Virus record (IMG/VR): IMGVR_UViG_3300009157_000016
Span: 44,378-108,377 of that record
Reading direction: 5' to 3' (one strand)
Origin: a virus
Length of the DNA stretch: 64,000 nucleotides
Below the pieces are notes generated by a model. The model did not search any database. It was not told the origin of the DNA and saw only the letters and a program-made list of their open reading frames with translations. Below, one piece after another: positions 1-64,000 of this stretch. The position numbers were made by a program, and so were the translations under genes. How positions within the stretch are numbered: position 1 is the first letter of the stretch; the number at the start of each line of letters is the position of its first letter.

Positions 1-1353
1 GCCGGCGACCCAATAGAACACCGCATCATAGTGTTCCTTGAGCCGGGCAATCTCATCCTGCGACTCCTCAATGTCCTTCTCATAAGCATTGATGTCGTCA
101 CGGCGCTTATCCAGCAGCGCCTCAAAGGGGTCCTGCGCCGCCTGTAGCGTGTCGTAGTCCAGTTGCGCCTTCTTCAAGTCGCGCTCAGCTTGCGTCAGGG
201 CGTTGTCGCAGTCCACGCGGGCATGGTGCGTCCCGGTGACCTTGTCGCTCGCCAATCTCAGGAGGCCGTCCGACTCTTCCATCTGACGCTTCAACTTCTT
301 GCGGCGGCCCTTGGCGCGCTCAAGCCGCTCATAGATGTCGTCAGCCTCCTGCTCATCCTTCTCGCGCAACGCTTCTATCTTGTCACCCTGCTTCTTAAGG
401 TGATCACCGTCCACGACCTGTAGGCACGTGGGGCAGATCTTGCCGCGCAGACTGTCGAAGTGCTTGTGGTCGTCTTGCAGCGCCGCCAGCTTGGCGGTCA
501 CGCGGTCGTAGTCGCCCTGCAAGGAAGCTGCGTCCCGGCGTTCGTCGAAGTAGGTCAGCTCCAATCCCTGCCGCCCCTGTTTCAAGCTGTCCAGCGAACG
601 CGCGGCGGCCTGCTCAGCTTTGCGCAGCGCCGGCAGCGCATCCTTAAGGTCGGTCACGCGCTCATCGTGTTTGCTGATCTGCTTCTTTAGGGCTTTCAGG
701 CTGACCTTCCTGTCGTCTACGAACTGGTCCGACTTGCGCCTCAGCTCTTTCAAGCCGGCAATGGCTTCCTCACGCCGCCCCTCAGCGCGGTTCAGTTCTG
801 CTTCCTCCTTGCGCATGTCAGTTGAGATGCGCTCAGCTTTGGACGAAGCGCGCTTGCTGCGCTCAAGCCAGAAGTCAAGCTGCATGATGGACGCGAACAG
901 TGACAGCTTGGCGGCCGGCAGCAAGTCAAAGAACGACGTGCCAAACTGCGGGATGAAGATGGCGTACTTGAACGCCTCATCGTTCATGCGCAGGAGCTTG
1001 TCAACTTGATCCTGCGTTGCCTTCTGTCCGTCAATGGTCAGGAAGTTCGGGTTTTGCCCGCGCGCTATGGTGAAGGTGCCGAGTCCAACGGTTACGTCGA
1101 CTTCCACCTTGCACGACTGCGTGCCCCAATGGACGACGTTCGCCGCTTTGATCCCCCGCGTGCTAGTGCCGTAGAAGCACCAATATATGGCGTCCACAAG
1201 AGACGTCTTGCCGCAGGCGTTCGCCCCAAGGCCGGGGCTGTCCTCGTTGCGGCCGGTGAGATAGTAGAGGCCAATGCCTTCCGGGAACCAGAACTCGTGT
1301 TCGCCGTAGTAGGACTTGAACCACCACATGCAGATGCGCAGGATGTCGAACAT
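1..1353 (-). CDS. SbcC/Rad50/T4 gp46-like recombination ATPase (partial, runs off the window start)
   Basis: Not in the ORF track; translated manually from ATG 1353: MFDILRICMWWFKSY..GLGANACGKTSLVDAIYWCFYG (Walker A), long coiled coil, zinc hook CPTC near nt 430; lies next to an SbcD-like gene. Confidence 0.9.
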   Translation of the reverse strand, partial: MFDILRICMWWFKSYYGEHEFWFPEGIGLYYLTGRNEDSPGLGANACGKTSLVDAIYWCFYGTSTRGIKAANVVHWGTQSCKVEVDVTVGLGTFTIARGQNPNFLTIDGQKATQDQVDKLLRMNDEAFKYAIFIPQFGTSFFDLLPAAKLSLFASIMQLDFWLERSKRASSKAERISTDMRKEEAELNRAEGRREEAIAGLKELRRKSDQFVDDRKVSLKALKKQISKHDERVTDLKDALPALRKAEQAAARSLDSLKQGRQGLELTYFDERRDAASLQGDYDRVTAKLAALQDDHKHFDSLRGKICPTCLQVVDGDHLKKQGDKIEALREKDEQEADDIYERLERAKGRRKKLKRQMEESDGLLRLASDKVTGTHHARVDCDNALTQAERDLKKAQLDYDTLQAAQDPFEALLDKRRDDINAYEKDIEESQDEIARLKEHYDAVFYWVAG

Positions 1354-1679
1354 TAGCCGAAGGGCTCCGGATCGTGGTCGCCGTCACGCCATTGCTGGAA
1401 GGCTGCCTTGTCGCGCTCGTTGAGCTTCCCGTGGCCCATCATGCCCACGCTGTCGGTGATCTCGAAGCGGCCGTCAAGGAGCTGACGGATAGCGCGGGTG
1501 AACGGTACCGGCGACTCGCTGGATGTGTAGAAGCCATCCCATTCGTCCGTCTTGGCGTTCCACACGTAGTCGCTCAGCACGTAGTAGGTGTCACGTTCCT
1601 TGTGGTGGAGGACGTGGTAAAGCAAACTCATGTCCGGCACGTCACCGTTCTTGTCCGGCGTGTCGTAGTTGATCGGCAT
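1353..1679 (-). CDS. hypothetical protein
   Basis: MPINYDTPDK start with GGAGGAAGG RBS; TAATG overlap with the SbcC-like start. Confidence 0.6.
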   Translation of the reverse strand: MPINYDTPDKNGDVPDMSLLYHVLHHKERDTYYVLSDYVWNAKTDEWDGFYTSSESPVPFTRAIRQLLDGRFEITDSVGMMGHGKLNERDKAAFQQWRDGDHDPEPFG

Positions 1680-2670
1680 TTCCTTCCTCCAGCAGTAAGG
1701 CCCCCTCACGCTTGAAAGGGGCGGATACCTTCTCGACGACAGTGAACTCTTCAAACACGACCTTGGGATCTTTTGAGGCGATCTCCTTGGCGCTGGCTCT
1801 GCGCCGCTCCTTGGCCTTTTGGACCTTCATCTCAACACCATACACTTCCAGGTCCAATCTGCGGCATTCGTCAAGAACTGCTTTCTTGACACGCTGCCAT
1901 TCAAAGGCTTCCTCGCGTGTGAGATCCACGGTGATCTTGACGTGGTCGCCTTGCTTCACCTGACCGTCAATCTCCCCCACTTCCCTGATTGTGAGGCTGC
2001 GCTTGGCGGGCGCTTCAAAGTGGATGTCGTCAAGCAGGTCGTGCTTCGTATCCAGCAAGACGCAGCGCGGCTGAAAATCGTCGCCAAAGCGCACATGATA
2101 GGGCGCGCCAACGTAGGCGACAGCGCCGACGTCCTGCGGGCGGTGTATGTCACCGGCCAATATGCGTTTGGCGCGTAGGCGCTCAATTGTCGCGGTCTCT
2201 AGGCCGTTCAGACGTGCCCCGGACTCAGCTATGGCCCCTTCAATGCATTGGTGAATGAGGATGTAGTCCGGTCGACCCTCCAGCCAGTTAAAATCAGGCC
2301 ATCCGTCCCATTGGTGCGGCACGCACAGAAAGTGGATGCCAGCGATTTTGAGCAGCATTGGCGTGGTGATGAAGCTGATCCCTTCCAGCCCGCTGAGGAA
2401 CTTGAAGAAGGGATTCGCAGGGTCAACGTAGTCGTGGTTCCCTTGCAGCACGTAAACCGGTGGAATTAGGTGCTGCAATCCTTCCACGATCGCGTTGACA
2501 AGCTTCGCGCTATGCTTGTCTTTCTTGTCAGTGAGGTCGCCAAGGATGAACGTGAAGTCGACATCGTGTTGCCGCTGTTGCTTGCGCAGCCACGGCCATA
2601 AATCGAAACGATACTTATCCTTCGGCCGGTCAGTCATGTGCAAGTCACTCGCGAAAAGACCTATGCTCAT
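1642..2670 (-). CDS. SbcD/Mre11/T4 gp47-like metallophosphoesterase nuclease
   Basis: Motifs SDLH, LGDLTD, GNHD, LIHQ, AGDIH, YVGAP. Confidence 0.9.
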   Translation of the reverse strand: MSIGLFASDLHMTDRPKDKYRFDLWPWLRKQQRQHDVDFTFILGDLTDKKDKHSAKLVNAIVEGLQHLIPPVYVLQGNHDYVDPANPFFKFLSGLEGISFITTPMLLKIAGIHFLCVPHQWDGWPDFNWLEGRPDYILIHQCIEGAIAESGARLNGLETATIERLRAKRILAGDIHRPQDVGAVAYVGAPYHVRFGDDFQPRCVLLDTKHDLLDDIHFEAPAKRSLTIREVGEIDGQVKQGDHVKITVDLTREEAFEWQRVKKAVLDECRRLDLEVYGVEMKVQKAKERRRASAKEIASKDPKVVFEEFTVVEKVSAPFKREGALLLEEGNADQLRHAGQER

Positions 2671-3233
2671 ATGTTGGGGATCCATTTTTGGAGGGGGGTG
2701 GAGCCATCCACGTATAGCGGGTGGCGGGGATGGCGGTCCTTGGTCGTGCCAAGGCAGTACACGTCCTTGCCTGAGTGTTCCAGGATGCCGGCTACCGCGT
2801 CAGCGTAGTGCTGGAGCTTATTTGGAACCTTCCCCCACGCCGCTATGATGAAGCTTGCCTTGGCCGCATACTTCTTGATCAGGAAGTGATTGTCGGCCGA
2901 GCAGGGTTCCTTGCCTATCAGGTCCTCCGGGTGCGTGAACCGCAGATCCATGACGTTCATCTTCATGTAGGAAGTCATGATCAGCTTGTCGGTGAACAGG
3001 CACTCCCGCGCAATGGTGGGGTCGTTCATGGTGGCAATGGCGGTGCTTGGATTCATGCCTATCCACAAGGCAAAGCGGTCGTCCTCAAACCGCCTTTGTC
3101 TGTTCCACCAACGGCGCAGTGTCAGTCGGTATTCCTGATTGCGGCCGGCGAACGAGGCGTCGCCGCCCATGCCGGCCGGCATCCTTAGGAGCTTCTTTCC
3201 GCCGGGGTCGTGCTTTGGAGCGAAGAACGTCAT
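2667..3233 (-). CDS. DUF1643 family protein
   Basis: YRLTLRRWW, WIGMNPSTA..DPT, IIAAWG, CLGTTK..PRHPLY. Confidence 0.85.
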   Translation of the reverse strand: MTFFAPKHDPGGKKLLRMPAGMGGDASFAGRNQEYRLTLRRWWNRQRRFEDDRFALWIGMNPSTAIATMNDPTIARECLFTDKLIMTSYMKMNVMDLRFTHPEDLIGKEPCSADNHFLIKKYAAKASFIIAAWGKVPNKLQHYADAVAGILEHSGKDVYCLGTTKDRHPRHPLYVDGSTPLQKWIPNI

Positions 3234-3453
3234 GACGCACCTTTCCACGTTCTTTTAGTTTCACTTTCCTTCCCAACGACCAGTAGACGACCAAGACCCT
3301 CTTCGATTGTCGCCACTTGACTATGTGGCAGGGAGCGAGGACACGTCTCATCTGCCAGACTTGTTCGAGAAGCTCCTTCAACGTGCAGCCGGGCTCACGG
3401 CGGAACTTCCCTTTTATGGGAATGCGGAAGAGGGTCGGGTCGTCATCCTTCAT
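3085..3453 (-). CDS. hypothetical protein
   Basis: ATGA coupling to the upstream gene, but a long 3' overlap with DUF1643. Confidence 0.4.
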   Translation of the reverse strand: MKDDDPTLFRIPIKGKFRREPGCTLKELLEQVWQMRRVLAPCHIVKWRQSKRVLVVYWSLGRKVKLKERGKVRHDVLRSKARPRRKEAPKDAGRHGRRRLVRRPQSGIPTDTAPLVEQTKAV

Positions 3454-3968
3454 AGGCGCACGCGATCACGCAGCGGCCGGCACTTGAGAAAATCATCCCA
3501 AAAGATGACTTGCAGATTGAGTTGTGGGTAGATGGCTTCAATGCGGAAGATGCCCAGCAAATGGAAGCCCTTCTTGGTGCTGAGGACCAGTATGGGGAAA
3601 TTGTTCTGGCGGGCAATGAGGAACGGTATCTTGTCGAACTTCTCAGCATCCCGGCACAAGGCAAGCCAGAAGTTGACAAGGTTCCCCCTGCGCTTAATCA
3701 GCGCATCAATGTCCAAGTTCTTGAAATGCTTTGAGTCGACGAGGAAGTTGTCGACGAATTTCATGCCGGCTGGATCAATGGCGCTTATGTCACCGGCTTG
3801 CGCAGAGAGGATTGTGCCGGACTTGAAGGCAATGCTGGCCCGGCCTCCTGACATGGCGGTGCGCCAGAATATGTCCTCACGCTTGCCGCGCGTGACCCAT
3901 TTGGATAGCTCACGGCAACAGTAGCGTTCGAACGTAGCGCCCTTTTTCTGACTACCGCCCTTCCTCAT
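3450..3968 (-). CDS. PD-(D/E)XK nuclease, putative Holliday junction resolvase
   Basis: KKGATFER, GDI, LVDSKH pattern; recombination gene context. Confidence 0.7.
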   Translation of the reverse strand: MRKGGSQKKGATFERYCCRELSKWVTRGKREDIFWRTAMSGGRASIAFKSGTILSAQAGDISAIDPAGMKFVDNFLVDSKHFKNLDIDALIKRRGNLVNFWLALCRDAEKFDKIPFLIARQNNFPILVLSTKKGFHLLGIFRIEAIYPQLNLQVIFWDDFLKCRPLRDRVRL

Positions 3969-4302
3969 CTACCCGCTCCCCTTTATCGTTGATAGGCCAC
4001 TTCTCACCGCTGATAAGACGGATAGTGACCATTTCCTGATGACGGTTCATCATGTCGACTTCGTATTCCGCCTTGCCGTTGGCGACCTCAATGGTGAACC
4101 GCATTCCCCTTAGCTTCTCGGGGTCGCTGATGTCCAAGCCGAACTCACGAAGCATTGCGAACGTCGTCGTGGTGGAGTGCATCCACGGAGTGTCTATTGT
4201 GGTGTAGCGCTGGCCGTAGATGGGCTCCACATCTTTGCCGAATGCGGTATCAGGAACCTCGCCGGTGTGCAGCGAGAATTGCATCCTGCGTAGCTCAACC
4301 AT
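3952..4302 (-). CDS. hypothetical protein
   Basis: ORF with AGGAGG-like RBS coupled to the RecA end. Confidence 0.6.
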   Translation of the reverse strand: MVELRRMQFSLHTGEVPDTAFGKDVEPIYGQRYTTIDTPWMHSTTTTFAMLREFGLDISDPEKLRGMRFTIEVANGKAEYEVDMMNRHQEMVTIRLISGEKWPINDKGERVDEEGR

Positions 4303-5347
4303 ACTTCCTCCTCTTGGGTATGAACTCGTCCTCGATCTCATTCCAGAGACGACGGACGACCTTGTTGACGCGACGTGTCTCGCGGTCAAACTCCTTGTCG
4401 CTCATGTCGTTCAGCGCGTCGCGGTACTGAGTGAACTCCTTCTTCTCCGCCGGTATGTCAGCCGCCTTGAGACGCTTGATGGACTTGAGCCAGTCCAGCG
4501 AAGCCCCAAGGTCATCAATCCCGTAGCCAAAGATGAAGTCCATGTCGCACGACCTGAACGGGAAGCCGACCTTGTTCTTCTTGCATAGGGCTTTGATGCC
4601 GATCCCGTAGACGCGCTCAACGCCGCGAATGGTGCGCTTAAGCTGCTCCTTGTGGGACAGCCAGAGGATGTGCGTGGCGTAGAAGTCAAGCGCTTTGCCG
4701 CCAGCGCGGCGGTGCTTCTCCCCAAAGCTGACGTTGATGTTGTCCCGCACCTGTGAGACGATAACAAGGCAGACGCGGGCCTTGCCGATCTTCTTGGTCA
4801 GCTTGCGGAACAATTCAGACGCCATCTTGGCCTTTGCCATGCCGTAGGTGGCGTCACCAATCTCACGCTCCAGTTCCTTCTCGTCGCTGAGGCCGTCATA
4901 GCTGTCCAGCACGTACATGCCGGGCACGTCGTCTTTGATGCAGTCGTCGCAGAAGCGTTCCAAGTCCCGTGCAAACGCTTCAATGGTGGTGATGGGGGCG
5001 TCCGGATCGCCGAAGTCTATGTCGTCAACCGGCGCGCCCATAGCCTGCGCATAGTCCATGTCGTAGGCTTCTTCTGTCTCCCGGTAGGCTGCCTTTCCCT
5101 TCGGGTAGTCCATGCAGAAGTTTGTCAGCCCCTCAGTGGCAAGCGCCGTCTTGGCCGTGCTCTTGTCGCCCACGATGTTGATCATACGTCCTAGGACGTA
5201 GCCGCCGCTGAGAACGTTATCAAGCAGCCCGCAGCCGCTTGACGTGAATTCCAGCTTCTCCTTTTCGGAGGTGAAATAGAGGTTGTCCTCTTTTCTCAGC
5301 TTGTCATAAGCCGTTTCATCCTCAAGCTTTACGCGCCGCTTTGCCAT
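4295..5347 (-). CDS. RecA/UvsX-like recombinase
   Basis: SSGCGLLDNVLSGGY..GRMINIVGDKSTAKT, VLDS, VSQVRDNI, GGKALDFYA, KKNKV..PFR; start MAKRRVKL with GGAGG RBS. Confidence 0.93.
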   Translation of the reverse strand: MAKRRVKLEDETAYDKLRKEDNLYFTSEKEKLEFTSSGCGLLDNVLSGGYVLGRMINIVGDKSTAKTALATEGLTNFCMDYPKGKAAYRETEEAYDMDYAQAMGAPVDDIDFGDPDAPITTIEAFARDLERFCDDCIKDDVPGMYVLDSYDGLSDEKELEREIGDATYGMAKAKMASELFRKLTKKIGKARVCLVIVSQVRDNINVSFGEKHRRAGGKALDFYATHILWLSHKEQLKRTIRGVERVYGIGIKALCKKNKVGFPFRSCDMDFIFGYGIDDLGASLDWLKSIKRLKAADIPAEKKEFTQYRDALNDMSDKEFDRETRRVNKVVRRLWNEIEDEFIPKRRKYG

Positions 5348-5483
5348 CTGGCCTCCAGTTGTAGACACGGCGCTGCTTGGGAAGGGGGTTGACCGCCAGA
5401 TAATCCTGCCAGCCCTCGTATCCCATCGCCCGTATCTGACTTTGATCTCTGTCCAACCTTGCCCAAGGGATTTCGTCATCCAT
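5322..5483 (-). CDS. possible 53-aa hypothetical protein
   Basis: Manual translation MDDEIPWARLD...KAARKA fills the SSB-RecA gap; weak RBS. Confidence 0.3.
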   Translation of the reverse strand: MDDEIPWARLDRDQSQIRAMGYEGWQDYLAVNPLPKQRRVYNWRPDGKAARKA

Positions 5484-5554
5484 CTGCTCTGCAAGAGGGC
5501 GGTTATCTAGCTGGTGGGCGTAGATGACGCCCTCTTGCAGGAGGTAGGCAGCCC

Positions 5555-6235
5555 TTAGTCCCGGTCGCGCCTCCGGCGGTCCCGGTCGTCGTCCGGGTCG
5601 TCATAGCGGGTGCGCTTCTTGTCACCGCGATCGTCGTCACGGTCGCGCTTGCGGTCACGGTCGTCGTCATCATCCCGACCGCCGCGCTTCTCGCCGACGT
5701 CACGTTTGCGGTCGTCGTCCTTGTCCCGGTCCTTGCTGCGCTCACGCATCTCAGCAAGACGGTCCTTCACGTTGCGGCGCTCACCCTTGTCGTCGTCATC
5801 GCGCTTCCGGTCCCGGTCCCGGTCATCGTCATCACGGTCGCGACTGCGGCTGCCACGGTCAACGTCATCCCGGTCACGGCTGCGGCGGTCGTCCTTGTCG
5901 TCGTCACGGTCACGCCCGCGCCGGTCATCACGGTCGTCATCCCGGTCACGGCTGGCACGACGATCATCCCGGTCATCATCACGGTCACGCCGGCCACGAC
6001 GATCGTCGTCGTCTTCGCTCCTCTTCCGTGACGACCCACGGTCATCATCACGATCGTCGTCCCGGCCACGGCCGCGCACCGAACCACGATCATCATCATC
6101 CCGGTCACGCCGGCCACGGCCTGAGCCGCGTTCGTCATCATCCCGGTCACGGCTGCGCCCGCCGCGCCGGTCGTCATCCCGGTCACGGTCACGGCTACGG
6201 CCACCACGACGATCGTCTTTGTCGTCGTCGTCCGT
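5555..6235 (-). repeat. coding low-complexity repeat (RDRDDD-type units)
   Basis: Many imperfect copies of (c)cggtcacgg/tcgtcgtc on the + strand. Confidence 0.9.
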
Positions 6236-7126
6236 TTCAACGCGGACGTGGCCGCCGAAGGCCGCTTCAATGTGGTCGTAGTCGTGGTATTGCAGGACAT
6301 CAGGGATGGGATTTTCCTTGATGTAGTCCAGCACGTCCTGCATGTCACGCTTGTTGTCCAAGATGGGACCGCTGGGGAGGATCTTCATCTTGGACGCCGG
6401 GTACTTGGTATTGCGGCCGGTGCCTTCACGGTAGAAGCGGATGTCGTTCCCGTCGTAAGGGTCATCAATGTAGATGAGCGCCTTGGTGTCCTCGTCAACC
6501 GTCAGGTTGGCGATGTCCTTGTCGAACGTCCACGCCATTGCCCAAAACTGAGCGCCTTCGTCAGGAGCGTTCTTGTCAAGGACCCACACGCCCTTCCGCT
6601 TCTTGGGCGTCAGGGCTTTGGCCAGCTTCTCGTCGCCGTCCTTTTCAGCATCACGGCGGGCCTCATCCAGCGGGTCCCTCTTGCCCAGCATCTTGCTGAG
6701 GCTGAGGTACGTCTGCGAGTCGACGCCAATGCCGTAGTTGCAGTAGATGTCGTAGCAGTAGTACTTCGCATCGTCCCACGTGGGCGGCAGGATGCGGATC
6801 GTGTTCTTGCCTTCCTTTGGCTTGAACACCTTGATCCCATCCTTTACGATGGAGTCGAAGTTCCCTCCGCTTTGGTTGGCGGCTTCCCGCACGGCTTCAC
6901 GCGACGTGCGCTTGTAGACAAAGCTACCACCACGACTGGAGCCGCGATCATCATCACGGTCACGATCACGCGAACGACCACGGTCACGATCCCGGTCATC
7001 GTCGTCCCTCCCACGGCTTGAGCGCCTGTCGTCATCATCCCGGCCACGGCGACGATCGTCGTCCCGGTCACGGTCGCGATCCCGGTCATCATCCCGGTCA
7101 CGGCGTCTATCGTCATCACGTGCCAT
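5555..7126 (-). CDS. gp32-like single-stranded DNA-binding protein with long Arg/Asp-rich N- and C-terminal tails
   Basis: Core FKPKEGKNTIRILPP..DPL..DDPYDGNDIRFYREGTGRNTKY typical of phage gp32-like SSBs; lies between RecA and UvsY-like genes. Confidence 0.8.
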   Translation of the reverse strand: MARDDDRRRDRDDDRDRDRDRDDDRRRGRDDDDRRSSRGRDDDDRDRDRGRSRDRDRDDDRGSSRGGSFVYKRTSREAVREAANQSGGNFDSIVKDGIKVFKPKEGKNTIRILPPTWDDAKYYCYDIYCNYGIGVDSQTYLSLSKMLGKRDPLDEARRDAEKDGDEKLAKALTPKKRKGVWVLDKNAPDEGAQFWAMAWTFDKDIANLTVDEDTKALIYIDDPYDGNDIRFYREGTGRNTKYPASKMKILPSGPILDNKRDMQDVLDYIKENPIPDVLQYHDYDHIEAAFGGHVRVETDDDDKDDRRGGRSRDRDRDDDRRGGRSRDRDDDERGSGRGRRDRDDDDRGSVRGRGRDDDRDDDRGSSRKRSEDDDDRRGRRDRDDDRDDRRASRDRDDDRDDRRGRDRDDDKDDRRSRDRDDVDRGSRSRDRDDDDRDRDRKRDDDDKGERRNVKDRLAEMRERSKDRDKDDDRKRDVGEKRGGRDDDDDRDRKRDRDDDRGDKKRTRYDDPDDDRDRRRRDRD

Positions 7127-7141
7127 ACACTTCTCTCCTCG

Positions 7142-7312
7142 TCAGGCGCTCTCGGCGCGGGTTTCTTTCTGCCCATGCTGGATAAGGCTCAGGAGTCCCT
7201 GAACGTATGCCAGCTTGGCGCGGTAGTATGCGATGAACACGAAGTTCAAGAAGCAATACAGCAGCGCCAGAACAAGGATCAGGACTGCTACGCCCAGTAC
7301 GTCCTCAGTCAT
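7142..7312 (-). CDS. small membrane protein (56 aa)
   Basis: Manual translation MTEDVLGVAVLILVLALLYCFLNFVFIAYY..; GAGG RBS. Confidence 0.55.
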   Translation of the reverse strand: MTEDVLGVAVLILVLALLYCFLNFVFIAYYRAKLAYVQGLLSLIQHGQKETRAESA

Positions 7313-7805
7313 CGTACCTCACCCTTCGTTTGGAACGGCCTTCAATGATCCGCTCCATGTTGCGCTTGGAACGATACTCGTCAGCCCGGCCGCCTTTGGT
7401 GGCGTCCGTCTGATAGTAGTTCGCTACGTACAGCCCTGCCAGATCCTTGAGCATGTAGGACCGCATTGAGAAGGACTCCTTCAACGTCTGGCACCTGTCC
7501 GCCCATTCCTTGGCGTCAAGGTAGCTCTTGGTGGCCTCAATGTGGTCGTCATGTATCTCAATGGCGTTCTTGATAGCCGCCTCACTGGCCTTGCCGTCCG
7601 ACCGTTCCAGTTCCCTCCTGCACTCAAAGTATAGGCGCGCGTCGATTTGGGACAGTTCCTCTTTGGCTGTGTCCCGGTCAGCGTTTGCCGCTGCCAATAG
7701 ATCGCCGGCTTCATAGAACAATTCTGGTTGCCTGACCAATTCCATGTCTAGGTCAAGGCGGTCAATTTGCAGCGCACGGCGCAGTTCGCTAGGTTTTGCG
7801 GGCAT
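7305..7805 (-). CDS. UvsY-like recombination mediator
   Basis: Helical 166 aa, LQIDRLDLDMELVRQP..SEAAIKNAI..ESFSMRSYML pattern; next to SSB and RecA. Confidence 0.6.
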   Translation of the reverse strand: MPAKPSELRRALQIDRLDLDMELVRQPELFYEAGDLLAAANADRDTAKEELSQIDARLYFECRRELERSDGKASEAAIKNAIEIHDDHIEATKSYLDAKEWADRCQTLKESFSMRSYMLKDLAGLYVANYYQTDATKGGRADEYRSKRNMERIIEGRSKRRVRYDD

Positions 7806-7837
7806 GGTTCACCCCTCCGTTTTCACATATACCTTTC

Positions 7838-8815
7838 CTAGGCCCGGTGGAGTTCCAGAACCAAGCCAATGGAAACGTAGAGGGGAGCGTACTTGGCGGA
7901 ATTGTCATAGGGCGTTGAGAAGCATTCGATGATCCTCAGCAGGCTCGCAGCGCGGCGGTGATCAGTCGTCTTGGCCGCCACCTTCGCCATGTAGTGGCAC
8001 GTAACGATGCGAATGCTTTCAGCGTCCTGATTGGCTTCCTCCATGTCCTTGCAGATGCGCATGGCGTCCTTCCATGTGCCCTTGGGCTTCATGAGGAACT
8101 GGCAGAAGTCATTGATTTCCTTCGTCTCACCGGCCAGCCTTAGCGCCTCACGCGCGTCGGTCACCGTTTCGCAGTACTCAACCTTCTCAAGGTAGGTCAA
8201 AGCCTGCCGTGGTGAGCCGCCGCTGTTCTCAGCAATCAGCTCTAGTATCTCATCCTCCACCTTGAGGTCCGCCTTGTCCATGACCTCGGCAAGGATGAGC
8301 AGAATTTCATCCTCACTGAGCGGCTTGAGATGGTAGTCAATGCACCGCGTCTTGATGGTGGCAGGAACCTTGCCGGGCAGCGTGGTGCAGAAGAACCAGT
8401 ACACGTGCTTGGGCGGTTCCTCCGTGGCCTTGAGAATGCTGTCCCATGCGTTGCTGGACAGCTTGTGGCACTCATCCACGATGATTCCTTTGACCGGACT
8501 GTCGCCAATTGCCCGGTAGTTGGCCTTCTGGACAATGCTGCGCATGGCGTCCACACCGGTATGCGTGGCAGCGTCCACGTCGAGGATGTTCGCCAGCGTG
8601 ATAGTGGCATCGTCGCTCTTGGCCCCAAGCAGGGCAAACTCGTTCGCCACAATGCGGGCAAGCGTCGTCTTGCCAAGGCCGGAGCCGCCCGTGAACAGGA
8701 AGGTGTGGGCACGCCCCTCCTTCACGACCTTGCGCAAGGACTTCACGACGGCGTCGTGTCCAATGACGTCCTTGAATACGTTCGGCCGATAGGCGGTGTG
8801 TAGTGACGTGCTCAT
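7838..8815 (-). CDS. DnaX (gamma/tau)-like clamp loader AAA+ subunit
   Basis: YRPNVFKDVIGH, GGSGLGKTTLAR, DAATHTGVD, IVDECH, EEPP, TIKTRC, GGSPR. Confidence 0.9.
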   Translation of the reverse strand: MSTSLHTAYRPNVFKDVIGHDAVVKSLRKVVKEGRAHTFLFTGGSGLGKTTLARIVANEFALLGAKSDDATITLANILDVDAATHTGVDAMRSIVQKANYRAIGDSPVKGIIVDECHKLSSNAWDSILKATEEPPKHVYWFFCTTLPGKVPATIKTRCIDYHLKPLSEDEILLILAEVMDKADLKVEDEILELIAENSGGSPRQALTYLEKVEYCETVTDAREALRLAGETKEINDFCQFLMKPKGTWKDAMRICKDMEEANQDAESIRIVTCHYMAKVAAKTTDHRRAASLLRIIECFSTPYDNSAKYAPLYVSIGLVLELHRA

Positions 8816-9135
8816 CTTCGTTTATCCTTTCGCTTCCCCTGTTGGCTCATGTGAAATATACCGTTCGCACAGTCAGGGCGCTCCCCATTGCACGGCCTCC
8901 AGTAGATGTGTCCGCACAACGTACACTCAGTTGGCTTGTCACCGGGGAACGCTGGATACATCGTTCGGTGGTCACCGGCTTTGTACTCGGTCATGACCTC
9001 TATGGGTCCGTCGTCCAGCCTCACCCGCTGACGGTGCGGCGGCGGGGCGGGCTCAGGCAGTATCAGGTCATCTTCGTCAAGCCTGACCCGTTTGCGGGGC
9101 ACGACGGGCTCATCTAAACGCACTCGCTTTTTCAT
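8812..9135 (-). CDS. hypothetical protein with 3x RVRLD motif and a Cys4 C-terminal domain
   Basis: KKRVRLDE, RKRVRLDE, RQRVRLDD; CTLC..C..C; GGAGG RBS. Confidence 0.7.
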   Translation of the reverse strand: MKKRVRLDEPVVPRKRVRLDEDDLILPEPAPPPHRQRVRLDDGPIEVMTEYKAGDHRTMYPAFPGDKPTECTLCGHIYWRPCNGERPDCANGIFHMSQQGKRKDKRR

Positions 9136-9171
9136 CTGTTACCTCCATACGCCCCCGCAGGGCGCGGAGGC

Positions 9172-11889
9172 TTAGATACCCTGAGAATCGAATGACTTGT
9201 AGTTCTCGCTCCAGTACTTGCCCACGGGCTCAAGCTTGTTCCACTTCTTGCCAATGGACACTTCCACGCTCATAGGCACGTTGATGAAATCATACGGGAG
9301 CAGAAGCAGTTCGCGTGCCAAGTAGCTGATCTCATCTGCCAGTATGCTGTCCTTGTCAGGCATCATGAACGTCAGGTCGTCATGGATTTGCATGATGGGA
9401 TGACGGTAGCGGATCTTATGCTTGAGAGAGCTGCGGCTGATCCTCACCATGCCGTCGTTCACAATGTCAGCCGCCAAGGACTGGATGGGGCTGTTGTACA
9501 GTTCGTGTCGGCTCATGGGATAGTAGCGGCGGCGGCCGGTGAACGTTTCCACGTAACCCACGTCGTAGTAGGTCCGCATGGTCTCGTCCTGCCACTCCTT
9601 GAGGCCGGAGAACGTTTCCCAAAACTCCTCAAAGATGTCCTGCGCCACGTTGTCAGGCATGGCCTCGCCAAGGAAGGGTAGGAAGTAGCTGGCAACCGAC
9701 GGCTCAGCCGCACCAAAGATAACAGGGAACACCATCTTGTTCTTGACCAGTGAGCGCGCACCCTTCAATGCGTCCTCGTCATTCTTCCCCTGCTTCTCCT
9801 TAAAGTAGTCGAACAGCCACGGCCAGCGCTTGCCAATTTTGAGCGCCCATTCCTTGTGAACGTCGTATTCCTTCCACGTAGCACCGACCATGTTCTTGTC
9901 ATTGCAGAACATGCAGGCGGTACACCACTCCAACTGCCCAAAGTCCACGCTAACGAAGACGTGGCCTTCCAGCGCTTCAACTTGCTCCCTGATCCAAGCG
10001 TCCTTGTGCTTGGGCCAGTTCTGCATGTTGGGGTCGTCCGAACTGAGTCGGGCGGTGGTGGTGAAGGTCGTGTTGAAGGAAGTGTGGAGCTTGCCGTCGG
10101 GAAAGATGAGCGTGCCGTCAGGCAGGATCATCTGGTCGACGTACGTGCTCTTCATCTTCACTTTGTTGCGCAGCTTGATAATCAGCGGCGCAAGCGGATG
10201 GTCTATCTTCTCAAGGACGGCTTTGTCAACCTTCTCAGTGACTTTATCTGAGTCCTTTTTGTCCTTGACGAAGACCTCAGGCCGCTTTAGGTAGTCACGG
10301 AATATGGTAAGGACCTGCGGCTGCGACTCAGGATTGAATTCCCCTTTATGCTCACTGACATACTTCTTGACCACTTTGAGGCCAAGGATGTCATTTACGA
10401 TACCCTTGACTTCGTCTTCCAGCTTGCCTTGCAGGCGCTTGGCGGTCTTCTGGTTGATGGGGACGCCGTAGTGCTGCATGAGAGCCACCGCGCCCTGACG
10501 CGGCATGGCCATCTCATAGACATGCTCCTGCCTGATGTCCCTGATAAGCTTGTCCTGATGGAACCAGAGTTGCAGCGTGGCGCGCGTGTCAGCGCCATTG
10601 TAGATGAGGACCTGATCGTAGGGGCTTTTGCGCAGGTCCTTCTTGTCCAGCTTGAACTGGCTCTTGATGTCTATGCCGAAGTGCTGGCGTGTGAGGAAGC
10701 CTAGCTTTTGGTATTGCGAAGCGTGATCGTCCTGACCCTTCTCGTTTGGCCCTTTGCGGCCGTCAAGGATGTAGGCTTGGACCATTGTGTCTTCCCACGA
10801 GTTGTGGTGAACAATGTCTTCGCCAAAGTAGAAGATGTACCACTCCATCTCAAATGGAGAGTTGTGCGCAATCTTGGGGATGTCACGGCGGCGTATCAAC
10901 GCCTCAAGCCGGTCAAGGATCTTCTGCCGCTGCGCTTTGGACCAGTTGGCCTTGGGATGGTCGACTCCGAACGAAAACGTTCTTAGTTTTAGGTGCCTGT
11001 CATAGTAGGAAAAGGCGGCCGTCAGAATGATAGCGCCGGTGCGGTAGGGTCTGAGAGGCCACGTCTCAAGGTCGGTGGCGTAGCAGGCAACTCCTCTCTC
11101 AATGTCGTCGAACTCCCGCATCAGGGAGTCAAAGTCATCCTCGGGGCGCTCACCGCTGTAGGTGTTGACGTCCTTCTTGACAGTCTGCTGAGTCCATACT
11201 TCCGGCCACGGCGGATCGTCGTCCATGAACCGCCATATCTGCTCAAAGTCCAGCTTCCACGCGCCACCTACTCGGCCGTTCAGCGGGCGTCTGTCATCCT
11301 TGGCCGACCGCAGGACGTAGGCAGGGTGATTGGTGGGGAAGAACCAGCACTCATGCTTTCCAATGGTGACCGCAAAGAAGCGGCCCCGCATACCTTGCAT
11401 GTCTTTCGTGCCAAGCATCCACTGCAAGGCTGGGATGCCAAGGCCCACGATCAGCTTGGGGGCAGCTTCCTCAATGGCGGCGGTGACGTAGCCGCGACAG
11501 CACTCCTGCTCAATCCACTCCGGCGGCCGTATCTTACCCTCAGCGTTTTTGGGGAAGTGCCTGACTGTGTTCCCGTAACCGCAGTTGTCATAGTATTCGT
11601 TGGGGATCATGGACTTGAGAAGCTTGCCTGACTTCCCAATGAACGGTACGCCCTCCTGTTCCTCCTGCGGACCCGGTGCCTCACCTAGGAAGAAAATGTC
11701 GCATCTGCGTGGTACGTCTTCACGGACCTCATTGCCGGCACGTGAGAGGGGGCAAGCGCGACAGCCTAGGCGTTGCAGCGTTTCCGAGCTTTGCTTCGTT
11801 TGCTGGCCTACCGAAGACCGGCGGGGGCCGGTTTTGTCGGCGCCCTTTTTCGCGTTCGCCTTATCTGCTTTCTGGTAGAAGAAGCCCAT
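9172..11889 (-). CDS. family A DNA polymerase with N-terminal family-4 UDG-like domain and 3'-5' exonuclease
   Basis: CRACPL..GEAPG..EG.PFIGKSG..HPAYVLR; DLET, AHN, YNGAD; TARLSSDDPNMQN, DFGQLE, TFTGRRR, NSPIQS, IHDDL. Confidence 0.93.
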   Translation of the reverse strand: MGFFYQKADKANAKKGADKTGPRRSSVGQQTKQSSETLQRLGCRACPLSRAGNEVREDVPRRCDIFFLGEAPGPQEEQEGVPFIGKSGKLLKSMIPNEYYDNCGYGNTVRHFPKNAEGKIRPPEWIEQECCRGYVTAAIEEAAPKLIVGLGIPALQWMLGTKDMQGMRGRFFAVTIGKHECWFFPTNHPAYVLRSAKDDRRPLNGRVGGAWKLDFEQIWRFMDDDPPWPEVWTQQTVKKDVNTYSGERPEDDFDSLMREFDDIERGVACYATDLETWPLRPYRTGAIILTAAFSYYDRHLKLRTFSFGVDHPKANWSKAQRQKILDRLEALIRRRDIPKIAHNSPFEMEWYIFYFGEDIVHHNSWEDTMVQAYILDGRKGPNEKGQDDHASQYQKLGFLTRQHFGIDIKSQFKLDKKDLRKSPYDQVLIYNGADTRATLQLWFHQDKLIRDIRQEHVYEMAMPRQGAVALMQHYGVPINQKTAKRLQGKLEDEVKGIVNDILGLKVVKKYVSEHKGEFNPESQPQVLTIFRDYLKRPEVFVKDKKDSDKVTEKVDKAVLEKIDHPLAPLIIKLRNKVKMKSTYVDQMILPDGTLIFPDGKLHTSFNTTFTTTARLSSDDPNMQNWPKHKDAWIREQVEALEGHVFVSVDFGQLEWCTACMFCNDKNMVGATWKEYDVHKEWALKIGKRWPWLFDYFKEKQGKNDEDALKGARSLVKNKMVFPVIFGAAEPSVASYFLPFLGEAMPDNVAQDIFEEFWETFSGLKEWQDETMRTYYDVGYVETFTGRRRYYPMSRHELYNSPIQSLAADIVNDGMVRISRSSLKHKIRYRHPIMQIHDDLTFMMPDKDSILADEISYLARELLLLPYDFINVPMSVEVSIGKKWNKLEPVGKYWSENYKSFDSQGI

Positions 11890-12044
11890 CACTTTTCCGC
11901 TTTGAGTTGGTCGAGTCGCTTGCGGCATGTGGCAAGCAAGTCACGGTTCGCGAAGTCACCGTGACGCTTGAGTTCTGCCTCCTGCACCGCCAGCATGACG
12001 TCGACGATTTCGATCAGGGCGTTAACCTTCTGCACATCCGGCAT
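11889..12044 (-). CDS. small hypothetical protein
   Basis: MPDVQKV.. fills the clamp-polymerase gap; TGATG coupling. Confidence 0.55.
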   Translation of the reverse strand: MPDVQKVNALIEIVDVMLAVQEAELKRHGDFANRDLLATCRKRLDQLKAEK

Positions 12045-12045
12045 G

Positions 12046-13101
12046 TCAGTCTCCGAAGTTGGACAAGATTTGGAAGAGGTCCGCCCCCTTCCGGTAGACC
12101 GTGAAGCCTTCCAGCACGGCCATCTCTGAGCATACGTCAATGCTGCGCGCCATCAAAGCCGCGTTGACCTTGATCTCGACGTCTGGATGATCCCCTTGAA
12201 GGTTGACCAGATCGCGCACCTCGCCCATGTCGGTGTTCGTGTATAGGCGCATCCGGCCTTCCTTGATGCTGATCTCAGTGGGCTGCGATTTGGGCTCAGC
12301 CACGACACGCGCCCGGCTCAGAGCGTGCTCAAGTCCTTTGGGGACCTTCATCCACGGGATCTCATCCCGCGTGGTCTTTTCGACCCACATGGCGTGGTCC
12401 ACCGGGTCTTCTGGTTTGATGACGCGGCCGTAGACCTTGTAGTCCTTCTCAAGCTCGGCCAACACCCATTCGTCAGAAGCGTGCAGCCGGCCGTTCATGG
12501 ACTTGTCGCTCTTGCAAATGCGCAGGACCGACTCGCAGAAGGAGTTGGGCATGACGAAGCTGTGCGGGTCGTTGTAGTTGGCTCCGTCGATCAGGTAGTG
12601 CGTGAGGCTGTCTGAGTCGCAGGAGTAGAAGCTGATCCCGTCACCGGTATCCAACGTGATGCCCATGAGCGCCTGTTGGCTGCTGTCCTTGCTGGTCGTG
12701 GTGAGGCAAATTTCCATCGCCTCAATCAGGCTGTCATCCAGGTCCAGCACCACGTCCCACGACTCGTCAGACGGTTCTTTGAACAGGAACTCTGACTCTG
12801 GCAAGTAGGGCAGGCGCATCTTGGACCGGCCGGCAATGAACACGACTTCGTGTTGCTGGTCGTCGAACTCAATCTCCACTTCCTCGGTGCGGCAGTTGCG
12901 CAGCAAGCCGAGCATGGTGTCGCCGTGGCAGGCGAAGGGCGCTACGCCGGACGTGCATTTGGCCACGATGCCTAGGTGGTCGTCCGTCGCGTACAGGGTG
13001 TCCCCTGTGAACACGAAGTTCTGGTAGACGGGAACCAAGTCCTGATCGGCCAAGGCGGGCTTGATCAGTTCCAACATCGTGACCAGTGCTTTGCGTCTCA
13101 T
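12046..13101 (-). CDS. DnaN-like (beta) sliding clamp
   Basis: About 350 aa; LYATDD, ALMGITL, YSCDSDSL, ALSRARV, IKVNA pattern of three-domain beta clamps; adjacent to the polymerase and loader. Confidence 0.75.
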   Translation of the reverse strand: MRRKALVTMLELIKPALADQDLVPVYQNFVFTGDTLYATDDHLGIVAKCTSGVAPFACHGDTMLGLLRNCRTEEVEIEFDDQQHEVVFIAGRSKMRLPYLPESEFLFKEPSDESWDVVLDLDDSLIEAMEICLTTTSKDSSQQALMGITLDTGDGISFYSCDSDSLTHYLIDGANYNDPHSFVMPNSFCESVLRICKSDKSMNGRLHASDEWVLAELEKDYKVYGRVIKPEDPVDHAMWVEKTTRDEIPWMKVPKGLEHALSRARVVAEPKSQPTEISIKEGRMRLYTNTDMGEVRDLVNLQGDHPDVEIKVNAALMARSIDVCSEMAVLEGFTVYRKGADLFQILSNFGD

Positions 13102-13541
13102 AGCCTCACCCTTCTTGCTAGTTTCCAACGGCGCTTGGCCGATTGCTGCATCTTTGCGATAGATTCGGATGTGTGCCGCGTACCATACCTTATGTGACCT
13201 ATACCTTTCTGCGTGACGCCGGAGTGACCCTTCTGAGATTTATGTTTGGCGTGACAAGAAGGATAGAGTTGATTCTGACTGTTGGTTCCATCAAGTAAGT
13301 GCGCGGCGTTGCAGCACGGATGAAATTCGCAGTCATGGAGAACCATTCTTGGCCATGCTGGCACGTAACCGTTCTCTAAGAAGAACGCCACGCGATGGGC
13401 AGTGTACTGTATGCTGTGACGAACTGAGAATACTCCATGCCCACTGGTTTGCGTTCCGCCTAACCAAGGCCAGCATTCGTCGGGGCCGCGTCGGTCAACT
13501 TTGGACCAGAAGCGCGCTATGTCTTTAGCGCTGAGGATCAT
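13098..13541 (-). CDS. HNH homing endonuclease
   Basis: RFWSKVD..CWPW.G..AHRVAF..VLHDC..CCNAAHL..GT..QN; NUMOD3-like HTSESIAKM. Confidence 0.88.
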   Translation of the reverse strand: MILSAKDIARFWSKVDRRGPDECWPWLGGTQTSGHGVFSVRHSIQYTAHRVAFFLENGYVPAWPRMVLHDCEFHPCCNAAHLLDGTNSQNQLYPSCHAKHKSQKGHSGVTQKGIGHIRYGTRHTSESIAKMQQSAKRRWKLARRVRL

Positions 13542-14422
13542 TCTGGCTTCCTGAAAATCAAAAGGTGCTCGTGTCTCGGCACGAGCTTCTTACCGCGCCA
13601 TGCGTTGCCTGCTCTCTTGGCGGCGCTGGCGAAGTTTTTGGACAGGATAATGTCCTGCCAAAACAGGAAGCCTGCTTCACGGAAGTTCTCAACGGTATGG
13701 CTGCGGAAGTCGACCAGCTCCCCGGTCTTGTCACGGAAGTTGCCGACCACAATGCAGACGAACGCTCCCGGCTTCATGAGCGGCCAATGCGCGTAGGCGC
13801 ACAGCATCATGGAAGCGTTGAATTCTGCGTAAGAGATGGAGTTTGAGACATCGTCCCGCTGTTCGCTATACACCTCGAGATCAAAATAAGGGGGACAGGT
13901 GACAGCACAGTCAAAATCAGACTCGTCGATATCAAGATAGCGAGCGTCATCAAGGTGGTAATGCACGCGGTCAAGATTAAGGTCGGCGATAACCTTTTCG
14001 TTCTCATCTAACTGCTCCTGCCTGACGTCTACCCCGTGGTAGATGTGGCCCATGAGGGAAGCGGCTATGGCACGGGGCGGCCCGCCGCAGAAGGCGTCAA
14101 GGACCTTCGCCCTGCGCTCCTTGCCAGCGTAGCGTAGGTAAATCCATTCAGCCAAGGGAAGGGGGAACACGCTGTACGTGCCGGTGTAGACGCTGTCATG
14201 GTCAGCCCGGAACTTCTCAGCGCGTTCCCCGGTGTGGCCGTCCTCGTCAGTGACGCGACGCCAATCCCGCACGCGGCGCTTGATAGCCTCATCCACGTGC
14301 CAGATAGTCATGCTGGTCGAGAAGTCGAGCGTGGGGCGGACATACCCTTGCTTGAAGTCGGTCAGGGTCGGCCGAGTGATTTCCCGCACGCGGCCGTCAG
14401 GGAGAGTCTTCTTAAATAACAT
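13538..14422 (-). CDS. N4/N6 DNA methyltransferase
   Basis: SVFPLPLAE, VLDAFCGG (motif I), TCPPYFDLEVYS (motif IV), MKPG, HEHLLIFRK. Confidence 0.85.
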   Translation of the reverse strand: MLFKKTLPDGRVREITRPTLTDFKQGYVRPTLDFSTSMTIWHVDEAIKRRVRDWRRVTDEDGHTGERAEKFRADHDSVYTGTYSVFPLPLAEWIYLRYAGKERRAKVLDAFCGGPPRAIAASLMGHIYHGVDVRQEQLDENEKVIADLNLDRVHYHLDDARYLDIDESDFDCAVTCPPYFDLEVYSEQRDDVSNSISYAEFNASMMLCAYAHWPLMKPGAFVCIVVGNFRDKTGELVDFRSHTVENFREAGFLFWQDIILSKNFASAAKRAGNAWRGKKLVPRHEHLLIFRKPE

Positions 14423-14801
14423 TCTGGCTACTCCTGTAACCCATGCGGCGGTTCAGCACGTGGTAGGCGTGTTCGATGTTCTTGCCGTGAGTTCCCCATT
14501 CAAGGTTATCCTCACAGTTATTCGACCGGTCGCCGTCGTCGCTCTTATGATTGACTTCGTGATCTGGACTCGGAGGGGGACCGTGAAAGGCTGTGCAGAC
14601 GAGAACGTGAACAAGGAATTGCTTCGTCACTCCGTTCTTGCTGAGCACGACAGGTACATACCCACCCTTGCGTGGACGCAGACTTAGCAATTTGCCAGCC
14701 TGCGTCCCGATAGCTTGGCGGTCGCGCCGCACGCGCCCAAGACTGGAAACGCTGTACCAGCCTTCGTAGCCGACCACTGGCTTCCAGACTTCACGGCGCA
14801 T
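14412..14801 (-). CDS. NUMOD4-HNH homing endonuclease
   Basis: EVWKPVVGYEGWYSVSSLGRVR; VHVLV..AFHG..VNHK..NN..NLEW. Confidence 0.9.
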   Translation of the reverse strand: MRREVWKPVVGYEGWYSVSSLGRVRRDRQAIGTQAGKLLSLRPRKGGYVPVVLSKNGVTKQFLVHVLVCTAFHGPPPSPDHEVNHKSDDGDRSNNCEDNLEWGTHGKNIEHAYHVLNRRMGYRSSQNVI

Positions 14802-14812
14802 GACTGGCTCGC

Positions 14813-15070
14813 TTATGTAAGAGCGATGGGGGCGACGGCGGTAGTGCGGAGTTCGTGCTCCCGCGTGTAGGCCACCGCCTGTGCAAAGATGTCGGCTGCC
14901 CAAGCGTCAACCGTCTCCGCGTCCGTGAGCGGCTGGCCGTCCACCCCCGGTCCATACTTGATGCGGTGCGCGGCTACGAACCGTCCAAGGTCGGTAGCGT
15001 TGACAGTCTTGGTGACCGTCCTTCTGGTTGCCGGCGTCCCGCCGTTCACGTCAATGCTAATCGTCGCCAT
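14813..15070 (-). CDS. hypothetical protein
   Basis: AGGAGG RBS; tightly packed ORF. Confidence 0.65.
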   Translation of the reverse strand: MATISIDVNGGTPATRRTVTKTVNATDLGRFVAAHRIKYGPGVDGQPLTDAETVDAWAADIFAQAVAYTREHELRTTAVAPIALT

Positions 15071-15071
15071 G

Positions 15072-15647
15072 TCAGCCTCCTTTCAGGCTATCCTCACGCC
15101 GCATCATCTGGTCGTAGATGCGGGTGTCCATGTTCATCCAGCGGTCACCGCCACCCCGATCAAGATGATTGGATAGGACGGCAGTGTCGTTGGAACCAAA
15201 CAAGGCTTCAAGGCTGCCTGCGAACACCACATACGCCGGCTCACCACGTTCCTTGTCGTAGCATGGTAGCAGCTTGTAGCGGTTCCGGACAACCAGTGTT
15301 CCGGAACGGTTTAGCATGAACGGGCTGACGATGCATCCGAGGGGGCGTTCGGGCAACCGCCAGAGGCCGCATAGGTGCCCCGCTGTCTTGGCCGGACAAA
15401 GGCGACAACCGGGCTCTGGCTGTATGAAGCCGCCACGAGCTTTGATGCCTATGCGGTGCAGCCTGCGGGCCTCAGACGGGCTCACGTGAACGCGGATGCC
15501 AGTGGGGCTCGTAGGGGCGTCGCAGCATTTGGCCGTGCAGCCCTTCTTGGCGATGCACTCTGGGCCGCATTGGATGAAACGCAACCGACAAGAAGGGGCG
15601 GACACCCTTACAGGAGTCCGCCCCGGTTGCGCGAAGAGTCCGCGCAA
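15072..15647 (-). CDS. CxxCxxCC/YkgJ-like Cys-cluster protein
   Basis: C..C....C...CC, CRLC..CGL..RPLGC..SPF. Confidence 0.6.
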   Translation of the reverse strand: MRGLFAQPGRTPVRVSAPSCRLRFIQCGPECIAKKGCTAKCCDAPTSPTGIRVHVSPSEARRLHRIGIKARGGFIQPEPGCRLCPAKTAGHLCGLWRLPERPLGCIVSPFMLNRSGTLVVRNRYKLLPCYDKERGEPAYVVFAGSLEALFGSNDTAVLSNHLDRGGGDRWMNMDTRIYDQMMRREDSLKGG

Positions 15648-15648
15648 C

Positions 15649-15879
15649 TCAGTCCCGTTCGCGGTCGCGGTCGTTGTCGTTGTCGCCGGCGTCCTCGTCC
15701 TCGGTGATGGCGTCTTCGTCCCACCAGTTCTCGCAGGGCGTGCCGGTGCCGTCGGCGTAGCGGATCAGGTACTTGTTGTCGGCGCTGAGATACTCGGCGC
15801 GGCCAATGACGACGCCTTTGATCTCGATGTTGTCCTCGAAGATCACTTTGGCTTCGAGGTCGTACTTGAACTTCGCCAT
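15649..15879 (-). CDS. small hypothetical protein
   Basis: MAKFKYDL..GRAEY..YLIRY..WWDE; AGGAG RBS. Confidence 0.7.
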   Translation of the reverse strand: MAKFKYDLEAKVIFEDNIEIKGVVIGRAEYLSADNKYLIRYADGTGTPCENWWDEDAITEDEDAGDNDNDRDRERD

Positions 15880-15917
15880 TTCAACTCCTGTTGGTTGTGG
15901 CTGCATGATGACTATAC

Positions 15918-15947
15918 GCAAACGGCCAGCCTTCGCAGGCTGGCCGT
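15918..15947 (-). terminator. probable intrinsic terminator
   Basis: 11-bp stem acggccagcct/aggctggccgt followed by a short T run after the 15967 gene. Confidence 0.55.
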
Positions 15948-15966
15948 CAGTTTCCTGGAAGGTCGA

Positions 15967-16908
15967 TCAGTCGTCGCGGCGGCGGCGGCTGCCCTTCCGG
16001 TCGTCATCGTCATCCTTGCGGCTGGACCGCTTGGAGTCCTTGGCATCGTCGTCGTCACGGCTGCGGCGCTTGGACGAGGAAGCCTCCTTGTCGTCGTCGC
16101 GGCTGCGGCGCTTGCCCTTGTCGTCATCGTCGTCACGGGAGCGGCGCTTGCTGCTGCCCTTGTCGTCGTCATCACGGGACCGCTTCCGGTCGCCGTCGTC
16201 GGAGTCACGCTCCTTGTTCGAAGCGGTGGTCATTTTCCGCTTCTGCGCCGAGGACAGGTCATCCTTGTGCGTGACCTTGATCAGACCGTCGTAGCGCTCG
16301 ACAAGGTGCCCATCCTTGGTCAGCTTCTTGAGCACGTTGTTCTGCGGGCCGCCGGTCTTGTCCTTGATGGTCTTCATGGACGCGCCGCCCTCGAAGAGCT
16401 TCACGGCGTCGGAGACCTTGGTGCCGACGACGAGCCCGTAGCGGTCGCGCTTCGCACCCTCGTAGTCACGGGGCGACTTCTTTTTGGAGCCCTTGTCGTC
16501 GTCCTTGTCACGGCCGCGGATGGATTTGCGGTCGTCCTTGTCGTCGTCCTTGGAGGAACGACGGCCGCGCCGGTCATCCTTGTCCTCGTCCTTGTCCTTC
16601 GACTTGGCCGACTTGCGGTCATCGTCGTCGTCCTTGGACGAACGCTTGCCGCCCTTGCGGTCGTCGTCCTTGCCGCCCTTCTCCTCCTCGAAGTCCTCGA
16701 TATCCTGGTCGGTCTTCAAGGCGTCCAGCGCGTTGTTCGCCCAGTCGGTCGCCGGGTCTGAGACCGCGTTGAACTCGTCGTCGGGAAGCTTGTTGACTTC
16801 CTTGGCGAGCGCGGCAAGGTAGTCCTGCCGGGTCTTGTAGTCGTCCTCGTCCTTCTTGAAGCCGGTCGCCTTGATCAGCTCCTTCTCGATTGCATGGAGT
16901 TTGGCCAT
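15967..16908 (-). CDS. Lys/Arg/Asp-rich disordered protein with a central wHTH-like domain
   Basis: SKDDDDDRK/RSRDDDD repeats flank DRYGLVVGTK..GGASMKTIK..QNNVLKKL. Confidence 0.75.
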   Translation of the reverse strand: MAKLHAIEKELIKATGFKKDEDDYKTRQDYLAALAKEVNKLPDDEFNAVSDPATDWANNALDALKTDQDIEDFEEEKGGKDDDRKGGKRSSKDDDDDRKSAKSKDKDEDKDDRRGRRSSKDDDKDDRKSIRGRDKDDDKGSKKKSPRDYEGAKRDRYGLVVGTKVSDAVKLFEGGASMKTIKDKTGGPQNNVLKKLTKDGHLVERYDGLIKVTHKDDLSSAQKRKMTTASNKERDSDDGDRKRSRDDDDKGSSKRRSRDDDDDKGKRRSRDDDKEASSSKRRSRDDDDAKDSKRSSRKDDDDDRKGSRRRRDD

Positions 16909-16925
16909 TTCCTACTGCCTTCCTT

Positions 16926-17498
16926 TCAAGCTGTTAACCACTCACGAAACGCGGCCACCAAGTCAGCGTCGCTATCCAGACCAAGAATGCGCTTGATCCT
17001 TGTGTTGAAGCTGGGGCGTGGAAGCCCACGGTGTCTCCTACTTGGTTTCCTAAGCTCTTGCAAGTGGCGGTCACTGGCGAACACGCTGAGAAGCAAAAGC
17101 ACTTCCGGAGGCGCGTTCGCCAAGACAATAGACACTGACCCTTCGTCGGCAAGATTGCAAGCTAATTCGCTCACATCTTCTACGCCGTCAACGAAGGCGG
17201 ACTTGCGTTCAATGTTCTTGTTTGCTAGGTCAATCAGCTCGTTCAGGAGAGCCGTCTTGTAGAGCGCCATGAAATGGGGCGCGTGCATGACGCGCGGATA
17301 CTTGACTGTGCAGCGCTCGAATACAATGTAGGCGTCTTGCAGGAGGTCGTCCATGCCACATAGGACTGGATCATAGCGCCATAGGTTTTCACGTAAGAAC
17401 TTGATCGTGTAGGCTTTTATCACCCCGTCCCATTCAGGATACCATTCAAGACGGACACGACTGGACAACTTTTCAAGCCGCACACGGCGCTTCGGCAT
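16926..17498 (-). CDS. sigma-70 region-2-like phage transcription factor
   Basis: MDDLLQDAYIVF..KY..FMALYKTALLNELIDL; start MPKRRVRL with GGAGAGG RBS. Confidence 0.6.
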   Translation of the reverse strand: MPKRRVRLEKLSSRVRLEWYPEWDGVIKAYTIKFLRENLWRYDPVLCGMDDLLQDAYIVFERCTVKYPRVMHAPHFMALYKTALLNELIDLANKNIERKSAFVDGVEDVSELACNLADEGSVSIVLANAPPEVLLLLSVFASDRHLQELRKPSRRHRGLPRPSFNTRIKRILGLDSDADLVAAFREWLTA

Positions 17499-17633
17499 GG
17501 CCCTCTCCCCGACATAGAGCAGCGCCCCATTGCCCGGCTGCACTTCGATGTGGGTAATGGGAGCTCTAGCTGCGAAAAGTGAGCCAAGCACTTTCACGTT
17601 TCAGAGGCAAATGGAATCTTGTCATCCACACAG

Positions 17634-18200
17634 CTAGTCATCAAGCAGCCGGCGCAGCCTCATTTGTCCGGTCTCCATGAACTGGACTTCGAAGCCCTTT
17701 TCGTCCCCATACGCCTCATAGATGATAGGACCCTCGTGCGGAAGCTCGCCCCGAATGTAAACACCGTGGCGCTTGCAAAGCTTCTCAAGGTCCTCAGTGA
17801 ACTTGCGAATGCGGTCGCGGGTTTGCGACTCGCGTTTGTTCAGGCAATGAGCGGGATACATAAGCTCCAATTCAAATTCAGCTTTGCGAATTAACTCTTC
17901 GGTGATCTTGGGATCACACCTGAGAAGCTCCTCCTCAGTGGTCAGTCTGACGTCGCATCCAGACCAACCATCCGTGAATTCGACACTGCGCATGAACCCA
18001 CGCACGTCAAAGAACATCCCGTTGGAACGGTTGCCCGCGTGCATGAGTTCGTCGCCACGAAATATCCCGTAAAGTTCGCCGTATCGAAGCTTGCGTTGGA
18101 TGGCAATTGCGAAGGCCACGCAAAGCCCCATCATGTACTTTCCGGAGAAGATCCGGCGCGCCAGCTTTTGCCCGGTGTCATCCAGTTCCTTGAATCTCAT
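17634..18200 (-). CDS. hypothetical protein
   Basis: 188-aa ORF with AGGAG RBS. Confidence 0.7.
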   Translation of the reverse strand: MRFKELDDTGQKLARRIFSGKYMMGLCVAFAIAIQRKLRYGELYGIFRGDELMHAGNRSNGMFFDVRGFMRSVEFTDGWSGCDVRLTTEEELLRCDPKITEELIRKAEFELELMYPAHCLNKRESQTRDRIRKFTEDLEKLCKRHGVYIRGELPHEGPIIYEAYGDEKGFEVQFMETGQMRLRRLLDD

Positions 18201-18495
18201 ACCGCTCTCCTGTCAACCAATCACGCTCCCCGGCCTTGATTTCCCGGTAAGTCATGACAGCCTCACGAATTTCGAAGTCGAAGTCGAGTATCCTGTCCAC
18301 TGTCAACGGCTCAACTTGTTCTGTGAACGCTTTGTGGATGCTCGCAATGGCATAGCACTCTCGCGCGTCGCGCGGCTGTGACTTGATAGGGGAATCAACC
18401 ATGATCTGCCGCTCCATGAGAACGCCATACCAAAGGACGCCGCCATAAGGAAGGTTGTACTTGCGCGCGATGTCAAGATAGACTGCTTTCGCCAT
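18178..18495 (-). CDS. hypothetical protein
   Basis: TAATG-coupled to the primase gene. Confidence 0.65.
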   Translation of the reverse strand: MAKAVYLDIARKYNLPYGGVLWYGVLMERQIMVDSPIKSQPRDARECYAIASIHKAFTEQVEPLTVDRILDFDFEIREAVMTYREIKAGERDWLTGERYEIQGTG

Positions 18496-19496
18496 TACAA
18501 GAAGCTCCTGACTAAGCGTTGCGTCAGCGTAGGCGTGAGCGCCCCCACGTCCTCAGTCACGAAGGACGGGTACTCACCTACTTCGAAGCCAGCCCCCATC
18601 AACAGGTCGCTGGCAAGAAAGACGGTCTCGACCTCAGTGGGGTCGTAAAGCAGGATGCGCCGCCTGTAGCGGCGTCCAATCCTGCCAATGATGTACGCCT
18701 GATCCGTGCTCATCCTTGTTCCCAACGGGCAACACGCATTGACGTTGTAGTTGACTCCATAGAAGTCCAGCTTGAGCACGTCAATGGGGCCTTCAACTAC
18801 GAACAGGATGTCACCGCCGCGACACTCATCCGCGTTGTAGACAAGCTGATTGCGGTCCACCGTAGCTGACGGCCCCACTTCCTCTTCCATACCGAGGATC
18901 TTGTAGCGGGGTGCGTCCACCACGTGCATGATGGCGCGGCCGGTCCAGCTTACCAATTCCCCATCCTGATAGATGGGGAATATGATCCGGTCCTTGTGCG
19001 GTCCAGTGGTCGCGTATTTGAGGTTGTACTCGCTGACAATGCCACGGACGTCGTCAAAGCCACGGCGCTCGAGGTAGTGCCAGAATCGCTTGGCTGTCCC
19101 GGTGCGGACAATGCGGTTGAAGTTGTCGGGCATGTGCAGGCGGCTGCGCCGCCTAGGGCCGCTTGTCGGGGCGCTGTCGTGGCCCTGTAGCAGCGCCACG
19201 GCGTCCTCAAAGGTCTCAGGATCCGCTTGGCTGTATTGAGCCGCTATCAGCTTGCTCTGTCCGAAGCTGCAACCCAACAAAGCACGGATGAGATTGTGTG
19301 GTTTCTTGCCTGCGTGAGCCGCTGAGCGCCAGCACCCATACAGCTCTTGCGACAGGTGGATACCCATGTGCTCAGATGGATCGTCTGAGCCGCAGAAGGG
19401 GCACTTGACGTTTATGTGTCCCTTCTTGACGTTGCGCCCCTTGCTGACATAGGGGATGTTGTGGTCCTCAAGGAACCTAATCCAGTCGATTTGCAT
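18495..19496 (-). CDS. DNA primase (zinc finger + TOPRIM)
   Basis: CPFC..GCWR zinc domain, YLERRG, RIIFPI, WTGR, PRY, VVEGPID. Confidence 0.85.
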   Translation of the reverse strand: MQIDWIRFLEDHNIPYVSKGRNVKKGHINVKCPFCGSDDPSEHMGIHLSQELYGCWRSAAHAGKKPHNLIRALLGCSFGQSKLIAAQYSQADPETFEDAVALLQGHDSAPTSGPRRRSRLHMPDNFNRIVRTGTAKRFWHYLERRGFDDVRGIVSEYNLKYATTGPHKDRIIFPIYQDGELVSWTGRAIMHVVDAPRYKILGMEEEVGPSATVDRNQLVYNADECRGGDILFVVEGPIDVLKLDFYGVNYNVNACCPLGTRMSTDQAYIIGRIGRRYRRRILLYDPTEVETVFLASDLLMGAGFEVGEYPSFVTEDVGALTPTLTQRLVRSFL

Positions 19497-19767
19497 AGAG
19501 CGTCTGCACCGTTTCGTCGTTAGTGCAATTTTTCCCGCACCTGTCCATCCACATAGTGTGTTGGTGCTGCGCGCATTTGACGAAGTAGAACGTTTTGCGA
19601 AGGCCGTCCCTGACACGCCAGATTCGACAATCGTCGACGCTGCCGATCATAACTGCCGTCACGTCAGAATTACCTGTCTCGCCACGTTCAATAGGGTCAG
19701 CGCCGCAGGCGGCCAAGAGCAGGCTAATTGAGAGGCTTGCCCATCTCCCTTTCCATGAGGCTTTCAT
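19477..19767 (-). CDS. putative lipoprotein
   Basis: Lipobox-like LLLAAC after a short hydrophobic stretch. Confidence 0.55.
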   Translation of the reverse strand: MKASWKGRWASLSISLLLAACGADPIERGETGNSDVTAVMIGSVDDCRIWRVRDGLRKTFYFVKCAQHQHTMWMDRCGKNCTNDETVQTLYANRLD

Positions 19768-20017
19768 AGTATGCCTGTAGCTCCTCTGTCTTTTCCACGA
19801 CCTGGTACGCCACTGAATGGTCCATCTGGTTGAACAAGACGAACAGGTCACTGGCGTTCTTGAATTTGGCCTTGATGTCCTCCCGCAGGTTCGTGATGCC
19901 GGGCGGTTCACCCTCAATGGGCGGGATCTTCACGACGTCCATCACCAACTCACAGAAGTCACGAAACTCCATCCTCGGGCTTCTGCGCTTGCTGTGCAGC
20001 GACGCGATCTTTTTCAT
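19724..20017 (-). CDS. hypothetical protein
   Basis: ORF in operon context; start uncertain. Confidence 0.55.
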   Translation of the reverse strand: MKKIASLHSKRRSPRMEFRDFCELVMDVVKIPPIEGEPPGITNLREDIKAKFKNASDLFVLFNQMDHSVAYQVVEKTEELQAYYESLMEREMGKPLN

Positions 20018-20465
20018 AGGCTTCTTCCCTCACTGATCTCTGATCACTCCATTTGCCCGGCGCGCCTTCGTAGACGCAGGGGTCGGCTAGCTTCCCCCAA
20101 CCGCCCGGCACGATGTCGGTGCATCCGCAGTTGATGCAGATCTCGTCAAACGTGGAAGCGTCCATGCTGACGCGGGTGACGTGGGACGGGTGCTTCGTTT
20201 TCCTAAATATATCCTCACCGGGCTGAATGACCGGCTTCGGTTCATGGACTTCCACAACCGCCGTGTCCTCAGGATAGTTGACAAGTGCTTCCTGCGCCAC
20301 GGCAATGCCATGCATGTTGATGACGGTGCCAAATTCCTCACTATCATCGAGCGCATGGTCGTAGCCGGCTTCCTCCATCTTGCGACGGATCTCGCGGTAG
20401 GCTGCTTCGCTAAGCGGCATAACGACGTAGGTGTGTGTCTGCCTCAAGTCACGTGGCGCTATCAT
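19959..20465 (-). CDS. hypothetical protein
   Basis: GGAGG RBS; CINC..C motif. Confidence 0.6.
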   Translation of the reverse strand: MIAPRDLRQTHTYVVMPLSEAAYREIRRKMEEAGYDHALDDSEEFGTVINMHGIAVAQEALVNYPEDTAVVEVHEPKPVIQPGEDIFRKTKHPSHVTRVSMDASTFDEICINCGCTDIVPGGWGKLADPCVYEGAPGKWSDQRSVREEAYEKDRVAAQQAQKPEDGVS

Positions 20466-20655
20466 TGTCTTCCTCCCGTTGGATAGAAACGGACCTGACC
20501 GTGACGCTGGCACGGTCAAGGTCGAAGAGAGGGTGGCCCATGTCGTATTGACCCTTCCATCCTCTCACCGCGTCCACAATGTACTGCCGCATCTGCGGCA
20601 TGGTGACTTTCCCCGGTAAATCCACCTCGACGGTGAATGTTCCTGTTCGCTTCAT
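20449..20655 (-). CDS. hypothetical protein
   Basis: ATGA-coupled to the helicase gene. Confidence 0.6.
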   Translation of the reverse strand: MKRTGTFTVEVDLPGKVTMPQMRQYIVDAVRGWKGQYDMGHPLFDLDRASVTVRSVSIQREEDNDSAT

Positions 20656-22286
20656 GCTGCTATTTTCATCCTCTCAATCTTGGTACGGCCGTCAATGACC
20701 GCACGCAGGAGGTTGTGGCCGTCAATGTTCGACTGCCGTTGGTCTTCGTCTTTGGTGCCGCGCATCATCAAGTCAAAGATGAACACGGGCCAAAGGAGTC
20801 CTGGTCTCCATACCCTTCGCTCAGCCTGCTCGCGGTCAATGGCGTTGGTCGGCTGCTCAAAGAACACAATGTATTCGGCGCATTGCAGATTGAGGCTGCT
20901 AGAACCGGACGCCGTGTTGATGACAAGGAAGTTGACGTCGGTGCTCTGCTTAAAGCGCCGCAACTCTCCAATGGGGTCCTTCTGTCCGCCCCATATGCGC
21001 GCGTGCTTCAATTTCAGACGCTTGAGCTCGTCGCTGATTAGTTTGTTCGTGAACACGTAGTCATGGAAGATGATCATCTTCCTACCTTCCGGCATCGTGT
21101 CAATCAGCTCCTTGAGCGCCTCCATCTTGGGGTTTTCATCCAAGGCGACGAAGTGCTTCTCGCTCTTGCTGCCGGGGTCGGCGTCCTTGAGCGTCATGAA
21201 GCCACTGGAGAGCTGGCGTATGCGGTGCCAGTTCGACTCTATCTCACCGTAATTCTCCTTGCTACGGTTCTTGCGCAGGTCCTCAATGCGCTGGACGCTG
21301 GCATTGTAGTAGGCTTGGATGCCTTCTGTCGGCTGCACGTATTTGGGAACGTAGTTGCGCGGCGGCAGGTCGGCGCACTCAGTGATCTCATACCGGATGG
21401 ACCGGTTCTTGATGATACGGTGCAGCTCCTTCTTGAGCCGGCGCTTGAAGACCCACTTGAAGCCGCCCCAAAAGTTGTCCTTGCGCGTGTAGAACACTTC
21501 GCGGAAGAACCCCATGTTTTCGTGCAGCGTGTCACCGAGGTCAATTACGTGGAATTGCGCCCAGAGGTCCAACGGCTCTTTGCCGAAGGGTGTCCCGGTC
21601 AGGCCAAAGGCCCATTTGCATTGCGGCGAAGTGGATATGGCCCAACACAGGCGGTAGTAGAGACTCGTCTTGTTCTTGATCTTGTGGATCTCGTCCATGA
21701 CCAGCGTGTCGAATTCCTTGAAGATCTTGCGCACGCCGGCAGCGGCAAAGTTCCACTCAATTTTCTTGCGACCGGTCTTCGTCTTAACGCGCTTGCCGCC
21801 CTTGTCGAAGACCTCAAGCCGCTTGGAGCACATGGCCGCAGCGGTCTGGTAGGTCATGACGTAGATGTCACCCGGTTCGTTCTTGATCCAGTCAAGGTTC
21901 TCCTTGCTGCTACCCATCAAGGGAACGATGGTCAGATTGGGGGCGTGCGTCTCAACCTCGTCCAGCCACGTCTCAATGGCGGTCAGGTAGGGCACGAAGA
22001 CAATGGCCCGGACCGTCTCCCCACGCTGCTTGCGGTAGCTCAGAATCATGAGCGTCAGGCGTGTCTTGCCGCCGCCCATGTCCAGGAAGCACATGAAGCG
22101 TTCGAGGGTTATGATCAACAGGAAGCAGACAAGCTGATGCAGCCACGGCTTGGGCCGGCTGAACACAGGGATGGGGTCTAGGTCCTCCAGCGCGTCAAGG
22201 ATTTCATCACGCGGAGCCTTCTTCATCCAATCAAAATTGTCACGCTTCTCGTTGAGGAAGCGTTCCTTGACCTTCTCTGAAATCAT
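20652..22286 (-). CDS. SNF2-family (SF2) helicase
   Basis: DMGGGKT, MDEIHK, LTGTP, RQLSSG, LNLQ, QAERRVWRPG. Confidence 0.9.
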   Translation of the reverse strand: MISEKVKERFLNEKRDNFDWMKKAPRDEILDALEDLDPIPVFSRPKPWLHQLVCFLLIITLERFMCFLDMGGGKTRLTLMILSYRKQRGETVRAIVFVPYLTAIETWLDEVETHAPNLTIVPLMGSSKENLDWIKNEPGDIYVMTYQTAAAMCSKRLEVFDKGGKRVKTKTGRKKIEWNFAAAGVRKIFKEFDTLVMDEIHKIKNKTSLYYRLCWAISTSPQCKWAFGLTGTPFGKEPLDLWAQFHVIDLGDTLHENMGFFREVFYTRKDNFWGGFKWVFKRRLKKELHRIIKNRSIRYEITECADLPPRNYVPKYVQPTEGIQAYYNASVQRIEDLRKNRSKENYGEIESNWHRIRQLSSGFMTLKDADPGSKSEKHFVALDENPKMEALKELIDTMPEGRKMIIFHDYVFTNKLISDELKRLKLKHARIWGGQKDPIGELRRFKQSTDVNFLVINTASGSSSLNLQCAEYIVFFEQPTNAIDREQAERRVWRPGLLWPVFIFDLMMRGTKDEDQRQSNIDGHNLLRAVIDGRTKIERMKIAA

Positions 22287-22561
22287 GCTCGCGCACCGGT
22301 AGCTGCCACCTTGCCTTTCTCAGTTATACAGTAGGTGATGGTGATCCCACTGGAATTAGGACTGAATTTGCGAATCCAGTCGTGAGCGCGAAGCCCGTCA
22401 ATCACGACGACGCTGCACCCCACGGCCGGTATGCCAGCCTTTGTCTTGCCAATCTTGAGAGTCTTGTGGCCGCTGGAGAGAAGCCCTTTGCCGCCCTGCT
22501 CTACCAGCCATGCCAGAACCTTACGCTGTACCTCAGTCGGACGAGTCCCCATAGTCGTCAT
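22283..22561 (-). CDS. hypothetical wHTH-like protein
   Basis: PTEVQRKVL..YCITEKGK. Confidence 0.55.
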   Translation of the reverse strand: MTTMGTRPTEVQRKVLAWLVEQGGKGLLSSGHKTLKIGKTKAGIPAVGCSVVVIDGLRAHDWIRKFSPNSSGITITYCITEKGKVAATGARA

Positions 22562-24014
22562 CTCGCTCTCCCTTGATGCCTACGTTCTTCTCGATCAACC
22601 GCCAGTAGTCGCCCGTGGTCCGGGCGCTGTCAATGGCAAACTGTCCTAGGGCATACTGTTGGGAGATGACAATAACTATCCTGTCCTCGTCGTTGCGGCC
22701 GGCAGTCACCGCCAGCCGGGCAAGGCCCATCGCATACTCGCTCTCAGTCTGGCTGTAGGTGATGACGATGTCTGCGTGGGCAATCTTGCTGTAGGCCTCC
22801 GCAACGTTGGCACTCTTGACTTGCTTAGCGCCCGCTGCGGCGCGGTGGGACTGGCTGACAACGGCCATAGCGGCGTTCCGCTTCACGGCCACGCCCCGCA
22901 GGCCCTTGAACGCCTCATCCAAGCTGGCGCGTATGTTGCTGGCGTCCAGTTGCATCAGGTCGGGGTAGTCGAACACAATCAGGTCAGGAGTGAAATGCTC
23001 AGTGACTTCTAGGTTCTGCAAGTAGGCTTCGAACTGTCCTATGGTCAGTGAGCCTGTAGGGAACCCTTTGATGATGATGTTGTCCAGGATGCGGTGCTGC
23101 CACTTCCGCATTAGGCGCTCAAGCTTGGCCTCAATGTCAGGGCTGTCAAAGGACAGCTCCGGCCGGACCTCATCCTCTTCAAAGTCAACGATAGGCTGCT
23201 GACGTGGGTCGTGTCCCCGTTTGATGCCCTTCTCAGTCAGCTTGCGTCGCTTGATGCGCGTGATCTTTATCTTCTCGTCGCGCTTGGCAATGCTGAACAG
23301 CGACATGAGATAGCGCTGGCTGGCCCGCTCCTCAGACATTTCCAAGGTCACGTGGAGCACCTTGAGTCGGTGCAGCACGGCCAGCTTTGCCAGCATGATC
23401 AGGAACCAAGTCTTACCCTTCTTGGTATCGCTGATGTAGAGCAGGAGCTCCTTACGGGTAGGCCCGAAGTTGCGCTTGTCAAGTTCGGGTATGCCGGTAG
23501 GGAACGCTTCCTCAAGGGTGCGCAGCCCTGCTAGGACACGTTTCCAGTTGGACAGCCGCAGGCCGGGGTCGAAGACCTTTAGGCTGGCAGTGTTCGCGGC
23601 AGCCATGAGCTTCCGCGCTTCCTCAAGGGACTCCTCAGTGTCGCGCTGTAGGGCCTTCGTGAGGTCCACCGCCACGCTGCGCAGGCTTTGCCGTATCACG
23701 AACGTCTCGACCTGAGACATCACGTATTCGGCATTGATCCCGTCGTTGGCGTCGTGGATCGCTTCCACAATGTCGGCATAAGCGTTCGCTTCACGCTTGT
23801 TGACCGACGTTATCTTGTCCTCAAGGATGTCCGGTAGGTGGTCACCGGGAGGCTTCTTATATTTGTCAATGAAGTCGTAGAGGCGGGTAGCTACCTCGCG
23901 GTACTGCCCGCCAAAGTTCTCAATGCCCACGGTTCCGCGTATGATAGGAGCCCGCTCCTTGTCATACGACAGCAACGTGAGGAGGTTTTCGGTAAGGAAG
24001 GTGCCTAGTGCCAT
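22533..24014 (-). CDS. DnaB-like replicative helicase
   Basis: FPTGIPELD, SDTKKGKT, TLEMSE, FDYPDLM, VSQ, ADIVIT. Confidence 0.9.
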   Translation of the reverse strand: MALGTFLTENLLTLLSYDKERAPIIRGTVGIENFGGQYREVATRLYDFIDKYKKPPGDHLPDILEDKITSVNKREANAYADIVEAIHDANDGINAEYVMSQVETFVIRQSLRSVAVDLTKALQRDTEESLEEARKLMAAANTASLKVFDPGLRLSNWKRVLAGLRTLEEAFPTGIPELDKRNFGPTRKELLLYISDTKKGKTWFLIMLAKLAVLHRLKVLHVTLEMSEERASQRYLMSLFSIAKRDEKIKITRIKRRKLTEKGIKRGHDPRQQPIVDFEEDEVRPELSFDSPDIEAKLERLMRKWQHRILDNIIIKGFPTGSLTIGQFEAYLQNLEVTEHFTPDLIVFDYPDLMQLDASNIRASLDEAFKGLRGVAVKRNAAMAVVSQSHRAAAGAKQVKSANVAEAYSKIAHADIVITYSQTESEYAMGLARLAVTAGRNDEDRIVIVISQQYALGQFAIDSARTTGDYWRLIEKNVGIKGERDDDYGDSSD

Positions 24015-24037
24015 GAGACCCTATACGGCGCAGGGCC

Positions 24038-24238
24038 TCATCCGAACAGCAACAGGCCCGCAACAAGAAGGATGAGGAACAGAACGCCTGCCGCCGTGTC
24101 ACGGGAAACCCGCCTGCGCTGCGGCAGGCGGGCACGTAACCTATCTTGACTGCGGCGTAGGAGTTCTTCTAGGTCCGGCTCAGCCACTAACGGCGGCGCT
24201 TGCGGAGCATGGTCACGACGATATGTGCCATGCCGCAC
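24038..24238 (-). CDS. small membrane protein
   Basis: C-terminal hydrophobic helix AAGVLFLILLVAGLLLFG; start uncertain. Confidence 0.45.
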   Translation of the reverse strand: MRHGTYRRDHAPQAPPLVAEPDLEELLRRSQDRLRARLPQRRRVSRDTAAGVLFLILLVAGLLLFG

Positions 24239-24708
24239 TGGAGGTAGCCGGGGAAGCCGTTGTCAAAGACCTCGCTCAGCCGGCCTATGTTGGCGGCGAC
24301 CGTGCCGTAGCTGCACGGGAGGTCACGTTCACGTAGTTCGTCGATCAGCATGGAGATCAGAAGGCGGCACAGGCTCATCTGTTCTCGTTGGCCCTTTACC
24401 TGCCCGTTGAACTCCTTGTTGAGGAAGTCCTCCAGTGCGGGCAAGCTGTCCCGCCAGTGGCGGTAATGGGCTGTCTTCCTGAACGCCACGAAGGGCATGT
24501 TGCGGCGGATACCGCGTGCCTCGAACTCAGCCGTCATGGCGTCGAACAAGACTGCCTCAAACCCTTCCGGGTGTATGGCTGGGGAACCGACTGCACCGTC
24601 CCCCAACAGCATGTCCAGTGCTTGTCGCACCTTGAGAAGTCCGTCATGACCGATTGACGGAAGATTAGAGACTACCATTTCAGCGCTTAGCCTAGTCATC
24701 GTTGCCAT
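24187..24708 (-). CDS. hypothetical protein
   Basis: 173-aa ORF with GGAG RBS. Confidence 0.7.
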   Translation of the reverse strand: MATMTRLSAEMVVSNLPSIGHDGLLKVRQALDMLLGDGAVGSPAIHPEGFEAVLFDAMTAEFEARGIRRNMPFVAFRKTAHYRHWRDSLPALEDFLNKEFNGQVKGQREQMSLCRLLISMLIDELRERDLPCSYGTVAANIGRLSEVFDNGFPGYLQCGMAHIVVTMLRKRRR

Positions 24709-24763
24709 TCTCCCAATGGAGTTTGCAGCTTACGGCAGGCTATACGCTGGAGGCAACAGAGTT

Positions 24764-25090
24764 TTACAGTCTAACGCGCTTCTTGCCACCGCCTTTGTCG
24801 AGGCTCTCCCTCAACTTCCTCATCGGATCACGTTCGCGCGCTTTTTCTGAGCGACTCATACCTTCGAATTCCCTCAGTTTAACTTTCCCTTTCCTGTAGG
24901 CGTCAAGTAAAGCCTCCTCGAGATCCTCACCTTGACCGTGAAAGTAGTCCCAAACGGAATGAGTGTGAACGAGAACGACGTCAAAGTACCAGTGTCTCCT
25001 TCCCTCCTTTCCGATGGGGTGGCGCTGATAGCATTGATGCAACATGAAGCCGGCATCGTTGGCCCGCTCAAGGACGTCTTCTACTGACAT
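24764..25090 (-). CDS. hypothetical protein ending in KKRVRL
   Basis: 108-aa ORF with GAGGAG RBS. Confidence 0.7.
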   Translation of the reverse strand: MSVEDVLERANDAGFMLHQCYQRHPIGKEGRRHWYFDVVLVHTHSVWDYFHGQGEDLEEALLDAYRKGKVKLREFEGMSRSEKARERDPMRKLRESLDKGGGKKRVRL

Positions 25091-25170
25091 GATACGATCT
25101 CCTCTGCTAGTTGCTCAGACATACGGTTCGCTTTACAGTCCGGCCTCACGCCGCGCAGTGGGGAGCAGCA

Positions 25171-25548
25171 ATGTTCCGGTTCATCTTCAACATCAGAGAC
25201 AATGCTGACTATACCTTCCGGTTCGTGTGGACCGACATCAACGGTCAACCCGTTGACCTTGAAGGGTCTGAATTCCTCATGCAGGGCAAGGTGACTCCCG
25301 GCGCACCGGGAGACCCGATCTTCGAATTGAGCAGCGCTGATGGCGAGATTGTGGTGGACCCGGACATCACGCCGACCAAGAACCAGTTCACCATAACCTT
25401 CGCACGTGGCATTGTTCCAATTGCTAACGGCTTCACCCAAAGTTCCTACTACTCTGACATCTTGCGCAAGGTAGACGACGCCGTCACCACGGTAGGATAC
25501 GGCGTCGTTGTTTGCTCGAAAGGTCCCACGCAATGGCCGCCTCCGTGA
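25171..25548 (+). CDS. virion structural protein (BppU-N-like beta-sandwich)
   Basis: FVWTDINGQPVDLEG..YYSDI pattern; first gene of the tail island. Confidence 0.65.
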   Translation: MFRFIFNIRDNADYTFRFVWTDINGQPVDLEGSEFLMQGKVTPGAPGDPIFELSSADGEIVVDPDITPTKNQFTITFARGIVPIANGFTQSSYYSDILRKVDDAVTTVGYGVVVCSKGPTQWPPP

Positions 25549-26123
25549 TCCAGGTCTTCGGACTCCCGCTATACACCATTGAGCCAATTCCCAATGACCT
25601 GATTAGCGCTGTCTTTGGCGGCGATACAGGCACGATCCAAGACGTGCCTGAGAACATCATTACTATCTCAAATGAAGATGTCCAACAAATCCAAGAAATG
25701 CCGCAAGTTGACTACATCATCACGAACCCGGCAGGGCCGCCCGGTGCGCCCGGTCAGGACGGGGCGGCGGGAGAGGCAGTGGTTGTCCGCGAAGCTGCAC
25801 AAGCTTTGGGCGGGCATCGTGTGGTCAAGCCGGTGGCGAGTGACGAAGTAGATTATGCCAGTTCTGACATAGCTGGTGACGGCGACCTCATCCTTGGGAT
25901 CACGAAGGGCGCTGCTGCGGCTGGCGACGACGTGCAAGTGCAGGTCGGTGGCACCATGACAGAGGGTTCCTGGAATTGGATCCTCGGTCCCGTTTACTGC
26001 GGCCTCAATGGTGTGCTCACGCAGGTCGTCCCCACGTCTGGTTTCGTGTGCCGCGTGGCAAAGGCGCTGTCGCCTACCACAATCCTCGTCAACGTTGAGG
26101 AAGCATTTCTGCTCGCATCATAG
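25533..26123 (+). CDS. virion structural protein with short collagen-like GXY stretch
   Basis: GPPGAPGQDGAAG; ALGGHRVV..LGIT..AAAG..WNW..GPVY.G.NG.LTQ..P. Confidence 0.7.
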   Translation: MAASVIQVFGLPLYTIEPIPNDLISAVFGGDTGTIQDVPENIITISNEDVQQIQEMPQVDYIITNPAGPPGAPGQDGAAGEAVVVREAAQALGGHRVVKPVASDEVDYASSDIAGDGDLILGITKGAAAAGDDVQVQVGGTMTEGSWNWILGPVYCGLNGVLTQVVPTSGFVCRVAKALSPTTILVNVEEAFLLAS

Positions 26124-26134
26124 GAGGAAGGTTC

Positions 26135-26644
26135 ATGGCTGGATTGTCGTTTCTTAGACTGGTTGGCGGTGCTATTCAGGAAGTCCTTGGACTCCAGACA
26201 AGTGCCGGCGCTGGTGATGCGGGGAAGATTCCGGCGCTGGATGCGGGTGGACGTATCGACAACAGCATGATGCCGGTTGGCATTGGTGCGGATACGGCGT
26301 CCGTCGTCACAAGCGAGAGCCTTGCGGCCGGCGACTGGGTTAACATCCACGCGTCGACCGGTTCCAAGGCGCGCAAGGCTGATGCTACGACAGCCGGCAA
26401 GGAAGTGGATGGGTTCGTGCTGGCGGCGGTCACCGCGCCGGCTGCCGCCACGGTCTACTTCGAAGGGACGAACAATCAGGTGAGCGGCATGACGCCGGGA
26501 TCACCTGTGTTCCTGTCGACCACGCCCGGTGTCGGTGCTCATACTGTTCCTAGCGCGTCAGGGAACATTGTGCAGCGGATTGGCGTCGCGGTCAGTGCCA
26601 CCGAAGTCAACTTTGAGCGCGGTGCCCCGGTAACCCTCGCATAG
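26135..26644 (+). CDS. virion structural protein
   Basis: SESLAAGDWVNI..KADA..GFVLAAV..FLSTTPG..VQRIGVA; AGGAGG RBS. Confidence 0.75.
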   Translation: MAGLSFLRLVGGAIQEVLGLQTSAGAGDAGKIPALDAGGRIDNSMMPVGIGADTASVVTSESLAAGDWVNIHASTGSKARKADATTAGKEVDGFVLAAVTAPAAATVYFEGTNNQVSGMTPGSPVFLSTTPGVGAHTVPSASGNIVQRIGVAVSATEVNFERGAPVTLA

Positions 26645-26656
26645 GGAAGTTTCTTC

Positions 26657-29600
26657 ATGGCGACCCGTAGACCCCTCGTCGTCGTCAGCGGGTTTTTCAG
26701 AGAGCTTCCGACTGGCGATATACTTCCCGTAGCGTTTGCTGATCTGACCAGCAAGCCGACGACGCTTGCTGGTTATGGTATCGTAGACGCCCAGCCGCTT
26801 GACGGGACGCTCACCGCTCTCGCTGGTCTGAACGCCACCGCAGGCTTGGTGGAGCAGACCGGTGCGGATGCGTTCACGAAGCGCGCCATTGGCGTCGCCG
26901 CCGGTACCTCTATTCCCACGCGCGCAGACGGGGACGCGCGGTGGCTTATCTCTACCGTGGCGGCGGCAGCCCTAGCAGCCCTGACGCCTGCGGCCGACAG
27001 GCTCCCATACTTCGATAGCACCACGACCGCAGCGCTGGCGACCTACACCGCCTATGCAAGAACGCTCGCCGACGATGCTGATGCTGCGACATCACGCGGC
27101 ACGCTTGGCCTAGGAACGGCGGCCACACAGAACACCGGTACGTCGGGTGCTAACCTTCCCTTCCTGAATGGCACCAATCAGTGGTCCGGTCAGCAAGTCA
27201 TTTCGCTGTCTACGGCTTCGGCTGTACCGCTGGTCATCATTTCGTCTGAGGCTGGTTCCGGGCAAGGCCCCTTCCTTGACATTAGAAGGGACAGCGCTAC
27301 TCCGGCCATCAACGACGACATTGGTGCGCTGCGTTTCCACGGACGCGATAGCGGCGGCACCAATACGAACTACGGTCAGATCGACGCACGCATTCTAGAC
27401 CCGGCTGATACTCTTGAGAGCAGCCGGATGCGGCTGCTTACCTACACTCTAGGCACCCTGTCCGCCGTTCTTACTCTCAACGTTGGCGCAACCATCGGTA
27501 CGGCCACCGATCAAGGTGCGAACACGCTCAATGCCGGAGCGCTTTACGAAGCTGGCACGGCGATCTCCACGAAGTATTTCTTGGCGTCAGGCATCTCAGC
27601 CTATGGCGCAACGCTTGTGGACGACGCGGACGCCGCCACGGCGCGCGGCACACTAGGCCTCGGAACTGCGGCGGTTCAGAACACCGGTACTTCCGGCGCT
27701 ACGGTTCCGCTGCTCAATACCGATCCTACTTGGTCAGGAAGCGTCCACGCACATATCCGCCCAAGCACGACCATCGGCACGGCGGTTATGGGCAACCAAG
27801 CCAATACGACGAACGCCGACATCTATCAGATTGCGTTCCGTGCGTTGGATGATGGCGGCAACGTGCATGACTACGCGCTCATGCGGGCTATTATCCTTGA
27901 TCCCGCAAATGGAGCGGAGTCAGGTGGCCTAGAATGGCGAACATCGGTCGCAGGAACGAGCGCAAGGCGCTTGAACCTTCGGCAGGGCTTGTACACGGAA
28001 GGCGTGACCGGCACCGATAAGGGCCTCAATACGATCAATGCCGGGACGTACTATGAGAACAACGTCCTTCTAAGCACGAAGTATCTGACGTCCGCAAGTG
28101 TGTCAGCTTACATCCTGACCCTTCTTGATGACACCGACGCAGCTACCGCTCGCGGCACGTTGGGGTTGGGCACTTCCGCTACCGTCAACACCGGCACGAC
28201 CGGTGCAACCATCCCGTTGCTCAATGGTTCTTGGACTGCTTCACCGGGACCGTTTGTCTTTCAGTCACCTTCTACTGACCAAGGTGGCTTTGCTGTCAAT
28301 TCGGCTTCCTCTGCCGGTCCTCCGAACCGCGTCTTTGCGGTTTACCGTGATGGCCCGCTGGACGACACGCGGCGCGTGTTCGAAGTTCTGCGCGCATCCT
28401 CCAATGCTGTGCTTGCTCACGGCTCAGTCGTGTGGACGGCTGCTACCTTGCCGGCCAGCGCATACTTCCTGACGTTGGCAGACGATGCGGATGCCGCTAC
28501 CGCACGCGGCACTCTAGGGCTTGGCACGGCGGCAGTTGAGAATATTGGCACGACCGGTGCTACGGTTCCGCTTCTCAACACTTCTGTTGTTTTCAGCGGT
28601 GCCACCTTTGGCGTCACCCTTGGAACGACGACTGCTTCTCAGATCAGTTTTGGATCGACGCTTGCTACGGGCGGTACGATCTCAACGATTTTCTTCAACG
28701 CACTGGACAGCGCGGCGGCGGGAGTCAACTACGCTGGCGTCCGCGCAACGATTATCAGCGCCACGGCGGGCGCGGCGACAGGCCGTTTGGAGCTGCGGAC
28801 GGCAAGCGCCAGCAATCTCACGACGCGTGTCAACATTGATTTGGGAATGTACACGCCGGCCGTGACTGGCGGTGACAAGGGAGTCAGCACTCTCAACTTC
28901 GGGACAGTTTACGAATCCAACAGCCGCGTCTGGACAGCGGCTACGCTTCCTGCAAGTGCCTTCTTCCTTACGTTGGCTGATGATGCAGACGCAGCGACGG
29001 CTCGTGGCACGCTCGGCCTTGGTACTGCCGCAACTCAGAATACCGGCTCTTCTGGCGCTAACCTTCCGTTCCTGAGTGGCACCAATACCTGGAGCAATCC
29101 GAACACGTTCGCTTCTACGTCGGCGAGCGCTATGGTGGTGCGCGTCCAAACAAGCGAGGATGGCGCGGCTGTTGGTCCTATTCTTGACCTTCACCGCATC
29201 TCTGCTTCGCCGACAGTGAACGATCTGCTTGGGCAGATTCGCTTCGCTGGTTTGGATAGCGGTGGTACATTTACTTCTTACGCTACCATCTTCACGCAAA
29301 TTCTTGTGGCCACTGACACGGCCGAATCTGGAATACTTAGCATCCAGACAGCGGTTGCCGGGACCACGGCTACCCGCATCCAGATTGCAGGAGGGCTGTA
29401 CACTGCCAGCGTCACGGGTGGTGATCAAGGAATTGGATCCATCAATGCGGCGACGCTTTACGAAGCCGCCGTGCGGGTCCTCACGGCCTCAGACGTCACG
29501 ACCTATACCCGCACGCTTCTGAATGATCCTGACGCCGCCACGGCGCGCGGCACGCTTGGCCTAGGCACCGTGGCGGTTCTGAACGTTGGCACGTCTGGTT

Positions 29601-30370
29601 CCAACGTGGTTCCTGTTCTCAGCGGTTCCAACGTGTGGAGCGCGGACCAGGAAATCACACGCGCTTCGACGACCATCACTTCGTTGACGTTGGGCAACCA
29701 GCAAAATGCGAACGCTCAAATCGTAGCGCAGATTGTGTTCCGCGGATGGGACTCCGGCAGCGTGGTCCATTCGTACGGTTCAATCCAAGCCCACATCGTT
29801 GACAACACCGACGGCAGTGAGGACGGCCGTCTTGCACTGCGGGCCTCCATCAATACGAATATGACGACAGCGGTGTTTGTTGGCGCTGGTCTCTACACTT
29901 CCAGTGTCTCTGGCGGTGATCAAGGTGCGAATACGATCAACGCAACCACGTTATACGAAGCTGGCGTTTCCTTGGTGGCGAAGTATGCGCGGCTGGGAGT
30001 GGCAAACATCTTCACTGCCGGGCAGACCATGCCGGCTGCGGTTCATACGCAGCTTGTCTTGGCGGATGACACTGCCGGTTCAATTACCCTCCTAGCGCCG
30101 GGTGGTTCTATTGTCGTGGTGAGCACGCGCGGCAACGCCGCTGCGACAGGATCACCTCGAGGAATGTGGTATGTAGCGACCAATGCGGCCACGCTCACGT
30201 CCATCTCATTCATCGCTGACGCGAACTTGAATTTCACGACCGGGGCGCTTACAGGTACAACCGGCACCGACGGAAAATTCACCATGTCTGTCCACAGCAC
30301 CGGCCTCTTCTTTGAGAACCGGATGGGGGCATCCCGCAGCGTGGACGTGTTTGTGATCGGTGGCTTCTAG
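26657..30370 (+). CDS. tail fibre protein with six repeated modules
   Basis: 1237 aa, Ala/Gly/Thr-rich; KPTTLAGYGI.DA motif; six DDADAATARGTLGLGT repeats. Confidence 0.85.
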   Translation: MATRRPLVVVSGFFRELPTGDILPVAFADLTSKPTTLAGYGIVDAQPLDGTLTALAGLNATAGLVEQTGADAFTKRAIGVAAGTSIPTRADGDARWLISTVAAAALAALTPAADRLPYFDSTTTAALATYTAYARTLADDADAATSRGTLGLGTAATQNTGTSGANLPFLNGTNQWSGQQVISLSTASAVPLVIISSEAGSGQGPFLDIRRDSATPAINDDIGALRFHGRDSGGTNTNYGQIDARILDPADTLESSRMRLLTYTLGTLSAVLTLNVGATIGTATDQGANTLNAGALYEAGTAISTKYFLASGISAYGATLVDDADAATARGTLGLGTAAVQNTGTSGATVPLLNTDPTWSGSVHAHIRPSTTIGTAVMGNQANTTNADIYQIAFRALDDGGNVHDYALMRAIILDPANGAESGGLEWRTSVAGTSARRLNLRQGLYTEGVTGTDKGLNTINAGTYYENNVLLSTKYLTSASVSAYILTLLDDTDAATARGTLGLGTSATVNTGTTGATIPLLNGSWTASPGPFVFQSPSTDQGGFAVNSASSAGPPNRVFAVYRDGPLDDTRRVFEVLRASSNAVLAHGSVVWTAATLPASAYFLTLADDADAATARGTLGLGTAAVENIGTTGATVPLLNTSVVFSGATFGVTLGTTTASQISFGSTLATGGTISTIFFNALDSAAAGVNYAGVRATIISATAGAATGRLELRTASASNLTTRVNIDLGMYTPAVTGGDKGVSTLNFGTVYESNSRVWTAATLPASAFFLTLADDADAATARGTLGLGTAATQNTGSSGANLPFLSGTNTWSNPNTFASTSASAMVVRVQTSEDGAAVGPILDLHRISASPTVNDLLGQIRFAGLDSGGTFTSYATIFTQILVATDTAESGILSIQTAVAGTTATRIQIAGGLYTASVTGGDQGIGSINAATLYEAAVRVLTASDVTTYTRTLLNDPDAATARGTLGLGTVAVLNVGTSGSNVVPVLSGSNVWSADQEITRASTTITSLTLGNQQNANAQIVAQIVFRGWDSGSVVHSYGSIQAHIVDNTDGSEDGRLALRASINTNMTTAVFVGAGLYTSSVSGGDQGANTINATTLYEAGVSLVAKYARLGVANIFTAGQTMPAAVHTQLVLADDTAGSITLLAPGGSIVVVSTRGNAAATGSPRGMWYVATNAATLTSISFIADANLNFTTGALTGTTGTDGKFTMSVHSTGLFFENRMGASRSVDVFVIGGF

Positions 30371-30383
30371 GTAGGAGGTAGGT

Positions 30384-30749
30384 ATGACAAAAGTGAACAA
30401 GGAAGTAGACAAGCCGCAACCGCGCAAGATCAACTTCGACGTCGTGCCCGTCATGATTGGCGGGCAGAACGTTACCCTGCGCACGGGCGCGGATGGGAAG
30501 CCAATTGACGCCACGTTGGGGGAGATCTGCATCTTCTGCCTGAACTTCTCAGACCAGATGGAGGACAGGTCCATTACCGGCGAGCAGAAATACAGCTTCT
30601 ACAAGCTGGGAAGGAAGCTCGAGCCGGGCGGTGAGATAGCTTTGCAGGCACAGGAGATTGTCTTGATAAAGCAGCGCGCAGCGAAGGCGCTTACGGCCTA
30701 TGGATACGGGGCGGTGTGCGACCTGATAGACCCGGCACCGTCAGAATGA
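30384..30749 (+). CDS. putative tail fibre assembly/chaperone protein
   Basis: Directly follows the fibre gene; AGGAGG RBS. Confidence 0.55.
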   Translation: MTKVNKEVDKPQPRKINFDVVPVMIGGQNVTLRTGADGKPIDATLGEICIFCLNFSDQMEDRSITGEQKYSFYKLGRKLEPGGEIALQAQEIVLIKQRAAKALTAYGYGAVCDLIDPAPSE

Positions 30750-30943
30750 CGCCCTGCATCTTTGCGCCAAAGGGCTGCCGCTCGCCGGCAGCCTTCTTGG
30801 TCCTTGTCCCGGAGGGGTGCATCTGCTTCGAAGACACTGTGCAAGCGGTCTGTCATCAACACTTTGAGACGCTGGAGACGACAGGCTCGCTTGACGTGAT
30901 CGGATACTTGAACGGCGTGGTGCTGGACCCGGAACTGAACTAG
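30746..30943 (+). CDS. small Cys-rich hypothetical protein
   Basis: ATGA-coupled; MTPCIFAPKGC..GCIC..VCHQH. Confidence 0.5.
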   Translation: MTPCIFAPKGCRSPAAFLVLVPEGCICFEDTVQAVCHQHFETLETTGSLDVIGYLNGVVLDPELN

Positions 30944-31206
30944 TCGCCCCCGCCGCCGCCACCTCCCCCGCCGTCGCCGCACGCTGGGCCGCTGTCGGCC
31001 ACGCTGGGGCCGCAGTCCGCCCCGTGGCCGGCTGAGCCGCCTCCAAAGGTGTCGCCCCCTATGACGGGCTGGACATAGGCGCGGTCCTCATGACGTGATC
31101 TTGGGTACGTAGAGCGGCCTCCGCCACTCGATACGCCTAGTTCCATCTGCTGGCCCTGCTTGAGTCCTTTCCGTTGGCGCTTGCGGCCCAAGTATGGGAA
31201 CTTCAT
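30940..31206 (-). CDS. hypothetical Gly-rich protein
   Basis: ORF ending in poly-Gly; overlaps the next ORF. Confidence 0.35.
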   Translation of the reverse strand: MKFPYLGRKRQRKGLKQGQQMELGVSSGGGRSTYPRSRHEDRAYVQPVIGGDTFGGGSAGHGADCGPSVADSGPACGDGGGGGGGGGD

Positions 31207-31309
31207 TGCACTGTTCTCCTTCGCAACAATGTTGATACCCCCCGTGGCAGTCAGGACAAGGGTGGCCACGTGGCAGCCATCTTGTCCCGTGGCAGGTTCG
31301 ACAGATCAT
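31088..31309 (-). CDS. small zinc-finger-like protein
   Basis: MICRTCHG..CPDCHGG..CCEG; ATGA-coupled. Confidence 0.5.
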   Translation of the reverse strand: MICRTCHGTRWLPRGHPCPDCHGGYQHCCEGEQCNEVPILGPQAPTERTQAGPADGTRRIEWRRPLYVPKITS

Positions 31310-31671
31310 ACCCCGAACATGGCTCCGTTCAACTGCGTGTAGCCGCAGTCGCGGCAGTGCATCTCGATCCGGTTCTTCTCCACGTTGAAGAAGGGATAGA
31401 GCGGCGTGTGGTTGCTGTTGGTCCCGCACGTCAGAGGATGCACGTTGTGCGGGATGGCCGGCTCAGGGTCGCCGGTAGGATGGTTATCGCCGAACCGCAC
31501 ACGGTTCGTCTGATGCATGGTGATGTTGTTCATCGCCGTGATCACTTCCTGCGACCGCCTGATATGGCCGAACAGGTGCATGACCTGATCCGGCGTCAAG
31601 AAGGATGCCTCAGCCTCCTTCTTGAGATGCTCTAGTTCGTGCTGCTTGAGCAGCGCCAAAGCTCTAGGCAT
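31306..31671 (-). CDS. hypothetical protein
   Basis: HPLTCG..CRDCGYTQ; AGGAG RBS. Confidence 0.6.
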   Translation of the reverse strand: MPRALALLKQHELEHLKKEAEASFLTPDQVMHLFGHIRRSQEVITAMNNITMHQTNRVRFGDNHPTGDPEPAIPHNVHPLTCGTNSNHTPLYPFFNVEKNRIEMHCRDCGYTQLNGAMFGV

Positions 31672-32338
31672 TGGGAAACTCCTTGTTGAGACTGTCCCGC
31701 AGTTCGACCAAGTCTTCCTTGGTGAGGAAGCCAACAATGGACGCGCCGTGGTTTGAGCCGTCCATTGCGTGCATGAGATACTCCGACCCACCGCCTTTGT
31801 AGAGGCGCAGGAGCGTCAGGTGCTTGTTCAAGGCAGGCATGGCGAAGATAGACGTCAGGGTGACGGTGCCTTCGTTATCCTTGACTTCCTTGTTGCCGAG
31901 CTGGGCGAACTGATGAATGGCGGTGATGGGCATCCCCTCATCGGGGTTGGCTTCCTTCCACTCACGCATTTTGCCGGCGGTCTCGGTGGCGCGGTTGATC
32001 TTCTCCTTTTCATGGGGCTCGTACATGTTCCGATCGGTGACCCACCGTTCTACCAAGCCGGGCGCTTGCGGGTCGCGGGCCAGCAAGATGAACGTTGGCT
32101 CATCCTCGAACGGGATGTAGACGACCCGCTCCACCAAGCGTGTGACGACTTCGTCCATCACCTGCTGGACTTGGGTTGTGATGAAGTTCGCGAGCGACTT
32201 CTGTGCCGTCTCGGGAACCGCTTCGAAGGCGGCGGGGTACATCTCTTTGAGATGCCGCACCGACGCCAAGGCAGCACCACGAATTTGTGCGTGGTTGCTG
32301 TTGACGAACTCCTTTATTTCGTGATTACGATCTTCCAT
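31664..32338 (-). CDS. hypothetical protein
   Basis: DEPTFILLARDP motif; GAGGAGG RBS. Confidence 0.7.
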   Translation of the reverse strand: MEDRNHEIKEFVNSNHAQIRGAALASVRHLKEMYPAAFEAVPETAQKSLANFITTQVQQVMDEVVTRLVERVVYIPFEDEPTFILLARDPQAPGLVERWVTDRNMYEPHEKEKINRATETAGKMREWKEANPDEGMPITAIHQFAQLGNKEVKDNEGTVTLTSIFAMPALNKHLTLLRLYKGGGSEYLMHAMDGSNHGASIVGFLTKEDLVELRDSLNKEFPNA

Positions 32339-32348
32339 AGACACCTCC

Positions 32349-33326
32349 TCATTCAACGCATTCGTTGGGCAGATACTTCCGGTACTGGCACCAGCCTTTG
32401 AGGTTCCCATGCTTCTCAGGGTGCTGCCAGTAGCCGCCTTCGAAGCCTATGCCATCGGCGCGCAGGTCTTCTGGAACCCACACGTCAGGAGTGGCAACCG
32501 ACTCGGACGGGCTGGCGTGGACCGGCATTGAGCCCACAAGAAGCTTGAAGCGTGCGAACTCCGCTTCATAGGCAGCGTTGCCGTCGAAGGGGGCAATGCT
32601 GACGCGGGCGATACGAGCCGTGCTGATCCTTCTCAAGTCATTGAGGCAGGCTTTGTTATCGTCACCGTGCATCAGCTTCACTTCGTCTCTATCTTCTTCG
32701 CTGATGTAGGGCATGTGCCATTCGCCGGGCTGGAGCAGCTTCGGCGTGCTCATGTTAAGCTCGGTCTGGATGCAGAACGCAAGGTCCTGCATTTCCTGTT
32801 GGGCGGCGGAGTGGTCCCTCAACGCTAGGAAGTTCTTCCAGTTGGTTGTCGACAGGACCAGGTCGATGTAACCAAAGAACTCCAGCGGTCTATTCGCCCA
32901 CTGCTTGTGGACGTCCATCTCATTGAACCAAGCCACCTCGTCCGCCACATGCGCGCACAGCTTGAGCCAGCGCGTCGTGATGGCGTCGAGCGTCTCAGGA
33001 TCAAACTCTTCACCGGGCGTCATGCCCTTGGCGTTGTGGCGAAAGGCTGGCACGTAAGGGTTCTCACGTGCTTCCTTTAGCAGCCGGTTGACCGGCACTG
33101 CCCGTGACGAACGTCCATTGCGGGACATGTCACGGTCGATGAGGATGGAGATGTCAGTCATGACGTCCAAGACCTCACCTTCATAGCCGGAGTGAATCCT
33201 GTGTGTTTTGCAGTCAGCGTGAACCATGCGCGGGAAGCGCACTTGCAGTGACGCAAAGCGGGGAGCGTATTGTCCAATGCTGTCAAGGATCATTGTGGCG
33301 CTAGCGCCGTGTCTCACAGTAGCCAT
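32349..33326 (-). CDS. phage ThyX/Thy1-like flavin-dependent thymidylate synthase (divergent)
   Basis: RFPRMVHA..THR, SRN..SSRAVP, HKQWANR, NFLALR.H..AQ.E, WHMPY, ARIARVS, HASP. Confidence 0.75.
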   Translation of the reverse strand: MATVRHGASATMILDSIGQYAPRFASLQVRFPRMVHADCKTHRIHSGYEGEVLDVMTDISILIDRDMSRNGRSSRAVPVNRLLKEARENPYVPAFRHNAKGMTPGEEFDPETLDAITTRWLKLCAHVADEVAWFNEMDVHKQWANRPLEFFGYIDLVLSTTNWKNFLALRDHSAAQQEMQDLAFCIQTELNMSTPKLLQPGEWHMPYISEEDRDEVKLMHGDDNKACLNDLRRISTARIARVSIAPFDGNAAYEAEFARFKLLVGSMPVHASPSESVATPDVWVPEDLRADGIGFEGGYWQHPEKHGNLKGWCQYRKYLPNECVE

Positions 33327-33342
33327 CGTTTGCCTCGCTAGG

Positions 33343-33371
33343 AAAACCTGCGGGGCTCGCCACCCCGCAGG
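33343..33371 (-). terminator. intrinsic terminator after the endolysin gene
   Basis: cctgcgggg/ccccgcagg stem followed by TTTT on the minus strand. Confidence 0.65.
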
Positions 33372-33386
33372 AAGGTGGAAAGGAAA

Positions 33387-34070
33387 CTACAGTTTGTCGG
33401 CGGTCTCCTTGCGGAGCTTGTCGCCGCAAGCCTTCGCGCCGACGACGCTTGGGTCGAACGACAGCCGGGTGTAATCCCATTTGCCGTCCTGCGCAATGCC
33501 AAGGTTGGCTTGCACCTCGCCGTGAGACAGGAGCTCCTTTGGTGTGGGGTCGATGTCGTAGAACTCACAAAGCTGAGCGCAGACGCTTGTGAGAACGTCC
33601 CATTGCGTCTTCGTCATGGGGTACTTGCCCGAGCTGAACGGGTTTTCCTGCGCGTCAGCCATGCAGCAGAGCGACACGCCGATGCTCTCGGTGTTCGAGT
33701 TCTTGGTGTGTGCGGCGTAGTCGTTGTCGCCAGTGCTGATGTTGTCCGCGATGGTGTGCGTGCCGCGAACGAGCGAGCCGTCACCTTCGATCAGGATGTG
33801 GTAGTGCTCCCGGTCGTTCTCACTGGCCTTGTGGGAGCCCGCCGTCCAATGGACGATGATCCTCGCCATGTGACAGTCGGACAACCAGTCATCCGGAATG
33901 ATGTCCATGTCGGCGCTTGGCGGTGGTGGTTCAGGCACTTCCACAGGCGGGGCATATTTGTCCAGCGCGTCGAAGACGGCTTCCTCAGTGAGGGTGCCGT
34001 ATATGCCGTCGATCTGACCGGGTTTGAATCCCAATGCCGTCAATCGCTGTTGCAGTTCGTCGGTTCTCAT
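33387..34070 (-). CDS. endolysin: peptidoglycan-binding domain + N-acetylmuramoyl-L-alanine amidase
   Basis: LQQRL..LGF.PG.IDGIYG..T; IIVHWTAG, HYHILI, AHT..N..SIGV, SHGE, KWD. Confidence 0.88.
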   Translation of the reverse strand: MRTDELQQRLTALGFKPGQIDGIYGTLTEEAVFDALDKYAPPVEVPEPPPPSADMDIIPDDWLSDCHMARIIVHWTAGSHKASENDREHYHILIEGDGSLVRGTHTIADNISTGDNDYAAHTKNSNTESIGVSLCCMADAQENPFSSGKYPMTKTQWDVLTSVCAQLCEFYDIDPTPKELLSHGEVQANLGIAQDGKWDYTRLSFDPSVVGAKACGDKLRKETADKL

Positions 34071-34202
34071 AAGTGTCTCCTCAATGGGCCTCAAGGCAAG
34101 GCCGGTGCAAGCTTACCATGCCGCGCCGTGGCGCTAGGGCAGGGCGTACAGCGCCGCGCCGCCTAGGGCAGGGCCGCAGGGCCGGCGCAAGGTTAACGCG
34201 CC

Positions 34203-34616
34203 CTAGGGGGCGGCGTCGTAGGCAACGATCAAATCGTTGAGCGCCCCCCTGAGAATGTTGACGGCGTTCTCCTCGGTCTCCTTGTACAGCACCCAAACTT
34301 CCAAGGCGCGTAGCGCCCGTAGCTGATGCTGATTTGAGAAACCGTTCTCCCGTATGTAATGCTCCATCGGGATAGGCTTTTGCCCGGCAAGGACTGGGAA
34401 GCACTGCGGGCCGTTCAGGTTGATCCTGATTTCGACCTCGTGCAGGGCCTTCTGGACGTCCTGCTTTTGATCCTTCCTGTCGTAGCGGCTAAGCCGCTTC
34501 AAGATGGTGAACGCCACCGCATCCCAGTCGTTGTGCATGGCGAACGTGAACGGTTCAATGCGGAGACCCTTGTAGTGGGTTCCACCGACTTGTTCGTCTG
34601 ACGGCTTGTAACTCAT
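34203..34616 (-). CDS. DUF3310 (T7 gp1.7-like) protein
   Basis: QVGGTHYK..IEP..ILK..SR..K..QDVQKA. Confidence 0.75.
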   Translation of the reverse strand: MSYKPSDEQVGGTHYKGLRIEPFTFAMHNDWDAVAFTILKRLSRYDRKDQKQDVQKALHEVEIRINLNGPQCFPVLAGQKPIPMEHYIRENGFSNQHQLRALRALEVWVLYKETEENAVNILRGALNDLIVAYDAAP

Positions 34617-34660
34617 GACGGGTTCCTTCTTAATGCCCATCATGCATATACTGTTCCCAA

Positions 34661-34692
34661 AATGAATAGGGGCCGGAAGTAATTCCGGCCCC
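34661..34692 (-). terminator. probable terminator after the TerB gene
   Basis: 10-bp stem ggggccggaa/ttccggcccc with a T-rich tail on the minus strand. Confidence 0.6.
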
Positions 34693-34715
34693 CCGTAGTG
34701 TGGCGCGAAGCTGTC

Positions 34716-35177
34716 CTACGCCGAGAGCATCTCGATCAGGCCGAGCTTCTTGAGGTCCACGTTGAGTGTTGTCGCGATCTTGTTGAGCACCGCGACCTCC
34801 GTGGCTTCCAGCTCGCCGTCGGCGTAGGCCACGTCAAGGCCGACCAGATAGACGTCTTCACCAATGGTCTCACCCTTGCCCTTGACGTCGGCAATCTCAC
34901 GCATCAAGCCGATGCGGCCCGAATGGGAGTCCGCCTTCTTGAGCATGGTGTCCATCGTCCGCTCAATGTCGTCTGACTTGTAAATTGTGGACAGACTGGC
35001 GTGGCTGCCGACGATCTTCATCGCCTTCGCACGCTCCTCCGGTTCCAGCGTCCCGTCGGCGTAGGCCACCAAGGCGACGGCCGCGCAGCACGCTTCCAGA
35101 AAGTCTTTGTTCTGGCCGTACTCCGCCTTCACTTCCTTGGTGGCGGCACCGACGATCTTCCGCAAAGATCCAAACAT
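34716..35177 (-). CDS. terB: TerB family tellurite-resistance protein
   Basis: Duplicated VAYADG..E..E motifs (LVAYADGTLEPEE, VAYADGELEATE). Confidence 0.88.
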   Translation of the reverse strand: MFGSLRKIVGAATKEVKAEYGQNKDFLEACCAAVALVAYADGTLEPEERAKAMKIVGSHASLSTIYKSDDIERTMDTMLKKADSHSGRIGLMREIADVKGKGETIGEDVYLVGLDVAYADGELEATEVAVLNKIATTLNVDLKKLGLIEMLSA

Positions 35178-35224
35178 ATAGGTAGTCTCCTCTTGCCTGC
35201 GTAGCGGACCCGGCTACGCGCGGG

Positions 35225-35470
35225 TTACCGGAGCCTATCCAACTCTCGTTGGAGCTCCAATCTGATTTCGCTGTCCAAGGTCCCGCGTCGCCGCCACAGG
35301 CGGACCAGCTCTCCCAAGTCAGCGCCGAACCCCTCAAGCCCTTGCGGACCTTCCGTCCTAAGGATTGAGTTCTTGACGACCTGGTCCACGCCTTTCAGCG
35401 CTGCGCTGGACAGCATAGCGACAACGTGCGTAAGACCGATGACGTTCAAGGCACGATGGAACCGGTTCAC
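35225..35470 (-). CDS. hypothetical protein
   Basis: GTGA-coupled ORF. Confidence 0.55.
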   Translation of the reverse strand: MNRFHRALNVIGLTHVVAMLSSAALKGVDQVVKNSILRTEGPQGLEGFGADLGELVRLWRRRGTLDSEIRLELQRELDRLR

Positions 35471-35661
35471 GCCCGGCTAGCCTTGTAGCGCTTGGGGTCG
35501 GACAGGTAGGACTGCCACTCGCCCGAACCGATCTTGCGCATATAGCGCCGCTCAAGCCGGCGACCCACTGACAGGAAGATCCAGCTTGAGACGATCAGTA
35601 TGCAGACGAAGCCTACGATCTCCCCCAAATTGTTCGCAATGACCATACCAAAGAAACTCAT
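35467..35661 (-). CDS. small membrane protein
   Basis: One hydrophobic helix; AGGAGG RBS. Confidence 0.6.
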   Translation of the reverse strand: MSFFGMVIANNLGEIVGFVCILIVSSWIFLSVGRRLERRYMRKIGSGEWQSYLSDPKRYKASRA

Positions 35662-35688
35662 CCGCTTAGCCTCCTAGTTGGCGCGTTG

Positions 35689-35931
35689 TCAGGACATACC
35701 TTTCCTAGGTATTGTTCCTACTTCCTCAACCGTGATGGACGTAAGCTTCGTCACTTCCTCAGGTGACAAAGCGTTGAGGATGGTGAGGCCGCGCTCGACA
35801 CAGCCTAGCGCGACGCCGGTGTTGAACAGCAAGTCGTCCTTGGTGACGTCTACACCCTTGCTGGTTCTGTCGTGGATGCTTTTCAAGGTGAGGAAGCACT
35901 CCTTGAAAGCTTTGATTGCTTCCTGATCCAA
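35689..35931 (-). CDS. hypothetical protein
   Basis: Packed ORF. Confidence 0.55.
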   Translation of the reverse strand: MDQEAIKAFKECFLTLKSIHDRTSKGVDVTKDDLLFNTGVALGCVERGLTILNALSPEEVTKLTSITVEEVGTIPRKGMS

Positions 35932-35945
35932 ATTCGAAACCCTTT

Positions 35946-36245
35946 CTATGTTCGCCGGCCTGCTTTGCCGGCGTGCTTGGCGTTGAAATCTTCATCAGGC
36001 AATAGGCCGTCATCACCTTCATCCCCGACCCCGGAAAGGAAGAAGTCAGCCTCAGTAGGCTCACGCACCTTTACTTCGGGAAAGCCGATTTCCACGACGC
36101 CAACGACTTGCACGATCAACATGCGGCCGGGCTTGGCACTCCGTAGGTACTGCTTCTCAAGAAGCTGCCTGCCGTGGTTGGCTGCGTCTTCTTTGGTGTT
36201 GGCGAAGGTCCGTTGAATAGCGGACACGCAGCAGAACTTCTCCAT
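35946..36245 (-). CDS. hypothetical protein
   Basis: GGAGG RBS. Confidence 0.6.
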   Translation of the reverse strand: MEKFCCVSAIQRTFANTKEDAANHGRQLLEKQYLRSAKPGRMLIVQVVGVVEIGFPEVKVREPTEADFFLSGVGDEGDDGLLPDEDFNAKHAGKAGRRT

Positions 36246-36246
36246 A

Positions 36247-36762
36247 TCAATCTACCTCCTCACTTCTTCGCATGACGTCTATGACGTCGGCTAGGGCGGC
36301 CTTGACCGCCCGGTCTTCTACTTCCTTTTCCCATGTGGACGGATCATCCAGGTCGACAAGGTTGAGGCAGTAGTAGTTCGGCTTGTATTCTTCGATCCAC
36401 GTGATGCCCCTGTTCGGGAAGGTAAACCCGAAGGCAGTGGCCACGGCCTTGAAGATCAGGTCAGGGGGCAGCGCGTCAGGTGCTTCAATGGAAACGCTGA
36501 TATGCTTGCACAGCCCCACCGGTTGTTCTTCGAACGCAATGCTCGCTCGGTATATGGCGTCCAGTATGACGTATTCTGACTGCGGCCGGTGGTGATCCGG
36601 CTTGCGGTCAATGAGGCGGACCAAGGGCCGCGCTTCAATCTTGGTTGGGTTGAGTACGTCTTCGCCTAGCGGCTTCGCACGTGCTTTCGCAATGGCCTCA
36701 GCAATGCGGGCCTTGGTGTCGGGATCATCGAGGTCCATTCTATCAATTTCCTCCTTCTTCAA
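36247..36762 (-). CDS. hypothetical protein
   Basis: SIAFEEQPVGLCKHISVS..LP motif. Confidence 0.7.
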   Translation of the reverse strand: MKKEEIDRMDLDDPDTKARIAEAIAKARAKPLGEDVLNPTKIEARPLVRLIDRKPDHHRPQSEYVILDAIYRASIAFEEQPVGLCKHISVSIEAPDALPPDLIFKAVATAFGFTFPNRGITWIEEYKPNYYCLNLVDLDDPSTWEKEVEDRAVKAALADVIDVMRRSEEVD

Positions 36763-37217
36763 TCACGCCCGAAGCCGAGCGGGAGCTCTATGGTTTCGAC
36801 CTCCTCGACGAACGTCTGAAATTCGTCAAGGTCAGGTGTGATGTCGATCTCACACGCAATAGAGTCAAGGTCTGTCGTGGTGTTGATCTCAATGGTGACT
36901 TCCAGGTCGATGTTCTGGACAGCCTCCAGCTTTTCACGGGTGGCCTCAGCCTTGGGCTCCTCCCATGAGTCGTATTCGGACTTGACGTCCTTCAACGACG
37001 ACAGGGCGTCTTCAATCCGGCCGGTGTGAACGCCGGCCTTCTCTTGGAACTCGTCGTAGAGCGCTTGCAGGTCTTCGGTCAGCCGTTCCTTGAACGTGTT
37101 GACACGATCTTCGACCATGCTGCGGTATTCCTCAACCAGCGTCTTGAACGGCTCAAACGCATCGGCTAGTTCCGTGTGGGCCGCACTCCACCTGTCCTGT
37201 CTGCTCTTCTTTGCCAT
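36759..37217 (-). CDS. acidic coiled-coil hypothetical protein
   Basis: GAGGAG RBS; helical and acidic. Confidence 0.7.
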   Translation of the reverse strand: MAKKSRQDRWSAAHTELADAFEPFKTLVEEYRSMVEDRVNTFKERLTEDLQALYDEFQEKAGVHTGRIEDALSSLKDVKSEYDSWEEPKAEATREKLEAVQNIDLEVTIEINTTTDLDSIACEIDITPDLDEFQTFVEEVETIELPLGFGRD

Positions 37218-37218
37218 G

Positions 37219-37461
37219 TCATTCTCCTCTCGATAGAAAGTGCCACACGACCGTTCCTGTGTATAGGAACGTAGTCAGTATCCAGAAGTTCATGATCAAG
37301 CGGCTGATCTTAACTATGCGCAACCAGTCATTGTATGTTGGAATGTTTCCAAGCTGGAGGAATAGACCAGCGTAGTTCTTGGACATATTCATCAAGCCGC
37401 GCCCCTGTAGGATGAGCGCCAGAAGTAGGGTGTAGGTGAATCCTACGGTGTACCAGTCCAT
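37219..37461 (-). CDS. small two-helix membrane protein
   Basis: Two hydrophobic segments; TGATG coupling. Confidence 0.6.
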   Translation of the reverse strand: MDWYTVGFTYTLLLALILQGRGLMNMSKNYAGLFLQLGNIPTYNDWLRIVKISRLIMNFWILTTFLYTGTVVWHFLSRGE

Positions 37462-37781
37462 CAGCGCCTCCTTTGACGGGGCGGCTCCTCACGGACTATC
37501 TCCACCCCGTGGATCATTAGACGTTCGTTGTGGACCATGTCCATAGGGTCGAAGCCTACCTTGTTGGCATCTTCCCACTTTACCCACTTGAACCGTTTTA
37601 TCAGTTCGTAGAAGTGAGTATCGGACATGACTACGGTGAATTGCTTCAAGGACTGGTTCGTGTCACAGACGGACCTTATGTTCGCGCGTATGACCGCAGC
37701 AGCCAAGTCCTCAGGAGTGATGAAACCATCCTTGGGCTCTATTCTAGTCGGCACGTCCTGCGCAGTTGTCTCCTTGGGCAT
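37461..37781 (-). CDS. hypothetical protein
   Basis: GGAGG RBS. Confidence 0.65.
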   Translation of the reverse strand: MPKETTAQDVPTRIEPKDGFITPEDLAAAVIRANIRSVCDTNQSLKQFTVVMSDTHFYELIKRFKWVKWEDANKVGFDPMDMVHNERLMIHGVEIVREEPPRQRRR

Positions 37782-38127
37782 TGATTGATTCCTCCCCGGC
37801 TATACCCATCTGCGTCCGCCACACGCGACGGTCAAGAGTCAGGTGGTGATAGGCGAACTTCTGGCAAGACCAGCTTTGCGCTCCCATCGTCAGGTAGCGG
37901 CAGCACTCAGCGCCCTGTCCCATCTTGCACACCGCCTTGGCGTATTCGAAGTCGATCCGCGTGTCCAACTCAGGCTTCTCTTCCGTGAAATGAAAGAGGC
38001 CCGTCTGATGGTTGTGGACGACCCACCGGGCAAGTCGGTTCCCTATGTGGGCACCGGGGGTATTGTTCCAGCCAACGCGCTCGGCGTTGGCTGTAGTGTT
38101 TTCGTATATGGTTTGGAACTCAGCCAT
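37744..38127 (-). CDS. Cys-rich hypothetical protein
   Basis: CKMGQGAECCRYL..CQK..GDNC. Confidence 0.65.
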   Translation of the reverse strand: MAEFQTIYENTTANAERVGWNNTPGAHIGNRLARWVVHNHQTGLFHFTEEKPELDTRIDFEYAKAVCKMGQGAECCRYLTMGAQSWSCQKFAYHHLTLDRRVWRTQMGIAGEESINAQGDNCAGRAD

Positions 38128-38145
38128 TACCCTCTCCCGTTGGTG

Positions 38146-38496
38146 CTAGGCCGGCAGTTGCTCTGTCGTCTCAGGCGGCGGTGGCGGCACGTATTCCTTG
38201 AACGTGACGTCCATTTCGAAGTCGTCCTCGGGATTCTCCACGGCCATGTTCCTGATGGACACGAAGGCGTGGGAGCCGTTGTAGGTCACCGCATAGATGG
38301 TCGGGTCAACCACGACGCCGTCCTTGGTGACTGTGTCCACGACGTTGTTCGGCGGCCGTGGCGCTTTGAGATTGACGTTGGCGACCGACTCCATCGTCTC
38401 GGTCATCGCGTACTCAACGTTGAGGACTTCAAGTTCCTCCTCTTCGACTTCAGTCTCTACGGTTTCAACCGGATCGTCTGCCAATTTAACCTCCAT
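38146..38496 (-). CDS. acidic hypothetical protein
   Basis: Coupled ORF; Glu/Val/Thr-rich. Confidence 0.55.
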   Translation of the reverse strand: MEVKLADDPVETVETEVEEEELEVLNVEYAMTETMESVANVNLKAPRPPNNVVDTVTKDGVVVDPTIYAVTYNGSHAFVSIRNMAVENPEDDFEMDVTFKEYVPPPPPETTEQLPA

Positions 38497-39148
38497 ACTT
38501 CCGCGCCAAACGTTGAGCCCAACAGAGCTGTGAGGCGCTGACGTGTCGTCTATACCGGGTCCGCAGTATTCCAAAGTCCTTCATGATCTGTTCGTCGATG
38601 ATGTCCCATATGTCGTGCCACGCCCAGTCCCATCTTGAGCCGGGTGGTGGTTCCCAGTCGAAGGCGTCAGCGTGAATGATCTCAACCTGATCCCCGTGCA
38701 AGTCCTTGAGATGAGGACCCACAAGGCGAATGATCCGCTTGTTGATCTCCACGACTGTCACATGGCTCACAGTTAGCTTCCGCAGAGCGGCGTCAACTGC
38801 CATGCCCAAGCCTAGGCCGGTAATCAGGACGCGTCCCTTCACTGCGTTGAGCATGGGAACCAAGTCCGCGCATTCGTCCAGTGTGTCTGACATGACCACG
38901 CCGCGTTCGGCATGGATGAGGCGGGTGTATGTTCCGTGAGGGGTCCATCCGCGTTCCCCTTTGACCAGTCCGCGAGCCGCTACCATGTCGGGCGGCTCAA
39001 CGAGCGTCCTGTCAATGGTCCAAGGACCTAAGCTCCCTTCCGGGACGCTGCATTCTGGAATGCGCTTGCGCAAGTCCGCAAGTTCCCTCTCCTTTTGCTT
39101 CTTGTAGCGCTCGATTTGTAGTGCGATGAAGTCCGCCGGGCTTGTCAC
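38486..39148 (-). CDS. SAM-dependent methyltransferase, spermidine-synthase-like fold
   Basis: VMSDT..E, VLITGLGLG, VTVVEI, IIHADAF, WHDIW. Confidence 0.8.
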   Translation of the reverse strand: MTSPADFIALQIERYKKQKERELADLRKRIPECSVPEGSLGPWTIDRTLVEPPDMVAARGLVKGERGWTPHGTYTRLIHAERGVVMSDTLDECADLVPMLNAVKGRVLITGLGLGMAVDAALRKLTVSHVTVVEINKRIIRLVGPHLKDLHGDQVEIIHADAFDWEPPPGSRWDWAWHDIWDIIDEQIMKDFGILRTRYRRHVSASQLCWAQRLARKYGG

Positions 39149-39223
39149 GTGTCCTCCCTTCACAGCAGCCGCAGCACTCCTTCGTGATACGGCAGCACAT
39201 CCACTTGCAATCAGAAAACCTAG

Positions 39224-39451
39224 TCATGTCTCCCTCACCTGTCCTTTGACGTATCGCACCACGTCAACGGCGCGCACAACGAAGACGCTCTCAACGCCGT
39301 CGATGAGACTCATGGTATTGGCGGCCTCTAGGGCCGCCTTCTCCTCGTAGTGGATGAGACCAAGCGGCGAGCACGCCGCCTGTATCTCGGCCAAGTGACG
39401 CTTGCCGCGTACATGAAACGTAGGCTTGAGCAGGAACGTATCCTGTCCCAT
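39224..39451 (-). CDS. hypothetical protein
   Basis: Packed ORF. Confidence 0.55.
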   Translation of the reverse strand: MGQDTFLLKPTFHVRGKRHLAEIQAACSPLGLIHYEEKAALEAANTMSLIDGVESVFVVRAVDVVRYVKGQVRET

Positions 39452-39727
39452 TTATCTCTCCTTCCAGTTCTTGGGGTAGTTGACCGAGCGACCTTCAACG
39501 AAGCGGGCCGACATCAACGAGTGGTAGACGTCAACCCGCGCGCAGCCGGTCAGCTTGGATAGTTCAAGGGCGGCCATCTCAGCCGCATGGCTGGCGTTGT
39601 GGCGCAGACCCACCTTCCTGATCTTGGCCATCTGCTTGCGATCAGGCTTGTGGTCTGCCTTCCACACCACCGCGATGTGATAGAACGTTTCTCCCATTCT
39701 CAGGTGCCTCCCTGTTACCGGTGTCAT
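39452..39727 (-). CDS. hypothetical protein
   Basis: Packed ORF. Confidence 0.55.
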   Translation of the reverse strand: MTPVTGRHLRMGETFYHIAVVWKADHKPDRKQMAKIRKVGLRHNASHAAEMAALELSKLTGCARVDVYHSLMSARFVEGRSVNYPKNWKER

Positions 39728-40122
39728 TTCAGGTCCCGTGCCGCAGGCGGGATCCCCACGTCAACGACGTAGTACGGGTCCGTGAGGCTTGTGAGCACCA
39801 TTTCCACCTTCTCGACAAAGCCGGCAGCTATGCCCATGCAGAACAGGAGCTCCATCGAGTCACGATAGTACGTCCATTGCGTGCCGTTGCGCTTGCAATG
39901 GCCCATTGAGAACGCCCAACCGCCTCCCAGCTCCTTGTGGAACTGGTCGGGCAAGAAGCTCAGCATGAGACGTATGTGCTCCTTGTGGGCTTCTATGGCC
40001 TGCTTGTTGAAGGAGTATTCTTTCGTGACGCCGCGCACTTGAACAACGTTCTCAGGTGCGCAAGATGCGGAGTAACGACAGTACGCGTACGTCCGTTCCA
40101 CATTGGTTGCAGTCAGGTCCAT
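39724..40122 (-). CDS. hypothetical protein
   Basis: LPDQF..GGGWAF..GTQWT..LFCMGIA motif; AGGAGG RBS. Confidence 0.7.
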   Translation of the reverse strand: MDLTATNVERTYAYCRYSASCAPENVVQVRGVTKEYSFNKQAIEAHKEHIRLMLSFLPDQFHKELGGGWAFSMGHCKRNGTQWTYYRDSMELLFCMGIAAGFVEKVEMVLTSLTDPYYVVDVGIPPAARDLK

Positions 40123-40453
40123 TACTTCCTCCTGAACGGTGTGACGTTGTCGTGATTGGTGGTGGCCCCACGGCCAACCAGACCTTCATCTCCATACCGG
40201 TCATGACGGCAAGGAACTGAGGGTAGTCCGGGTCGTCAGTGCGAATGATGAAGGCGAGTGCCATAGCCGGCTGGAGACCGTCCTTGGCTTCAATCTCAAT
40301 TACTTCGTACTCAGTGGAGTGAGGCTGCGGGAGCTTGTCTGCTTCTGTCCTTGCCACATTGACGAACTCAGAGGCCGCCTTGTGTGGGTCGTCAGTCAGG
40401 AAGACAAGTGTCCCGGTGTTGCGTTTGTAGATGCGAAACCGCATAAGCTGCAT
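40052..40453 (-). CDS. hypothetical protein
   Basis: GAGGAGG RBS; first gene after a non-coding gap. Confidence 0.6.
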   Translation of the reverse strand: MQLMRFRIYKRNTGTLVFLTDDPHKAASEFVNVARTEADKLPQPHSTEYEVIEIEAKDGLQPAMALAFIIRTDDPDYPQFLAVMTGMEMKVWLAVGPPPITTTSHRSGGSNGPDCNQCGTDVRVLSLLRILRT

Positions 40454-40990
40454 CCTCCTCTCTTAAGCTGTTTTATCCTTCTTGCGCGTGTACGTGTTCC
40501 ACGTCCAAGTCCAATTCTCTATCAAGAGAGTTCGACCTGTATCCACGGAAACCCCCCTACCCCCCTTAAGGGATAGAGGTGCTTCCCGTGGAACTCTATC
40601 AAGATGAGACAGACCTTGCAGAGCCACGGAGTGTCCTTGCGGATACACTATCCTAAGGTTTATCTAGGATGCGCCAACTAGGAGAGGCTTCGCCCTACCC
40701 TGCGCTTCGCCACCCGCCTAGAACTGGGACGGTGGACTTCGGAACAGCGCTTGCTGGATGCTACCGGTCGTGGAACGACAAAACGCTCATGCAACGGCTG
40801 TTGATGAGCACATACCCTTCCGGTGATGATCTTGGGGGGCTAGGATGAAGGAAGGCCGGAACCGTGCAGGGGTTCCGGCCTCCCAACTCTCGGTCAGCCA
40901 TCGGGAGAGGGCATGAGAGTGTCGCGAGCCAAGCGACAGGGCCTACCTAGCAAAAGCCGGCTAAGGACGCAACATGATTTGGGAATCGCA

Positions 40991-41980
40991 CTACGCTCTC
41001 AGGTGTGCTTCTGTCACCTTGGGCTTCTGGTTCGGGTTCTCAGGGTCCCAATTGACAAAGTAGGATTCAACCAGCTTGGCTTTCTTCACCTGCGGTCGCT
41101 CCGGATCGTTCCGTGGCCCATGCCAGTAGTAGTTGATGTACGCCGGACGGATGTGAAACTGCTGCTTCCAGCCGGGAGACTCACGCTTAGTCCCGTCCCG
41201 GCTGTAGGTGTGGGCGACGCGTATCACTGTATGCCGTGGTATGGGATGCTTTCGCGCCTTGTGTCTCGCCTTATTGAGACGGGTTGGCTCTATGACTTCC
41301 TTATGAACGCCGCGTGTATTCAGCAAGACGATCATTGCCTCAAAGGCGTCCTTGCATGGCAGGAAGTCCTGAAAGCCGATGTCAGTTATGATTCGTGCCG
41401 CTTCCGGCCCCGGTTCAACGTAGGGCGCTGGCCCGGTCATGTAGTGGACGCCGAAGCCAGTCTCACCTCCCGGTACGCCTTCAATGTCTGCTTCGGTATC
41501 GAAGGCCAACCAATAGGTGCCCGGCGAAAAGATCAAAGTATCCTTTCCTTCCCAATTCACTAGCCTGAAAAGAATTGCCCTGAACGGATGATATACCTCC
41601 TCAATGGACATCTTTTCTTTGGTCTGCCGCTCGTGCAGCACGACGAAGTTATGCACGGTGCCCAAGCCCTGCTTGGTCCGGCCGTCAACCTCGCACATGA
41701 CGTCGTGGAACGGAAGGCGAGCGATGCCGGCCGCGTGCATGGCCTCAAGGCTCTTGGTAACGTCAGGACGACCGCATATCTCCATGAGGCTCGGTTCCAC
41801 GTAATACTTGGGAGTGTCCTCAAGTATGTCGAAGAGCGACTCCATCTCGTCGTAGGCGCGCGTGTTCTTATAAACTTCCAGCAAAGGCCGTGATCCCGGC
41901 CCCTGCTTGATGCCTACGCGGCCCGATGCGAGCGTCTCCCGGCAGCGGTGCCACCGCGTTCGGATGTTATCCCCTTTCAC
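40991..41980 (-). CDS. conserved-type phage protein with basic C-terminal H-x-R-x2 motif
   Basis: RLPF..E, LNKARHKARKHPIP.H, FHIRPAYINYYWHG; GTG start with AGGAGG RBS. Confidence 0.75.
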   Translation of the reverse strand: MKGDNIRTRWHRCRETLASGRVGIKQGPGSRPLLEVYKNTRAYDEMESLFDILEDTPKYYVEPSLMEICGRPDVTKSLEAMHAAGIARLPFHDVMCEVDGRTKQGLGTVHNFVVLHERQTKEKMSIEEVYHPFRAILFRLVNWEGKDTLIFSPGTYWLAFDTEADIEGVPGGETGFGVHYMTGPAPYVEPGPEAARIITDIGFQDFLPCKDAFEAMIVLLNTRGVHKEVIEPTRLNKARHKARKHPIPRHTVIRVAHTYSRDGTKRESPGWKQQFHIRPAYINYYWHGPRNDPERPQVKKAKLVESYFVNWDPENPNQKPKVTEAHLRA

Positions 41981-42153
41981 TTTCGCCTCCTTGTTGCAGT
42001 GCCCAAGGTGTACCCAAGCCAAAGGGAGAAGCCGGCCATGAGGCCGTCTATAATGAAAACCCACGAAGGGTATCCAGCCCGCAAGCTTGAGAACATATTG
42101 ACGCTGGCTCCTATGATCCAGATGACAGTGAGTTGCGCAGTGGTGCGACTCAT
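41977..42153 (-). CDS. small membrane protein (58 aa)
   Basis: Manual translation MSRTTAQLTVIWIIGASV..WVFIIDGLMAGFSLWLG; GGAGG RBS. Confidence 0.5.
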   Translation of the reverse strand: MSRTTAQLTVIWIIGASVNMFSSLRAGYPSWVFIIDGLMAGFSLWLGYTLGTATRRRK

Positions 42154-42154
42154 G

Positions 42155-42595
42155 TCACCCCTCCCTAGCTGGAAGCTGCATCAGCTCCTTTGCCATGTTG
42201 GCGGGCAAGTCAGCCTTGCCGCCGAGGAACGTCCGCTGGTTCCGCCACACGATGATGACGTGGTAGCGTTCGCGTAGCTTCTCAATGGCCGCTTTGACAC
42301 GGCCTTCGTTCCATGCGTTAGGATAGTCCTTGTGGACGTGAGCAACGATGATGGTCTTCTCATGCGTCCCTATGAACATGACCTTGGCCCTGTCCGGACG
42401 CAAGGACTCATCCGGCCAGTCAGTTTGCAGCCAAAGGCATTCGAAGTCCTGACAGGACTGGGGCCGGCTGGGATAGATCCCGCAGCCGACACCTTTCTTG
42501 GCGTGGGGACACCACCGGTCCTTCGGCTTATCCAGTTCTGTGACTGCCATTGCTAGGCAGCAGAACGTGCATCCCCCACAGGTGTTCTTACCCAA
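42155..42595 (-). CDS. YkgJ/CxxCxxCC putative Fe-S/zinc cluster protein
   Basis: CGGCTFCC..KP..WCPH..CGIYPSRPQSCQDFECLW. Confidence 0.8.
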   Translation of the reverse strand: MGKNTCGGCTFCCLAMAVTELDKPKDRWCPHAKKGVGCGIYPSRPQSCQDFECLWLQTDWPDESLRPDRAKVMFIGTHEKTIIVAHVHKDYPNAWNEGRVKAAIEKLRERYHVIIVWRNQRTFLGGKADLPANMAKELMQLPAREG

Positions 42596-42749
42596 ATAGA
42601 TACCTCCATAGCTTGAACTCCCAAGGGTCACCCCCGTTGTAGAGTTCTATCAACATGCCAGTCATGATGCCTATGATAAGGCCCATGACGCAAGGAAGGA
42701 GGATGGACCAGCCATCCTCCTTCCACGTTAGCCTCCTAAAGGCCACTCG

Positions 42750-43070
42750 TCAGGGCCTTGTGCCGAACGGCAGCTTGCCGCCTTCCAACTGGAGGGCGAG
42801 CGTCCGGAGCTTGGTGCTCACGAGCCTGCGGTTTTGGCCGAGGTCGGTGGCGTTGTAGATGCTGGTTGCCTCTTCGAGCGAGATACCGAGCATGTTGGCT
42901 AGGTGCTGCTCGTTGTCCAGAACCGTGTCGTGCCACACGCCGAACCTGCGCTTGCAAAAAGCGTAAGCGCAAGTGTCAGGATTATCCATGCTGAAATCGT
43001 GCTTGGTATCCTGCTCAATGTCGTCGGCCAAAGCGCGCAGCTTGGCCGAAGGCGAAAGTGGTGCAAGCAT
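42750..43070 (-). CDS. hypothetical protein
   Basis: GGAG RBS; repeated KLRxLA. Confidence 0.6.
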   Translation of the reverse strand: MLAPLSPSAKLRALADDIEQDTKHDFSMDNPDTCAYAFCKRRFGVWHDTVLDNEQHLANMLGISLEEATSIYNATDLGQNRRLVSTKLRTLALQLEGGKLPFGTRP

Positions 43071-43151
43071 TTCCTACTCCCTAGTCGGCAGACTCATTCA
43101 GCCCCGGAATGCCAATCCGGAAGACGGCGGGCTTGCCGCCGTTTCGTCAGG

Positions 43152-43379
43152 TCAACGTCGTTTTCCTTTCCCGCCCGATCTAATCTCCCAGCCACGAAGC
43201 CTGCGGGCTATTTCGGTTTCGTGACCGGCTTTCAGTTGCGCGAGCTGCTTGCGGCAGCTCTCAACCGACGCCAGAGCCGCCTTGAGGTTCTTGGCGTTCA
43301 GAGACAGGTCCAGCAGGCTGAACGTCGTCTCCGTGATCTGGTGATGCTGCTCTAGGTAATCCTGGTAGTTGAATTCCAC
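43152..43379 (-). CDS. small coiled-coil hypothetical protein
   Basis: GTG start with AGGAGG RBS. Confidence 0.5.
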   Translation of the reverse strand: MEFNYQDYLEQHHQITETTFSLLDLSLNAKNLKAALASVESCRKQLAQLKAGHETEIARRLRGWEIRSGGKGKRR

Positions 43380-44043
43380 GCTCCCTCCTTACCTTGAACT
43401 TGACGGGCGGAACCACGATGTCGCGGTAGGCTTCGTCAATGTCAGGTGATTTCAGATACTCCATGACCTTTGCACGGCCTTCCTCGTCGTCAAGCTGGCG
43501 ACCGTGTATCCAGTATTCGACCACGCGGTAGGGCTGCTTGGGCTTGAACAAAGGAGCAACCGTTCCCTTGGTGAAGTCCTGTCCGACTGCCATGACGGCT
43601 ACGAAGACCAGCGGCCGGTTTGCCATCTGAGACTCGTCGATCAACACCTGACCAGTTTCAAGAGCGATCTTGCCGTCAGCTATCTTGCCTATGATGGCCT
43701 TCTCAGTGGTGGCGCTGCGCTTGTATTTGGACAGCGCCAGCCACGGGCAGACCAAGAGCGCATAGTGGGCGCACTCAAAGTGCATGGGCGCGTCAGAAAA
43801 GAAGCCGTGGGGATGGAAGGCGGACATAGGACCGCCAATGAACCACCGTCCACGGAAGAGCTTCCCGCCGCATATGCTGCACAGGTCGAACTTGGCGCAC
43901 ATGATACGCCTGTTCGTGTCGTTGATTGCCAGATGAGGGTTCCCGTTCTTATCTATCATCGCGACATAAAAGATCGGGTACCCCCGCGCGTCGAGCTTGA
44001 GATGCTGCATACGCGCGGGGATGGCTATGTCGGTGTGTGCCAT
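43261..44043 (-). CDS. Cys/His-rich hypothetical phage protein
   Basis: RGYPI, C..LCSICG..FIGGP..PMHFECAHYALLVCPWL. Confidence 0.75.
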   Translation of the reverse strand: MAHTDIAIPARMQHLKLDARGYPIFYVAMIDKNGNPHLAINDTNRRIMCAKFDLCSICGGKLFRGRWFIGGPMSAFHPHGFFSDAPMHFECAHYALLVCPWLALSKYKRSATTEKAIIGKIADGKIALETGQVLIDESQMANRPLVFVAVMAVGQDFTKGTVAPLFKPKQPYRVVEYWIHGRQLDDEEGRAKVMEYLKSPDIDEAYRDIVVPPVKFKVRRERGIQLPGLPRAASPDHGDDVQPAGPVSERQEPQGGSGVG

Positions 44044-44044
44044 A

Positions 44045-44461
44045 CTACTCCTTTTGTCTACCAGACAGGACGGCGACCAGATGGATCAGGGCCTTCTGGC
44101 ACGGCCTTGAGCAGGCGTTGAAGTCTGCCACAAGCCTTCCCACGACGGTCGCCGTGTTCAGCATGTCGTCGACCTCAGCGCTAGGTGCCGTCCCTCTATA
44201 CTGCGGAGGCACCAAGTCGTTGATGGACACTTCCAGCGCATGGGCCATCGTAACCATGCGGGAGAAGCTGAGCCGGTTGGTTCCCTTCTCATACTTCTGG
44301 ATCTGCTGGAAGGTGATGCCGCACTTGTCGCCGAGCTGTTCTTGGCTGAGCTCGCGCATCTTGCGCAGTTGCCGAATGCGGCTGCCCATCACGATGTCCT
44401 CCTGGCGAGGCTCTTTGACGGACGTCGTTCCCTCAATGGCACGTTCCTTTGACTTGACCAT
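44045..44461 (-). CDS. XRE-family HTH transcriptional regulator
   Basis: GSRIRQLRKMRELSQEQLG..GITFQQIQKYEKGTNRLS. Confidence 0.9.
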   Translation of the reverse strand: MVKSKERAIEGTTSVKEPRQEDIVMGSRIRQLRKMRELSQEQLGDKCGITFQQIQKYEKGTNRLSFSRMVTMAHALEVSINDLVPPQYRGTAPSAEVDDMLNTATVVGRLVADFNACSRPCQKALIHLVAVLSGRQKE

Positions 44462-44514
44462 GTTCTCACTCCTACACGAACGGTATAGACCTGCGTAACC
44501 CTCACGCCGTTCAC

Positions 44515-44997
44515 ATGAGGCAGGATGCGATGTCAGAGTTTGTCAAGCTAGTTGTCGACGGTTCATGCATACGTCAACAGGACTGCGGAGGCTGGGCCTA
44601 CCGCTTCGAATGGCATGACCGTGTATTCAAGGACAGTGGCGGTGAGTTCCCCGCTACAAACAACACAATGGAATTGGAGGCTGCGCGCCAAGGATTGATA
44701 GCTGTCAAGCGCCACACAAGGCGTGACATCCATCTCCTTGTCATCAGCGACAGCCGCTACGTCACACGTGGTGCTTCGGAATGGCTTCCCCTCTGGCGTG
44801 AGCGTAGGTGGATCACACAAGAGGGCAAGCCAGTCTCAAATCGCTCCCAATGGGAGGAAATAGACCGGCTTGCTACGTGGTTTGATCGAGTTGTATGGAA
44901 GTGGGTGAAAGGACATCAAGGCCACGAACTCAATGAGATCGTGGACGAGATGGCGCGGGACGCTGCGCGGCTTATGCAGCGTCAGCGTCCCGTTTAG
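44515..44997 (+). CDS. rnhA: ribonuclease HI
   Basis: VDGSC, GGW, TNNTMELEA, SDSRYV, WKWVKGHQGHELNEIVD. Confidence 0.92.
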   Translation: MRQDAMSEFVKLVVDGSCIRQQDCGGWAYRFEWHDRVFKDSGGEFPATNNTMELEAARQGLIAVKRHTRRDIHLLVISDSRYVTRGASEWLPLWRERRWITQEGKPVSNRSQWEEIDRLATWFDRVVWKWVKGHQGHELNEIVDEMARDAARLMQRQRPV

Positions 44998-45262
44998 CGG
45001 ACCTCACTCTCCAGAGGTCCAGTCCCGGTGTCTTGTAGCCGTTCCTTGCGGCCCACCTGAGCACCGCCTTTTCCTGAAAGCGGATCAGGTCACGCGGGTT
45101 AGGTCCCTCGCTTCGCGGGTTGTTGGGAATGCGGATCTCAAGTTCGCTGAGACCCTTCTGACGCCAGCGGAATAGAGCCTGACGGCTGACCTGAAAAATC
45201 TCCAGCAGGTCCTCCATCGTGATCAGCTCTTCGATGGCGCTCTCCAGATCTTCTTGACGCAT
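44972..45262 (-). CDS. MerR/excisionase-like HTH DNA-binding protein
   Basis: LITMEDLLEIFQVSRQALFRWRQKGL..IRF..VLRW; AGGAG RBS. Confidence 0.7.
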   Translation of the reverse strand: MRQEDLESAIEELITMEDLLEIFQVSRQALFRWRQKGLSELEIRIPNNPRSEGPNPRDLIRFQEKAVLRWAARNGYKTPGLDLWRVRSAKRDADAA

Positions 45263-45365
45263 GTCTACTCTCCTGTCGAATTTACCTGTCCAATACAGGG
45301 TTTGAGTTTCGTTTCCGACCGTGTATATCTGTCCCTCCGATGTGCTTTTCTTATCGGGTGTCCAC

Positions 45366-46052
45366 ATGCAGGGTAAAAATAAACGACGGGTTCGGCTAGA
45401 CGACGAGCCGCGACCGAAGCGCGTGCGGGACATGGAGCCCGCCAACCGCGCCCGTGACCGGGCTTATCGAGATGCACCGCGCGACACGGAAGGTCGCATG
45501 ATTCCCGGCTTTAGATACAAGCAACTCGTCGATGCATACGAGTCCGCCGGGCTGGAGCCGCATGTTCAGCGGGTAGACGACGTCAGCTTGACGAAGCGCC
45601 CCATGTTCATCTCAAACCCTGAGAAGGGTAAGAGGCTGATCAAGCTGCTCCGCAAGGGGTTGCCTTACACCACGTGCTGTCGGTTGATCGGGATCAGTCG
45701 CTCCACATTCATTGAGTGGATGGTGAAGGGCCGTGAAGGGCATCCCCATTACGTTGACTTCTACGAGAAGATCTGCAAGGCGGAAGGCCAAGCAGAACTC
45801 AGCAGGCTCAAGGAGCTGCGGCAGGATGGTAAGGGCGACTGGAAGTCGTCTGCTTGGCAGCTCGAGCGCCGTTGGCCTGAGCATTGGGGACGCCGCGACG
45901 CAGTGCGTGCGGAAGTTGTCGCCAACGTAGAAATCAGCGTAAAGGGGAAAGAAAAGCTGGCGCAGCAGGTCGCCACCGACGAAGTGTCGCGCGAGCTTGC
46001 GCGCCGCATGATTGACGGAACGGAATACGGCTACGAGGACCTCAGCAAATGA
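45366..46052 (+). CDS. terminase small subunit
   Basis: HTH LRKGLPYTTCCRLIGISRSTFIEW and DWKSSAWQLERRWPEHW; directly upstream of TerL. Confidence 0.75.
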   Translation: MQGKNKRRVRLDDEPRPKRVRDMEPANRARDRAYRDAPRDTEGRMIPGFRYKQLVDAYESAGLEPHVQRVDDVSLTKRPMFISNPEKGKRLIKLLRKGLPYTTCCRLIGISRSTFIEWMVKGREGHPHYVDFYEKICKAEGQAELSRLKELRQDGKGDWKSSAWQLERRWPEHWGRRDAVRAEVVANVEISVKGKEKLAQQVATDEVSRELARRMIDGTEYGYEDLSK

Positions 46053-47665
46053 CCGGTCTGATTGAGAGCACTGGCCGGTTCCGCGTACGATTGGACGCTG
46101 AGGACCTGGAAGAGATTGAGGCCCGCCCCAAGCGCCGCGTGCGCTTGGGGACAGACGTAGCAGAGCTGTCGCAGGCGGCGTATGCCAAGCCGCTTGTCGA
46201 CACTGCCGGGAAGCCGCTGATAGTTCCCAACAGGGACTTGATGGGCAGGATCACACCGGAGGAACTGGCGTACGCGCTGCCCGGCGGTCTTGCCAAGCTG
46301 GCCTACCCCAAGTGGATGTATGCCCCCTACATCCGCTACGTTGAGAACCGCATCCTGCCCATCATTCAGGGCAACAAGTCCATCTACCTGATGTTCTCAG
46401 CGCCGCCTCGGCACGGCAAGACACAATTCATTTCCAAGGTGCTGCCGGCTTGGTATCTTGGGCGCAACCCTGACAAGCGTGTCCTGCTCGTCACCTACAA
46501 CACTGAGTTCTCCAAGCAGCAAGGTCGCGCTGCCCGGAACATCTTTGAGCAGTTCGGTCCCACGGTCTTCAACTTGAAGGTCGCGATGGACAGTTCGTCC
46601 GCTTCCCATTGGGACATTGAAGGACACCAAGGCGGTATGGAAGCCGTAGGTGCCGAAGGTTCCATCATGGGTAAGGGCGCGGACCTTCTGATCATTGACG
46701 ATCCGCTCAAGGGCTTTGAGGCTGCGATGAGCGAGACCATCCTACAGCGTGTGTGGGAATGGTTCCTGACCGACGTTTACTCCCGTCTGGAGCCCGGCGC
46801 TTCGGTCATCATTGTCATGACGCGCTGGACGCTTCTTGACTTGATTGGTCGCATTGAAGCGCGGCGCATTGAGACGCAGGAGGAGGTTGACGCCGGCGAG
46901 GAAGAGATTGTCGCGTTCGACGAGTTTGAGCGCATCAACTTCCCTGCCTTGGCGACCGACGACAACGACGTGCTTGGCCGCCTCACCGGTCAGGCGTTGT
47001 TCCCGCAGCGGTACCCCGCAGAGCGCTTGCTCAAGATCAGGCGCAACATGGACACGTACTGGTGGGAGGCCCTGTATCAGGGGAACCCCGTGCCGCTCAG
47101 CGGCACGATGATCGATATCAAGTGGCTGACCGGCACCGGCCGCCAGTACGTGGAGGAGATGGTCCGCAATCAGTTCGAGATGATCGTCATCTCAACTGAC
47201 ACGGCCAACAAGGACACCGAGCTGGCCGACTTCAGTGTGTTCGGCGTGTGGGGTATCCGTGAGGACCGTTACTACCTTTTGGACCTCATCCGTGATAAGA
47301 TGGAGTTCCCTGAGCTACTAGGCACCGCGAAGGCGTTGCTGGAGCAATGGGATCCGACCTTCTTCCTCATTGAGGACAAGGGCTCAGGAACCAACCTGAT
47401 CCAAATGCTCCGCAACGAGGGTGTGGACTGCGTGCGGCCCATAGACCCCGGTAGCGAGAGCAAGATCATCAGGATGAGCTCTGAGACCCCCGCGATGAGA
47501 GTTGGCAAGGTGAAGACTCCGAAGGACGCCTCATGGCTCGAGCCCTACCTGCTTGAGGCAAGAAGCTTCCCCCGTGGCAAAAAGGACCAAATGGACATGA
47601 CCTCGCAGTTCCTACGCTTCATGCGTGAGAACTCAAGCGGGATCAAAATGTGGACATTCCAATGA
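46049..47665 (+). CDS. terminase large subunit
   Basis: APPRHGKT, LIIDDP, VMTRW, ALYQGNP, STDTA..DFS, LIEDKGSG, KDQMD. Confidence 0.95.
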   Translation: MTGLIESTGRFRVRLDAEDLEEIEARPKRRVRLGTDVAELSQAAYAKPLVDTAGKPLIVPNRDLMGRITPEELAYALPGGLAKLAYPKWMYAPYIRYVENRILPIIQGNKSIYLMFSAPPRHGKTQFISKVLPAWYLGRNPDKRVLLVTYNTEFSKQQGRAARNIFEQFGPTVFNLKVAMDSSSASHWDIEGHQGGMEAVGAEGSIMGKGADLLIIDDPLKGFEAAMSETILQRVWEWFLTDVYSRLEPGASVIIVMTRWTLLDLIGRIEARRIETQEEVDAGEEEIVAFDEFERINFPALATDDNDVLGRLTGQALFPQRYPAERLLKIRRNMDTYWWEALYQGNPVPLSGTMIDIKWLTGTGRQYVEEMVRNQFEMIVISTDTANKDTELADFSVFGVWGIREDRYYLLDLIRDKMEFPELLGTAKALLEQWDPTFFLIEDKGSGTNLIQMLRNEGVDCVRPIDPGSESKIIRMSSETPAMRVGKVKTPKDASWLEPYLLEARSFPRGKKDQMDMTSQFLRFMRENSSGIKMWTFQ

Positions 47666-47934
47666 CGGATCAACAGCAACCACCGCAGACGATTGTACAG
47701 GCGGGAGGCAGGGTAGCTGAGGGGTTGGTCTCCTCGTTTACCGGAGCCCCAACGCTGCTTCTCATCGTGATCCTGAATATCACGATGATCATCATGGGTG
47801 GTTTCTTTTTGCTCAAGCAGGACGAGTTGCAAGCCAAGAACGTAGCCGAAGTTATTTCACTGGTCCGTGCGTGCATTTTGGAGACTGTTCCAACCACGCA
47901 TCTCAACAGGGAGTTAGACAACAATGGCCCGTAG
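47662..47934 (+). CDS. small membrane protein (possible holin)
   Basis: One strong TM helix PTLLLIVILNITMIIMGGFFLL; coupled to TerL and portal. Confidence 0.55.
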   Translation: MTDQQQPPQTIVQAGGRVAEGLVSSFTGAPTLLLIVILNITMIIMGGFFLLKQDELQAKNVAEVISLVRACILETVPTTHLNRELDNNGP

Positions 47935-49558
47935 AGGAGCAACCGCCAAGGCGGCAAGGTCCGCAGCGCAGGCGCAGGGCGGACAACTGACGGCGTTGTC
48001 CAGCGTGGCCGCTGAGAAGGCGACGGTACCTGCCGTCGCCCCGCAGTTCGTCGGCCTTGGTTCGCAGTTCACTTCCCCACGGCGTGGCGTCAGGGAGCTT
48101 CTCAAGCTCTACAAGGACGCCCCGTGGCTGCGCGCCATCGTCGGAAAGATTGCTCGCCACGTTGCGGACACCGACTGGTTCATGGTGGCCGCCAAGGATG
48201 AGAACGGCAAGTACCGCATTGACAGCGAAGTTCGCAAAGCGGTTCGCACCGGTACCATCAACAAGCTGATTAGCGTGGGCAGAGCAGACAGGATTGAGAA
48301 CCATCCGCTGCTCACCATGCTGCGTGACGGCACCGGGAACCCGCGTCTCAATGGGCACGGCTGTCTTGCGGTGACGATGCAGCACCTTGACCTTGCCGGC
48401 GAATCCTTTTGGCTTTGGGAGCGCAACCAGCTCGGCGTTCCTTACGCCTTCTGGCCGCTGCCGCCGAATTGGGTCACGGACATGCCGTCAAGGGAGAAGC
48501 CCTTCTACCATGTGGCAGCGCCCGGCGGGTTGCAGATTGACATCCCGGTCACGGAGATCTGTCCGTTCATCGACCCGGACCCGGAGAACCCGTACACCCG
48601 TGGTGTCGGCACCGCGCAGTCCTTGGACGACGAAATCCAGATCGACGAGTTTGCGGCCAAGCATCAGAAGTCTTTCTTTCTGAACCGCGCCCGCCCGGAC
48701 ATCATCATCAGCGGTCAGTTCCTTTCGCAGAAGGACTCTGAGCGGCTTGAGAAGCAGTGGATGAGCGACCACCAAGGGTTTTGGAAGGCGTTCAAGCCGC
48801 TGTTCTTCTCGCAGAAGATCGACGTCAAGGAACTCACGCAGACCTTCGAGCAGATGCAGATGGTGCAAATGCGCAAGGCTGAGCGGGACACTTTCATCTC
48901 AGTGTTCGGCGCACCGCCTGAGAAGTTCGGCATCATTGGTGAGTCCAAGCGTTCGACCATTCAGGCGGCGGACTACTTCTGGACCAAGGACATCATTCAG
49001 CCGCGCGTGGAGATGCTGCGGCGTGTCCTGCAACAGGTCGCCGTGCCTATGTTCGACACGCGCTTGGTGCTGGCGTATGAGACGCCGGTCATCCAAGACG
49101 ACGAACTCAAGCTGGAGACCATGAAGGCCGCTCCTTGGGCCTACACGATCAACCAGTGGCAGGAAGCCGCCGGCAACACGTCAATGGGAGAGCGCGGTGA
49201 ATTCTTTGCTATTCCGCTGAACATGGTGCTCATCCCCGCCAAGGACCTCAAGGACTTTGTTCCGCACACGACGGAAGAGAACGATGAGGCCGCCCAAGCC
49301 ATTGCGGATCAGGCAGCGGAGGACGAGGCTGAGACTCCTCAGGAGGAGATGATGCGCATCCAGCGCATGGCGCTGCGGGCGCGCGGCAAGGCGCAGGGCG
49401 ACGAACTGGACGTTACGTCCCTTGCGCAGGCTATTGCCTCGGCCGTCACGTCTGCCATGTCTCAACCGCTGGCCGACATCAAACGACGGATCACGTTCAG
49501 GGATGCGTCGGTCGATGCGTTCAGGGATGGATCACCGGGGAATGGAAATGGACCGTGA
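47924..49558 (+). CDS. portal protein (HK97-like family)
   Basis: HPLLTML..NP, LDLAGESFW, LPPNWV, FFLNRARP, VFGAPP..G; follows TerL. Confidence 0.9.
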   Translation: MARRGATAKAARSAAQAQGGQLTALSSVAAEKATVPAVAPQFVGLGSQFTSPRRGVRELLKLYKDAPWLRAIVGKIARHVADTDWFMVAAKDENGKYRIDSEVRKAVRTGTINKLISVGRADRIENHPLLTMLRDGTGNPRLNGHGCLAVTMQHLDLAGESFWLWERNQLGVPYAFWPLPPNWVTDMPSREKPFYHVAAPGGLQIDIPVTEICPFIDPDPENPYTRGVGTAQSLDDEIQIDEFAAKHQKSFFLNRARPDIIISGQFLSQKDSERLEKQWMSDHQGFWKAFKPLFFSQKIDVKELTQTFEQMQMVQMRKAERDTFISVFGAPPEKFGIIGESKRSTIQAADYFWTKDIIQPRVEMLRRVLQQVAVPMFDTRLVLAYETPVIQDDELKLETMKAAPWAYTINQWQEAAGNTSMGERGEFFAIPLNMVLIPAKDLKDFVPHTTEENDEAAQAIADQAAEDEAETPQEEMMRIQRMALRARGKAQGDELDVTSLAQAIASAVTSAMSQPLADIKRRITFRDASVDAFRDGSPGNGNGP

Positions 49559-49700
49559 ACTGGACATGCTTCGCCAGTTGCTATCCGACCTGCTCATTCT
49601 GGTTGAGAGGTTCGATGGTATTGTGAAGGGTGCCGCGCTCAGCTCCAAGCCGGGCAGAGCGTGGCACGAGCTAGGCGGCGCGTGGCCGCCTAGGCGCTAG
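49548..49700 (+). CDS. small hypothetical protein
   Basis: Overlaps the portal stop; 50 aa. Confidence 0.35.
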   Translation: MDRELDMLRQLLSDLLILVERFDGIVKGAALSSKPGRAWHELGGAWPPRR

Positions 49701-49708
49701 CGGGCAGC

Positions 49709-50050
49709 CTACAGCCTGACGCGCTCACGTCGCGGCCTGTCGGCCTTGTCTGGCGGCGTGCGGTCAGCCTCAAAAGCCTGCCCCGCCTGCCGCTTACGAA
49801 GCATTGCTGTGATCTGCCGTTCCTGGTCGGCGAGGGCCTGCTTCATCAAGTAGAACTTCGCCGCCTCCAGCGCAGACCGAGCGAGGCCGTTAAGACCCCG
49901 CACATACTCGCCGTACATGTCGGGACCTACATCCTCCACGTAGTTGCCTTCCTGGAAGCGCGTAAGGTCATGCAGCTCGGCCATGAGGTCCTCGCACTTG
50001 ACAAGGAGCTCCTTCTGAGACTGTAGCGGAACGATTGACAGCCTCGGCAT
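49709..50050 (-). CDS. hypothetical protein ending in RERVRL
   Basis: TGATG-coupled ORF. Confidence 0.65.
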   Translation of the reverse strand: MPRLSIVPLQSQKELLVKCEDLMAELHDLTRFQEGNYVEDVGPDMYGEYVRGLNGLARSALEAAKFYLMKQALADQERQITAMLRKRQAGQAFEADRTPPDKADRPRRERVRL

Positions 50051-50340
50051 CAGCGTGCTGCCTCGACGAATATGTGGGTCACGAAGTGCCCATGATCCAT
50101 GAGCACTGTGCCGACGTAGTTGAGGATGTTCTTGGCAGGGCCTTGGGCTATGCCTCCCGTGACCAGACGCTCGACAGTCAGGTCACGTGAGAACAGGTCG
50201 GTGTCGTCGATGTAGCACCATAGGCAAACCTTCCCGTGCTGCTCGTGGACGCTCAGCGTCTTGACGAAGCCGGGCACCGAGAGATTGGTGACGCTCGGAA
50301 GCCCGGCCGGCAGAGGGAACTTGTGAACCGTAAAGGACAT
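50050..50340 (-). CDS. hypothetical phage protein
   Basis: VHKFPL..Q..VCLW..TG..YVGTV..FVTHIF pattern; AGGAG RBS. Confidence 0.7.
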   Translation of the reverse strand: MSFTVHKFPLPAGLPSVTNLSVPGFVKTLSVHEQHGKVCLWCYIDDTDLFSRDLTVERLVTGGIAQGPAKNILNYVGTVLMDHGHFVTHIFVEAAR

Positions 50341-50374
50341 GCTGGTCTCCTGTTACCACAAGGACCATATACCT

Positions 50375-50899
50375 TCACCACGCCAACTCTATTCCCGTGT
50401 CTTGCTTGTACGCAATCTTGGCGTCGAACATTGTTGGGAAGCACTTGCCCCGGAGCCAGTCAAGGAACACTCGATAGCCGGGGTGGTTCTTCTCGTAGGC
50501 TTCCAGCCCTTTGACCCACGCTTCCATGTTAGGCATCTCATACAGGACGTTGCCACAATGCGGACAGCATGGGAGGCGTATGCCATCCCCCCTGTTGGGG
50601 GTTCGGTCAATCTTGTCAATGGTGTCCCACCATAGGCAGCGCGCACCGTAGACGATGCGTGGGTCCTTCTCGCTCATGGACAATTTCTCCCCCCTTCTGT
50701 TCGTGTGCCGCACGTTGTGCAGCTTGAGACCGAAATTGGATATAGCACTCTTGATCTTGGACACGGTGAAATTCCGGCCGTGGAATTCGGCCTGCAATTG
50801 TGCCGTGATCAGCTCGCAGTCCGTCAGTTCCACTCGCACCAGCTCCCGTAGGCGCTGGCGCAGTTCAGGAGTCCACGTGATGTTCCCGTAGTCGGTCAT
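50375..50899 (-). CDS. GcrA-like HTH fused to a Cys-rich domain
   Basis: WTPELRQRLREL..ITAQL..KIKSAISNFGL; CLWWD..LPCCPHCG..HPGY..CF. Confidence 0.6.
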   Translation of the reverse strand: MTDYGNITWTPELRQRLRELVRVELTDCELITAQLQAEFHGRNFTVSKIKSAISNFGLKLHNVRHTNRRGEKLSMSEKDPRIVYGARCLWWDTIDKIDRTPNRGDGIRLPCCPHCGNVLYEMPNMEAWVKGLEAYEKNHPGYRVFLDWLRGKCFPTMFDAKIAYKQDTGIELAW

Positions 50900-51216
50900 C
50901 GCCGTTTCCTTTGATGCTTTGGCAAGCCCATGACGGCTTGGTAGCTTTCGACGAAGGTGTCCAGAGCTAATTCAAGCTCTAGGCGGTCACGCTCCAGCGC
51001 TGCCTTGGCTAGCTGCAAGCCTTCGTTGGTTTCTTCTCCTACGACAGCCAGCCACATCTTGGTATGGTTGATCTGGTTCTGACCTATTGCGATCAGAAGG
51101 TGCTCCATCTCGCGACGATACCTCGTCATCGCCATGTAGTGGGCATACTGCACAATCACGACCATCATGGTGACAACCGTGAAGATGAGTAGGAACATGA
51201 GCAGCCTAACTTCCAT
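50896..51216 (-). CDS. membrane-anchored hypothetical protein
   Basis: N-terminal TM helix. Confidence 0.6.
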   Translation of the reverse strand: MEVRLLMFLLIFTVVTMMVVIVQYAHYMAMTRYRREMEHLLIAIGQNQINHTKMWLAVVGEETNEGLQLAKAALERDRLELELALDTFVESYQAVMGLPKHQRKRR

Positions 51217-51406
51217 CGGTCAAGTCCTTGAGAACGTAGACGTTGACGATGGGTCGTGGCCACCGGACAGACATGGACTGAACGTGGTCCACTTCCGCCT
51301 CAATCCTCAGCCCAAGTTGTTCCGCCTCAGTGATCGCAGCGTTCAAGGCGTCCTTGAGTCCGGCGACCTTTGTGGCGGCTTGTGTGTAGACGTCGCTCTC
51401 AGCCAT
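51206..51406 (-). CDS. hypothetical protein
   Basis: AGGA RBS; packed. Confidence 0.6.
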   Translation of the reverse strand: MAESDVYTQAATKVAGLKDALNAAITEAEQLGLRIEAEVDHVQSMSVRWPRPIVNVYVLKDLTDGS

Positions 51407-51689
51407 GTGTTGTCCTTTCCACTTTCACATCTTGTTCAAGGAAGGTCGCGAAGTCACGCAGCTCTTTGGCGCGTGCTTCGACAATCTCTTCCCGGTGCTT
51501 GCCCCGTACGATCCCTTTCGTTCCTCCGATCGCGTTGGCGCGCAAACGTAGAAGCTCGCACACCCGCTGGATAGTTTGTTCGGGCGTGTCTGCTGGTAAG
51601 GTCCAATGCATTTTCATCCTCCTGTCCCTATCGGATTCGGCAGATTCGCTTTCGTGAAAATTTTCAAGATTTTCATCGGTTCCAAACAT
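51399..51689 (-). CDS. hypothetical protein
   Basis: Packed ORF; start uncertain. Confidence 0.55.
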   Translation of the reverse strand: MFGTDENLENFHESESAESDRDRRMKMHWTLPADTPEQTIQRVCELLRLRANAIGGTKGIVRGKHREEIVEARAKELRDFATFLEQDVKVERTTHG

Positions 51690-51697
51690 GCAAGAAG

Positions 51698-52732
51698 TCA
51701 GGGCTCAAATTCGTAATCTTTGGTTACGAAACCCTTCGAAGCGTCACCTCTTTGAAATTCCTGACGCCATGTTCTAATGCCGCCGCATACTGTGCATTTC
51801 CAAGACGGCGCTGTGCCGTGGAGCTCAGGTTCGCGCGGCCAGTCATGCCCTTCCGGACGGGAGCAGTGATGTCTTGCTGACGCCGGGTAGTGAACGAAGT
51901 GACCGCGCACTTCGTGCCGTCGTGGCGATTCGCGATCACCGTGATGAACTGGAAACGCTCGCACTACTTCTTTTGTCATGCCGATTTCAACTGTGTGGTG
52001 AGCCGCGTAGACAACCGGCTTGCCTCGGACAATGCCGCGCTGAGGCGCGAAGCTTGTTACCACGGTCTTCGGCTGATTGAGCGTAAGAAGTGCGGCGAAG
52101 AGAATGAGCAAGTCGCCCATCGTATGTGACCATTCTCTTGGTCTGCATTTTGTGTTAAGGAGGGAGTGGCTAGACCATTTGAATATGATCTCTGTTCCAA
52201 TGCGTTCGTATTCTCCGCAATCGATCAAAGCCCGAACACCATCCGCTCCAATCAAGTGCGCTAGGCGGGCAAACTGCCAATCATCCTTTTCGCTTATGTC
52301 AGCATTCTCGAACACGTCCCTTATTGAATTGATTTCGCATGTGTATGGATCATGACCGAGCCTGACCACACCCATCGTTGCGAGGATTACGTTCCTCTTT
52401 CCGTGCAGTCCATGTGAGCACGTCCATACGCTATCTTTGGTGATTAGGAATCCAATTTGTTGGAAGACGTTCAATGCCTTCTTTGGCCGCAGCGTGTTCG
52501 CGATAGCATTGAGATCTACTTCTATGTATGTGACCTCGTAAGGCGCTAACGCGAATTGATGGTTCAATAGGATTAGGTCAGTAGCCGAATCCATTATCTC
52601 AGCCAAGCGAGCACTCGCCTCGGTTGGGAAAATGAATCGTCTGGCTTTAGGCAGGATCCGTGCCACCTCTCTCCAATTCCACCGGTGCCTCGGAGTGTCA
52701 CGTAGAGCTAAGTCAATAGCATGTTGTTGCAT
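51698..52732 (-). CDS. conserved-type phage protein with PRRHEVRGH motif
   Basis: LAPYEVTYIE, SPRRHEVRGHF, RGDASKGFVTKDY; visibly AT-richer DNA. Confidence 0.75.
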   Translation of the reverse strand: MQQHAIDLALRDTPRHRWNWREVARILPKARRFIFPTEASARLAEIMDSATDLILLNHQFALAPYEVTYIEVDLNAIANTLRPKKALNVFQQIGFLITKDSVWTCSHGLHGKRNVILATMGVVRLGHDPYTCEINSIRDVFENADISEKDDWQFARLAHLIGADGVRALIDCGEYERIGTEIIFKWSSHSLLNTKCRPREWSHTMGDLLILFAALLTLNQPKTVVTSFAPQRGIVRGKPVVYAAHHTVEIGMTKEVVRAFPVHHGDRESPRRHEVRGHFVHYPASARHHCSRPEGHDWPREPELHGTAPSWKCTVCGGIRTWRQEFQRGDASKGFVTKDYEFEP

Positions 52733-52749
52733 GGGTCCCTCCAGAAGTA

Positions 52750-52777
52750 AGAGGGGGCATGAGGCCCCCTCTGTTTT
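52750..52777. terminator. possible bidirectional terminator hairpin
   Basis: agagggggc/gccccctct stem with T-rich flanks. Confidence 0.45.
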
Positions 52778-53259
52778 CAGCCCTTCCTTGCGAAGGGATG
52801 TGCGCCTATGCTGACCACGTTGGCGGCGTTGTCAGCATCATGCGGAGCGGAAAGCATTTCCAGATCGTGCAGAACGGTTGCACGCTCCTCACCGGACAGC
52901 GTCTTGCCGCGACTGTAGAGGCGGCGCAGTTGCTTGCGGCGCTCAGTCTCGTCCATATCGTGGACGGCGACCAGAGACCACGTTGCCTGCTTGCGCCGCC
53001 AGACGAGGTTTGGGTAGGCTTCCATGACACGCTTCCGCTTTGAGCAGAAACGCTGGAAGTTGCCGTTCACCGTCCAGACCGCCCATATGGGCTCGGAACC
53101 GCCGCTGAGGACGCACGTGTAGTGAGTCGCTTTCAGCCGCCCTTCCTTGTTGATCGTGCAGAGCGCATAGACCCCACGAAACGCCATCACGGCGTCAAGC
53201 GGAGGTGCTTGGAACTCAACTGGCCTTTCGGTTGCTCGGAAATGTTCTCTTTCAGCCAT
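52777..53259 (-). CDS. hypothetical protein
   Basis: CAGCAGGAGAG leader/RBS. Confidence 0.65.
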   Translation of the reverse strand: MAEREHFRATERPVEFQAPPLDAVMAFRGVYALCTINKEGRLKATHYTCVLSGGSEPIWAVWTVNGNFQRFCSKRKRVMEAYPNLVWRRKQATWSLVAVHDMDETERRKQLRRLYSRGKTLSGEERATVLHDLEMLSAPHDADNAANVVSIGAHPFARKG

Positions 53260-53290
53260 GTTCTGGCTCTCCTGCTGATTGGTTAGGGTT

Positions 53291-53839
53291 TCAGATTTCG
53301 TCAGGTCTTGGCCGAGTCACCTCCCTTGTTGGTTCCCAAAGGGTGTCGGTCCCGTTCGCATTGCGGCGAACAAGAGCGTGGAGATCACGACGCCAGTAGT
53401 ATTGGCCGACATCGTCGCCTATGGGCAGGCCGCACAGGCGAGCCATGTCCATGACGTCCGCTTGGTTCGGACCTTTGCGCCGGTACCCGGTCATTGAGAA
53501 CGGAGCATCCGGCAGGTCCACGTGATCAGGAAGCGTGGTCAAGTCACGCACATCCTGCTTGTACAGCCATTCCAGGAATGGCAAGAACATGGGGCACACC
53601 CATATCCGGTGCTTTTCAAGGTCGGCTTGCGGAAGCCCGCCAATCTTGAAGATTGCGCCTTCCCCGGTCTGGAGGTCAAGCACGAGTTTGTGCTCACGCG
53701 TCCAGCCCCGGTCAGACAGGTGGCTGCGGTTTCCCACGGTGGCGACGGCAGATTTGGTCTGCCAATCGTCGTAGTCGAACGTGCCTATGGCGAACTTCCC
53801 CCAATTGCGGGGGCCGTTCGTCACTTCGATGAATTTCAT
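53291..53839 (-). CDS. hypothetical phage protein
   Basis: NWGKF, VLDLQTGEGAIF, DLEKHRIWVCPMF..FLEWLY, GYRR. Confidence 0.7.
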   Translation of the reverse strand: MKFIEVTNGPRNWGKFAIGTFDYDDWQTKSAVATVGNRSHLSDRGWTREHKLVLDLQTGEGAIFKIGGLPQADLEKHRIWVCPMFLPFLEWLYKQDVRDLTTLPDHVDLPDAPFSMTGYRRKGPNQADVMDMARLCGLPIGDDVGQYYWRRDLHALVRRNANGTDTLWEPTREVTRPRPDEI

Positions 53840-53841
53840 CT

Positions 53842-54051
53842 TCAAATGTTCCTCCATATCTGCACAACGAAGAATAAGGTCACTGCCGCGTTGAGCCAAA
53901 GAACGAAGTCAAAGGCGCGGCAGAGATCGGTCTGACTTTCGTTCCACTGCCTCAGCGTGGGCCGTAATCCGCGCCAAGGATGAGTTTTGGGAACGAATGG
54001 CAGGATTGCACGGGTTAGCAGCCATGAGGGAAGGCACTGCCACGCTCTCAT
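53842..54051 (-). CDS. hypothetical protein
   Basis: ATGA-coupled ORF. Confidence 0.4.
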   Translation of the reverse strand: MRAWQCLPSWLLTRAILPFVPKTHPWRGLRPTLRQWNESQTDLCRAFDFVLWLNAAVTLFFVVQIWRNI

Positions 54052-54446
54052 AGCGCCCTCGCCTTCTGCGCACGAATGATCTCACCTATAGTCACCACGT
54101 TCTCGTCGAGGAACGACGGGTTGTGGTGCCTGAGGAAGTCAGACGTATTTTGCAGGACATGCTCTTGCTGATCCGACCCTTTGAGGGTCAGTTGGAAGTC
54201 AGCGACCCACCGCTGGCGGGATAGCTGCTTTTTGGCGTTCATGTGCAGTGCAGCGCCGGCGCAAAAGGAAGCGTTCAGCGAGTACTGTGCATAAACGTCG
54301 CCCGGCTCCACCGTCATGTGACATGGGAACTCAATGGCTCCTATGGCCTCAAGCATGTCGTTGGGAGACCAAGGACCCAACCATCCCCGCATTGAATCCT
54401 TGCGAAAAGGACACTCAATGCAGGGCTTCGTGAGTTTGCATTTCAT
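54048..54446 (-). CDS. Cys-rich hypothetical protein (PCxxCPFR..CH..CAG)
   Basis: KPCIECPFRKDS, FPCH, FCAGA. Confidence 0.7.
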   Translation of the reverse strand: MKCKLTKPCIECPFRKDSMRGWLGPWSPNDMLEAIGAIEFPCHMTVEPGDVYAQYSLNASFCAGAALHMNAKKQLSRQRWVADFQLTLKGSDQQEHVLQNTSDFLRHHNPSFLDENVVTIGEIIRAQKARAL

Positions 54447-54851
54447 CTAGAGTTTCACCCTCCTTTTCCTGCTGTGGTTTTCTAGTCTAACACGCTTTTT
54501 AGAAGCGGGTTGCGGTTCCTCTGGTCGCTCACGCGCAGCAATTTTCTTGTTCCACGGCTTCTTGATGAAGTCGGGAACGTCCTTTGCGTCAGAGGATTCG
54601 AAACGCACTCTATGTTTCGGAGGGACCTTCCAGTCCACGTCCACGCCTAAATCCTGTAGCAGGCGGCGCATGGCGCGGTAGTCACGCAGCATTGCCGCGA
54701 AGGTGTCCCGGTTGAAACCGAACACGTCCTTGCGGATGAGCACGTTCCCTTTGTTGATGTCGTGCTTCTGCGCCTCATGGAAGGCGACCAGATCTTCCGC
54801 GTTCGTCAGATCGTCTTTCATCAGGCTCAGTTGAAGCTCTTCCCTGCTCAT
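54447..54851 (-). CDS. hypothetical protein with three RV[RK][LF] motifs
   Basis: KHRVRFE, KKRVRLE, KRRVKL-stop; AGGAG RBS. Confidence 0.7.
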   Translation of the reverse strand: MSREELQLSLMKDDLTNAEDLVAFHEAQKHDINKGNVLIRKDVFGFNRDTFAAMLRDYRAMRRLLQDLGVDVDWKVPPKHRVRFESSDAKDVPDFIKKPWNKKIAARERPEEPQPASKKRVRLENHSRKRRVKL

Positions 54852-54873
54852 GCGATAGCTCCTTTAGCGAATG

Positions 54874-54908
54874 AAAAGACCGCGCCGGGGGCTTATCCCG
54901 GCACGGTC
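54874..54908 (-). terminator. probable intrinsic terminator
   Basis: Minus strand gaccgtgccggg..cccggcgcggtc followed by TTTT. Confidence 0.55.
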
Positions 54909-54951
54909 CCTAGGGAGGAAACGGCACCGGTTGCGATGACCGGTGCGCCCC

Positions 54952-55206
54952 TCAGAATGAACCATCAGCCCACGCTTGTCTACCCGCTTTCAAGGCATCC
55001 GCGTGTTCGCCGTATGGCCCTACCTCGGAACCGTATGGCACTCCCGGTCCCCGCATCACTGACCAGTAGAATCCGTTCTTGGGATCGCCGTCGTCATCCA
55101 GCGCAAACTTGCCGTTTGCGTCAGGCCCCCACTCTGTGACTTCTAGGTAGGGTTCGCCGTCAAAGGCGAACCCGCCGCTTGTTTCGTCTGACTTCTTTTT
55201 GGTCAT
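54952..55206 (-). CDS. hypothetical protein
   Basis: GFYW..GPY..AL pattern; GAGG RBS. Confidence 0.6.
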   Translation of the reverse strand: MTKKKSDETSGGFAFDGEPYLEVTEWGPDANGKFALDDDGDPKNGFYWSVMRGPGVPYGSEVGPYGEHADALKAGRQAWADGSF

Positions 55207-55462
55207 TGAACCCTCGCTTTGGTGGAACGACACCCTCGACGAAGGTGTCATGGACTCCCTTCACTGCATAGATAAGATATGGTCGGTTGTTCTCCTTCGC
55301 TAGTTGCGTTGCAAGGATGATTGCTTGCTCACGGTCATCCTTCTCATGACGCTCGTATCCCTTACCGGGACCCAAGTAGCGGACCACTGTGAAGTAGTCC
55401 GCTTCGTCAATGATACTGTTCTCGCGTGCTTCACGAGCTTCTTGATTGGCTTTGGACGCCAA
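55160..55462 (-). CDS. hypothetical protein ending in KRRVRL
   Basis: TTG start with AGGAGG RBS; RPYLIYAV motif. Confidence 0.65.
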   Translation of the reverse strand: MASKANQEAREARENSIIDEADYFTVVRYLGPGKGYERHEKDDREQAIILATQLAKENNRPYLIYAVKGVHDTFVEGVVPPKRGFNDQKEVRRNKRRVRL

Positions 55463-55464
55463 TG

Positions 55465-55803
55465 CTATCCTCCTTTCTTCAACTTCGACTTGGGCTGCCG
55501 CTTCATGGCATGGAGGTCAGTTGCGAACTCCAGAAGCTGTTCCCTTGCCGTGCTGAATTCGAGCTCAGTCACCTTGTGGCGATGATAGCGGATTGCTATC
55601 GTGGCCGCCAGCATAAGCCCCACTGAGATATATACCCCCTGCCCCTCGTTCGCCGCTATTTGGCGAAGGTGGGAAAAAGGTATTGACGCTTCGTCCTTGA
55701 AGCCGTGACGCATGGCCTGTTCTGCTTTCTCAAGCAGCACAATCATGCGTTCGGTGAGTTGCAGGATCTCAGTGGCGTTAGCCAATGCTTCGTCCGGTGT
55801 CAT
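55465..55803 (-). CDS. hypothetical protein
   Basis: GAGGAG RBS. Confidence 0.65.
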   Translation of the reverse strand: MTPDEALANATEILQLTERMIVLLEKAEQAMRHGFKDEASIPFSHLRQIAANEGQGVYISVGLMLAATIAIRYHRHKVTELEFSTAREQLLEFATDLHAMKRQPKSKLKKGG

Positions 55804-55835
55804 ACTGTCTCCTCAGGTCCGCATTTCAACGCACG

Positions 55836-55871
55836 AAATAAAAAAGCCCCCCGCCGTGAGGCGAGGGGCTT
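55836..55871 (-). terminator. intrinsic terminator
   Basis: Minus-strand GC-rich hairpin (aagcccc..ggggctt) followed by TTTTTTATTT. Confidence 0.8.
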
Positions 55872-55907
55872 CCACTTCGGAGGGTTGGGGCTGGAGCCCT
55901 CCTAGGT

Positions 55908-56654
55908 TCACTTGGACTTGGGCCTCCCTGAAAGGAAGTAGCGGGTGATCTCCCGCTTGCCCAAGCCCTTCTCCTTCTTTTTGCGAACGGAGCAGCCGCG
56001 CTGCTCCAGCTCGACGAGAACGTTGAGTTGCGAACTGTCCAACGCCTTCTTGACTTCCAAGAGCGTCGCGCCCTTAGCGCCGGCATACATTGCCGCCGCA
56101 CGGGACTTGAGCGAGCCCTTCTTGAAGCCGTAGGCGTCTTTCTCGACGCTGGAGGCCTTGGCTTTCGCCGGCTCAGCCTTGCCCTTGGCGGGCGCGGCCT
56201 TGCCCGGTGCGGCCTTGCCCGGTGCTTTGCCCTTGGCGGGCGCTGGCGCGGCCTTGGCGGGCGTTGCCTTGCCCTTGGCGGGCGCTGGCGCGGCCTTGCC
56301 CTTGGCCGGCGCTTGCTCAGCCTTGCGCATGGGGATGACCTTGGCGCTTGGCTTGGCGGCCGGCTTGGCTTCCTTCTTCACCGGGGCTTGCTTCGCCTCG
56401 GTGGGCGGCAGCCCTTCGGCAGCACGCTTTTTGGCGCGCTCCTCGTCGGCGGCCTTCTGTTGGGCCGGTGTGCCCGAACGGAGGGGCGGCTCCTTTTTGA
56501 CGGGCGCAACCGCTTCTGACGTTTCCGTCTTGGGGGTTGGCTCGGCACCGTTCACTTTCTTTTCGGGGACCGCCCCGGTGTCGGTGTTCGCCACTTTGTT
56601 CTCCCTTCTGAGGAACGCTGGTATTTCCAGGTCCTTTCCTGCTATGATGTTCAT
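55908..56654 (-). CDS. histone H1-like PAK-repeat DNA-binding protein with C-terminal wHTH-like domain
   Basis: DLEIPAFLRR N-terminus; PAKGKAAPA repeats; KDAYGFKKGS..GATLLEVK..QLNVL. Confidence 0.75.
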   Translation of the reverse strand: MNIIAGKDLEIPAFLRRENKVANTDTGAVPEKKVNGAEPTPKTETSEAVAPVKKEPPLRSGTPAQQKAADEERAKKRAAEGLPPTEAKQAPVKKEAKPAAKPSAKVIPMRKAEQAPAKGKAAPAPAKGKATPAKAAPAPAKGKAPGKAAPGKAAPAKGKAEPAKAKASSVEKDAYGFKKGSLKSRAAAMYAGAKGATLLEVKKALDSSQLNVLVELEQRGCSVRKKKEKGLGKREITRYFLSGRPKSK

Positions 56655-56735
56655 GCTGTGTAACTCTCCCGATTCGGCTACTCGACTTGAGAGGCCGGCT
56701 CAACCGGCGTGCTAGACGCCGGCTGTGCGAGACCC

Positions 56736-57092
56736 TCACGTTTCACTAGGCGGCTGGCGCTCAGTGATGACCGTGAAATGGTTGCTCTCTTTTTCGAACC
56801 GCCCCACTCGCGGTCCAAGGTAAGCACGAACCTTGTCAGTGTCCAGTACAAGTCTTTCGCACCATGTCAAGGTGCATTGCCAGTACTGGCCACGGACGAG
56901 CTTGCCCGTGTAACCCGTGGGATCAATCTGCGTGGCGTTTCTGACCTCTTCACCGTGACGCCGTGCCAACTCCGCCTTGAGTTTTTCCTCGGCTTCCTCG
57001 TGGTCCTTGCGGATCTCACGAGCCTTGCCAATCATGTCAACAAGATCACGTTGGCTCAGGCGTCTCAGGTTTATCTTTCTGTCCTCGCTCAT
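56736..57092 (-). CDS. hypothetical protein
   Basis: ATGA-coupled; LVDMIG..LDTDKVR pattern. Confidence 0.65.
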   Translation of the reverse strand: MSEDRKINLRRLSQRDLVDMIGKAREIRKDHEEAEEKLKAELARRHGEEVRNATQIDPTGYTGKLVRGQYWQCTLTWCERLVLDTDKVRAYLGPRVGRFEKESNHFTVITERQPPSET

Positions 57093-57598
57093 GCTTTTTT
57101 GTCCTCATTCAGGCGGCGCATGAGTCGCGCCGCTTCCCGTCGTAGAAATTCCTCAACTAGGTCCTGCACGTGCTTGACCATGTCGCCTTGGTCAGGAGCC
57201 CACTTCCAATGGGTCACCTGTTCGGAGTCGACAAGGTGTGGCCGTGAGATTTGGCCCTTCAAGATCAGTTGCTCGACCTCAGCCGGCGAATTGTGGAACT
57301 TGATAATGCCGAACAACGCCTCAAAGAACTCAGTGGGTACCGGTACGGTTTCCCCACGTCTATCAAAGCCGTAGATGACCGCGTCGTTCGCATATAGGTT
57401 GTTTTTGACTGAGAAGTAGTGCTGCTTCGCAGGGTCACGAAGAAGACCAAACTCATCCACAATGATCGCATAGCCGACAGCTAGCTTCCCGAAGTCAGCC
57501 TTGTCTGCATGGCCTAAGCTGAGCCAGAGTTCTTTCGGGTCGTTGGCCTGCACTGCTTCAATGGTGCGGCGCGCAGGACGTACCACCGCGAACTGCAT
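57089..57598 (-). CDS. hypothetical protein
   Basis: IIVDEFGL..YF..LYANDAVIYG; AAGGAG RBS. Confidence 0.7.
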   Translation of the reverse strand: MQFAVVRPARRTIEAVQANDPKELWLSLGHADKADFGKLAVGYAIIVDEFGLLRDPAKQHYFSVKNNLYANDAVIYGFDRRGETVPVPTEFFEALFGIIKFHNSPAEVEQLILKGQISRPHLVDSEQVTHWKWAPDQGDMVKHVQDLVEEFLRREAARLMRRLNEDKKA

Positions 57599-57604
57599 GA
57601 CTCT

Positions 57605-57990
57605 CTCCTTCCTCAAAGCTGAGGGGGGCGCTCCAGCAGGGAAAACGCCCCCCTCCCCCCGACCCGCAGGTCGAGGAAATGTGGGAGGACGGTGTCACAG
57701 CAGGTAACCACCGCCCTCCCCTCCGGCCGGGCCGTGCGCGAGCAACGGCAAAGAAACCGCGCACGACACTTCGCGCCGGAGTTTACGTGTGCTTCATGAG
57801 CACCATGTTCTAGATTCGAAACCGTATCTAGAAAGAGCTGCTCACTTCGTGGAAGCGAAGGTGATGCAGAGTTTGCTGTACCCTCTGCACCACCCCCGCA
57901 TGAGGGATCACCTAGAACCGGCAGCGGTTCTAGATGTCCAGCCAATGTGGCCCCAAGCCACACGCTTGATCCCCAATGCAGCTTCCATCA
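57605..57990 (-). ncRNA. putative structured non-coding RNA(s), multi-hairpin
   Basis: About 390 nt without a credible ORF, almost fully paired into stems; A-C mismatches on + become G-U pairs on -. Confidence 0.6.
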
Positions 57991-58449
57991 CTACCCTCCC
58001 TTAGTGACCTCCATAAAGTTCGTGATGACCTCCCGGATGCCGGGCTCGGCTTGTTCCAGCATCAGGCGTTTGGTATGCCATTCGCCTTCGTTGGAGTAGT
58101 CCGCCCAACACATGTCGGTGTAGTTGTGCGGGGAGAACATACCGAGGACCAAGCCGCCGTCGGCTATGATCTCCAGCATGTAGTTGCCCTCCTTGCCGGC
58201 TTCGTCATCACCGGCGTCGCTGGAGTCGGTGAGCATAAGCTGCGCGTAGCAAGTTGCGCCGTCCTCACGCTCAATCTTGGCAACGGCACCGTAGTTGTCG
58301 CCTGACTGATCCAGCTCCGCCCTGATGCCCCAAGGGTCAAGCGCCCCGTTCAGGAGCGTTTGCATCCACCCCTTGTCCTTCTTCCACCGACTCTCGTAAG
58401 CCGCCCAAACCTCCGGCTCGGGGGAGCTTGTTTCCGTCGTCGTTTCCAT
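57991..58449 (-). CDS. hypothetical protein
   Basis: ADGG..LG..SPHNYTDMCW motif. Confidence 0.7.
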   Translation of the reverse strand: METTTETSSPEPEVWAAYESRWKKDKGWMQTLLNGALDPWGIRAELDQSGDNYGAVAKIEREDGATCYAQLMLTDSSDAGDDEAGKEGNYMLEIIADGGLVLGMFSPHNYTDMCWADYSNEGEWHTKRLMLEQAEPGIREVITNFMEVTKGG

Positions 58450-58615
58450 TGTCTCTGTCCTCTGTCATAAACTTTGGAAGTGGCTTCATTTCAGGAAGAT
58501 CGTAGCCGTCCTCAAGCGCCTTGATGGCGACATTAGTAGCCGCCAAGCGCTTTACCAAGTCCTGCTTTTTCACGCGAAGGATGGCTAGGATCTCTTCAAT
58601 TTCACCATTGATCAA
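58337..58615 (-). CDS. hypothetical protein
   Basis: TTG start after CACAGACAGGAGG leader; 3' overlap with the next gene. Confidence 0.5.
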   Translation of the reverse strand: MINGEIEEILAILRVKKQDLVKRLAATNVAIKALEDGYDLPEMKPLPKFMTEDRDNGNDDGNKLPRAGGLGGLRESVEEGQGVDANAPERGA

Positions 58616-58642
58616 TGTTCGTTCCTCCTGTCTGTGTTCTTG

Positions 58643-58686
58643 TGTAACACACTGCTACCGCCCGAAGGCGGTAGTGTCTGCTCACA
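58643..58686 (-). promoter_or_regulatory. intergenic hairpin, RNase III-like family
   Basis: TGAGCA-gaca-ctaccgcc-TTCG-ggcggtag-cagtg-tgtta. Confidence 0.55.
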
Positions 58687-59290
58687 AGTCGAATTGCTGC
58701 AACCGTTTGACGAACTGACGCTGCACCTTCTTGAAGGTCTTCGGGTCATCTGAATAGTGCGGCAGCTTCTGTTGAGTCCACCACGAATACGTCCACTGGC
58801 TGGTTTTCTCGTCGTACTTGTCCTCCATGTCCACCCAAATGGGGTGTTCCTTGGGAATGCCGAAGGGCTTAAGGTAGGCCCGCATGTTGCCGCATCTAGC
58901 GTTGTCCAGCGCTTCAATGCGGCTGCGGATCTTTTTGACTTCCTCGCCGTTGTGAATGTCGTCAGGCCCCAACTCCTCGTCGAAGTTCATCTTGAGGGTC
59001 ATGGCCATGACCGCGCCGCCTTCGCAGACGTAGCAGACCTTCCTCGGCTCTTTCCTCGGCTCTTCATTGTCCTCGCCGGTCTCGTATTCATGGCGGATCG
59101 TGTGCCACGTGCTCATGTCGATCTTGTAGATCTTCGAGCGCTCAACCTTCTTGATGTCCTCAAGGGCAATCAGGATGAGCTCGCTCGGCTTCGCGGCAAG
59201 GATCTTGTCGCCGCCGGTCTTGTCGAAGTTGGCTGGTGGACTGGGCTTCTTGCTGGGCTGACCTGTAGGTTCCGTTCCCATATCACTCAT
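58682..59290 (-). CDS. hypothetical protein
   Basis: KPSELILIALED..IDMSTWH..CYVCEGGAVMA; CAGGAGAG RBS. Confidence 0.7.
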   Translation of the reverse strand: MSDMGTEPTGQPSKKPSPPANFDKTGGDKILAAKPSELILIALEDIKKVERSKIYKIDMSTWHTIRHEYETGEDNEEPRKEPRKVCYVCEGGAVMAMTLKMNFDEELGPDDIHNGEEVKKIRSRIEALDNARCGNMRAYLKPFGIPKEHPIWVDMEDKYDEKTSQWTYSWWTQQKLPHYSDDPKTFKKVQRQFVKRLQQFDL

Positions 59291-59312
59291 GTTCTCTCTC
59301 CTGCTTGTGCTT

Positions 59313-59361
59313 CTGAGCACATAGCTCCAGCGCAGTTGCCCGCGCTGGAGACTCTGCTCAG
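59313..59361 (-). promoter_or_regulatory. intergenic hairpin, RNase III-like family
   Basis: CTGAGCA-gagt-ctccagcgc..gcgctggag-ctatg-TGCTCAG. Confidence 0.55.
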
Positions 59362-59585
59362 TCCCGGTGTAGAAACTTCCAAAGCAGCTCGGCCGTTTTG
59401 TCACCGATCTTCGCTTCCCATATAGTTTGCAGATCGTAACGATACTTCGCCCGCAGCACTTGTGGCAGATGCCAATAGAGTGCCTTGGCGGCATGGGTAG
59501 CAACTCCTTTGCTGTACCCATGCTTTCGAGCGAAGGGCTGGATGACTCCTTGCCAATCGCTCAAGCTAAGCATGTCGTCTGCCAT
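59358..59585 (-). CDS. hypothetical protein
   Basis: TGATG-coupled to the vWA gene. Confidence 0.55.
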   Translation of the reverse strand: MADDMLSLSDWQGVIQPFARKHGYSKGVATHAAKALYWHLPQVLRAKYRYDLQTIWEAKIGDKTAELLWKFLHRD

Positions 59586-60877
59586 CAGGTGTAGTCCACG
59601 AAGACCGTGTCCCCGAACGGTGCCTTGGAAGCCAGCCCCGCATAGCGGCGCTTGTCTCCATGCACCGCCCAAAGGACAGGGCAGCCGGGGTCCAGCCCAA
59701 AGTCCAGCGTGAGAAGGTCAGTAAAGAATATGACGCCTGCTACGTCGTCAACGTTCTGTTCCAACCATTCCCACACCGCCTTGAAGTGGGTCCCGCCGCC
59801 GCCCTTGGGATTCAGTTTCAGTTCGTCGTAGGCTTCGAAGATGTCAACGCCCTGAAACTTCGTGTCGGTGTAGATCACGTAGACCTCGTCCGCCACGCCT
59901 TCATCCACCATCGCCTTAATCTCGGTGGCCAGCTCGCTCCACAAGCGCGGAGTCATGCTGCCCGAGGTGTCGCCGATGACAGCGAGACGGTGCGGCCGGT
60001 CACTGACCTTCCCCGGCAAGTAGATCTTGCGGGGCAGGTAACGCTTGTCCGGTCGTGACCATGATGTATCCTTGCGCATTGAGTTCTGCGCCCAGATGCG
60101 TGTCACGTCCCGCCAGTCAATGCGCGGCTCAGTCAACGTTTTGTAGATGCGTTCCAGCTCGCCGGGAACGGAGCCCGCATTCGCCGCCTTGGCAACTGCC
60201 ATAGCGGCGCGCACGTTCTTGTCCCACTCGTCGGAAGCCTCCTTGTTGCCGTTGACGTCGGTGTGATCCGTCGCGTCAAGAACTTCGCCGGCCCCACCGG
60301 GGTCGTGTTCCTGCTGCGGCGTGCGTCCACCCTGACCTTGACCGCCTTCGCCGTCGCCGTCAGATTCGCCTTCGCCGTCATCACCCTTTTCGTCAGGCTT
60401 TCCGCCACCGCCGCCCTTCTTCGGGGCGGTCTCGTCACCACCCTGTTCGGGCGGCTTCGGCTTGGATTGCTCGTCTTGTTCGTCGAGCATTTCGTAGACC
60501 TGCTCGGCGCTCATGCCAAGATACTTGGCGTCAGTCACCGAGCCCGGTGGAAGCTCGAAGCCGGCTGAGAGCACGTCGTGATTGATGACGTACGCGCAGG
60601 CCAAGCTCCAGCGGCGTGGATCACGCCACTTGCGACGCATGGGATGCTTGTAGACGCAGCCCGTGACGGCCTGCGCCCATGAGCCCATGCGTTGTCCTTC
60701 CGTCAGGCCGAGGATGTAATCGGCGTTGTAGAAGTATGATTTGCCCTCGAAAGCCGTGGAAGCCGCCGCTGGCGACTCCTTCGGCTCCAAGTTGAGGGCA
60801 AGGCAGGAATAGAAGCGCTGCCGATATATCATCTGCGTGCGCGCCTTTATCACTGCCTTTGCAGCTTCTTGGTTCAT
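59585..60877 (-). CDS. DUF2201-type metallopeptidase-like/vWA domain protein
   Basis: GMSAEQVYE, IDWR, SWSRPDKR..YLPG, MIDAS DTSGS, GGGGTHF, FFTD. Confidence 0.85.
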   Translation of the reverse strand: MNQEAAKAVIKARTQMIYRQRFYSCLALNLEPKESPAAASTAFEGKSYFYNADYILGLTEGQRMGSWAQAVTGCVYKHPMRRKWRDPRRWSLACAYVINHDVLSAGFELPPGSVTDAKYLGMSAEQVYEMLDEQDEQSKPKPPEQGGDETAPKKGGGGGKPDEKGDDGEGESDGDGEGGQGQGGRTPQQEHDPGGAGEVLDATDHTDVNGNKEASDEWDKNVRAAMAVAKAANAGSVPGELERIYKTLTEPRIDWRDVTRIWAQNSMRKDTSWSRPDKRYLPRKIYLPGKVSDRPHRLAVIGDTSGSMTPRLWSELATEIKAMVDEGVADEVYVIYTDTKFQGVDIFEAYDELKLNPKGGGGTHFKAVWEWLEQNVDDVAGVIFFTDLLTLDFGLDPGCPVLWAVHGDKRRYAGLASKAPFGDTVFVDYT

Positions 60878-60905
60878 GTTCTCTCTCCTGCTGTGTGAAA
60901 TGCTC

Positions 60906-60957
60906 CTAAGCACTTCGCCATACGGCGGCTCTCACCGCCGTATGTCACTGTGCTCAG
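60906..60957 (-). promoter_or_regulatory. intergenic hairpin, RNase III-like family
   Basis: CTGAGCAC-agtga-catacggcgg..ccgccgtatg-gcgaa-GTGCTTAG. Confidence 0.55.
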
Positions 60958-61223
60958 TTCTTGGTTACGCTTTCGGCTCCCGCCATTGCTTGCGTTTCCA
61001 GTTCGCTGACCTCCCGCTTGAGCTCTACGTTCTCAAGCGAAAGTTCGTTGTTGATCTCTTCCATCAGCCGTAAGGCTTCCAACATGCGCTGCTCAAGCTG
61101 CGTGATGATCGTTGGATCAGTCGCCGTCTTGTGCAGTGCTCCCATGATGGTTGCTTGGAAGTGGATCATCTTGTGCAGCACCTTGCGGTCGAGGTGGGCG
61201 GCTCTGCGCTCTCGCGCGTTCAT
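60954..61223 (-). CDS. coiled-coil hypothetical protein
   Basis: ATGA-coupled ORF. Confidence 0.6.
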   Translation of the reverse strand: MNARERRAAHLDRKVLHKMIHFQATIMGALHKTATDPTIITQLEQRMLEALRLMEEINNELSLENVELKREVSELETQAMAGAESVTKN

Positions 61224-61426
61224 CCGATCGGCCTCACTGCCACGACGTATTGGTTGCCCTTTGCATCCTGCATGAGGCGCGAAACCTCATGCGGTTTGAC
61301 GCACATGACATCCAATGGCTCGAGTCCCGGCAGCGCCTTGATCGCATCCTGCAAGATGACGGCCATGACTGCCGCCTTCTGCGCGTCCGTGCGTTGGCGT
61401 TCGAACACGCCTCTGATTACTGACAT
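61220..61426 (-). CDS. hypothetical protein
   Basis: AGGAGG RBS. Confidence 0.6.
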   Translation of the reverse strand: MSVIRGVFERQRTDAQKAAVMAVILQDAIKALPGLEPLDVMCVKPHEVSRLMQDAKGNQYVVAVRPIG

Positions 61427-61435
61427 TGCAACCTC

Positions 61436-61696
61436 CTAGGCTGTCGCTTCTGCGAAGCGCGCCTGATAGTGTTGGAACAAATCCATCAGTTCCACCTGCT
61501 TACCGGCGAGCTCATATGTCTCGCCGGTAGCACTGTTGGTGAGCTCGATGCAGAACTCGTAGTATCCTTCCGGGTTCATGGTTTGCGGCCCTGTGCCGTG
61601 AACCCACCGAAAGAACACCGGTTGCCCGGCTCCGAACTCTCTGCGGGCGACTGTCTTTTTCAGCCGCCCGCCCGGTGACTTCTTTCTCAGTTCCAT
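61436..61696 (-). CDS. hypothetical protein
   Basis: AAGGAG RBS. Confidence 0.6.
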   Translation of the reverse strand: MELRKKSPGGRLKKTVARREFGAGQPVFFRWVHGTGPQTMNPEGYYEFCIELTNSATGETYELAGKQVELMDLFQHYQARFAEATA

Positions 61697-61706
61697 TCAT
61701 GCTCCT

Positions 61707-62723
61707 TCACAGTTCGAACGACTGGTTGGCCTGCTTGAACGAGATGTAGGTCGGCGTGTCGCAGAGGGTGTTGTCCCTGCGGCAAGCGTCCATCACGGTC
61801 ACCGTTTCCAGTTCCTTGCCCAACCTGTCCGCATAGGTCATGATGGGCTTGAAATTCTGGCGGGTGGCGTGACGTGCGATGGCTCCTGCCACCGCATAGC
61901 GCCCCGCCGCCGTGTCAGGCACTTTCGCGCCCTTCGGGTCGGTGGTGATGTCCTTCAAGGAAGGGAGGTCGCTGAACGCCTCAATGAAGGTGCTCAGTTC
62001 GTTCTTGGGGCCTTCGCCCACAAGCCCTTCGATGTTCCGGTCACGCCGCCGCACGTCCTTGATCTGAACGTACTTGGCGCACTCCTCCCACGCACGGGGC
62101 GTGGGGAAGGCTTTCAGGTCGGTGCCCTCCATCGAGTGGATGAGCTTCGGCCTGAACCGGATGAACGCAGGCATGATGGCCGGGATGTGGTCCTGATCGT
62201 AGGCCCACTGGATCCACGTGTCAGGATCCGCTTCAATCTCAAGGTGAGCGAAGCGGTTTGCCAACGCCGTCGGCATTTTCTGCGCGGCGGCGCGGTCACT
62301 CTGCCTGTTGCCGGCTGCCGCGATGCGCCAGCCCGGCGGCAGGATGTAGTCGCCAACCCTGCGGTTGCCGAACGCATCCTTGAGCACGAGGCCGAAGCAC
62401 GCGACCTGCGTGGCGAGTTGCGCGGCGTTCAGTTCATCAAGGAACAGAACACCCTGCTTCCCATCACGCTTCTCGTTGGGCAGCTCGTCGGGCGGCAACC
62501 ATTTGGTCACTCCCTTTTTGCTGTCCAAGTCCGGCAGGCCCCTGAGGTCCACCGACTCCCGCAACGCTGCGCGGAAGTCGATGAATCCCCAGCCCTTGCG
62601 GCGGGCCTTGATCCGGTCTGCGAGGCCTTTGGACTTGCCCACGCCCGGCGGTCCCCAAAAGAAAAACGGGGTGTCGCCGTCAATGTAGTCGTCCGCACTG
62701 TCTAAAGCTTCTGCTAGGTTCAT
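61707..62723 (-). CDS. MoxR-like AAA+ ATPase
   Basis: WGPPGVGKS, DLRGLP, LFLDELN, AAGNR, ALANRF, FPTPRAW; partner of the vWA protein. Confidence 0.9.
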   Translation of the reverse strand: MNLAEALDSADDYIDGDTPFFFWGPPGVGKSKGLADRIKARRKGWGFIDFRAALRESVDLRGLPDLDSKKGVTKWLPPDELPNEKRDGKQGVLFLDELNAAQLATQVACFGLVLKDAFGNRRVGDYILPPGWRIAAAGNRQSDRAAAQKMPTALANRFAHLEIEADPDTWIQWAYDQDHIPAIMPAFIRFRPKLIHSMEGTDLKAFPTPRAWEECAKYVQIKDVRRRDRNIEGLVGEGPKNELSTFIEAFSDLPSLKDITTDPKGAKVPDTAAGRYAVAGAIARHATRQNFKPIMTYADRLGKELETVTVMDACRRDNTLCDTPTYISFKQANQSFEL

Positions 62724-62754
62724 TGTTCTCACTCCTGCTGTGTTGACGCTCAAC

Positions 62755-62802
62755 GTGAACGTCGTCATCTCCACGGTTGCCCGTGGAGATGGGGTCGCTC
62801 AC
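62755..62802 (-). promoter_or_regulatory. intergenic hairpin, RNase III-like family
   Basis: GTGAGCG-accc-catctccacgg-GCAA-ccgtggagatg-acga-CGTTCAC. Confidence 0.55.
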
Positions 62803-62812
62803 TCTTTGCCGT

Positions 62813-63004
62813 TCAGAGCGGTGATTGGGTTATGATGACGGCTTGTTCCTCATGTCCCGTGACTTCGTTCTTCAGGGTGCCTTGTGGAATAATGAAGGGT
62901 GCTTTGGTCCCAACACATTCCCAACGGTTACCCTGAATACCGACGTAGACGTTGATGTCGGGATCATAGGTTTGGAGGACGCTGATCAGTTCACCAACTG
63001 TCAT
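62813..63004 (-). CDS. small hypothetical protein
   Basis: MTVGELISVLQTYDPD.V, a common phage N-terminal motif. Confidence 0.65.
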   Translation of the reverse strand: MTVGELISVLQTYDPDINVYVGIQGNRWECVGTKAPFIIPQGTLKNEVTGHEEQAVIITQSPL

Positions 63005-63007
63005 CGC

Positions 63008-63358
63008 TCAGGTATCCGCAGTCTGCTTGTCGAACTCTGCCTTGGCTGCCGGCGTCAAGGTGCCAACGCGCACATGGGAGTCACCCCGGCCGTAGTTGAG
63101 ACGCTTGCCGGTGTCCACGAGCACGCCTTCCTTGACGAGGCACTCAAAGGAGCCTTCGTACTGGTTGGCGTTCGCAATGAACACTTCTTCGGGCAGCGGC
63201 CGGTAGCCGTAGTCGAAGAGGCACACCGTTGGCTTGGACAGCGGCTCAGGAAACTCAACGCCGACGAGCTGGATAGCTATGCTCTGGTCGGCGAAGTATC
63301 TGCTGAACTGCACCTCGGCCTTTTCGTCGATGTATTTGTTCTTGAAATGGATCTGCAT
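63008..63358 (-). CDS. hypothetical protein
   Basis: RYFADQSIAIQL..EP..PTVCL..LVKEGVL.DTG; CACAGCAGGAG leader. Confidence 0.7.
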   Translation of the reverse strand: MQIHFKNKYIDEKAEVQFSRYFADQSIAIQLVGVEFPEPLSKPTVCLFDYGYRPLPEEVFIANANQYEGSFECLVKEGVLVDTGKRLNYGRGDSHVRVGTLTPAAKAEFDKQTADT

Positions 63359-63458
63359 GTTCCTCTCCTGCTGTGGAGCCCCATGATAGGACACCGGTAA
63401 CGTCCGCTGGACGTTACCGCTGGCCTACTGTAGCCTTCGCTGCCTTTCAGAGGAGAAC

Positions 63459-63755
63459 GTGATGGCATCGTCAATGCATCGGATCTTGGTAGGTTCTGAC
63501 GCCTACGTGAATGTCTCAAACGGGAACCTGAACTGCACCGTTTGGATGCCGCATAGCTGCCAGCTCCGCCTTGCCATTGCCGGCTCAGAGCCGCCCGTGG
63601 ACTACCCTGATTTCATTCCGCACAAGCAAGGTCCCAACAACGGGAAGTTCTCGGCGCGCAACCTTGAGGCCGAAGATGACTTGTGGGCTCGTGCTGAGTC
63701 CAAGGATGTCGAGTTGCAGGTCATGCGAGGCACGACCGTCATCGAGTTCAACTAG
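63459..63755 (+). CDS. hypothetical protein
   Basis: AGGAG RBS, coding-like codon usage, hairpin after the stop. Confidence 0.5.
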   Translation: MMASSMHRILVGSDAYVNVSNGNLNCTVWMPHSCQLRLAIAGSEPPVDYPDFIPHKQGPNNGKFSARNLEAEDDLWARAESKDVELQVMRGTTVIEFN

Positions 63756-64000
63756 AACGTTCCCTAGGCACGATTCGAAACCGTGCCTAGGGAAACGCCG
63801 TAGCTTTACCGGCCGAGTGCGCCCAAGCGAGGCGGGGCGTATGATTCCGCCTTGCCTGACCGCCAGCCGAAGGAAGACCAGCGTTCACCCATCGGGACGC
63901 CCTTCGTGCTGTTCGTCATCAAGGTCACGCTGCGCTCCGTGCTCAGCTCCCGGTCATTGCACATGATGGTGACATCCTCTTGTGTGCAAGGCCAGCATTG

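Follow-up and report, generated by a model that had tools for sequence, protein, structure and literature searches.

The window analysed here is a 64,000-nucleotide stretch of a 108,377-bp phage genome (G000; 154 called proteins, 31,316 aa). It contains 18 copies of a short basic peptide, RV[RK][LFY], on 12 proteins, together with a degenerate PKRVRD in the small terminase TerS (Table 1). All copies listed in an earlier sequence-only reading of this DNA are present in the genes to which they had been assigned. Carriers involved in recombination are the RecA/UvsX-like recombinase, the UvsY-like mediator, the PDDEXK/RusA-like nuclease, HNH endonucleases and, weakly, the SSB; the SSB copy is a variant that does not count among the 19 strict copies of the genome. 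Packaging carriers are TerS and the large terminase TerL. A DNA methyltransferase, a GcrA-like protein, a small protein coupled to the clamp loader and several other small proteins also carry the tag; the polymerase, primase, helicases and clamp loader do not. Outside the window numbering, a head-module protein (genome positions 21496-22278) carries RRVRLGD and has KTRTRL at its end.

Table 1. Tagged genes in the window, with tag positions and strand
Gene	Tag	Tag position	Strand	Basis or remark
PDDEXK/RusA-like nuclease (3450-3968)	C-terminal end RDRVRL	3453..3464	-	Pfam PF24608, phrog_244
RecA/UvsX-like recombinase (4295-5347)	N-terminal MAKRRVKLED	5324..5335	-	Pfam RecA, phrog_97
gp32-like SSB (5555-7126)	degenerate KKRTRYDD near C-terminus	5603..5614	-	PSSM scan and sequence
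UvsY-like mediator (7305-7805)	C-terminal end KRRVRYDD	7314..7325	-	AGG GTG AGG is also the next gene's Shine-Dalgarno
107-aa Cys-rich protein (8812-9135)	N-terminal KKRVRLDE, RKRVRLDE, RQRVRLDD	9016..9126	-	
HNH endonuclease (13098-13541)	C-terminal end ARRVRL	13101..13112	-	Pfam HNH_3, phrog_1872/3593
190-aa protein (16926-17498)	N-terminal MPKRRVRLEK, SSRVRLEW	17448..17486	-	
108-aa protein (24764-25090)	C-terminal end KKRVRL	24767..24778	-	no family match
TerS (45321 or 45366 to 46052)	N-terminal KRRVRLDD, then degenerate PKRVRD	45387..45398	+	
TerL (46049-47665)	N-terminal RFRVRLDA, KRRVRLGT	46082..46147	+	
113-aa protein (49709-50050)	C-terminal end RERVRL	49712..49723	-	no PHROG
134-aa protein (54447-54851)	KHRVRFE, KKRVRLE and terminal KRRVKL in C-terminal third	54450..54611	-	no PHROG
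100-aa protein (55160-55462)	C-terminal end KRRVRL	55163..55174	-	no PHROG

The tag is far more frequent than composition predicts. In its coding frames the whole genome has 19 RV[RK]L, whereas 2000 per-protein shuffles give 1.48 +/- 1.2 (maximum 7); for [KR]RV[RK]L they give 0.20 (12 observed), and 0.23 for RV[RK]L with D/E or the C-terminus directly after it (16 observed). The terminal ~35 residues hold 17 of the 19 copies (0.4 expected), and the expectation rises only to 0.6 (z about 22) when the shuffle is kept inside the 35 end residues. In the other five frames of the same gene spans there are 1, 1, 3, 1 and 0 copies. Codon usage is broad: the first R is written with five different Arg codons and the R/K position with eight codons, and each of the four Val and six Leu codons occurs. 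Therefore, what is under selection is the peptide and not a DNA repeat, as had been proposed from the sequence.

The tags lie in proline-flanked segments of low AF2 confidence, outside domains. They are terminal and sit outside the catalytic folds of unrelated recombination, regulatory and packaging proteins, in agreement with the sequence-only reading. In TerS, the phrog_4102 domain begins at residue 78. For the AF2 model of the UvsY-like protein (pLDDT 84), the top Foldseek matches are T4 UvsY, which bears out the protein's earlier name; the tag of this protein is in a low-confidence tail. Profiles likewise give TerS, TerL, RecA/UvsX-like, HNH and PDDEXK/RusA-like nuclease for the genes that had been labelled TerS, TerL, RecA, HNH and resolvase. 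The 190-aa protein, whose residues 1-20 have pLDDT below 50, has no family or fold match; its earlier description as sigma-like is unsupported. Gene 8812-9135 is translationally coupled to the clamp loader, and the tag of the HNH endonuclease overlaps the Shine-Dalgarno and start of the clamp gene.

TerL provides the largest set of homologues. Of 39 homologues that have the N-terminal extension (48-77% identity), 34 carry one to three tags; in total, 1,807 aa of extension hold 54 tags, and 18,679 aa of protein body hold none. The extensions are otherwise unconserved. R[VI]R precedes 30% of all Leu in them, V/I and L dominate among their basic-x-basic-x words, the flanks are prolines, and D/E are rare (3.6% and 4.3%). 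More distant TerLs have neither extension nor tag. An acid or the C-terminus had been proposed to follow the final Leu, with the terminal carboxylate substituting for the acid. The rule describes G000 well (16 of 19 copies) but not the TerL homologues, where D/E directly follows only 16 of 54 tags and the carboxylate idea fails with it.

A second complete genome, the 102-kb relative G001, has nine tags against 1.4 expected. RecA, TerS, TerL, the nuclease and the 190-aa protein are tagged there at the ends where G000 has the tag. Its RecA starts MAKRRIKL, its nuclease ends KRNRVKL, its orthologue of the 190-aa protein starts MPRTRVRL and its TerS has RKRRIRLED; the TerS of L006 has GRKRVRLG. 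The four closest homologues of the nuclease end R[IVT]RL, while 14 more distant ones do not. The tag is thus kept across orthologues while the flanks drift. The 107-aa protein beside the clamp loader shares a CxxC...PCNGERxDCAN core with its G001 orthologue; the G000 protein bears its three tags at the N-terminus, the G001 protein a single KRKRVRL at the C-terminus. As judged from sequence, this pair shows that the tag can switch protein ends between orthologues. The consensus is P-[KR]-[KR/Q/P]-R-[VI]-[RK]-L, in one to three copies within disordered extensions at either protein end.

In three other related genomes (G006, G007 and G011), RV[RK]L is at background level and the tag is absent. 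These relatives encode orthologues of the clamp, clamp loader, SSB core and RecA, and their RecA begins MAKRERPKI or MSKRERAKL. The orthologues of the 100-aa protein in G001, G006 and G007 are also untagged. G011 shares both the head and replication modules, yet is untagged. Since three related genomes lack it, the origin of the tag lies within the lineage, and the tag is not accounted for by any conserved module; among the clamp, clamp loader, SSB, RecA and head module, no protein predicts the tag when the tag-negative relatives are considered. For TerL, the nuclease and whole genomes alike, close relatives have the tag and more distant relatives do not, a pattern that the sequence-only reading had left to be checked.

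These data are best explained, at somewhat better than an even chance, by a portable short linear docking motif for a single receptor, through which recombination, regulation and packaging would be coupled. A subclade of uncultivated tailed phages of ~100 kb, found in sediment and soil, has placed this motif on many of its proteins. A single folded reader would bind the extended peptide, with the two R on one face and V/I and L on the other. Tandem copies would give avidity, so that tagged proteins concentrate at a single site, at which phage DNA would undergo recombination, regulation and the cutting that packaging requires. So sharply defined a motif might also have a role in encapsidation or DNA binding.

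Clamp-interacting peptides are a close parallel. PIP boxes on PCNA, QL[SD]LF-type peptides on the bacterial beta-clamp, and the gp43, gp55 and gp33 tails on T4 gp45 are all short peptides at the extreme ends of many unrelated DNA-transaction proteins that meet at one hub, and G000 encodes its own beta-type clamp and clamp loader. However, clamp peptides read Q-L-x-L-F while the tag is the strongly basic R-V-R-L; the phage polymerase is untagged, as are three relatives with an orthologous clamp, and neither RecA nor the terminase subunits are clamp clients in the classical sense. Of the sequence-only reading, the shared, modular terminal tag is supported; the hub that it proposed was not found, and the presence of a clamp, clamp loader or SSB core does not predict the tag.

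Two other likenesses were considered. An RVxF-like motif is rejected because the last residue is L instead of F/W and no PPP phosphatase sets the tag-bearing genomes apart. The nuclear localisation signal of c-Myc is PAAKRVKLD, and its K-R-V-K-L-D matches [KR]-R-V-[RK]-L-[DE] in order and almost residue for residue; both label DNA-handling proteins. This resemblance, seen in the sequence-only reading, is real at the level of sequence. However, an SD-like sequence precedes 136 of the 154 genes and 39 same-strand gene pairs overlap, which on sequence criteria is the organisation of a phage with a bacterial host, so an importin would not be expected to read the tag. Nucleus-forming jumbo phages reportedly rely on surface patches and not on a linear signal (PMC11087766).

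Two of the other explanations are unlikely but survive best. In the first, the tag would mimic the conserved peptide at the C-terminus of the protease-scaffold protein that the phage encodes, and so attach proteins to the procapsid. Recombination proteins, regulators, the methylase and small proteins that may act against defences would enter the capsid and be injected together with the DNA, and terminase would be recruited to the prohead. Short end-peptides load cargo in encapsulins and through the HK97 protease C-terminus; for the latter, PMC12749128 cites Duda et al. 2013. The T4 internal-protein capsid targeting sequence is another short end-peptide shared by unrelated proteins, and such peptides load proteins into T4 heads (PMC9026906). 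In the protease-scaffold family, 58 of 109 long representatives end K-x-[RK]-G-[RK]-[LV]-D-COOH, which has K, R, R, L and D in common with K-[KR]-R-V-R-L-D. The copy in G001 ends NKMRGRLD and that in G000 KKARGALD. The tagged head-module protein and the G001 portal, which starts MAKRHRTRL, also fit. However, position +1 never overlaps: the 58 scaffold ends all have G there and the 54 tags all have V/I; only the G is informative, as V/I is fixed by the search pattern. G011 has no tags, although it shares this head module and its scaffold ends SGKLD. In contrast to capsid-targeted cargo, the carriers, known here from their genes, are mostly encoded in the replication block and not the head block, and the best-conserved carrier, terminase, works outside the shell.

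Equally doubtful is an electrostatic 'sticker', by which tagged clients would partition into a condensate or brush formed by very long, charged tails on the SSB and on the 15967-16908 protein. According to PMC7584906, E. coli SSB phase-separates and gathers partners. SSB tails throughout the lineage consist of K-P-R-R-x-R...D/E units resembling the tag and its acidic stretch; residues in 40-aa windows of at least 60% D/E/K/R number 649 in G000 and 606 in G001 against 0, 163 and 216 in tag-negative relatives, a comparison of two genomes with three. Among known systems, the acidic tails of E. coli SSB (SSB-Ct), T4 gp32 and T7 gp2.5 are recombination and repair hubs that combine charge with a hydrophobic residue. 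Their polarity is reversed, however: here the clients carry a basic peptide and the SSB has only a degenerate copy. G001 tags mostly have no acids after them. The sharp definition of the motif, with dominant V/I and L, proline flanks and D/E-poor TerL extensions, suggests a folded groove and not diffuse charge.

It is less likely again that the tag is a small DNA-binding hook which raises DNA affinity. AT-hooks occur in tandem, at either end and in disordered regions, as the tag does, and where a function could be assigned, almost every carrier works on DNA. The DNA that is bound may be modified; only the tag-bearing genomes have a ThyX-like enzyme and a dCTP deaminase. The tag does not match the AT-hook core R-G-R-P, the invariant V/I and L are not needed by a groove-binding basic arm, and the D/E-rich sequence that usually follows the tag in G000 should oppose DNA binding.

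There is little probability that a host protease or unfoldase reads the tag as a degron or chaperone mark and so keeps down the amount or lifetime of nucleases and regulators. ClpX reads basic-hydrophobic C-termini such as RRKKAI of MuA, several carriers are nucleases that could be toxic, and the tag co-varies with tail-tip genes and so, likely, with host. However, the same peptide is found at N-termini, at C-termini, internally and in tandem, unlike end-specific degrons, and large amounts of TerL, TerS and RecA are required late in infection.

An origin of the tag by chance, from composition or as the by-product of some DNA element, for example a Shine-Dalgarno or repeat, is refuted: the proteome is rich in basic ends and, as the sequence-only reading cautioned, the AGG/GTG codons of three C-terminal copies (genes 7305, 13098 and the last of 54447) double as the next gene's Shine-Dalgarno, but their peptide is that of about 16 copies with no such role, and the enrichment (19 against 1.5, or 17 against 0.6 locally), the 0-3 copies in other frames, the full codon diversity and the conservation among homologues with divergent DNA all oppose it.

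Within the docking explanation, about half of the probability falls on a reader that is a host protein or one of the few phage proteins confined to tag-bearing genomes, a list that comes from two complete genomes and may reflect a single evolutionary event; the remainder falls on the phage clamp, SSB core or portal with changed specificity. In T4, terminase, SSB, recombination and transcription factors are physically linked late in infection: gp17 binds gp20, gp32 and gp55, and gp55 binds gp45 and gp33 (PMC9026906). Those contacts are pairwise and use different surfaces, whereas here one common peptide is found on all partners. If the docking explanation is true, the tag would be a hard-wired version of the T4 coupling between TerL, SSB, late sigma factor and clamp.

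A short peptide of the form K-R-R-V-R-L, with the core R-[VI]-[RK]-L, recurs at the ends of unrelated proteins in the complete phage genome to which the window belongs (G000). Every copy of this tag listed by the sequence-only reading was found at its gene. In the whole G000 proteome RV[RK]L occurs 19 times, compared with 1.48 +/- 1.2 in 2000 per-protein shuffles (maximum 7). Twelve copies are preceded by a basic residue (0.20 expected), 16 are followed by D/E or the C-terminus (0.23 expected) and 17 of the 19 lie within about 35 residues of a protein end (0.4 expected). When shuffling is confined to the terminal 35 residues the count is still 17 versus 0.6; explaining the enrichment therefore takes more than basic ends. 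The other five frames across the same genes hold 1, 1, 3, 1 and 0 copies. The composition-shuffle, terminal-enrichment and other-frame checks proposed in that reading thus show the enrichment to be real, terminal and specific to the coding frame.

Tag copies use all four valine codons, all six leucine codons and, for the first arginine, five arginine codons. This diversity rules out a DNA repeat and bears out the earlier claim that selection acts on the peptide. A caveat had been raised that three C-terminal copies overlap the Shine-Dalgarno (SD) sequence of the next gene. The overlaps are confirmed, with the AGG and GTG codons doubling as the ribosome-binding site, but here the codons serve two purposes, and the overlap does not account for how the peptide arose. 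The shuffles, the other frames and the codon diversity together exclude chance, an SD sequence or a DNA repeat as the source of the tag.

The IMG/VR record of G000 (108,377 bp) is rated 100% complete; the window covers its bases 44,378-108,377. Its 154 genes, called across the whole genome with a codon-usage model plus a few manual additions, are those of a tailed phage according to profile searches. Packaging and head genes comprise TerS, TerL, portal, protease-scaffold, major capsid protein (MCP) and tail genes. Replication is represented by a family A polymerase (PolA) fused to a uracil-DNA-glycosylase (UDG)-family domain, a beta-type clamp, a clamp loader, a primase, and DnaB-like and SNF2 helicases; recombination by a RecA/UvsX-like recombinase, a gp32-like SSB, an Mre11/Rad50-like pair, a PDDEXK/RusA-like nuclease and HNH endonucleases. 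DNA methyltransferases are also encoded. The UDG-superfamily domain is N-terminal to the exonuclease and polymerase domains, and the fusion is kept in every relative examined. The DnaB-like helicase has an acidic tail with one tyrosine (GERDDDYGDSSD in G000, DGDDDDYDEDDE in G001, the second complete tag-bearing genome), reminiscent of the acidic tails at the C-termini of T7 gp4 and gp2.5.

An SD-like sequence precedes 136 of the 154 genes, compared with 22% of random sites, and 39 same-strand neighbour pairs overlap by a few bases; both features indicate that the host is a bacterium. A scan of 185,579 species genomes found TerL relatives only at up to 45% identity, in Proteobacteria, and no host could be assigned. 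The G000 sequence is found in freshwater-sediment metagenome runs (shares 0.70 and 0.47), the best of which may be the source sample, and in one soil run (share 0.27); this run-level assignment leaves out two runs with small shares. A search for close cultured relatives found none. The best cultured matches of PolA and the clamp are in Vibrio MAR10-like phages (33% and 26% identity), the identity of TerL to cultured phages does not exceed 37%, and the protease-scaffold protein matches them in its protease domain alone.

Coordinates of the features discussed (window, counted from the start of the stretch; genome, counted from the start of the whole record)
Feature	G000 coordinates	Strand	Other genome	Assignment
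gp32-like SSB	window 5555-7126	-	G001 44327-45574	
SSB C-terminal element	window ~5640-5700	-	G001, G006, G007 orthologues	
Small Cys-rich protein	window 8812-9135			
UDG-polymerase fusion	window 9172-11889	-		Pfam UDG, E 3e-18
313-aa protein	window 15967-16908	-	G001 33922-35109	
190-aa protein	window 16926-17498			
DnaB-like helicase	window 22533-23930	-	G001 25306-26757	
ThyX-like enzyme	window 32349-33326	-		phrog_85
Clade-restricted protein	window 43261-44043			
MoxR-like AAA+ ATPase	window 59585-60877	-		
VWA/DUF2201 protein	window 61707-62723	-		metallopeptidase-like
Acidic early protein	genome 1391-1882			
Clade-restricted protein	genome 14485-14799			
Prohead protease-scaffold fusion	genome 16678-18531	+		representatives P0141-P0290
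dCTP deaminase	genome 42829-43560	-		phrog_1663
TerL match with in-frame TAG			G014:C1:1373-2761	

All tag carriers of assigned role act on DNA outside the core replisome; they take part in recombination, in cutting at junctions or ends, in methylation, in regulation or in packaging. The tag is absent from the ends of PolA, primase, DnaB, SNF2 helicase and clamp loader in both G000 and G001, and the clamp is also untagged. Among the carriers, the label 'UvsY-like' is upheld by an AF2 model (pLDDT 84) whose best Foldseek matches are all T4 UvsY. The 190-aa protein had been called sigma-like; neither Pfam nor PDB sequences support this label, PHROGs give only an unknown family, and a Foldseek search with a low-confidence model (pLDDT 63) does not support it either.

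The prediction that homologues in related phages would carry the tag and distant ones would lack it holds for TerL, the nuclease and the genome of G001. A homologue search of 5.8 billion proteins yielded a TerL clade at 48-77% identity; the IMG/VR scan for relatives used a TerL alignment, as a single-protein TerL query gave no matches. Among the clade TerLs, 39 retain the conserved core entry motif. Each of these has an extension 25 or more residues long at its N-terminus, which in 34 of them contains one to three copies of R-[VI]-[RK]-L. The extensions total 1,807 residues and contain 54 copies; the 18,679 body residues contain none. Outside the tag the extension is unconserved, and 30% of its leucines directly follow R-V-R or R-I-R. 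TerLs beyond the clade have neither extension nor tag. The clade consensus is P-[KR]-[KR/Q/P]-R-[VI]-R-L-x-x-P. It had been claimed that the final leucine is generally followed by D/E or by the terminal carboxylate; this rule fails in the TerL homologues, where an acidic residue is next in only 16 of the 54 tags.

Several TerL homologues from the tagged clade and its neighbours (P0021, P0025, P0028, P0036 and P0044) are 700-840 aa long; judging from their length and the homing-endonuclease/intein Pfam domains found in some, the long forms likely contain inteins. In G014, a more distant relative (64-kb IMG/VR record, GC 39%), the TerL match has one in-frame TAG, which may reflect stop-codon recoding, an error in sequencing or a gene that is split.

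The four closest nuclease homologues (49-60% identity) terminate in R-[IVT]-R-L, while 14 more distant ones do not. G001 (102,569 bp with terminal repeats) has a TerL 61% identical to that of G000 and is also enriched in the tag, with nine copies versus 1.4 expected. RecA, TerS, TerL, the nuclease and the 190-aa protein are tagged at the same ends in both genomes. The clamp-loader-coupled Cys-rich protein has three N-terminal tags in G000 and a single C-terminal tag in its G001 orthologue. In two carriers modelled with AF2, the tags fall in low-confidence ends.

Three relatives do not have the tag. G006 (96 kb, complete) and G007 (78 kb) have the replication/recombination block in common with G000 (clamp 38-43% and RecA 53-55% identity) and a different head module; each has two motif copies, none in a basic terminal context. 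The looser motifs [KR][KR]x[KR][LI] and R[AVIP][KRQ][LI] are not enriched in G006 or G007 either; a looser version of the tag is therefore not the simple answer there. G011 (106 kb, complete) shares both the replication and head blocks (MCP 66%, TerL 44%, protease 46%, RecA 45%, SSB 44%) and has one tag copy versus 2.5 expected. Since all three are at background, the tag arose within the lineage, and clamp, SSB or head type does not predict it.

Only a few gene products are shared solely by the two tag-bearing genomes: the tail-tip proteins (which likely determine host range), a dCTP deaminase, a ThyX-like enzyme, a GcrA-like protein, the small Cys-rich protein, a 104-aa protein, the acidic early protein (62% identity) and the product of window 43261-44043, a member of a function-unknown family that is widespread in phages. 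With only two positive genomes, this gene set may be the product of one evolutionary event. The set points weakly to a receptor, or reader, of the tag that comes from the host or from a phage gene restricted to this clade. The MoxR-like ATPase and the VWA/DUF2201 protein form a conserved pair kept in all relatives, tagged or untagged; the pair was dropped as a candidate reader because it occurs in the tag-negative genomes too. The ThyX-like enzyme and dCTP deaminase, together with the UDG-polymerase fusion, hint at modified thymidine/uracil metabolism in phage DNA.

The sharp core, the disordered Pro-flanked setting, placement at both kinds of terminus, occurrence in tandem, and gain or loss among orthologues lead us to favour, by a modest degree, a docking or address motif that serves as a common handle. 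Cells are well known to use short linear motifs for docking to hubs, with PIP boxes, clamp-binding motifs and SSB tails as examples. The tag would gather recombination, cutting, methylation, regulation and packaging proteins on one reader, located where phage DNA undergoes processing and packaging.

Tagged proteins might instead partition by charge. Hyper-charged disordered residues number 649 in G000 and 606 in G001 versus 0-216 in the tag-negative relatives, so that such sequence is about threefold or more higher in the tag-bearing genomes (two versus three genomes), and the SSB tails of the lineage are made of tag-like basic-then-acidic units. However, the motif is too sharp for a purely electrostatic effect and the TerL extensions are too acid-poor.

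The SSB and the 313-aa protein, which is highly codon-adapted and has an N-terminal domain and a conserved core of about 110 aa, contain hundreds of mixed-charge residues: Arg/Asp in G000, and poly-Asp/Glu with Lys blocks in G001. These tails are far shorter or missing in the tag-negative relatives. The SSB C-termini of G000, G001, G006 and G007 all contain S-I/V-[RK]-[DE]-R-[LI] followed by basic residues; this element may be the SSB family's own partner-binding peptide.

The tag could also be an encapsidation signal, as it shares with capsid-targeting and cargo-loading peptides (T4 CTS, encapsulin CLP, HK97 protease tail) the form of a short terminal peptide on unrelated proteins of one virus. 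The prohead protease-scaffold family has a conserved extreme C-terminus, K-x-[RK]-G-[RK]-[LV]-D-COOH, in 58 of 109 long representatives; this is probably the shell-binding element of the family. It resembles K-[KR]-R-V-R-L-D at five of seven positions, and tag variants occur on a head-module protein and on the G001 portal. However, position +1 is G in all 58 scaffold ends, where the tag pattern demands V/I. In addition, G011 has the head module yet lacks the tags, and terminase acts outside the shell.

A DNA hook is opposed by the acidic residues that usually follow the tag in G000; the tag core, R-[VI]-R-L, is also not the R-G-R-P of an AT-hook. A degron (ssrA-like, ClpX C-motif 2 or N-degron) is opposed by use of the tag at both ends, internally and in tandem; unlike a degron needing one free terminus, the tag swaps ends between orthologues.

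Other known motif classes fit poorly. The tag consensus has neither the Gln nor the Phe of the bacterial beta-clamp-binding motif (QL[SD]LF / QxxLxF), with which it shares only hydrophobic alternation at i and i+2, and the replicative polymerase and other clamp clients of G000 and G001 are untagged. A complex prediction of the clamp dimer with residues 1-50 of the triple-tagged Cys-rich protein, run without controls, scored 0.01 against a mark of 0.32; this carries no weight either way on clamp binding. The suggested likeness to the RVxF motif of PP1 does not hold, as 19 of 22 copies have L, and not F/W, in the final place; docking to a PPP phosphatase is opposed by this ending and by the sole metallophosphoesterase of G000, which is Mre11-like and is also present in the tag-negative relatives. 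A Tat signal would require a hydrophobic region after the tag, which is missing, and C-terminal copies exist; the spacing is wrong for a cyclin RxL motif. A cleavage site for the prohead protease was considered as well and set aside.

The c-Myc nuclear localisation signal (NLS) has the sequence PAAKRVKLD. The tag, [KR]-R-V-[RK]-L, matches its monopartite core K-R-V-K-L residue for residue and fits the class pattern of a basic K-[KR]-x-[KR] core with alternating hydrophobic residues after it, so the suggested NLS likeness stands at the level of sequence. Action through importin-alpha in a eukaryotic host does not, given the bacterial SD sites, gene overlaps and tailed-phage content; since the host is bacterial, only convergence can account for the likeness. 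A linear import signal is reported to be absent from nucleus-forming jumbo phages (PMC11087766). It is improbable, on our assessment, that the tag is a true address signal, the bacterial-virus counterpart of an NLS, taking proteins for recombination, regulation and packaging into a DNA compartment or condensate that the phage makes and that the hyper-charged SSB and the 313-aa protein family organise, with untagged replisome parts carried by tagged partners such as the clamp-loader-coupled small protein.

For the docking motif, the nearest functional precedent is the T4 coupling of gp17, gp32, gp55 and the clamp. The T4 TerL, gp17, binds portal, gp32 and the late sigma factor gp55, which in turn binds the clamp and gp33; these gp17 and gp55 contacts tie packaging to late transcription and replication (PMC9026906). 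In the literature searched, we found no single peptide shared across terminase, RecA, UvsY, nucleases, methylase and regulators of one phage lineage; nothing relevant emerged there on an RVRL peptide, or on an NLS or short linear motifs, in phages.

Its small size, its function at either end of a protein and its evolution by straightforward grafting make the tag a candidate tool for sending proteins to a phage-specific site. The tagged and untagged relatives offer a comparison ready-made by nature, and the sharpness of the motif suits it as bait in a direct hunt for the reader. If one reader exists, recombination, regulation and genome packaging would be physically coupled in these phages; if real, it would offer a single point for studying or blocking their late programme.

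What the first reader, a model, noticed from the sequence alone, without database searches (positions are those of the whole stretch)
5555..7126. gp32-like SSB with about 290 residues of Arg/Asp mixed-charge tails
Seen: residues ~1-65 and ~298-523 consist almost only of R, D, G, S and K (RDRDDDRRGGRSRDRDDD...) around a normal-looking SSB core. Established: gp32-type SSBs usually end in a short acidic tail, while alternating R/D mixed-charge domains are known from eukaryotic nuclear-speckle proteins such as U1-70K, where they drive self-association and condensation. Inference: this SSB may scaffold a phase-separated replication compartment without a shell. Its tail ends with KKRTRYDD, a variant of the RVRL tag.
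Basis: partly seen in the sequence, partly recalled or inferred. Interest (0 to 1): 0.82.

Follow-up and report, generated by a model that had tools for sequence, protein, structure and literature searches.

The report
Phage SSB with giant Arg/Asp tails
This gene of an uncultured tailed phage encodes a T4 gp32-type single-stranded-DNA-binding protein whose folded core sits between two long, disordered Arg/Asp tails; such charged tails are common in this phage SSB family but I found no paper describing them, and they may help cluster replication proteins, which is untested.

Summary
ORF 5555-7126 (-) encodes 523 aa. Residues 1-65 are 83% R+D and residues 298-523 are 72% R+D, around a 232-aa core.

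The core is a gp32-type SSB. It passes the Pfam gp32 cut-off, and its AlphaFold model (pLDDT 90) has only RB69/T4 gp32 among its significant Foldseek matches.

The tails look real. There is a strong SD and no alternative start. A family-conserved helix lies in frame after 155 tail residues. The DNA repeats are only 60-88% identical.

Charged disordered tails are a family trait (median C-tail 112 aa in 164 relatives). This protein is the extreme: longest, best-mixed charges (kappa 0.09 against a median of 0.39) and nearly neutral. Both tails meet the published criteria for Arg-rich mixed-charge domains. Distant relatives also carry R/D tails at both ends, and this scan has noted similar SSB tails on other DNA.

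KKRTRYDD lies 13 residues before the C-terminus, not at it. It is still a credible copy of a terminal K/R-R-V-R-L-D/E tag found about 20 times in this phage and in two clade relatives, and absent from four outgroup genomes.

The condensate-scaffold idea is plausible but untested. I rate it a new variant of a known kind.

The parts
5555..7126 (-). Complete SSB gene, 523 aa plus stop (P0001)
   Evidence: a single copy in the 108-kb virus record
7135..7140 (-). Shine-Dalgarno GAGGAG, 8 nt upstream of the ATG
6932..7126 (-). N-terminal Arg/Asp mixed-charge tail, residues 1-65, predicted disordered
   Evidence: composition and kappa 0.05; pLDDT mostly below 50 (block means 44-50) and no secondary structure; shorter R/D inserts at the same place in relatives
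6236..6931 (-). gp32-type OB-fold ssDNA-binding core, residues 66-297. It includes the family-conserved basic N-terminal segment F-x-Y-x-R...helix (residues about 69-84), a possible counterpart of the gp32 cooperativity (B) segment.
   Evidence: Pfam PF08804 30.6 bits against a cut-off of 26.8, phrog_34306 E 1.7e-55, phrog_1192 SSB; AF2 pLDDT 90.2; the six Foldseek matches with E<=0.001 are all RB69/T4 gp32, E 2.5e-8 to 9e-6
5558..6235 (-). C-terminal Arg/Asp mixed-charge tail, residues 298-523, predicted disordered
5732..5770 (-). Family-conserved short helix (VKDRLAEMRERSK, residues 453-465), counterpart of the S-I/L-R-D/E-R-L-x-x-R-R motif that precedes the acidic tip in relatives
   Evidence: the only helix predicted in the tails; motif seen in most homologues; nearly invariant Arg at position 456
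5597..5620 (-). Tag-like motif KKRTRYDD (residues 503-510), followed by P
   Evidence: counterparts RTRARLEDDP and RARPRLDEP in the G002 SSB tail and KSRYDDD in the G001 SSB tail
4295..5347 (-). Neighbouring RecA/UvsX-like recombinase with the tag at its N-terminus (MAKRRVKLED)
7305..7805 (-). Neighbouring 166-aa protein ending in KRRVRYDD*, the tag copy most like that of the SSB; possibly UvsY-like
   Evidence: conserved in all 7 genomes compared; a UvsY lead only (a cluster at score 0.94 in which 17% of members carry PF11056)
15967..16908 (-). Second protein of this phage with long mixed-charge tracts (P0123, repeat unit K-K/R-R-S-R-D-D-D-D)
   Evidence: homologues in G001 and G003-G006

Best explanation
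The gene encodes the replication and recombination SSB of a roughly 108-kb tailed phage. The SSB is of the T4 gp32 type. Its OB-fold core binds ssDNA. Both ends carry intrinsically disordered, well-mixed, nearly neutral Arg/Asp polyampholyte domains, which are the extreme form of a charged tail found throughout this SSB family.

Proposed mechanism (inferred, not shown): the tails act as multivalent electrostatic and guanidinium 'stickers'. Through them, SSB and SSB-coated ssDNA would self-associate and hold the phage's DNA-transaction proteins at high local concentration, forming a membraneless replication/recombination focus. Two short specific elements in the C-tail would serve as docking sites: the conserved helix at 453-465 and the tag-like KKRTRYDDP at 503-511. 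The same basic-V-basic-L-acidic tag sits on the UvsX-like recombinase, the possibly UvsY-like neighbour, both terminase subunits, RusA, an HNH nuclease and other proteins. The SSB is therefore at least a member of that tagged set, and may also be its scaffold.

Shown here: identity, fold, disorder, composition, family context and tag statistics. Inferred: self-association, condensation and client recruitment.
For: Identity. Pfam gp32 is above its cut-off and two PHROG SSB families match. The AF2 core model has pLDDT 90. The six Foldseek matches with E<=0.001 are all RB69/T4 gp32. The order PolA - clamp loader - small protein - SSB - RecA is the same as in Mardecavirus phages, whose homologue is annotated as T4 Gp32-like.

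Tails are real and disordered.

Selection acts on charge, not on DNA sequence. Synonymous codons are mixed. Relatives with a different G+C content keep mixed-charge tails built from other residues, K/D in G001 and R/G/E/D in G002.

Both tails meet the Greig et al. criteria for mixed-charge domains, with R/(R+K) of 0.88. The C-tail holds 74 R and 89 D. That is above the roughly 40 RD repeats at which pure RD peptides condense at 5 uM without a crowding agent.

T4 gp32 and UvsX form condensates in vitro with PEG. E. coli SSB phase-separates (abstract of 10.1101/797431).

The tag occurs 12 times against 1.2 expected, with varied codons. It is present in the orthologous TerS, TerL and RecA termini of G001. 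A second mixed-charge protein has repeats with the same charge grammar.
Against: No experiment exists for any member of this family.

Well-mixed polyampholytes (low kappa) are expected to drive less electrostatic phase separation than blocky ones. [quoted passage not shown] These tails are at -0.035.

The relatives G003-G006 have 126-165-aa charged tails and no tags, so the tails do not need the tags.

Long tails and tags co-occur in one clade only. That is a single evolutionary event and not evidence of co-evolution.

The receptor for the tag is unknown and could be another protein, for example the phage sliding clamp.
Confidence: 0.42

Rival explanations
1. The tails are an enlarged version of the usual SSB regulatory tail, with no condensate involved. 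In this reading they act as an electrostatic gate and spacer that tunes ssDNA affinity and cooperativity, like the acidic C-domain and basic N-segment of T4 gp32 or the disordered linker of E. coli SSB. They also present the conserved helix to partner proteins. The extreme length arose by repeat slippage and is largely neutral.
For: Charged tails of very variable length (64-229 aa) and composition occur across the family, while the core and the end helix are conserved. Degenerate 36-39-nt periodicity points to past slippage. The N-tail sits directly before the conserved basic N-terminal segment.
Against: Charge balance is held within a narrow range across the family (net charge per residue -0.17 to -0.05). 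R/D tails at both ends recur in distant sub-lineages. Both observations argue for selection on the tail itself. This reading also does not explain the tag-like motif.
Confidence: 0.33
2. The SSB is only a client of a separate tag-recognition system. In that case the K/R-R-V-R-L-D/E tags on about a dozen DNA-transaction proteins, including the KKRTRYDD of the SSB, dock onto another hub such as the phage sliding clamp or a clade-specific protein or compartment. The R/D tails would be unrelated to that system.
For: The tags sit at protein termini, as clamp-binding and SSB-binding motifs do. The phage encodes its own clamp and clamp loader. The tags are confined to the G000/G001/G002 clade, which also differs from the outgroups in many other genes, including the whole structural module.
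Against: The tag does not resemble the known bacterial clamp-binding consensus (QL[SD]LF, from my own knowledge). The tag has the same basic-then-acidic grammar as the repeat units of the two mixed-charge proteins. No receptor could be singled out.
Confidence: 0.18
3. The tails are an artefact. The low-complexity region would be mis-assembled, or it would not be translated in this frame.
For: The record is a metagenome assembly. Other frames of the repeat region are also open.
Against: The family-conserved helix lies in frame 155 residues into the C-tail. There are no long exact DNA repeats; copies are 60-88% identical. Independent contigs encode tails of 170-229 aa, including a complete genome with terminal repeats. 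A strong SD is present and there is no alternative start.
Confidence: 0.02

Closest known systems
T4 / RB69 gp32 (Pfam PF08804; PDB 1gpc, 2a1k, 8gme)
   Same: Same fold of the ssDNA-binding core (Foldseek probability 1.0, TM 0.54-0.63, about 215 aligned columns). Same genomic company: a UvsX-like recombinase and a clamp loader, plus a sliding clamp elsewhere in the replication module. Same three-part layout: N-terminal segment, core, disordered C-terminal region.
   Different: Only 14-17% sequence identity. The whole protein has two cysteines, so a Cys3-His zinc site is impossible, and no Cys is conserved in the family. In place of a short acidic C-domain of about 50 residues there is a 226-aa near-neutral R/D tail, and a 65-aa R/D tail is added at the N-terminus.
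Mardecavirus SSB (Vibrio phages MAR10, SSP002, PVA3; phrog_34306)
   Same: Closest named relatives: 40-42% identity over the core and the same gene order. The PVA3 protein also has a disordered R/D/G/S-rich C-tail of 144 aa.
   Different: Those proteins are much shorter (379 aa), have no long N-tail, and carry tails that are less pure in R/D. None of them has been characterised, as far as the held literature shows.
Arg-enriched mixed-charge domains of eukaryotes (U1-70K type; synthetic RD repeats; fungal SPA-5; Greig et al., bioRxiv 10.1101/771592)
   Same: Same composition rules: fraction charged at least 0.7, charge ratio near 1:1, Arg preferred over Lys, and length above the condensation threshold.
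   Different: The host is a bacteriophage, the domain is fused to an OB-fold SSB, and the net charge is slightly negative, whereas natural eukaryotic examples tend to be net positive. This is convergence in composition, not homology. Condensation has not been tested.
E. coli SSB disordered linker plus acidic tip
   Same: A disordered linker followed by a short conserved terminal element that recruits partners. E. coli SSB phase-separates (10.1101/797431). Some family members even end in PPF or APF tips like the bacterial DDDIPF.
   Different: Different fold class and oligomeric state. The E. coli linker is G/Q/P-rich (my own knowledge) and not charged, and this protein has no IPF-type tip.

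Membership tests
gp32 family of phage SSBs (PF08804) | Sequence match to the family profile above the curated cut-off | tested here: met
   30.6 bits against 26.8, residues 104-251; also phrog_1192 SSB, E 4.4e-8
gp32 family of phage SSBs (PF08804) | gp32-type OB-fold core structure | tested here: met
   AF2 pLDDT 90.2; the six Foldseek PDB matches with E<=0.001 are all gp32 chains, E 2.5e-8 to 8.9e-6, and the next hit has E 0.14
gp32 family of phage SSBs (PF08804) | Zinc site (His plus three Cys in T4 gp32; known from the literature) | tested here: not met
   Only 2 Cys in the whole protein. No Cys among the invariant or nearly invariant columns of 65 relatives. This is a zinc-less branch.
gp32 family of phage SSBs (PF08804) | Cooperative ssDNA binding through a basic N-terminal segment | not testable with these tools
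   A conserved basic segment F-x-Y-x-R-S followed by a helix exists at residues 69-84, but cooperativity needs biochemistry
gp32 family of phage SSBs (PF08804) | Short acidic C-terminal protein-interaction domain | tested here: not met
Arg-enriched mixed-charge domain (operational definition of Greig et al.) | A 60-aa window with at least 0.7 charged residues and a positive/negative ratio of 1:1 +/- 0.3 | tested here: met
   Windows cover residues 1-78 and 292-523, 310 residues in all, the most among 164 relatives
Arg-enriched mixed-charge domain (operational definition of Greig et al.) | Arg rather than Lys as the basic residue | tested here: met
   R/(R+K) is 0.88 in the covered regions
Arg-enriched mixed-charge domain (operational definition of Greig et al.) | Length-dependent condensation | not testable with these tools
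   The length exceeds the RD40 threshold reported, but there is no assay here
Terminal K/R-R-V-R-L-D/E tag set of this phage clade | Match to the tag pattern in a context where chance does not explain it | tested here: met
   KKRTRY at residues 503-508; p about 0.0014 by composition shuffle; shares the following acidic residues plus Pro with the TerS, p107 and G002 copies
Terminal K/R-R-V-R-L-D/E tag set of this phage clade | Position at or next to a protein terminus | tested here: inconclusive
   The KKRTRY match ends 15 residues from the C-terminus (13 after KKRTRYDD), inside a disordered tail. The two G002 SSB copies start 146 and 91 residues from the end.

The most novel reading that the evidence does not exclude
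The Arg/Asp-tailed SSB and the terminal K/R-R-V-R-L-D/E tags are two halves of one system. The SSB, with the second mixed-charge protein P0123, would build a shell-less condensate around replicating phage DNA. This would be a bacterial-virus analogue of eukaryotic speckle-type condensates, with a sequence-encoded address label.
Probability: 0.2. Interest if true: 0.88.

Novelty: new variant of a known kind. Interest (0 to 1): 0.6.

Why it matters
Apart from the protein-shelled nucleus of jumbo phages, little is known about how phages organise replication and recombination in space. This SSB family is large: 1,762 clusters at 50% identity. Its tails obey the same composition rules that drive condensation of eukaryotic Arg-rich mixed-charge domains, and this gene is the cleanest natural example.

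In this clade the gene sits beside a recurrent terminal peptide tag on the proteins that must meet on phage DNA. The pair gives a directly testable model for membraneless phage factories and for a short portable targeting peptide in bacteria.

Even if no condensate forms, the family shows that the textbook picture of phage SSBs ending in a short acidic tail does not cover a large part of phage diversity.

Tried and rejected
- Sequence searches of the core and of the family profile against PDB chains gave nothing relevant. The gp32 link needed Pfam and a fold search.
- Megablast of the 8 kb around the gene against named phages found no match.
- A scan of prokaryote genomes found only four MAG contigs that look like phage contigs, so it gave no host. 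The window holds no tRNA genes.
- I looked for the tag receptor among genes shared by the tag-bearing genomes and absent from four tag-less relatives. This failed because the whole structural module differs between the two groups.
- A link between tail length and tags turned out to be a single clade, so I do not claim co-evolution.
- A eukaryotic-virus reading, prompted by the NLS-like tag and the speckle-like domain, was rejected. The genome has terminase, portal and tail-fibre genes, and the SSB gene a bacterial-type SD.
- A DNA-level cause for the tag was rejected because its codons vary.
- Literature searches for polyampholyte or mixed-charge tails on phage SSBs found no paper describing them.

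Full report
**The observation**

The minus-strand ORF 5555-7126 encodes 523 residues.
- Residues 1-65 are 43% Asp and 40% Arg.
- Residues 298-523 are 39% Asp, 33% Arg, 8% Gly, 6% Lys and 5% Ser.
- Both stretches have about 0.8 charged residues and almost no net charge (-2 and -8).
- Residues 66-297 have ordinary composition.

The start is well defined. The ATG at 7126 lies 8 nt after GAGGAG, an in-frame stop lies five codons upstream, and there is no other in-frame start before codon 79.

**Is it an artefact?**

Very unlikely, for four reasons.
- The DNA repeats are degenerate. Tandem Repeats Finder finds 36-39-nt periods at 74-76% match, and the direct-repeat families are 60-88% identical. 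There is nothing for an assembler to collapse or expand.
- Synonymous codons for Arg and Asp are mixed.
- A motif conserved across the family (VKDRLAEMRER, residues 453-463; in relatives S-I/L-R-D/E-R-L-x-x-R-R) lies in frame after 155 residues of tail.
- Independent contigs encode tails of 170-229 residues. One is a complete 102.6-kb genome with terminal repeats.

**What the core is**

Pfam gp32 (PF08804) matches above its curated cut-off, at 30.6 against 26.8 bits. PHROG 34306 matches at E 1.7e-55 and the SSB family phrog_1192 at 4.4e-8. Sequence searches against PDB chains gave nothing.

An AlphaFold2 model of residues 60-300, built with 64 homologues, has pLDDT 90.2. The six Foldseek matches in the PDB with E<=0.001 are all RB69 or T4 gp32 (E 2.5e-8 to 8.9e-6, TM 0.51-0.63), and the next hit is at E 0.14.

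The protein has only two cysteines and the family conserves none. The T4 zinc site is therefore absent.

**Genomic setting**

The window is part of a 108,377-bp IMG/VR virus record rated complete. It encodes terminase, portal and tail-fibre proteins and a full replication set:
- PolA fused to a UDG domain;
- clamp loader and clamp;
- primase, a DnaB-type helicase and a further DNA helicase (phrog_62);
- a RecA/UvsX-like recombinase, RusA and an SbcD-like nuclease.

The closest named relatives of the SSB are those of Mardecavirus Vibrio phages, at 40-42% identity over the core. They share the gene order PolA - clamp loader - small protein - SSB - RecA, and one is annotated as T4 Gp32-like. The host is unknown.

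**The tails in family context**

A search of the clustered protein collection gave 280 homologues. IMG/VR gave 80 related loci. An exhaustive search of 50%-identity representatives gave 1,762 clusters at E<=1e-3 and 614 at E<=1e-30.

Long charged tails are the rule in this family.
- In 164 non-identical close relatives the median C-tail is 112 residues.
- The median fraction of charged residues is 0.56 and the median net charge per residue is -0.10.
- The pattern is usually blocky, with acidic runs alternating with P-K/R3-4 (median kappa 0.39).
- The tail ends in the conserved helix and an acidic tip. In some members the tip is PPF or APF, like the bacterial SSB tip.

P0001 is the extreme of this set.
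- It is the longest protein and has the second-longest C-tail.
- It has the third-highest fraction of charged residues (0.81).
- It is the second closest to neutral (-0.035) and has the highest Asp share of acidic residues (0.94).
- It has by far the lowest kappa, 0.087.

I applied the operational definition of mixed-charge domains from Greig et al.: a 60-aa window, at least 0.7 charged residues, and a charge ratio of 1:1 +/- 0.3. Residues 1-78 and 292-523 qualify, 310 residues in all, which is the most in the family. Arg makes up 88% of the basic residues there.

34 of the 164 close relatives and 26 of 150 representative clusters have at least one such window. Several distant members (P0221 at 525 aa, P0269 at 505 aa, P0256 at 462 aa, P0234 at 483 aa) also carry R/D tails on both ends. 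The architecture is therefore recurrent and not unique.

Notes from this scan report comparable charged tails on phage SSBs on other DNA, including gp2.5-type and Enc34-type folds. I did not re-test those notes.

A full-length AlphaFold2 model gives mostly pLDDT below 50 and no secondary structure for both tails. The one exception is a helix at 453-465, the conserved motif.

**The tag**

The pattern [KR][KR]R[VTI][RK][YLFIM] occurs 12 times in the six-frame translation of the genome, against 1.2 expected from shuffles. All 12 are in real ORFs and their codons vary, so selection acts on the peptide.

With a slightly wider pattern there are about 20 sites, most of them near protein termini. They include:
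- the RecA N-terminus (MAKRRVKLED);
- the N-terminal regions of TerS and TerL;
- the C-termini of RusA and of an HNH nuclease;
- the 166-aa neighbour, which ends KRRVRYDD*;
- a 107-aa protein with three copies.

The density per 100 kb is 18.5 in this genome, 11.7 in G001 and 6.2 in the incomplete G002. It is 0-1.1 in four complete relatives, G003-G006. In G001 the orthologous TerS, TerL and RecA termini carry the tag.

On an SSB-core tree G000, G001 and G002 form one clade, with support 99/98. The co-occurrence of tags with the three longest SSBs is therefore a single event and not independent evidence of coupling.

The KKRTRYDDP of the SSB is improbable from tail composition alone (p about 0.0014). 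It contains the tail's only Tyr. It shares the acidic-then-Pro continuation seen in the TerS and p107 copies. It has counterparts in the SSB tails of G002 (RSRTRARLEDDP, RSRARPRLDEP) and, more weakly, of G001 (KSRYDDD). I take it to be a genuine tag copy, but an internal one.

**A second mixed-charge protein**

P0123 (15967-16908, minus strand) has two tracts built of K-K/R-R-S-R-D-D-D-D units, the same charge grammar as the tag. It has homologues in all compared genomes. In G001 the tracts are poly-Asp/Glu blocks and Lys/Ala/Pro blocks instead.

**Mechanism**

What is shown: a gp32-type SSB with two long disordered Arg/Asp polyampholyte domains, a conserved end helix and a tag copy.

What is inferred: the tails mediate multivalent self-association and recruitment. 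The support is by analogy.
- Pure RD repeats condense above about 40 repeats at 5 uM without a crowding agent. Arg is required, and net negative charge suppresses condensation.
- T4 gp32 and UvsX form condensates in vitro with PEG and recruit client proteins.
- E. coli SSB phase-separates.

Points against the inference:
- The tails are slightly negative.
- Well-mixed charges weaken purely electrostatic phase separation.
- Tag-less relatives keep long tails.
- The tag receptor is unidentified. A presence/absence comparison failed because the whole structural module differs between the tag-bearing and tag-less genomes.

The main rival is a regulatory gate or spacer role without condensation. The second rival is that the SSB is merely a client of another hub.

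**Novelty and score**

I found no paper in the held library that describes mixed-charge or polyampholyte tails on phage SSBs. The protein is a new variant of a known kind: a gp32-family SSB with tails that are a hypertrophied form of a widespread but undescribed family trait. Interest is moderate to high. It offers a clean, testable model for membraneless phage replication foci and a candidate targeting peptide, but every functional claim is still inference.

Noticed in passing
whole record; in the window e.g. 5330-5347, 7305-7328, 9027-9135, 13098-13115, 3450-3467, 17459-17503, 24764-24784, 45381-45404, 46082-46153, 49709-49726, 54447-54500, 55160-55180: A short peptide tag (basic-basic-R-V/I-R/K-L, then D/E or the stop codon) sits at or near the termini of about a dozen proteins. 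There are 12 strict matches against 1.2 expected, and the codons vary. The tag is conserved on orthologous termini in G001, present in a variant form in G002, and absent from four complete relatives. Its receptor is unknown.
   Followed up: partly
window 15967-16908 (-): P0123 is a 313-aa protein with two folded-looking segments. Each is followed by a K/R/S/D mixed-charge tract built of K-K/R-R-S-R-D-D-D-D units. It has no Pfam family. Homologues occur in all six related genomes; the G001 homologue has poly-D/E blocks and histone-H1-like K/A/P blocks instead. The longer opposite-strand ORF 15496-16761 (+) is probably spurious.
   Followed up: partly
window 8812-9135 (-): A 107-aa ORF lies between the clamp loader and PolA. 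It has three tag copies in its first 45 residues (MKKRVRLDEP, PRKRVRLDED, HRQRVRLDDG). It matches no family and has only a weak match in G001.
   Followed up: no
window 7305-7805 (-): A 166-aa helical protein lies between the clamp loader and the SSB and is conserved in all seven genomes. The ESM Atlas gives a UvsY lead only (a cluster at score 0.94 in which 17% of members carry PF11056). If this is right, the locus encodes a UvsX / UvsY / gp32-like trio in which all three members carry the tag.
   Followed up: partly
window 9172-11928 (-): The family A DNA polymerase carries an N-terminal uracil-DNA-glycosylase-superfamily domain (PF03167, residues 73-212) ahead of the 3'-5' exonuclease and polymerase domains.
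   Followed up: no
G000 genome 16-39.6 kb and window 45321-49558, compared with G003-G006: The genome is mosaic. The replication and recombination module is shared by all seven related genomes. The structural module, TerS and portal are shared only with G001 and, in part, G002; TerL has weak matches in G003-G006.
   Followed up: partly
homologues P0006, P0008, P0009, P0017, P0034 (C-termini): Some members of this gp32-like family end in PPFDEDE, VPFDEDD or DEDAPF, which resembles the bacterial SSB tip DDDIPF. This suggests they borrow host SSB-interacting proteins. P0001 has no such tip.
   Followed up: no

Follow-up and report, generated by a model that had tools for sequence, protein, structure and literature searches.

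A hairpin array in the early operon of an uncharacterised phage lineage, with loops complementary to a leader shared by early genes

Why would a phage early operon hold, in front of one of its genes, a non-coding array of hairpins in which two loops are complementary to the leader that many of its other early genes share? We addressed this question in the window, the whole 64,000-nucleotide stretch of DNA that was analysed, which comprises bases 44378–108377 of a 108,377-bp IMG/VR phage record with a GC content of 58%. Positions below are those of the window unless called genome positions, and features lie on the minus strand unless stated otherwise. The phage has PHROG matches to a family-A DNA polymerase, a clamp, helicases, a UvsX-like recombinase, terminase and portal. 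In protein searches of GenBank phages the best identity to cultured phages was ~36–37% for TerL and 27% for the VWA protein, and with TerL only ~36% identical to its closest cultured counterparts the phage belongs to an uncharacterised lineage. Minus-strand genes running from ~64000 down to ~49700 are the continuation of a leftward early operon, which has a sigma-70-like promoter (TTGACA-17-TAACGT) at genome position ~4540; joining the two parts presumes that the ends of the record meet, with the operon leaving at the record's start and resuming at its end. The array lies ~11 kb downstream of this early promoter.

The shared leader is marked by the word CACAGCAGG, of which the 108,377-bp record has 11 minus-strand copies (genome positions 321, 789, 1320, 1893, 2554, 2569 and 2903; window positions 54468, 60887, 62734 and 63367) and one plus-strand copy, the loop of the hairpin that we call H7. 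The window thus holds four minus-strand copies and the one plus-strand copy, against a shuffle mean of 0.75, with 0 of 100 shuffles reaching 5; the 7-mer CAGCAGG by itself is not enriched (14 observed vs 14 expected). All 11 minus-strand copies lie directly 5′ of the SD/ATG of an early gene. Motif position and the ranking of loop targets identify the leaders CACAGCAGGAGAGGAACAUG of a 116-aa early gene (63356–63375), CACAGCAGGAGUGAGAACAAUG of the MoxR-like ATPase gene (62721–62742) and CACAGCAGGAGAGAGAACAUG of the DUF2201/VWA gene (60875–60895). The sequence-only reading had placed the motif at or just before the SD of four genes, which holds for those starting at 63358, 62723 and 60877; for the 132-aa gene starting at 54446 (leader at 54444–54476), however, the motif is followed by a separate SD and is 22 nt away from the ATG. 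Partial leaders, at 53271 and 59298, are represented by AUCAGCAGGAGAGCCAGAACAUG, a CAGCAGG match in front of a 160-aa gene (53257–53277), and by AGCAGGAGAGAGAACAUG, which lacks CAC, in front of the gene starting at 59290 (59288–59305).

Every sense copy of CACAGCAGG falls within an 85-nt cassette. A long hairpin, in which an internal loop separates an AGCGC/GUGCU lower stem from an upper stem that varies, comes right after the upstream stop codon, followed by a second hairpin (GAAGUGCU...AGCAYUUC) and then by CACAGCAGGAGAGAGAACAUG. The long-hairpin architecture was seen in 13 of 15 folded stretches, the exceptions being those of the genes at 56654 and 54446. The long 5′ leader of the operon (genome ~3750–3767) holds CUGUUCUCCUCCUCCUGC, complementary both to the cassette ribosome-binding site (GCAGGAG and GAGAACA) and to the CAGGAGG of the first gene itself, making it a second anti-RBS element in the early operon.

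The array itself occupies part of a 392-nt gap (57599–57990) between a 152-aa gene upstream (58449–57991) and a 169-aa gene downstream (57598–57089). Neither flanking protein has a Pfam match; the 169-aa protein has no PHROG match either, and the ESM Atlas offers a mere lead to DUF3846. The Atlas record of the 152-aa protein begins at residue 29, a methionine, and the start of its gene (57991–58449) may therefore be 58365 and not 58449. The gap folds into about nine hairpins, with a minimum free energy (MFE) of −217 kcal/mol compared with −162 ± 6 kcal/mol for shuffles (z −9.2). When the two strands were folded, the minus (sense) strand reached −215 kcal/mol with 16 G-U pairs, and the plus strand −177 kcal/mol with 5. 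The sense-strand advantage of 38 kcal/mol, together with the 16 G-U pairs, argues that selection acted on the structure in RNA, or else in single-stranded nucleic acid of the minus strand. A coding explanation was discarded, as the 116-codon ORF that spans the gap (57963–57613) has a codon score of −0.32, like out-of-frame sequence, against +0.17 to +0.36 for its neighbours; the minus-strand-specific, non-coding structure proposed from the letters alone is therefore borne out. No tRNA or tmRNA was found in the gap, and the Rfam search that had been suggested gave no family at gathering score in the window, the best permissive match being unrelated (E 0.51). Most other gaps in the operon are likewise structured.

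Read from its 5′ end, the gap opens with a multibranch structure of three hairpins (57848–57990) directly after the stop codon of the 152-aa gene. The third of these (57897–57857) has an open 11-nt loop, GGUACAGCAAA, with a leader-like ACAGCA at 57879–57874 that could kiss the loop of H7. There follows a long hairpin of the cassette type (57796–57845), with a GUGAGCA/UGCUCAU lower stem, an internal loop and a UCUAGAU/AUCUAGA upper stem. It has the features that define the intergenic long-hairpin family, namely a (G)AGCxC/GUGCU lower stem, an internal loop, a variable upper stem of 8–12 bp and a position directly after a stop codon, and its place in this family makes it a plausible processing point. 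By analogy with the early RNase III sites of T7, it is a possible site of RNase III-like cleavage. The sequence GAUUCGAAACCG(U) (on the minus strand ACGGUUUCGAAUC) sits at the tips of this hairpin and of the one at 63794–63760, and partly at 54595 (sites 54595–54613, 57813–57831 and 63772–63790); it resembles the tRNA T-loop GGUUCGAAUC with one extra U, and no further copies turned up in a scan of viral contigs.

Downstream of the 57845–57796 hairpin, ~190 nt comprising the hairpins H6 to H9 replace the usual ~40-nt leader, which gives the array the look of an insertion within a cassette leader. The gap ends in AGCUUUGAGGAAGGAGAGAGUCAUG, in which the SD and spacer of a cassette are kept and CACAGC is missing; the translation initiation region of the 169-aa gene accordingly retains AGGAGAGAG-N-CAUG, with its SD AAGGAG at 57610–57605 and its ATG at 57598 (SD and gene 57089–57610), and the array lies within its 5′ UTR. 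H6 (57721–57781) is a long, imperfect, GC-rich hairpin without an anti-leader motif. H7 (57683–57720) has a 12-bp stem with one G-U pair (arms 57720–57709 and 57694–57683) and a 14-nt loop, GUUACCUGCUGUGA, at 57708–57695, with CCUGCUGUG at 57704–57696; it carries CCUGCUGUGA, the exact complement of the 10-nt UCACAGCAGG. H9 (57621–57655) has a 10-bp GC stem (arms 57655–57646 and 57630–57621) and a 15-nt loop, UUUUCCCUGCUGGAG, at 57645–57631, with CCUGCUG at 57640–57634, and carries UUUUCCCUGCUG. The sequences quoted in the sequence-only reading, and these two hairpins, were all found where it had put them. The small hairpin that it described between them is also present (H8, 57656–57677), but most of its CCUGC is taken up by the stem and a UGCG tetraloop caps it, which makes it a structural element and not a third anti-leader loop. 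The motif is thereby confined to two of the four hairpins, H7 and H9, both of which fall outside the long-hairpin cassette architecture.

In the MFE structure both of these loops shrink to pentaloops through UUAC/GUGA and UCC/GGA pairing, leaving 5 nt open in each, and the two tips become identical, with a CUGCU pentaloop and a C-G closing pair on weak upper stems of 3–4 bp. When H7 and H9 are aligned from the top, as read from the sequence, the tip is retained, as is an A-U pair at position 9, and the stems differ by two double compensatory changes (U-A to C-G and C-G to G-C) and by one change from G-U to G-C. H7 and H9 are probably duplicates in which stem and tip have been kept. The 5′ arms of H7 to H9 are runs of G (GGGUCGGGGGGAGGGGGGCG and GGAGGGGAGGGCGG; 57646–57664 and 57709–57725) that conform to a G-quadruplex pattern, and a quadruplex at these arms would compete with the hairpins.

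The complementarity between the loops and the leader is real, as the sequence-only reading had claimed. The H7 loop complements (U)CACAGCAGG, and together with its first stem base gives an 11-nt match to the leader of the gene at genome position 2893. The H9 loop complements CAGCAGG-A-GAGAG, pairing with CAGCAGG and, after a one-base bulge, with GAGAG via UUUUC, in a duplex of 12 bp with two G-U pairs that covers the whole SD. When loops alone were submitted to RNAduplex and 169 gene starts (165 called and 4 added by hand) were ranked as targets of H7, 11 of the top 12 were cassette leaders; with stem nucleotides included, the targets were not separated. The predicted H7 duplexes have energies of −15.3 to −17.2 kcal/mol against a loop-opening cost of 2.9 kcal/mol, and the H9 duplex −15.3 kcal/mol against 5.9 kcal/mol. 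Opening the leader costs a further 1.4–5.7 kcal/mol at CACAGCAGG and 1.7–6.1 kcal/mol at the 13-nt H9 site, and the net predicted energy is therefore about −8 to −12 kcal/mol for H7 and a weak −4 to −7 kcal/mol for H9.

How often such a match would arise by chance was estimated by comparing shuffled leaders with all hairpin tips in the sense-strand gaps of the genome, with definitions that were chosen after seeing the data; the test was limited to tips because an antisense model needs its match in a hairpin tip. Genome-wide, the chance of a 9-mer match in a tip was 0.045–0.095 and that of a 10-mer 0.019. For a 9-mer in one tip and a 7-mer in a second tip within that gap the chance was 0.0028, falling to 0.0014 if the same core was demanded. 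The pattern is thus unlikely to be fortuitous, at ~0.02–0.09 for the best loop alone and ~0.001–0.003 for both loops if they are independent; as H7 and H9 are probably duplicates, their loops would not count as two independent observations, and the true figure lies between these single- and double-loop bounds. With the loop restriction lifted, an antisense 9-mer was found in the sense-strand gaps in 54% of trials and a 9-mer with a nearby 7-mer in 12%, neither of which is significant. One other antisense 10-mer, CUGCUGUGAA at 39168, lies in an unstructured ORF for a Cys-rich protein and is a chance occurrence. This small ORF (MTRFSDCKWMCCRITKECCGCCEG..., 39160–39226) overlaps the start of the next gene and had been missed by our crude gene caller.

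Comparison with relatives separates what is old in this system from what is private to the phage. No relatives carrying the gap came from scans of viral contigs with the 169-aa, 152-aa, VWA and TerL proteins singly; matches in a scan of the same contigs with a VWA alignment were at most 32% identical, scans of genome contigs were empty, GenBank phages gave no DNA match, and neither the leader nor the GAUUCGAAACCGU loop, used as DNA patterns, brought up any relatives. A metagenome scan found one 2.4-kb contig, 99.7% identical, in which the gap is unchanged and which is uninformative for this reason. Its 99.7% identity extends over 2,012 bp and is gone below 56235 (56235–56238), within a 248-aa gene, a break that marks a recombination or mosaic boundary. 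Closer protein relatives comprise a protein 72% identical to the 169-aa protein (P0002), encoded on a 1,755-bp Logan contig, and a pair on a 39.5-kb Logan contig (P0004 and P0098) with 62% identity in VWA and 77% in TerL.

A TerL alignment led to two further phages, G001 (102,569 bp with direct terminal repeats, TerL 61%) and L091 (TerL 60%). In G001, 15 cassettes share this architecture and carry the leader AUUUAAACAGGAGRNAGAACNAUG, and the leader of L091 is UUGAAACAGGAGAAGGACCAUG. The combination of long hairpin, second hairpin (GAAGUACU/AGUACUUC), private leader and SD is therefore conserved at ~60% TerL identity, and the intergenic long-hairpin family is present in all three phages. The word in front of CAGGAG differs by lineage, being CACAG in the phage of our record, UUUAAA in G001 and GAAA in L091. 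As the relatives' leaders share CAGGAG...GAAC...AUG, this frame is family-wide, whereas the match of H7 is to CACAG, a word private to the phage of the record. G001 is syntenic through the ATPase and VWA genes and then homologues of the genes at 56654 and 55462; neither G001 nor L091 has a homologue of either gene flanking the gap, or an array matching its own leader. Given that G001 is without the flanking genes and the array, the array is lineage-specific, and the private word and the loops co-occur. In the G001 gap syntenic to the array (~10946–10973), a GC-rich hairpin has a loop, AUAGUUC, antisense to GAACUAU of that phage's own leader, but this lead is weak, as a 7-mer match could well be chance.

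The manner in which the array is transcribed bears directly on what it may be. No sigma-70-like promoter was found in 56500–59000, and the sole terminator-like match in the gap is weak. H9 was considered as an intrinsic terminator and rejected: it is followed by AGCUUUG, with the GC/UUU junction adjoining H9 within the 5′ UTR, and has no U tract, unlike the intrinsic terminator at 55842–55873, 1.7 kb downstream of the array, which has a 14-bp GC stem and UUUUUUAUUU with a U6 tract. With neither its own promoter nor a terminator of the kind seen in this genome, a stand-alone sRNA gene is unlikely, and the discrete sRNA envisaged by the sequence-only reading, whose motif in any case is in just two hairpins, was not upheld. 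The RNA would be part of the early transcript, possibly trimmed at the 57796–57845 hairpin. Several terminators (55842–55873, ~54860–54900 centred near 54880, and 52752–52769 near 52760) lie inside the leftward gene array with the next start codon within 25–40 nt (39 nt from the 55873–55842 terminator to the next ATG), and no promoter is visible between them and those start codons, which suggests partial read-through or antitermination. The alternative also raised beforehand, in which UUCCUC pairs with GAGGAA to mask the adjoining SD in cis, is disfavoured; its predicted pair probability is 0.0005 and its cost +5 kcal/mol, with the SD 56–87% unpaired.

Our best explanation, which we rate at somewhat short of an even chance, is that the array (57621–57720) serves as an anti-leader RNA within the early transcript, pairing with early leaders and lowering their translation. 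In this model, the module would sit inside the long leftward transcript, between the 57796–57845 hairpin and the SD of the 169-aa gene. Its CUGCU tips would nucleate pairing with the single-stranded private leader, (U)CACAGCAGGAG(AGAG), that at least 11 early genes carry, after which the weak upper stems would open, resulting in a 10-bp H7 duplex just 5′ of and into the SD or a 12-bp H9 duplex across the whole SD, with binding of the 30S subunit lowered, message decay triggered, or both. Lying ~11 kb from its promoter, the array would appear minutes after the first early mRNAs, and the effect would be to shut the early genes off after a delay or to control their dosage, with an RNA in the part that RegA and RegB play in T4. 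The accumulation of the RNA, processed or not, its pairing in vivo and the sign of its effect are all things that we infer.

The anti-leader reading draws together the non-coding fold (z −9.2) with its 38 kcal/mol and 16-G-U-pair sense-strand bias, the observation that the sole plus-strand CACAGCAGG in 108 kb is the H7 loop while 11 minus-strand copies precede early SD/ATGs, and the presence in H9 of the same C-CUGCU-G core, with a flank that extends pairing over the SD. It is also favoured by H7 and H9 stems that have diverged through compensatory changes while keeping the tip, by cassette leaders forming 11 of the 12 best H7 targets at a net energy of about −8 to −12 kcal/mol, by chance values of 0.019 for the 10-mer tip and 0.0014 for two tips with the same core, by a match of H7 to precisely the lineage-specific CACAG part of the leader (G001 and L091 having UUUAAA-CAGGAG and GAAA-CAGGAG), and by the disfavoured cis masking. 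Against this, the array has neither its own promoter nor a terminator, the MFE leaves 5 nt open per loop, H9 would not count as independent evidence if it is a duplicate of H7, and its net energy of −4 to −7 kcal/mol is weak. Without loop restriction the probability of the match is 0.12–0.54, and a comparable chance 10-mer occurs elsewhere. The stoichiometry is poor, with two loops facing at least 9 leaders on the same transcript, and G001 has cassettes but no array matching its own leader.

In a rival reading, the array would be purely a structured 5′ UTR of the 169-aa gene acting in cis, either as a 5′ stabiliser after processing at 57796–57845 or as an insulator between translation units, with the leader complementarity a coincidence or the relic of an inverted leader. 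The array stands between cassette hairpin and SD, in a leader's place, without its own promoter or terminator; most other operon gaps are structured too, and a single 9- to 10-mer tip match has a 2–9% chance genome-wide. We nevertheless regard this reading as rather unlikely, as the SD of the 169-aa gene is predicted to be open (masking helix 0.0005) with no cis switch visible, normal cassettes here need just ~40 nt, and the recurrence of the same tip on diverged stems and the leader pairing of both flanks are left unexplained. An identical pentaloop and closing pair on two different stems could also mark the twin hairpins as recognition elements for a protein or RNA polymerase, with the tip C-CUGCU-G bound by a phage or host factor, either as a coat-protein-like repressor site or for antitermination of the lambda nut/boxB or HK022 put type past the terminators at 55873–55842, ~54880 and ~52760. 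The array's position 1.7 kb upstream of the strongest terminator in the scanned region fits such a role, as does the fact that the genes after 55873–55842 have no room for a promoter in the 39 nt from terminator to ATG. However, known nut and put sites are close to their promoters, while the array is ~11 kb downstream of its own; no candidate binder was identified, the neighbouring proteins being without an RNA-binding family, and the 10-nt leader complementarity would be left as a coincidence (p ~0.02–0.09), all of which makes this explanation improbable. Least probable by far is an element acting as DNA, such as a replication origin, packaging signal or recombination hotspot; the gap is among the larger ones in the genome and contains palindromes and G runs, but it has no iterons or AT-rich stretch, and the 16 G-U pairs and 38 kcal/mol asymmetry point to sense-strand RNA.

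Among known systems, repression by the c4 RNA of phages P1 and P7 operates through pairing over the ribosome-binding region, the mode proposed for the array. The c4 RNA of the immI operon is processed from a transcript and represses Ant synthesis (Citron & Schuster 1992, cited in PMC8546580). Like c4, the array would be a phage RNA encoded within one transcription unit with its targets, whose strand and early region it shares, and it may likewise be processed out of the transcript. c4 has one target operon and a function in temperate-phage immunity, while the array faces at least 11 dispersed early leaders in an apparently lytic phage, and the array has no sequence or Rfam similarity to c4. 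The cuckoo/CcsR RNAs of Alphaproteobacteria (RSs0680, alpha-r14, NfeR1) consist of 2–4 adjacent hairpins with CCUCCUCCC in their loops (PMC4615179). They derive from UTRs, 3′ in Rhodobacter and 5′ in S. meliloti, and mature by processing (PMC4615179, PMC8034643), and CcsR is linked with a DUF1127 (CcaF1) gene in the same transcript (PMC8034643). Maturation of this family from a UTR is by RNase E. The array resembles them in its adjacent hairpins with variable stems, its shared pyrimidine-rich loop that would pair with the RBS, its UTR location and its lack of a promoter. It differs in carrying CCUGCUG(UG) in place of CCUCCUCCC (loops GUUACCUGCUGUGA and UUUUCCCUGCUGGAG), in only two of four hairpins, in having neither a DUF1127 neighbour nor an Rfam match, and in being phage-encoded and aimed at a private leader, not at a generic SD. 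The array would thus work most like cuckoo/CcsR, yet lacks each membership feature that we looked at, and the kinship with cuckoo/alpha-r14 proposed in the sequence-only reading does not stand.

Staphylococcus aureus RNAIII offers a further parallel. This C-rich-loop sRNA starts loop-to-RBS pairing from several loops with the motif UCCC (PMC4615179); it is like the proposed anti-leader RNA in having the same short motif in several loops and acting on several mRNAs, and unlike it in its motif, its host context and its host-gene targets. In T4, RegA is a translational repressor and RegB an SD-cleaving endoribonuclease (PMC3014915), and both resemble the role proposed for the array in coordinating post-transcriptional shut-off of early genes via a shared feature of their translation initiation regions. 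RegA and RegB are proteins, whereas the reader of the leader proposed here would be an RNA, although the reader in this phage may instead be a protein. In the literature that we searched, no phage RNA was described as acting on a leader common to the phage's own early genes.

What is known of post-transcriptional control in phage early genes concerns mainly proteins, T4 RegA and RegB among them, and known phage antisense RNAs, P1 c4 for example, act on single targets. If the anti-leader reading is true, an RNA with many targets, recognising the private leader by which a phage's own early genes are marked, would add a regulatory layer that is new, and would supply an orthogonal leader/anti-leader pair for synthetic biology. 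A broader idea, which we hold as doubtful, is that a lytic phage times immediate-early shut-off by RNA in place of a protein, using transcription distance as its clock and a private word that evolves in each lineage. Should the array prove to be merely a structured UTR, the analysis still maps the cassette architecture, comprising long hairpin, second hairpin and private leader, of a new phage lineage.
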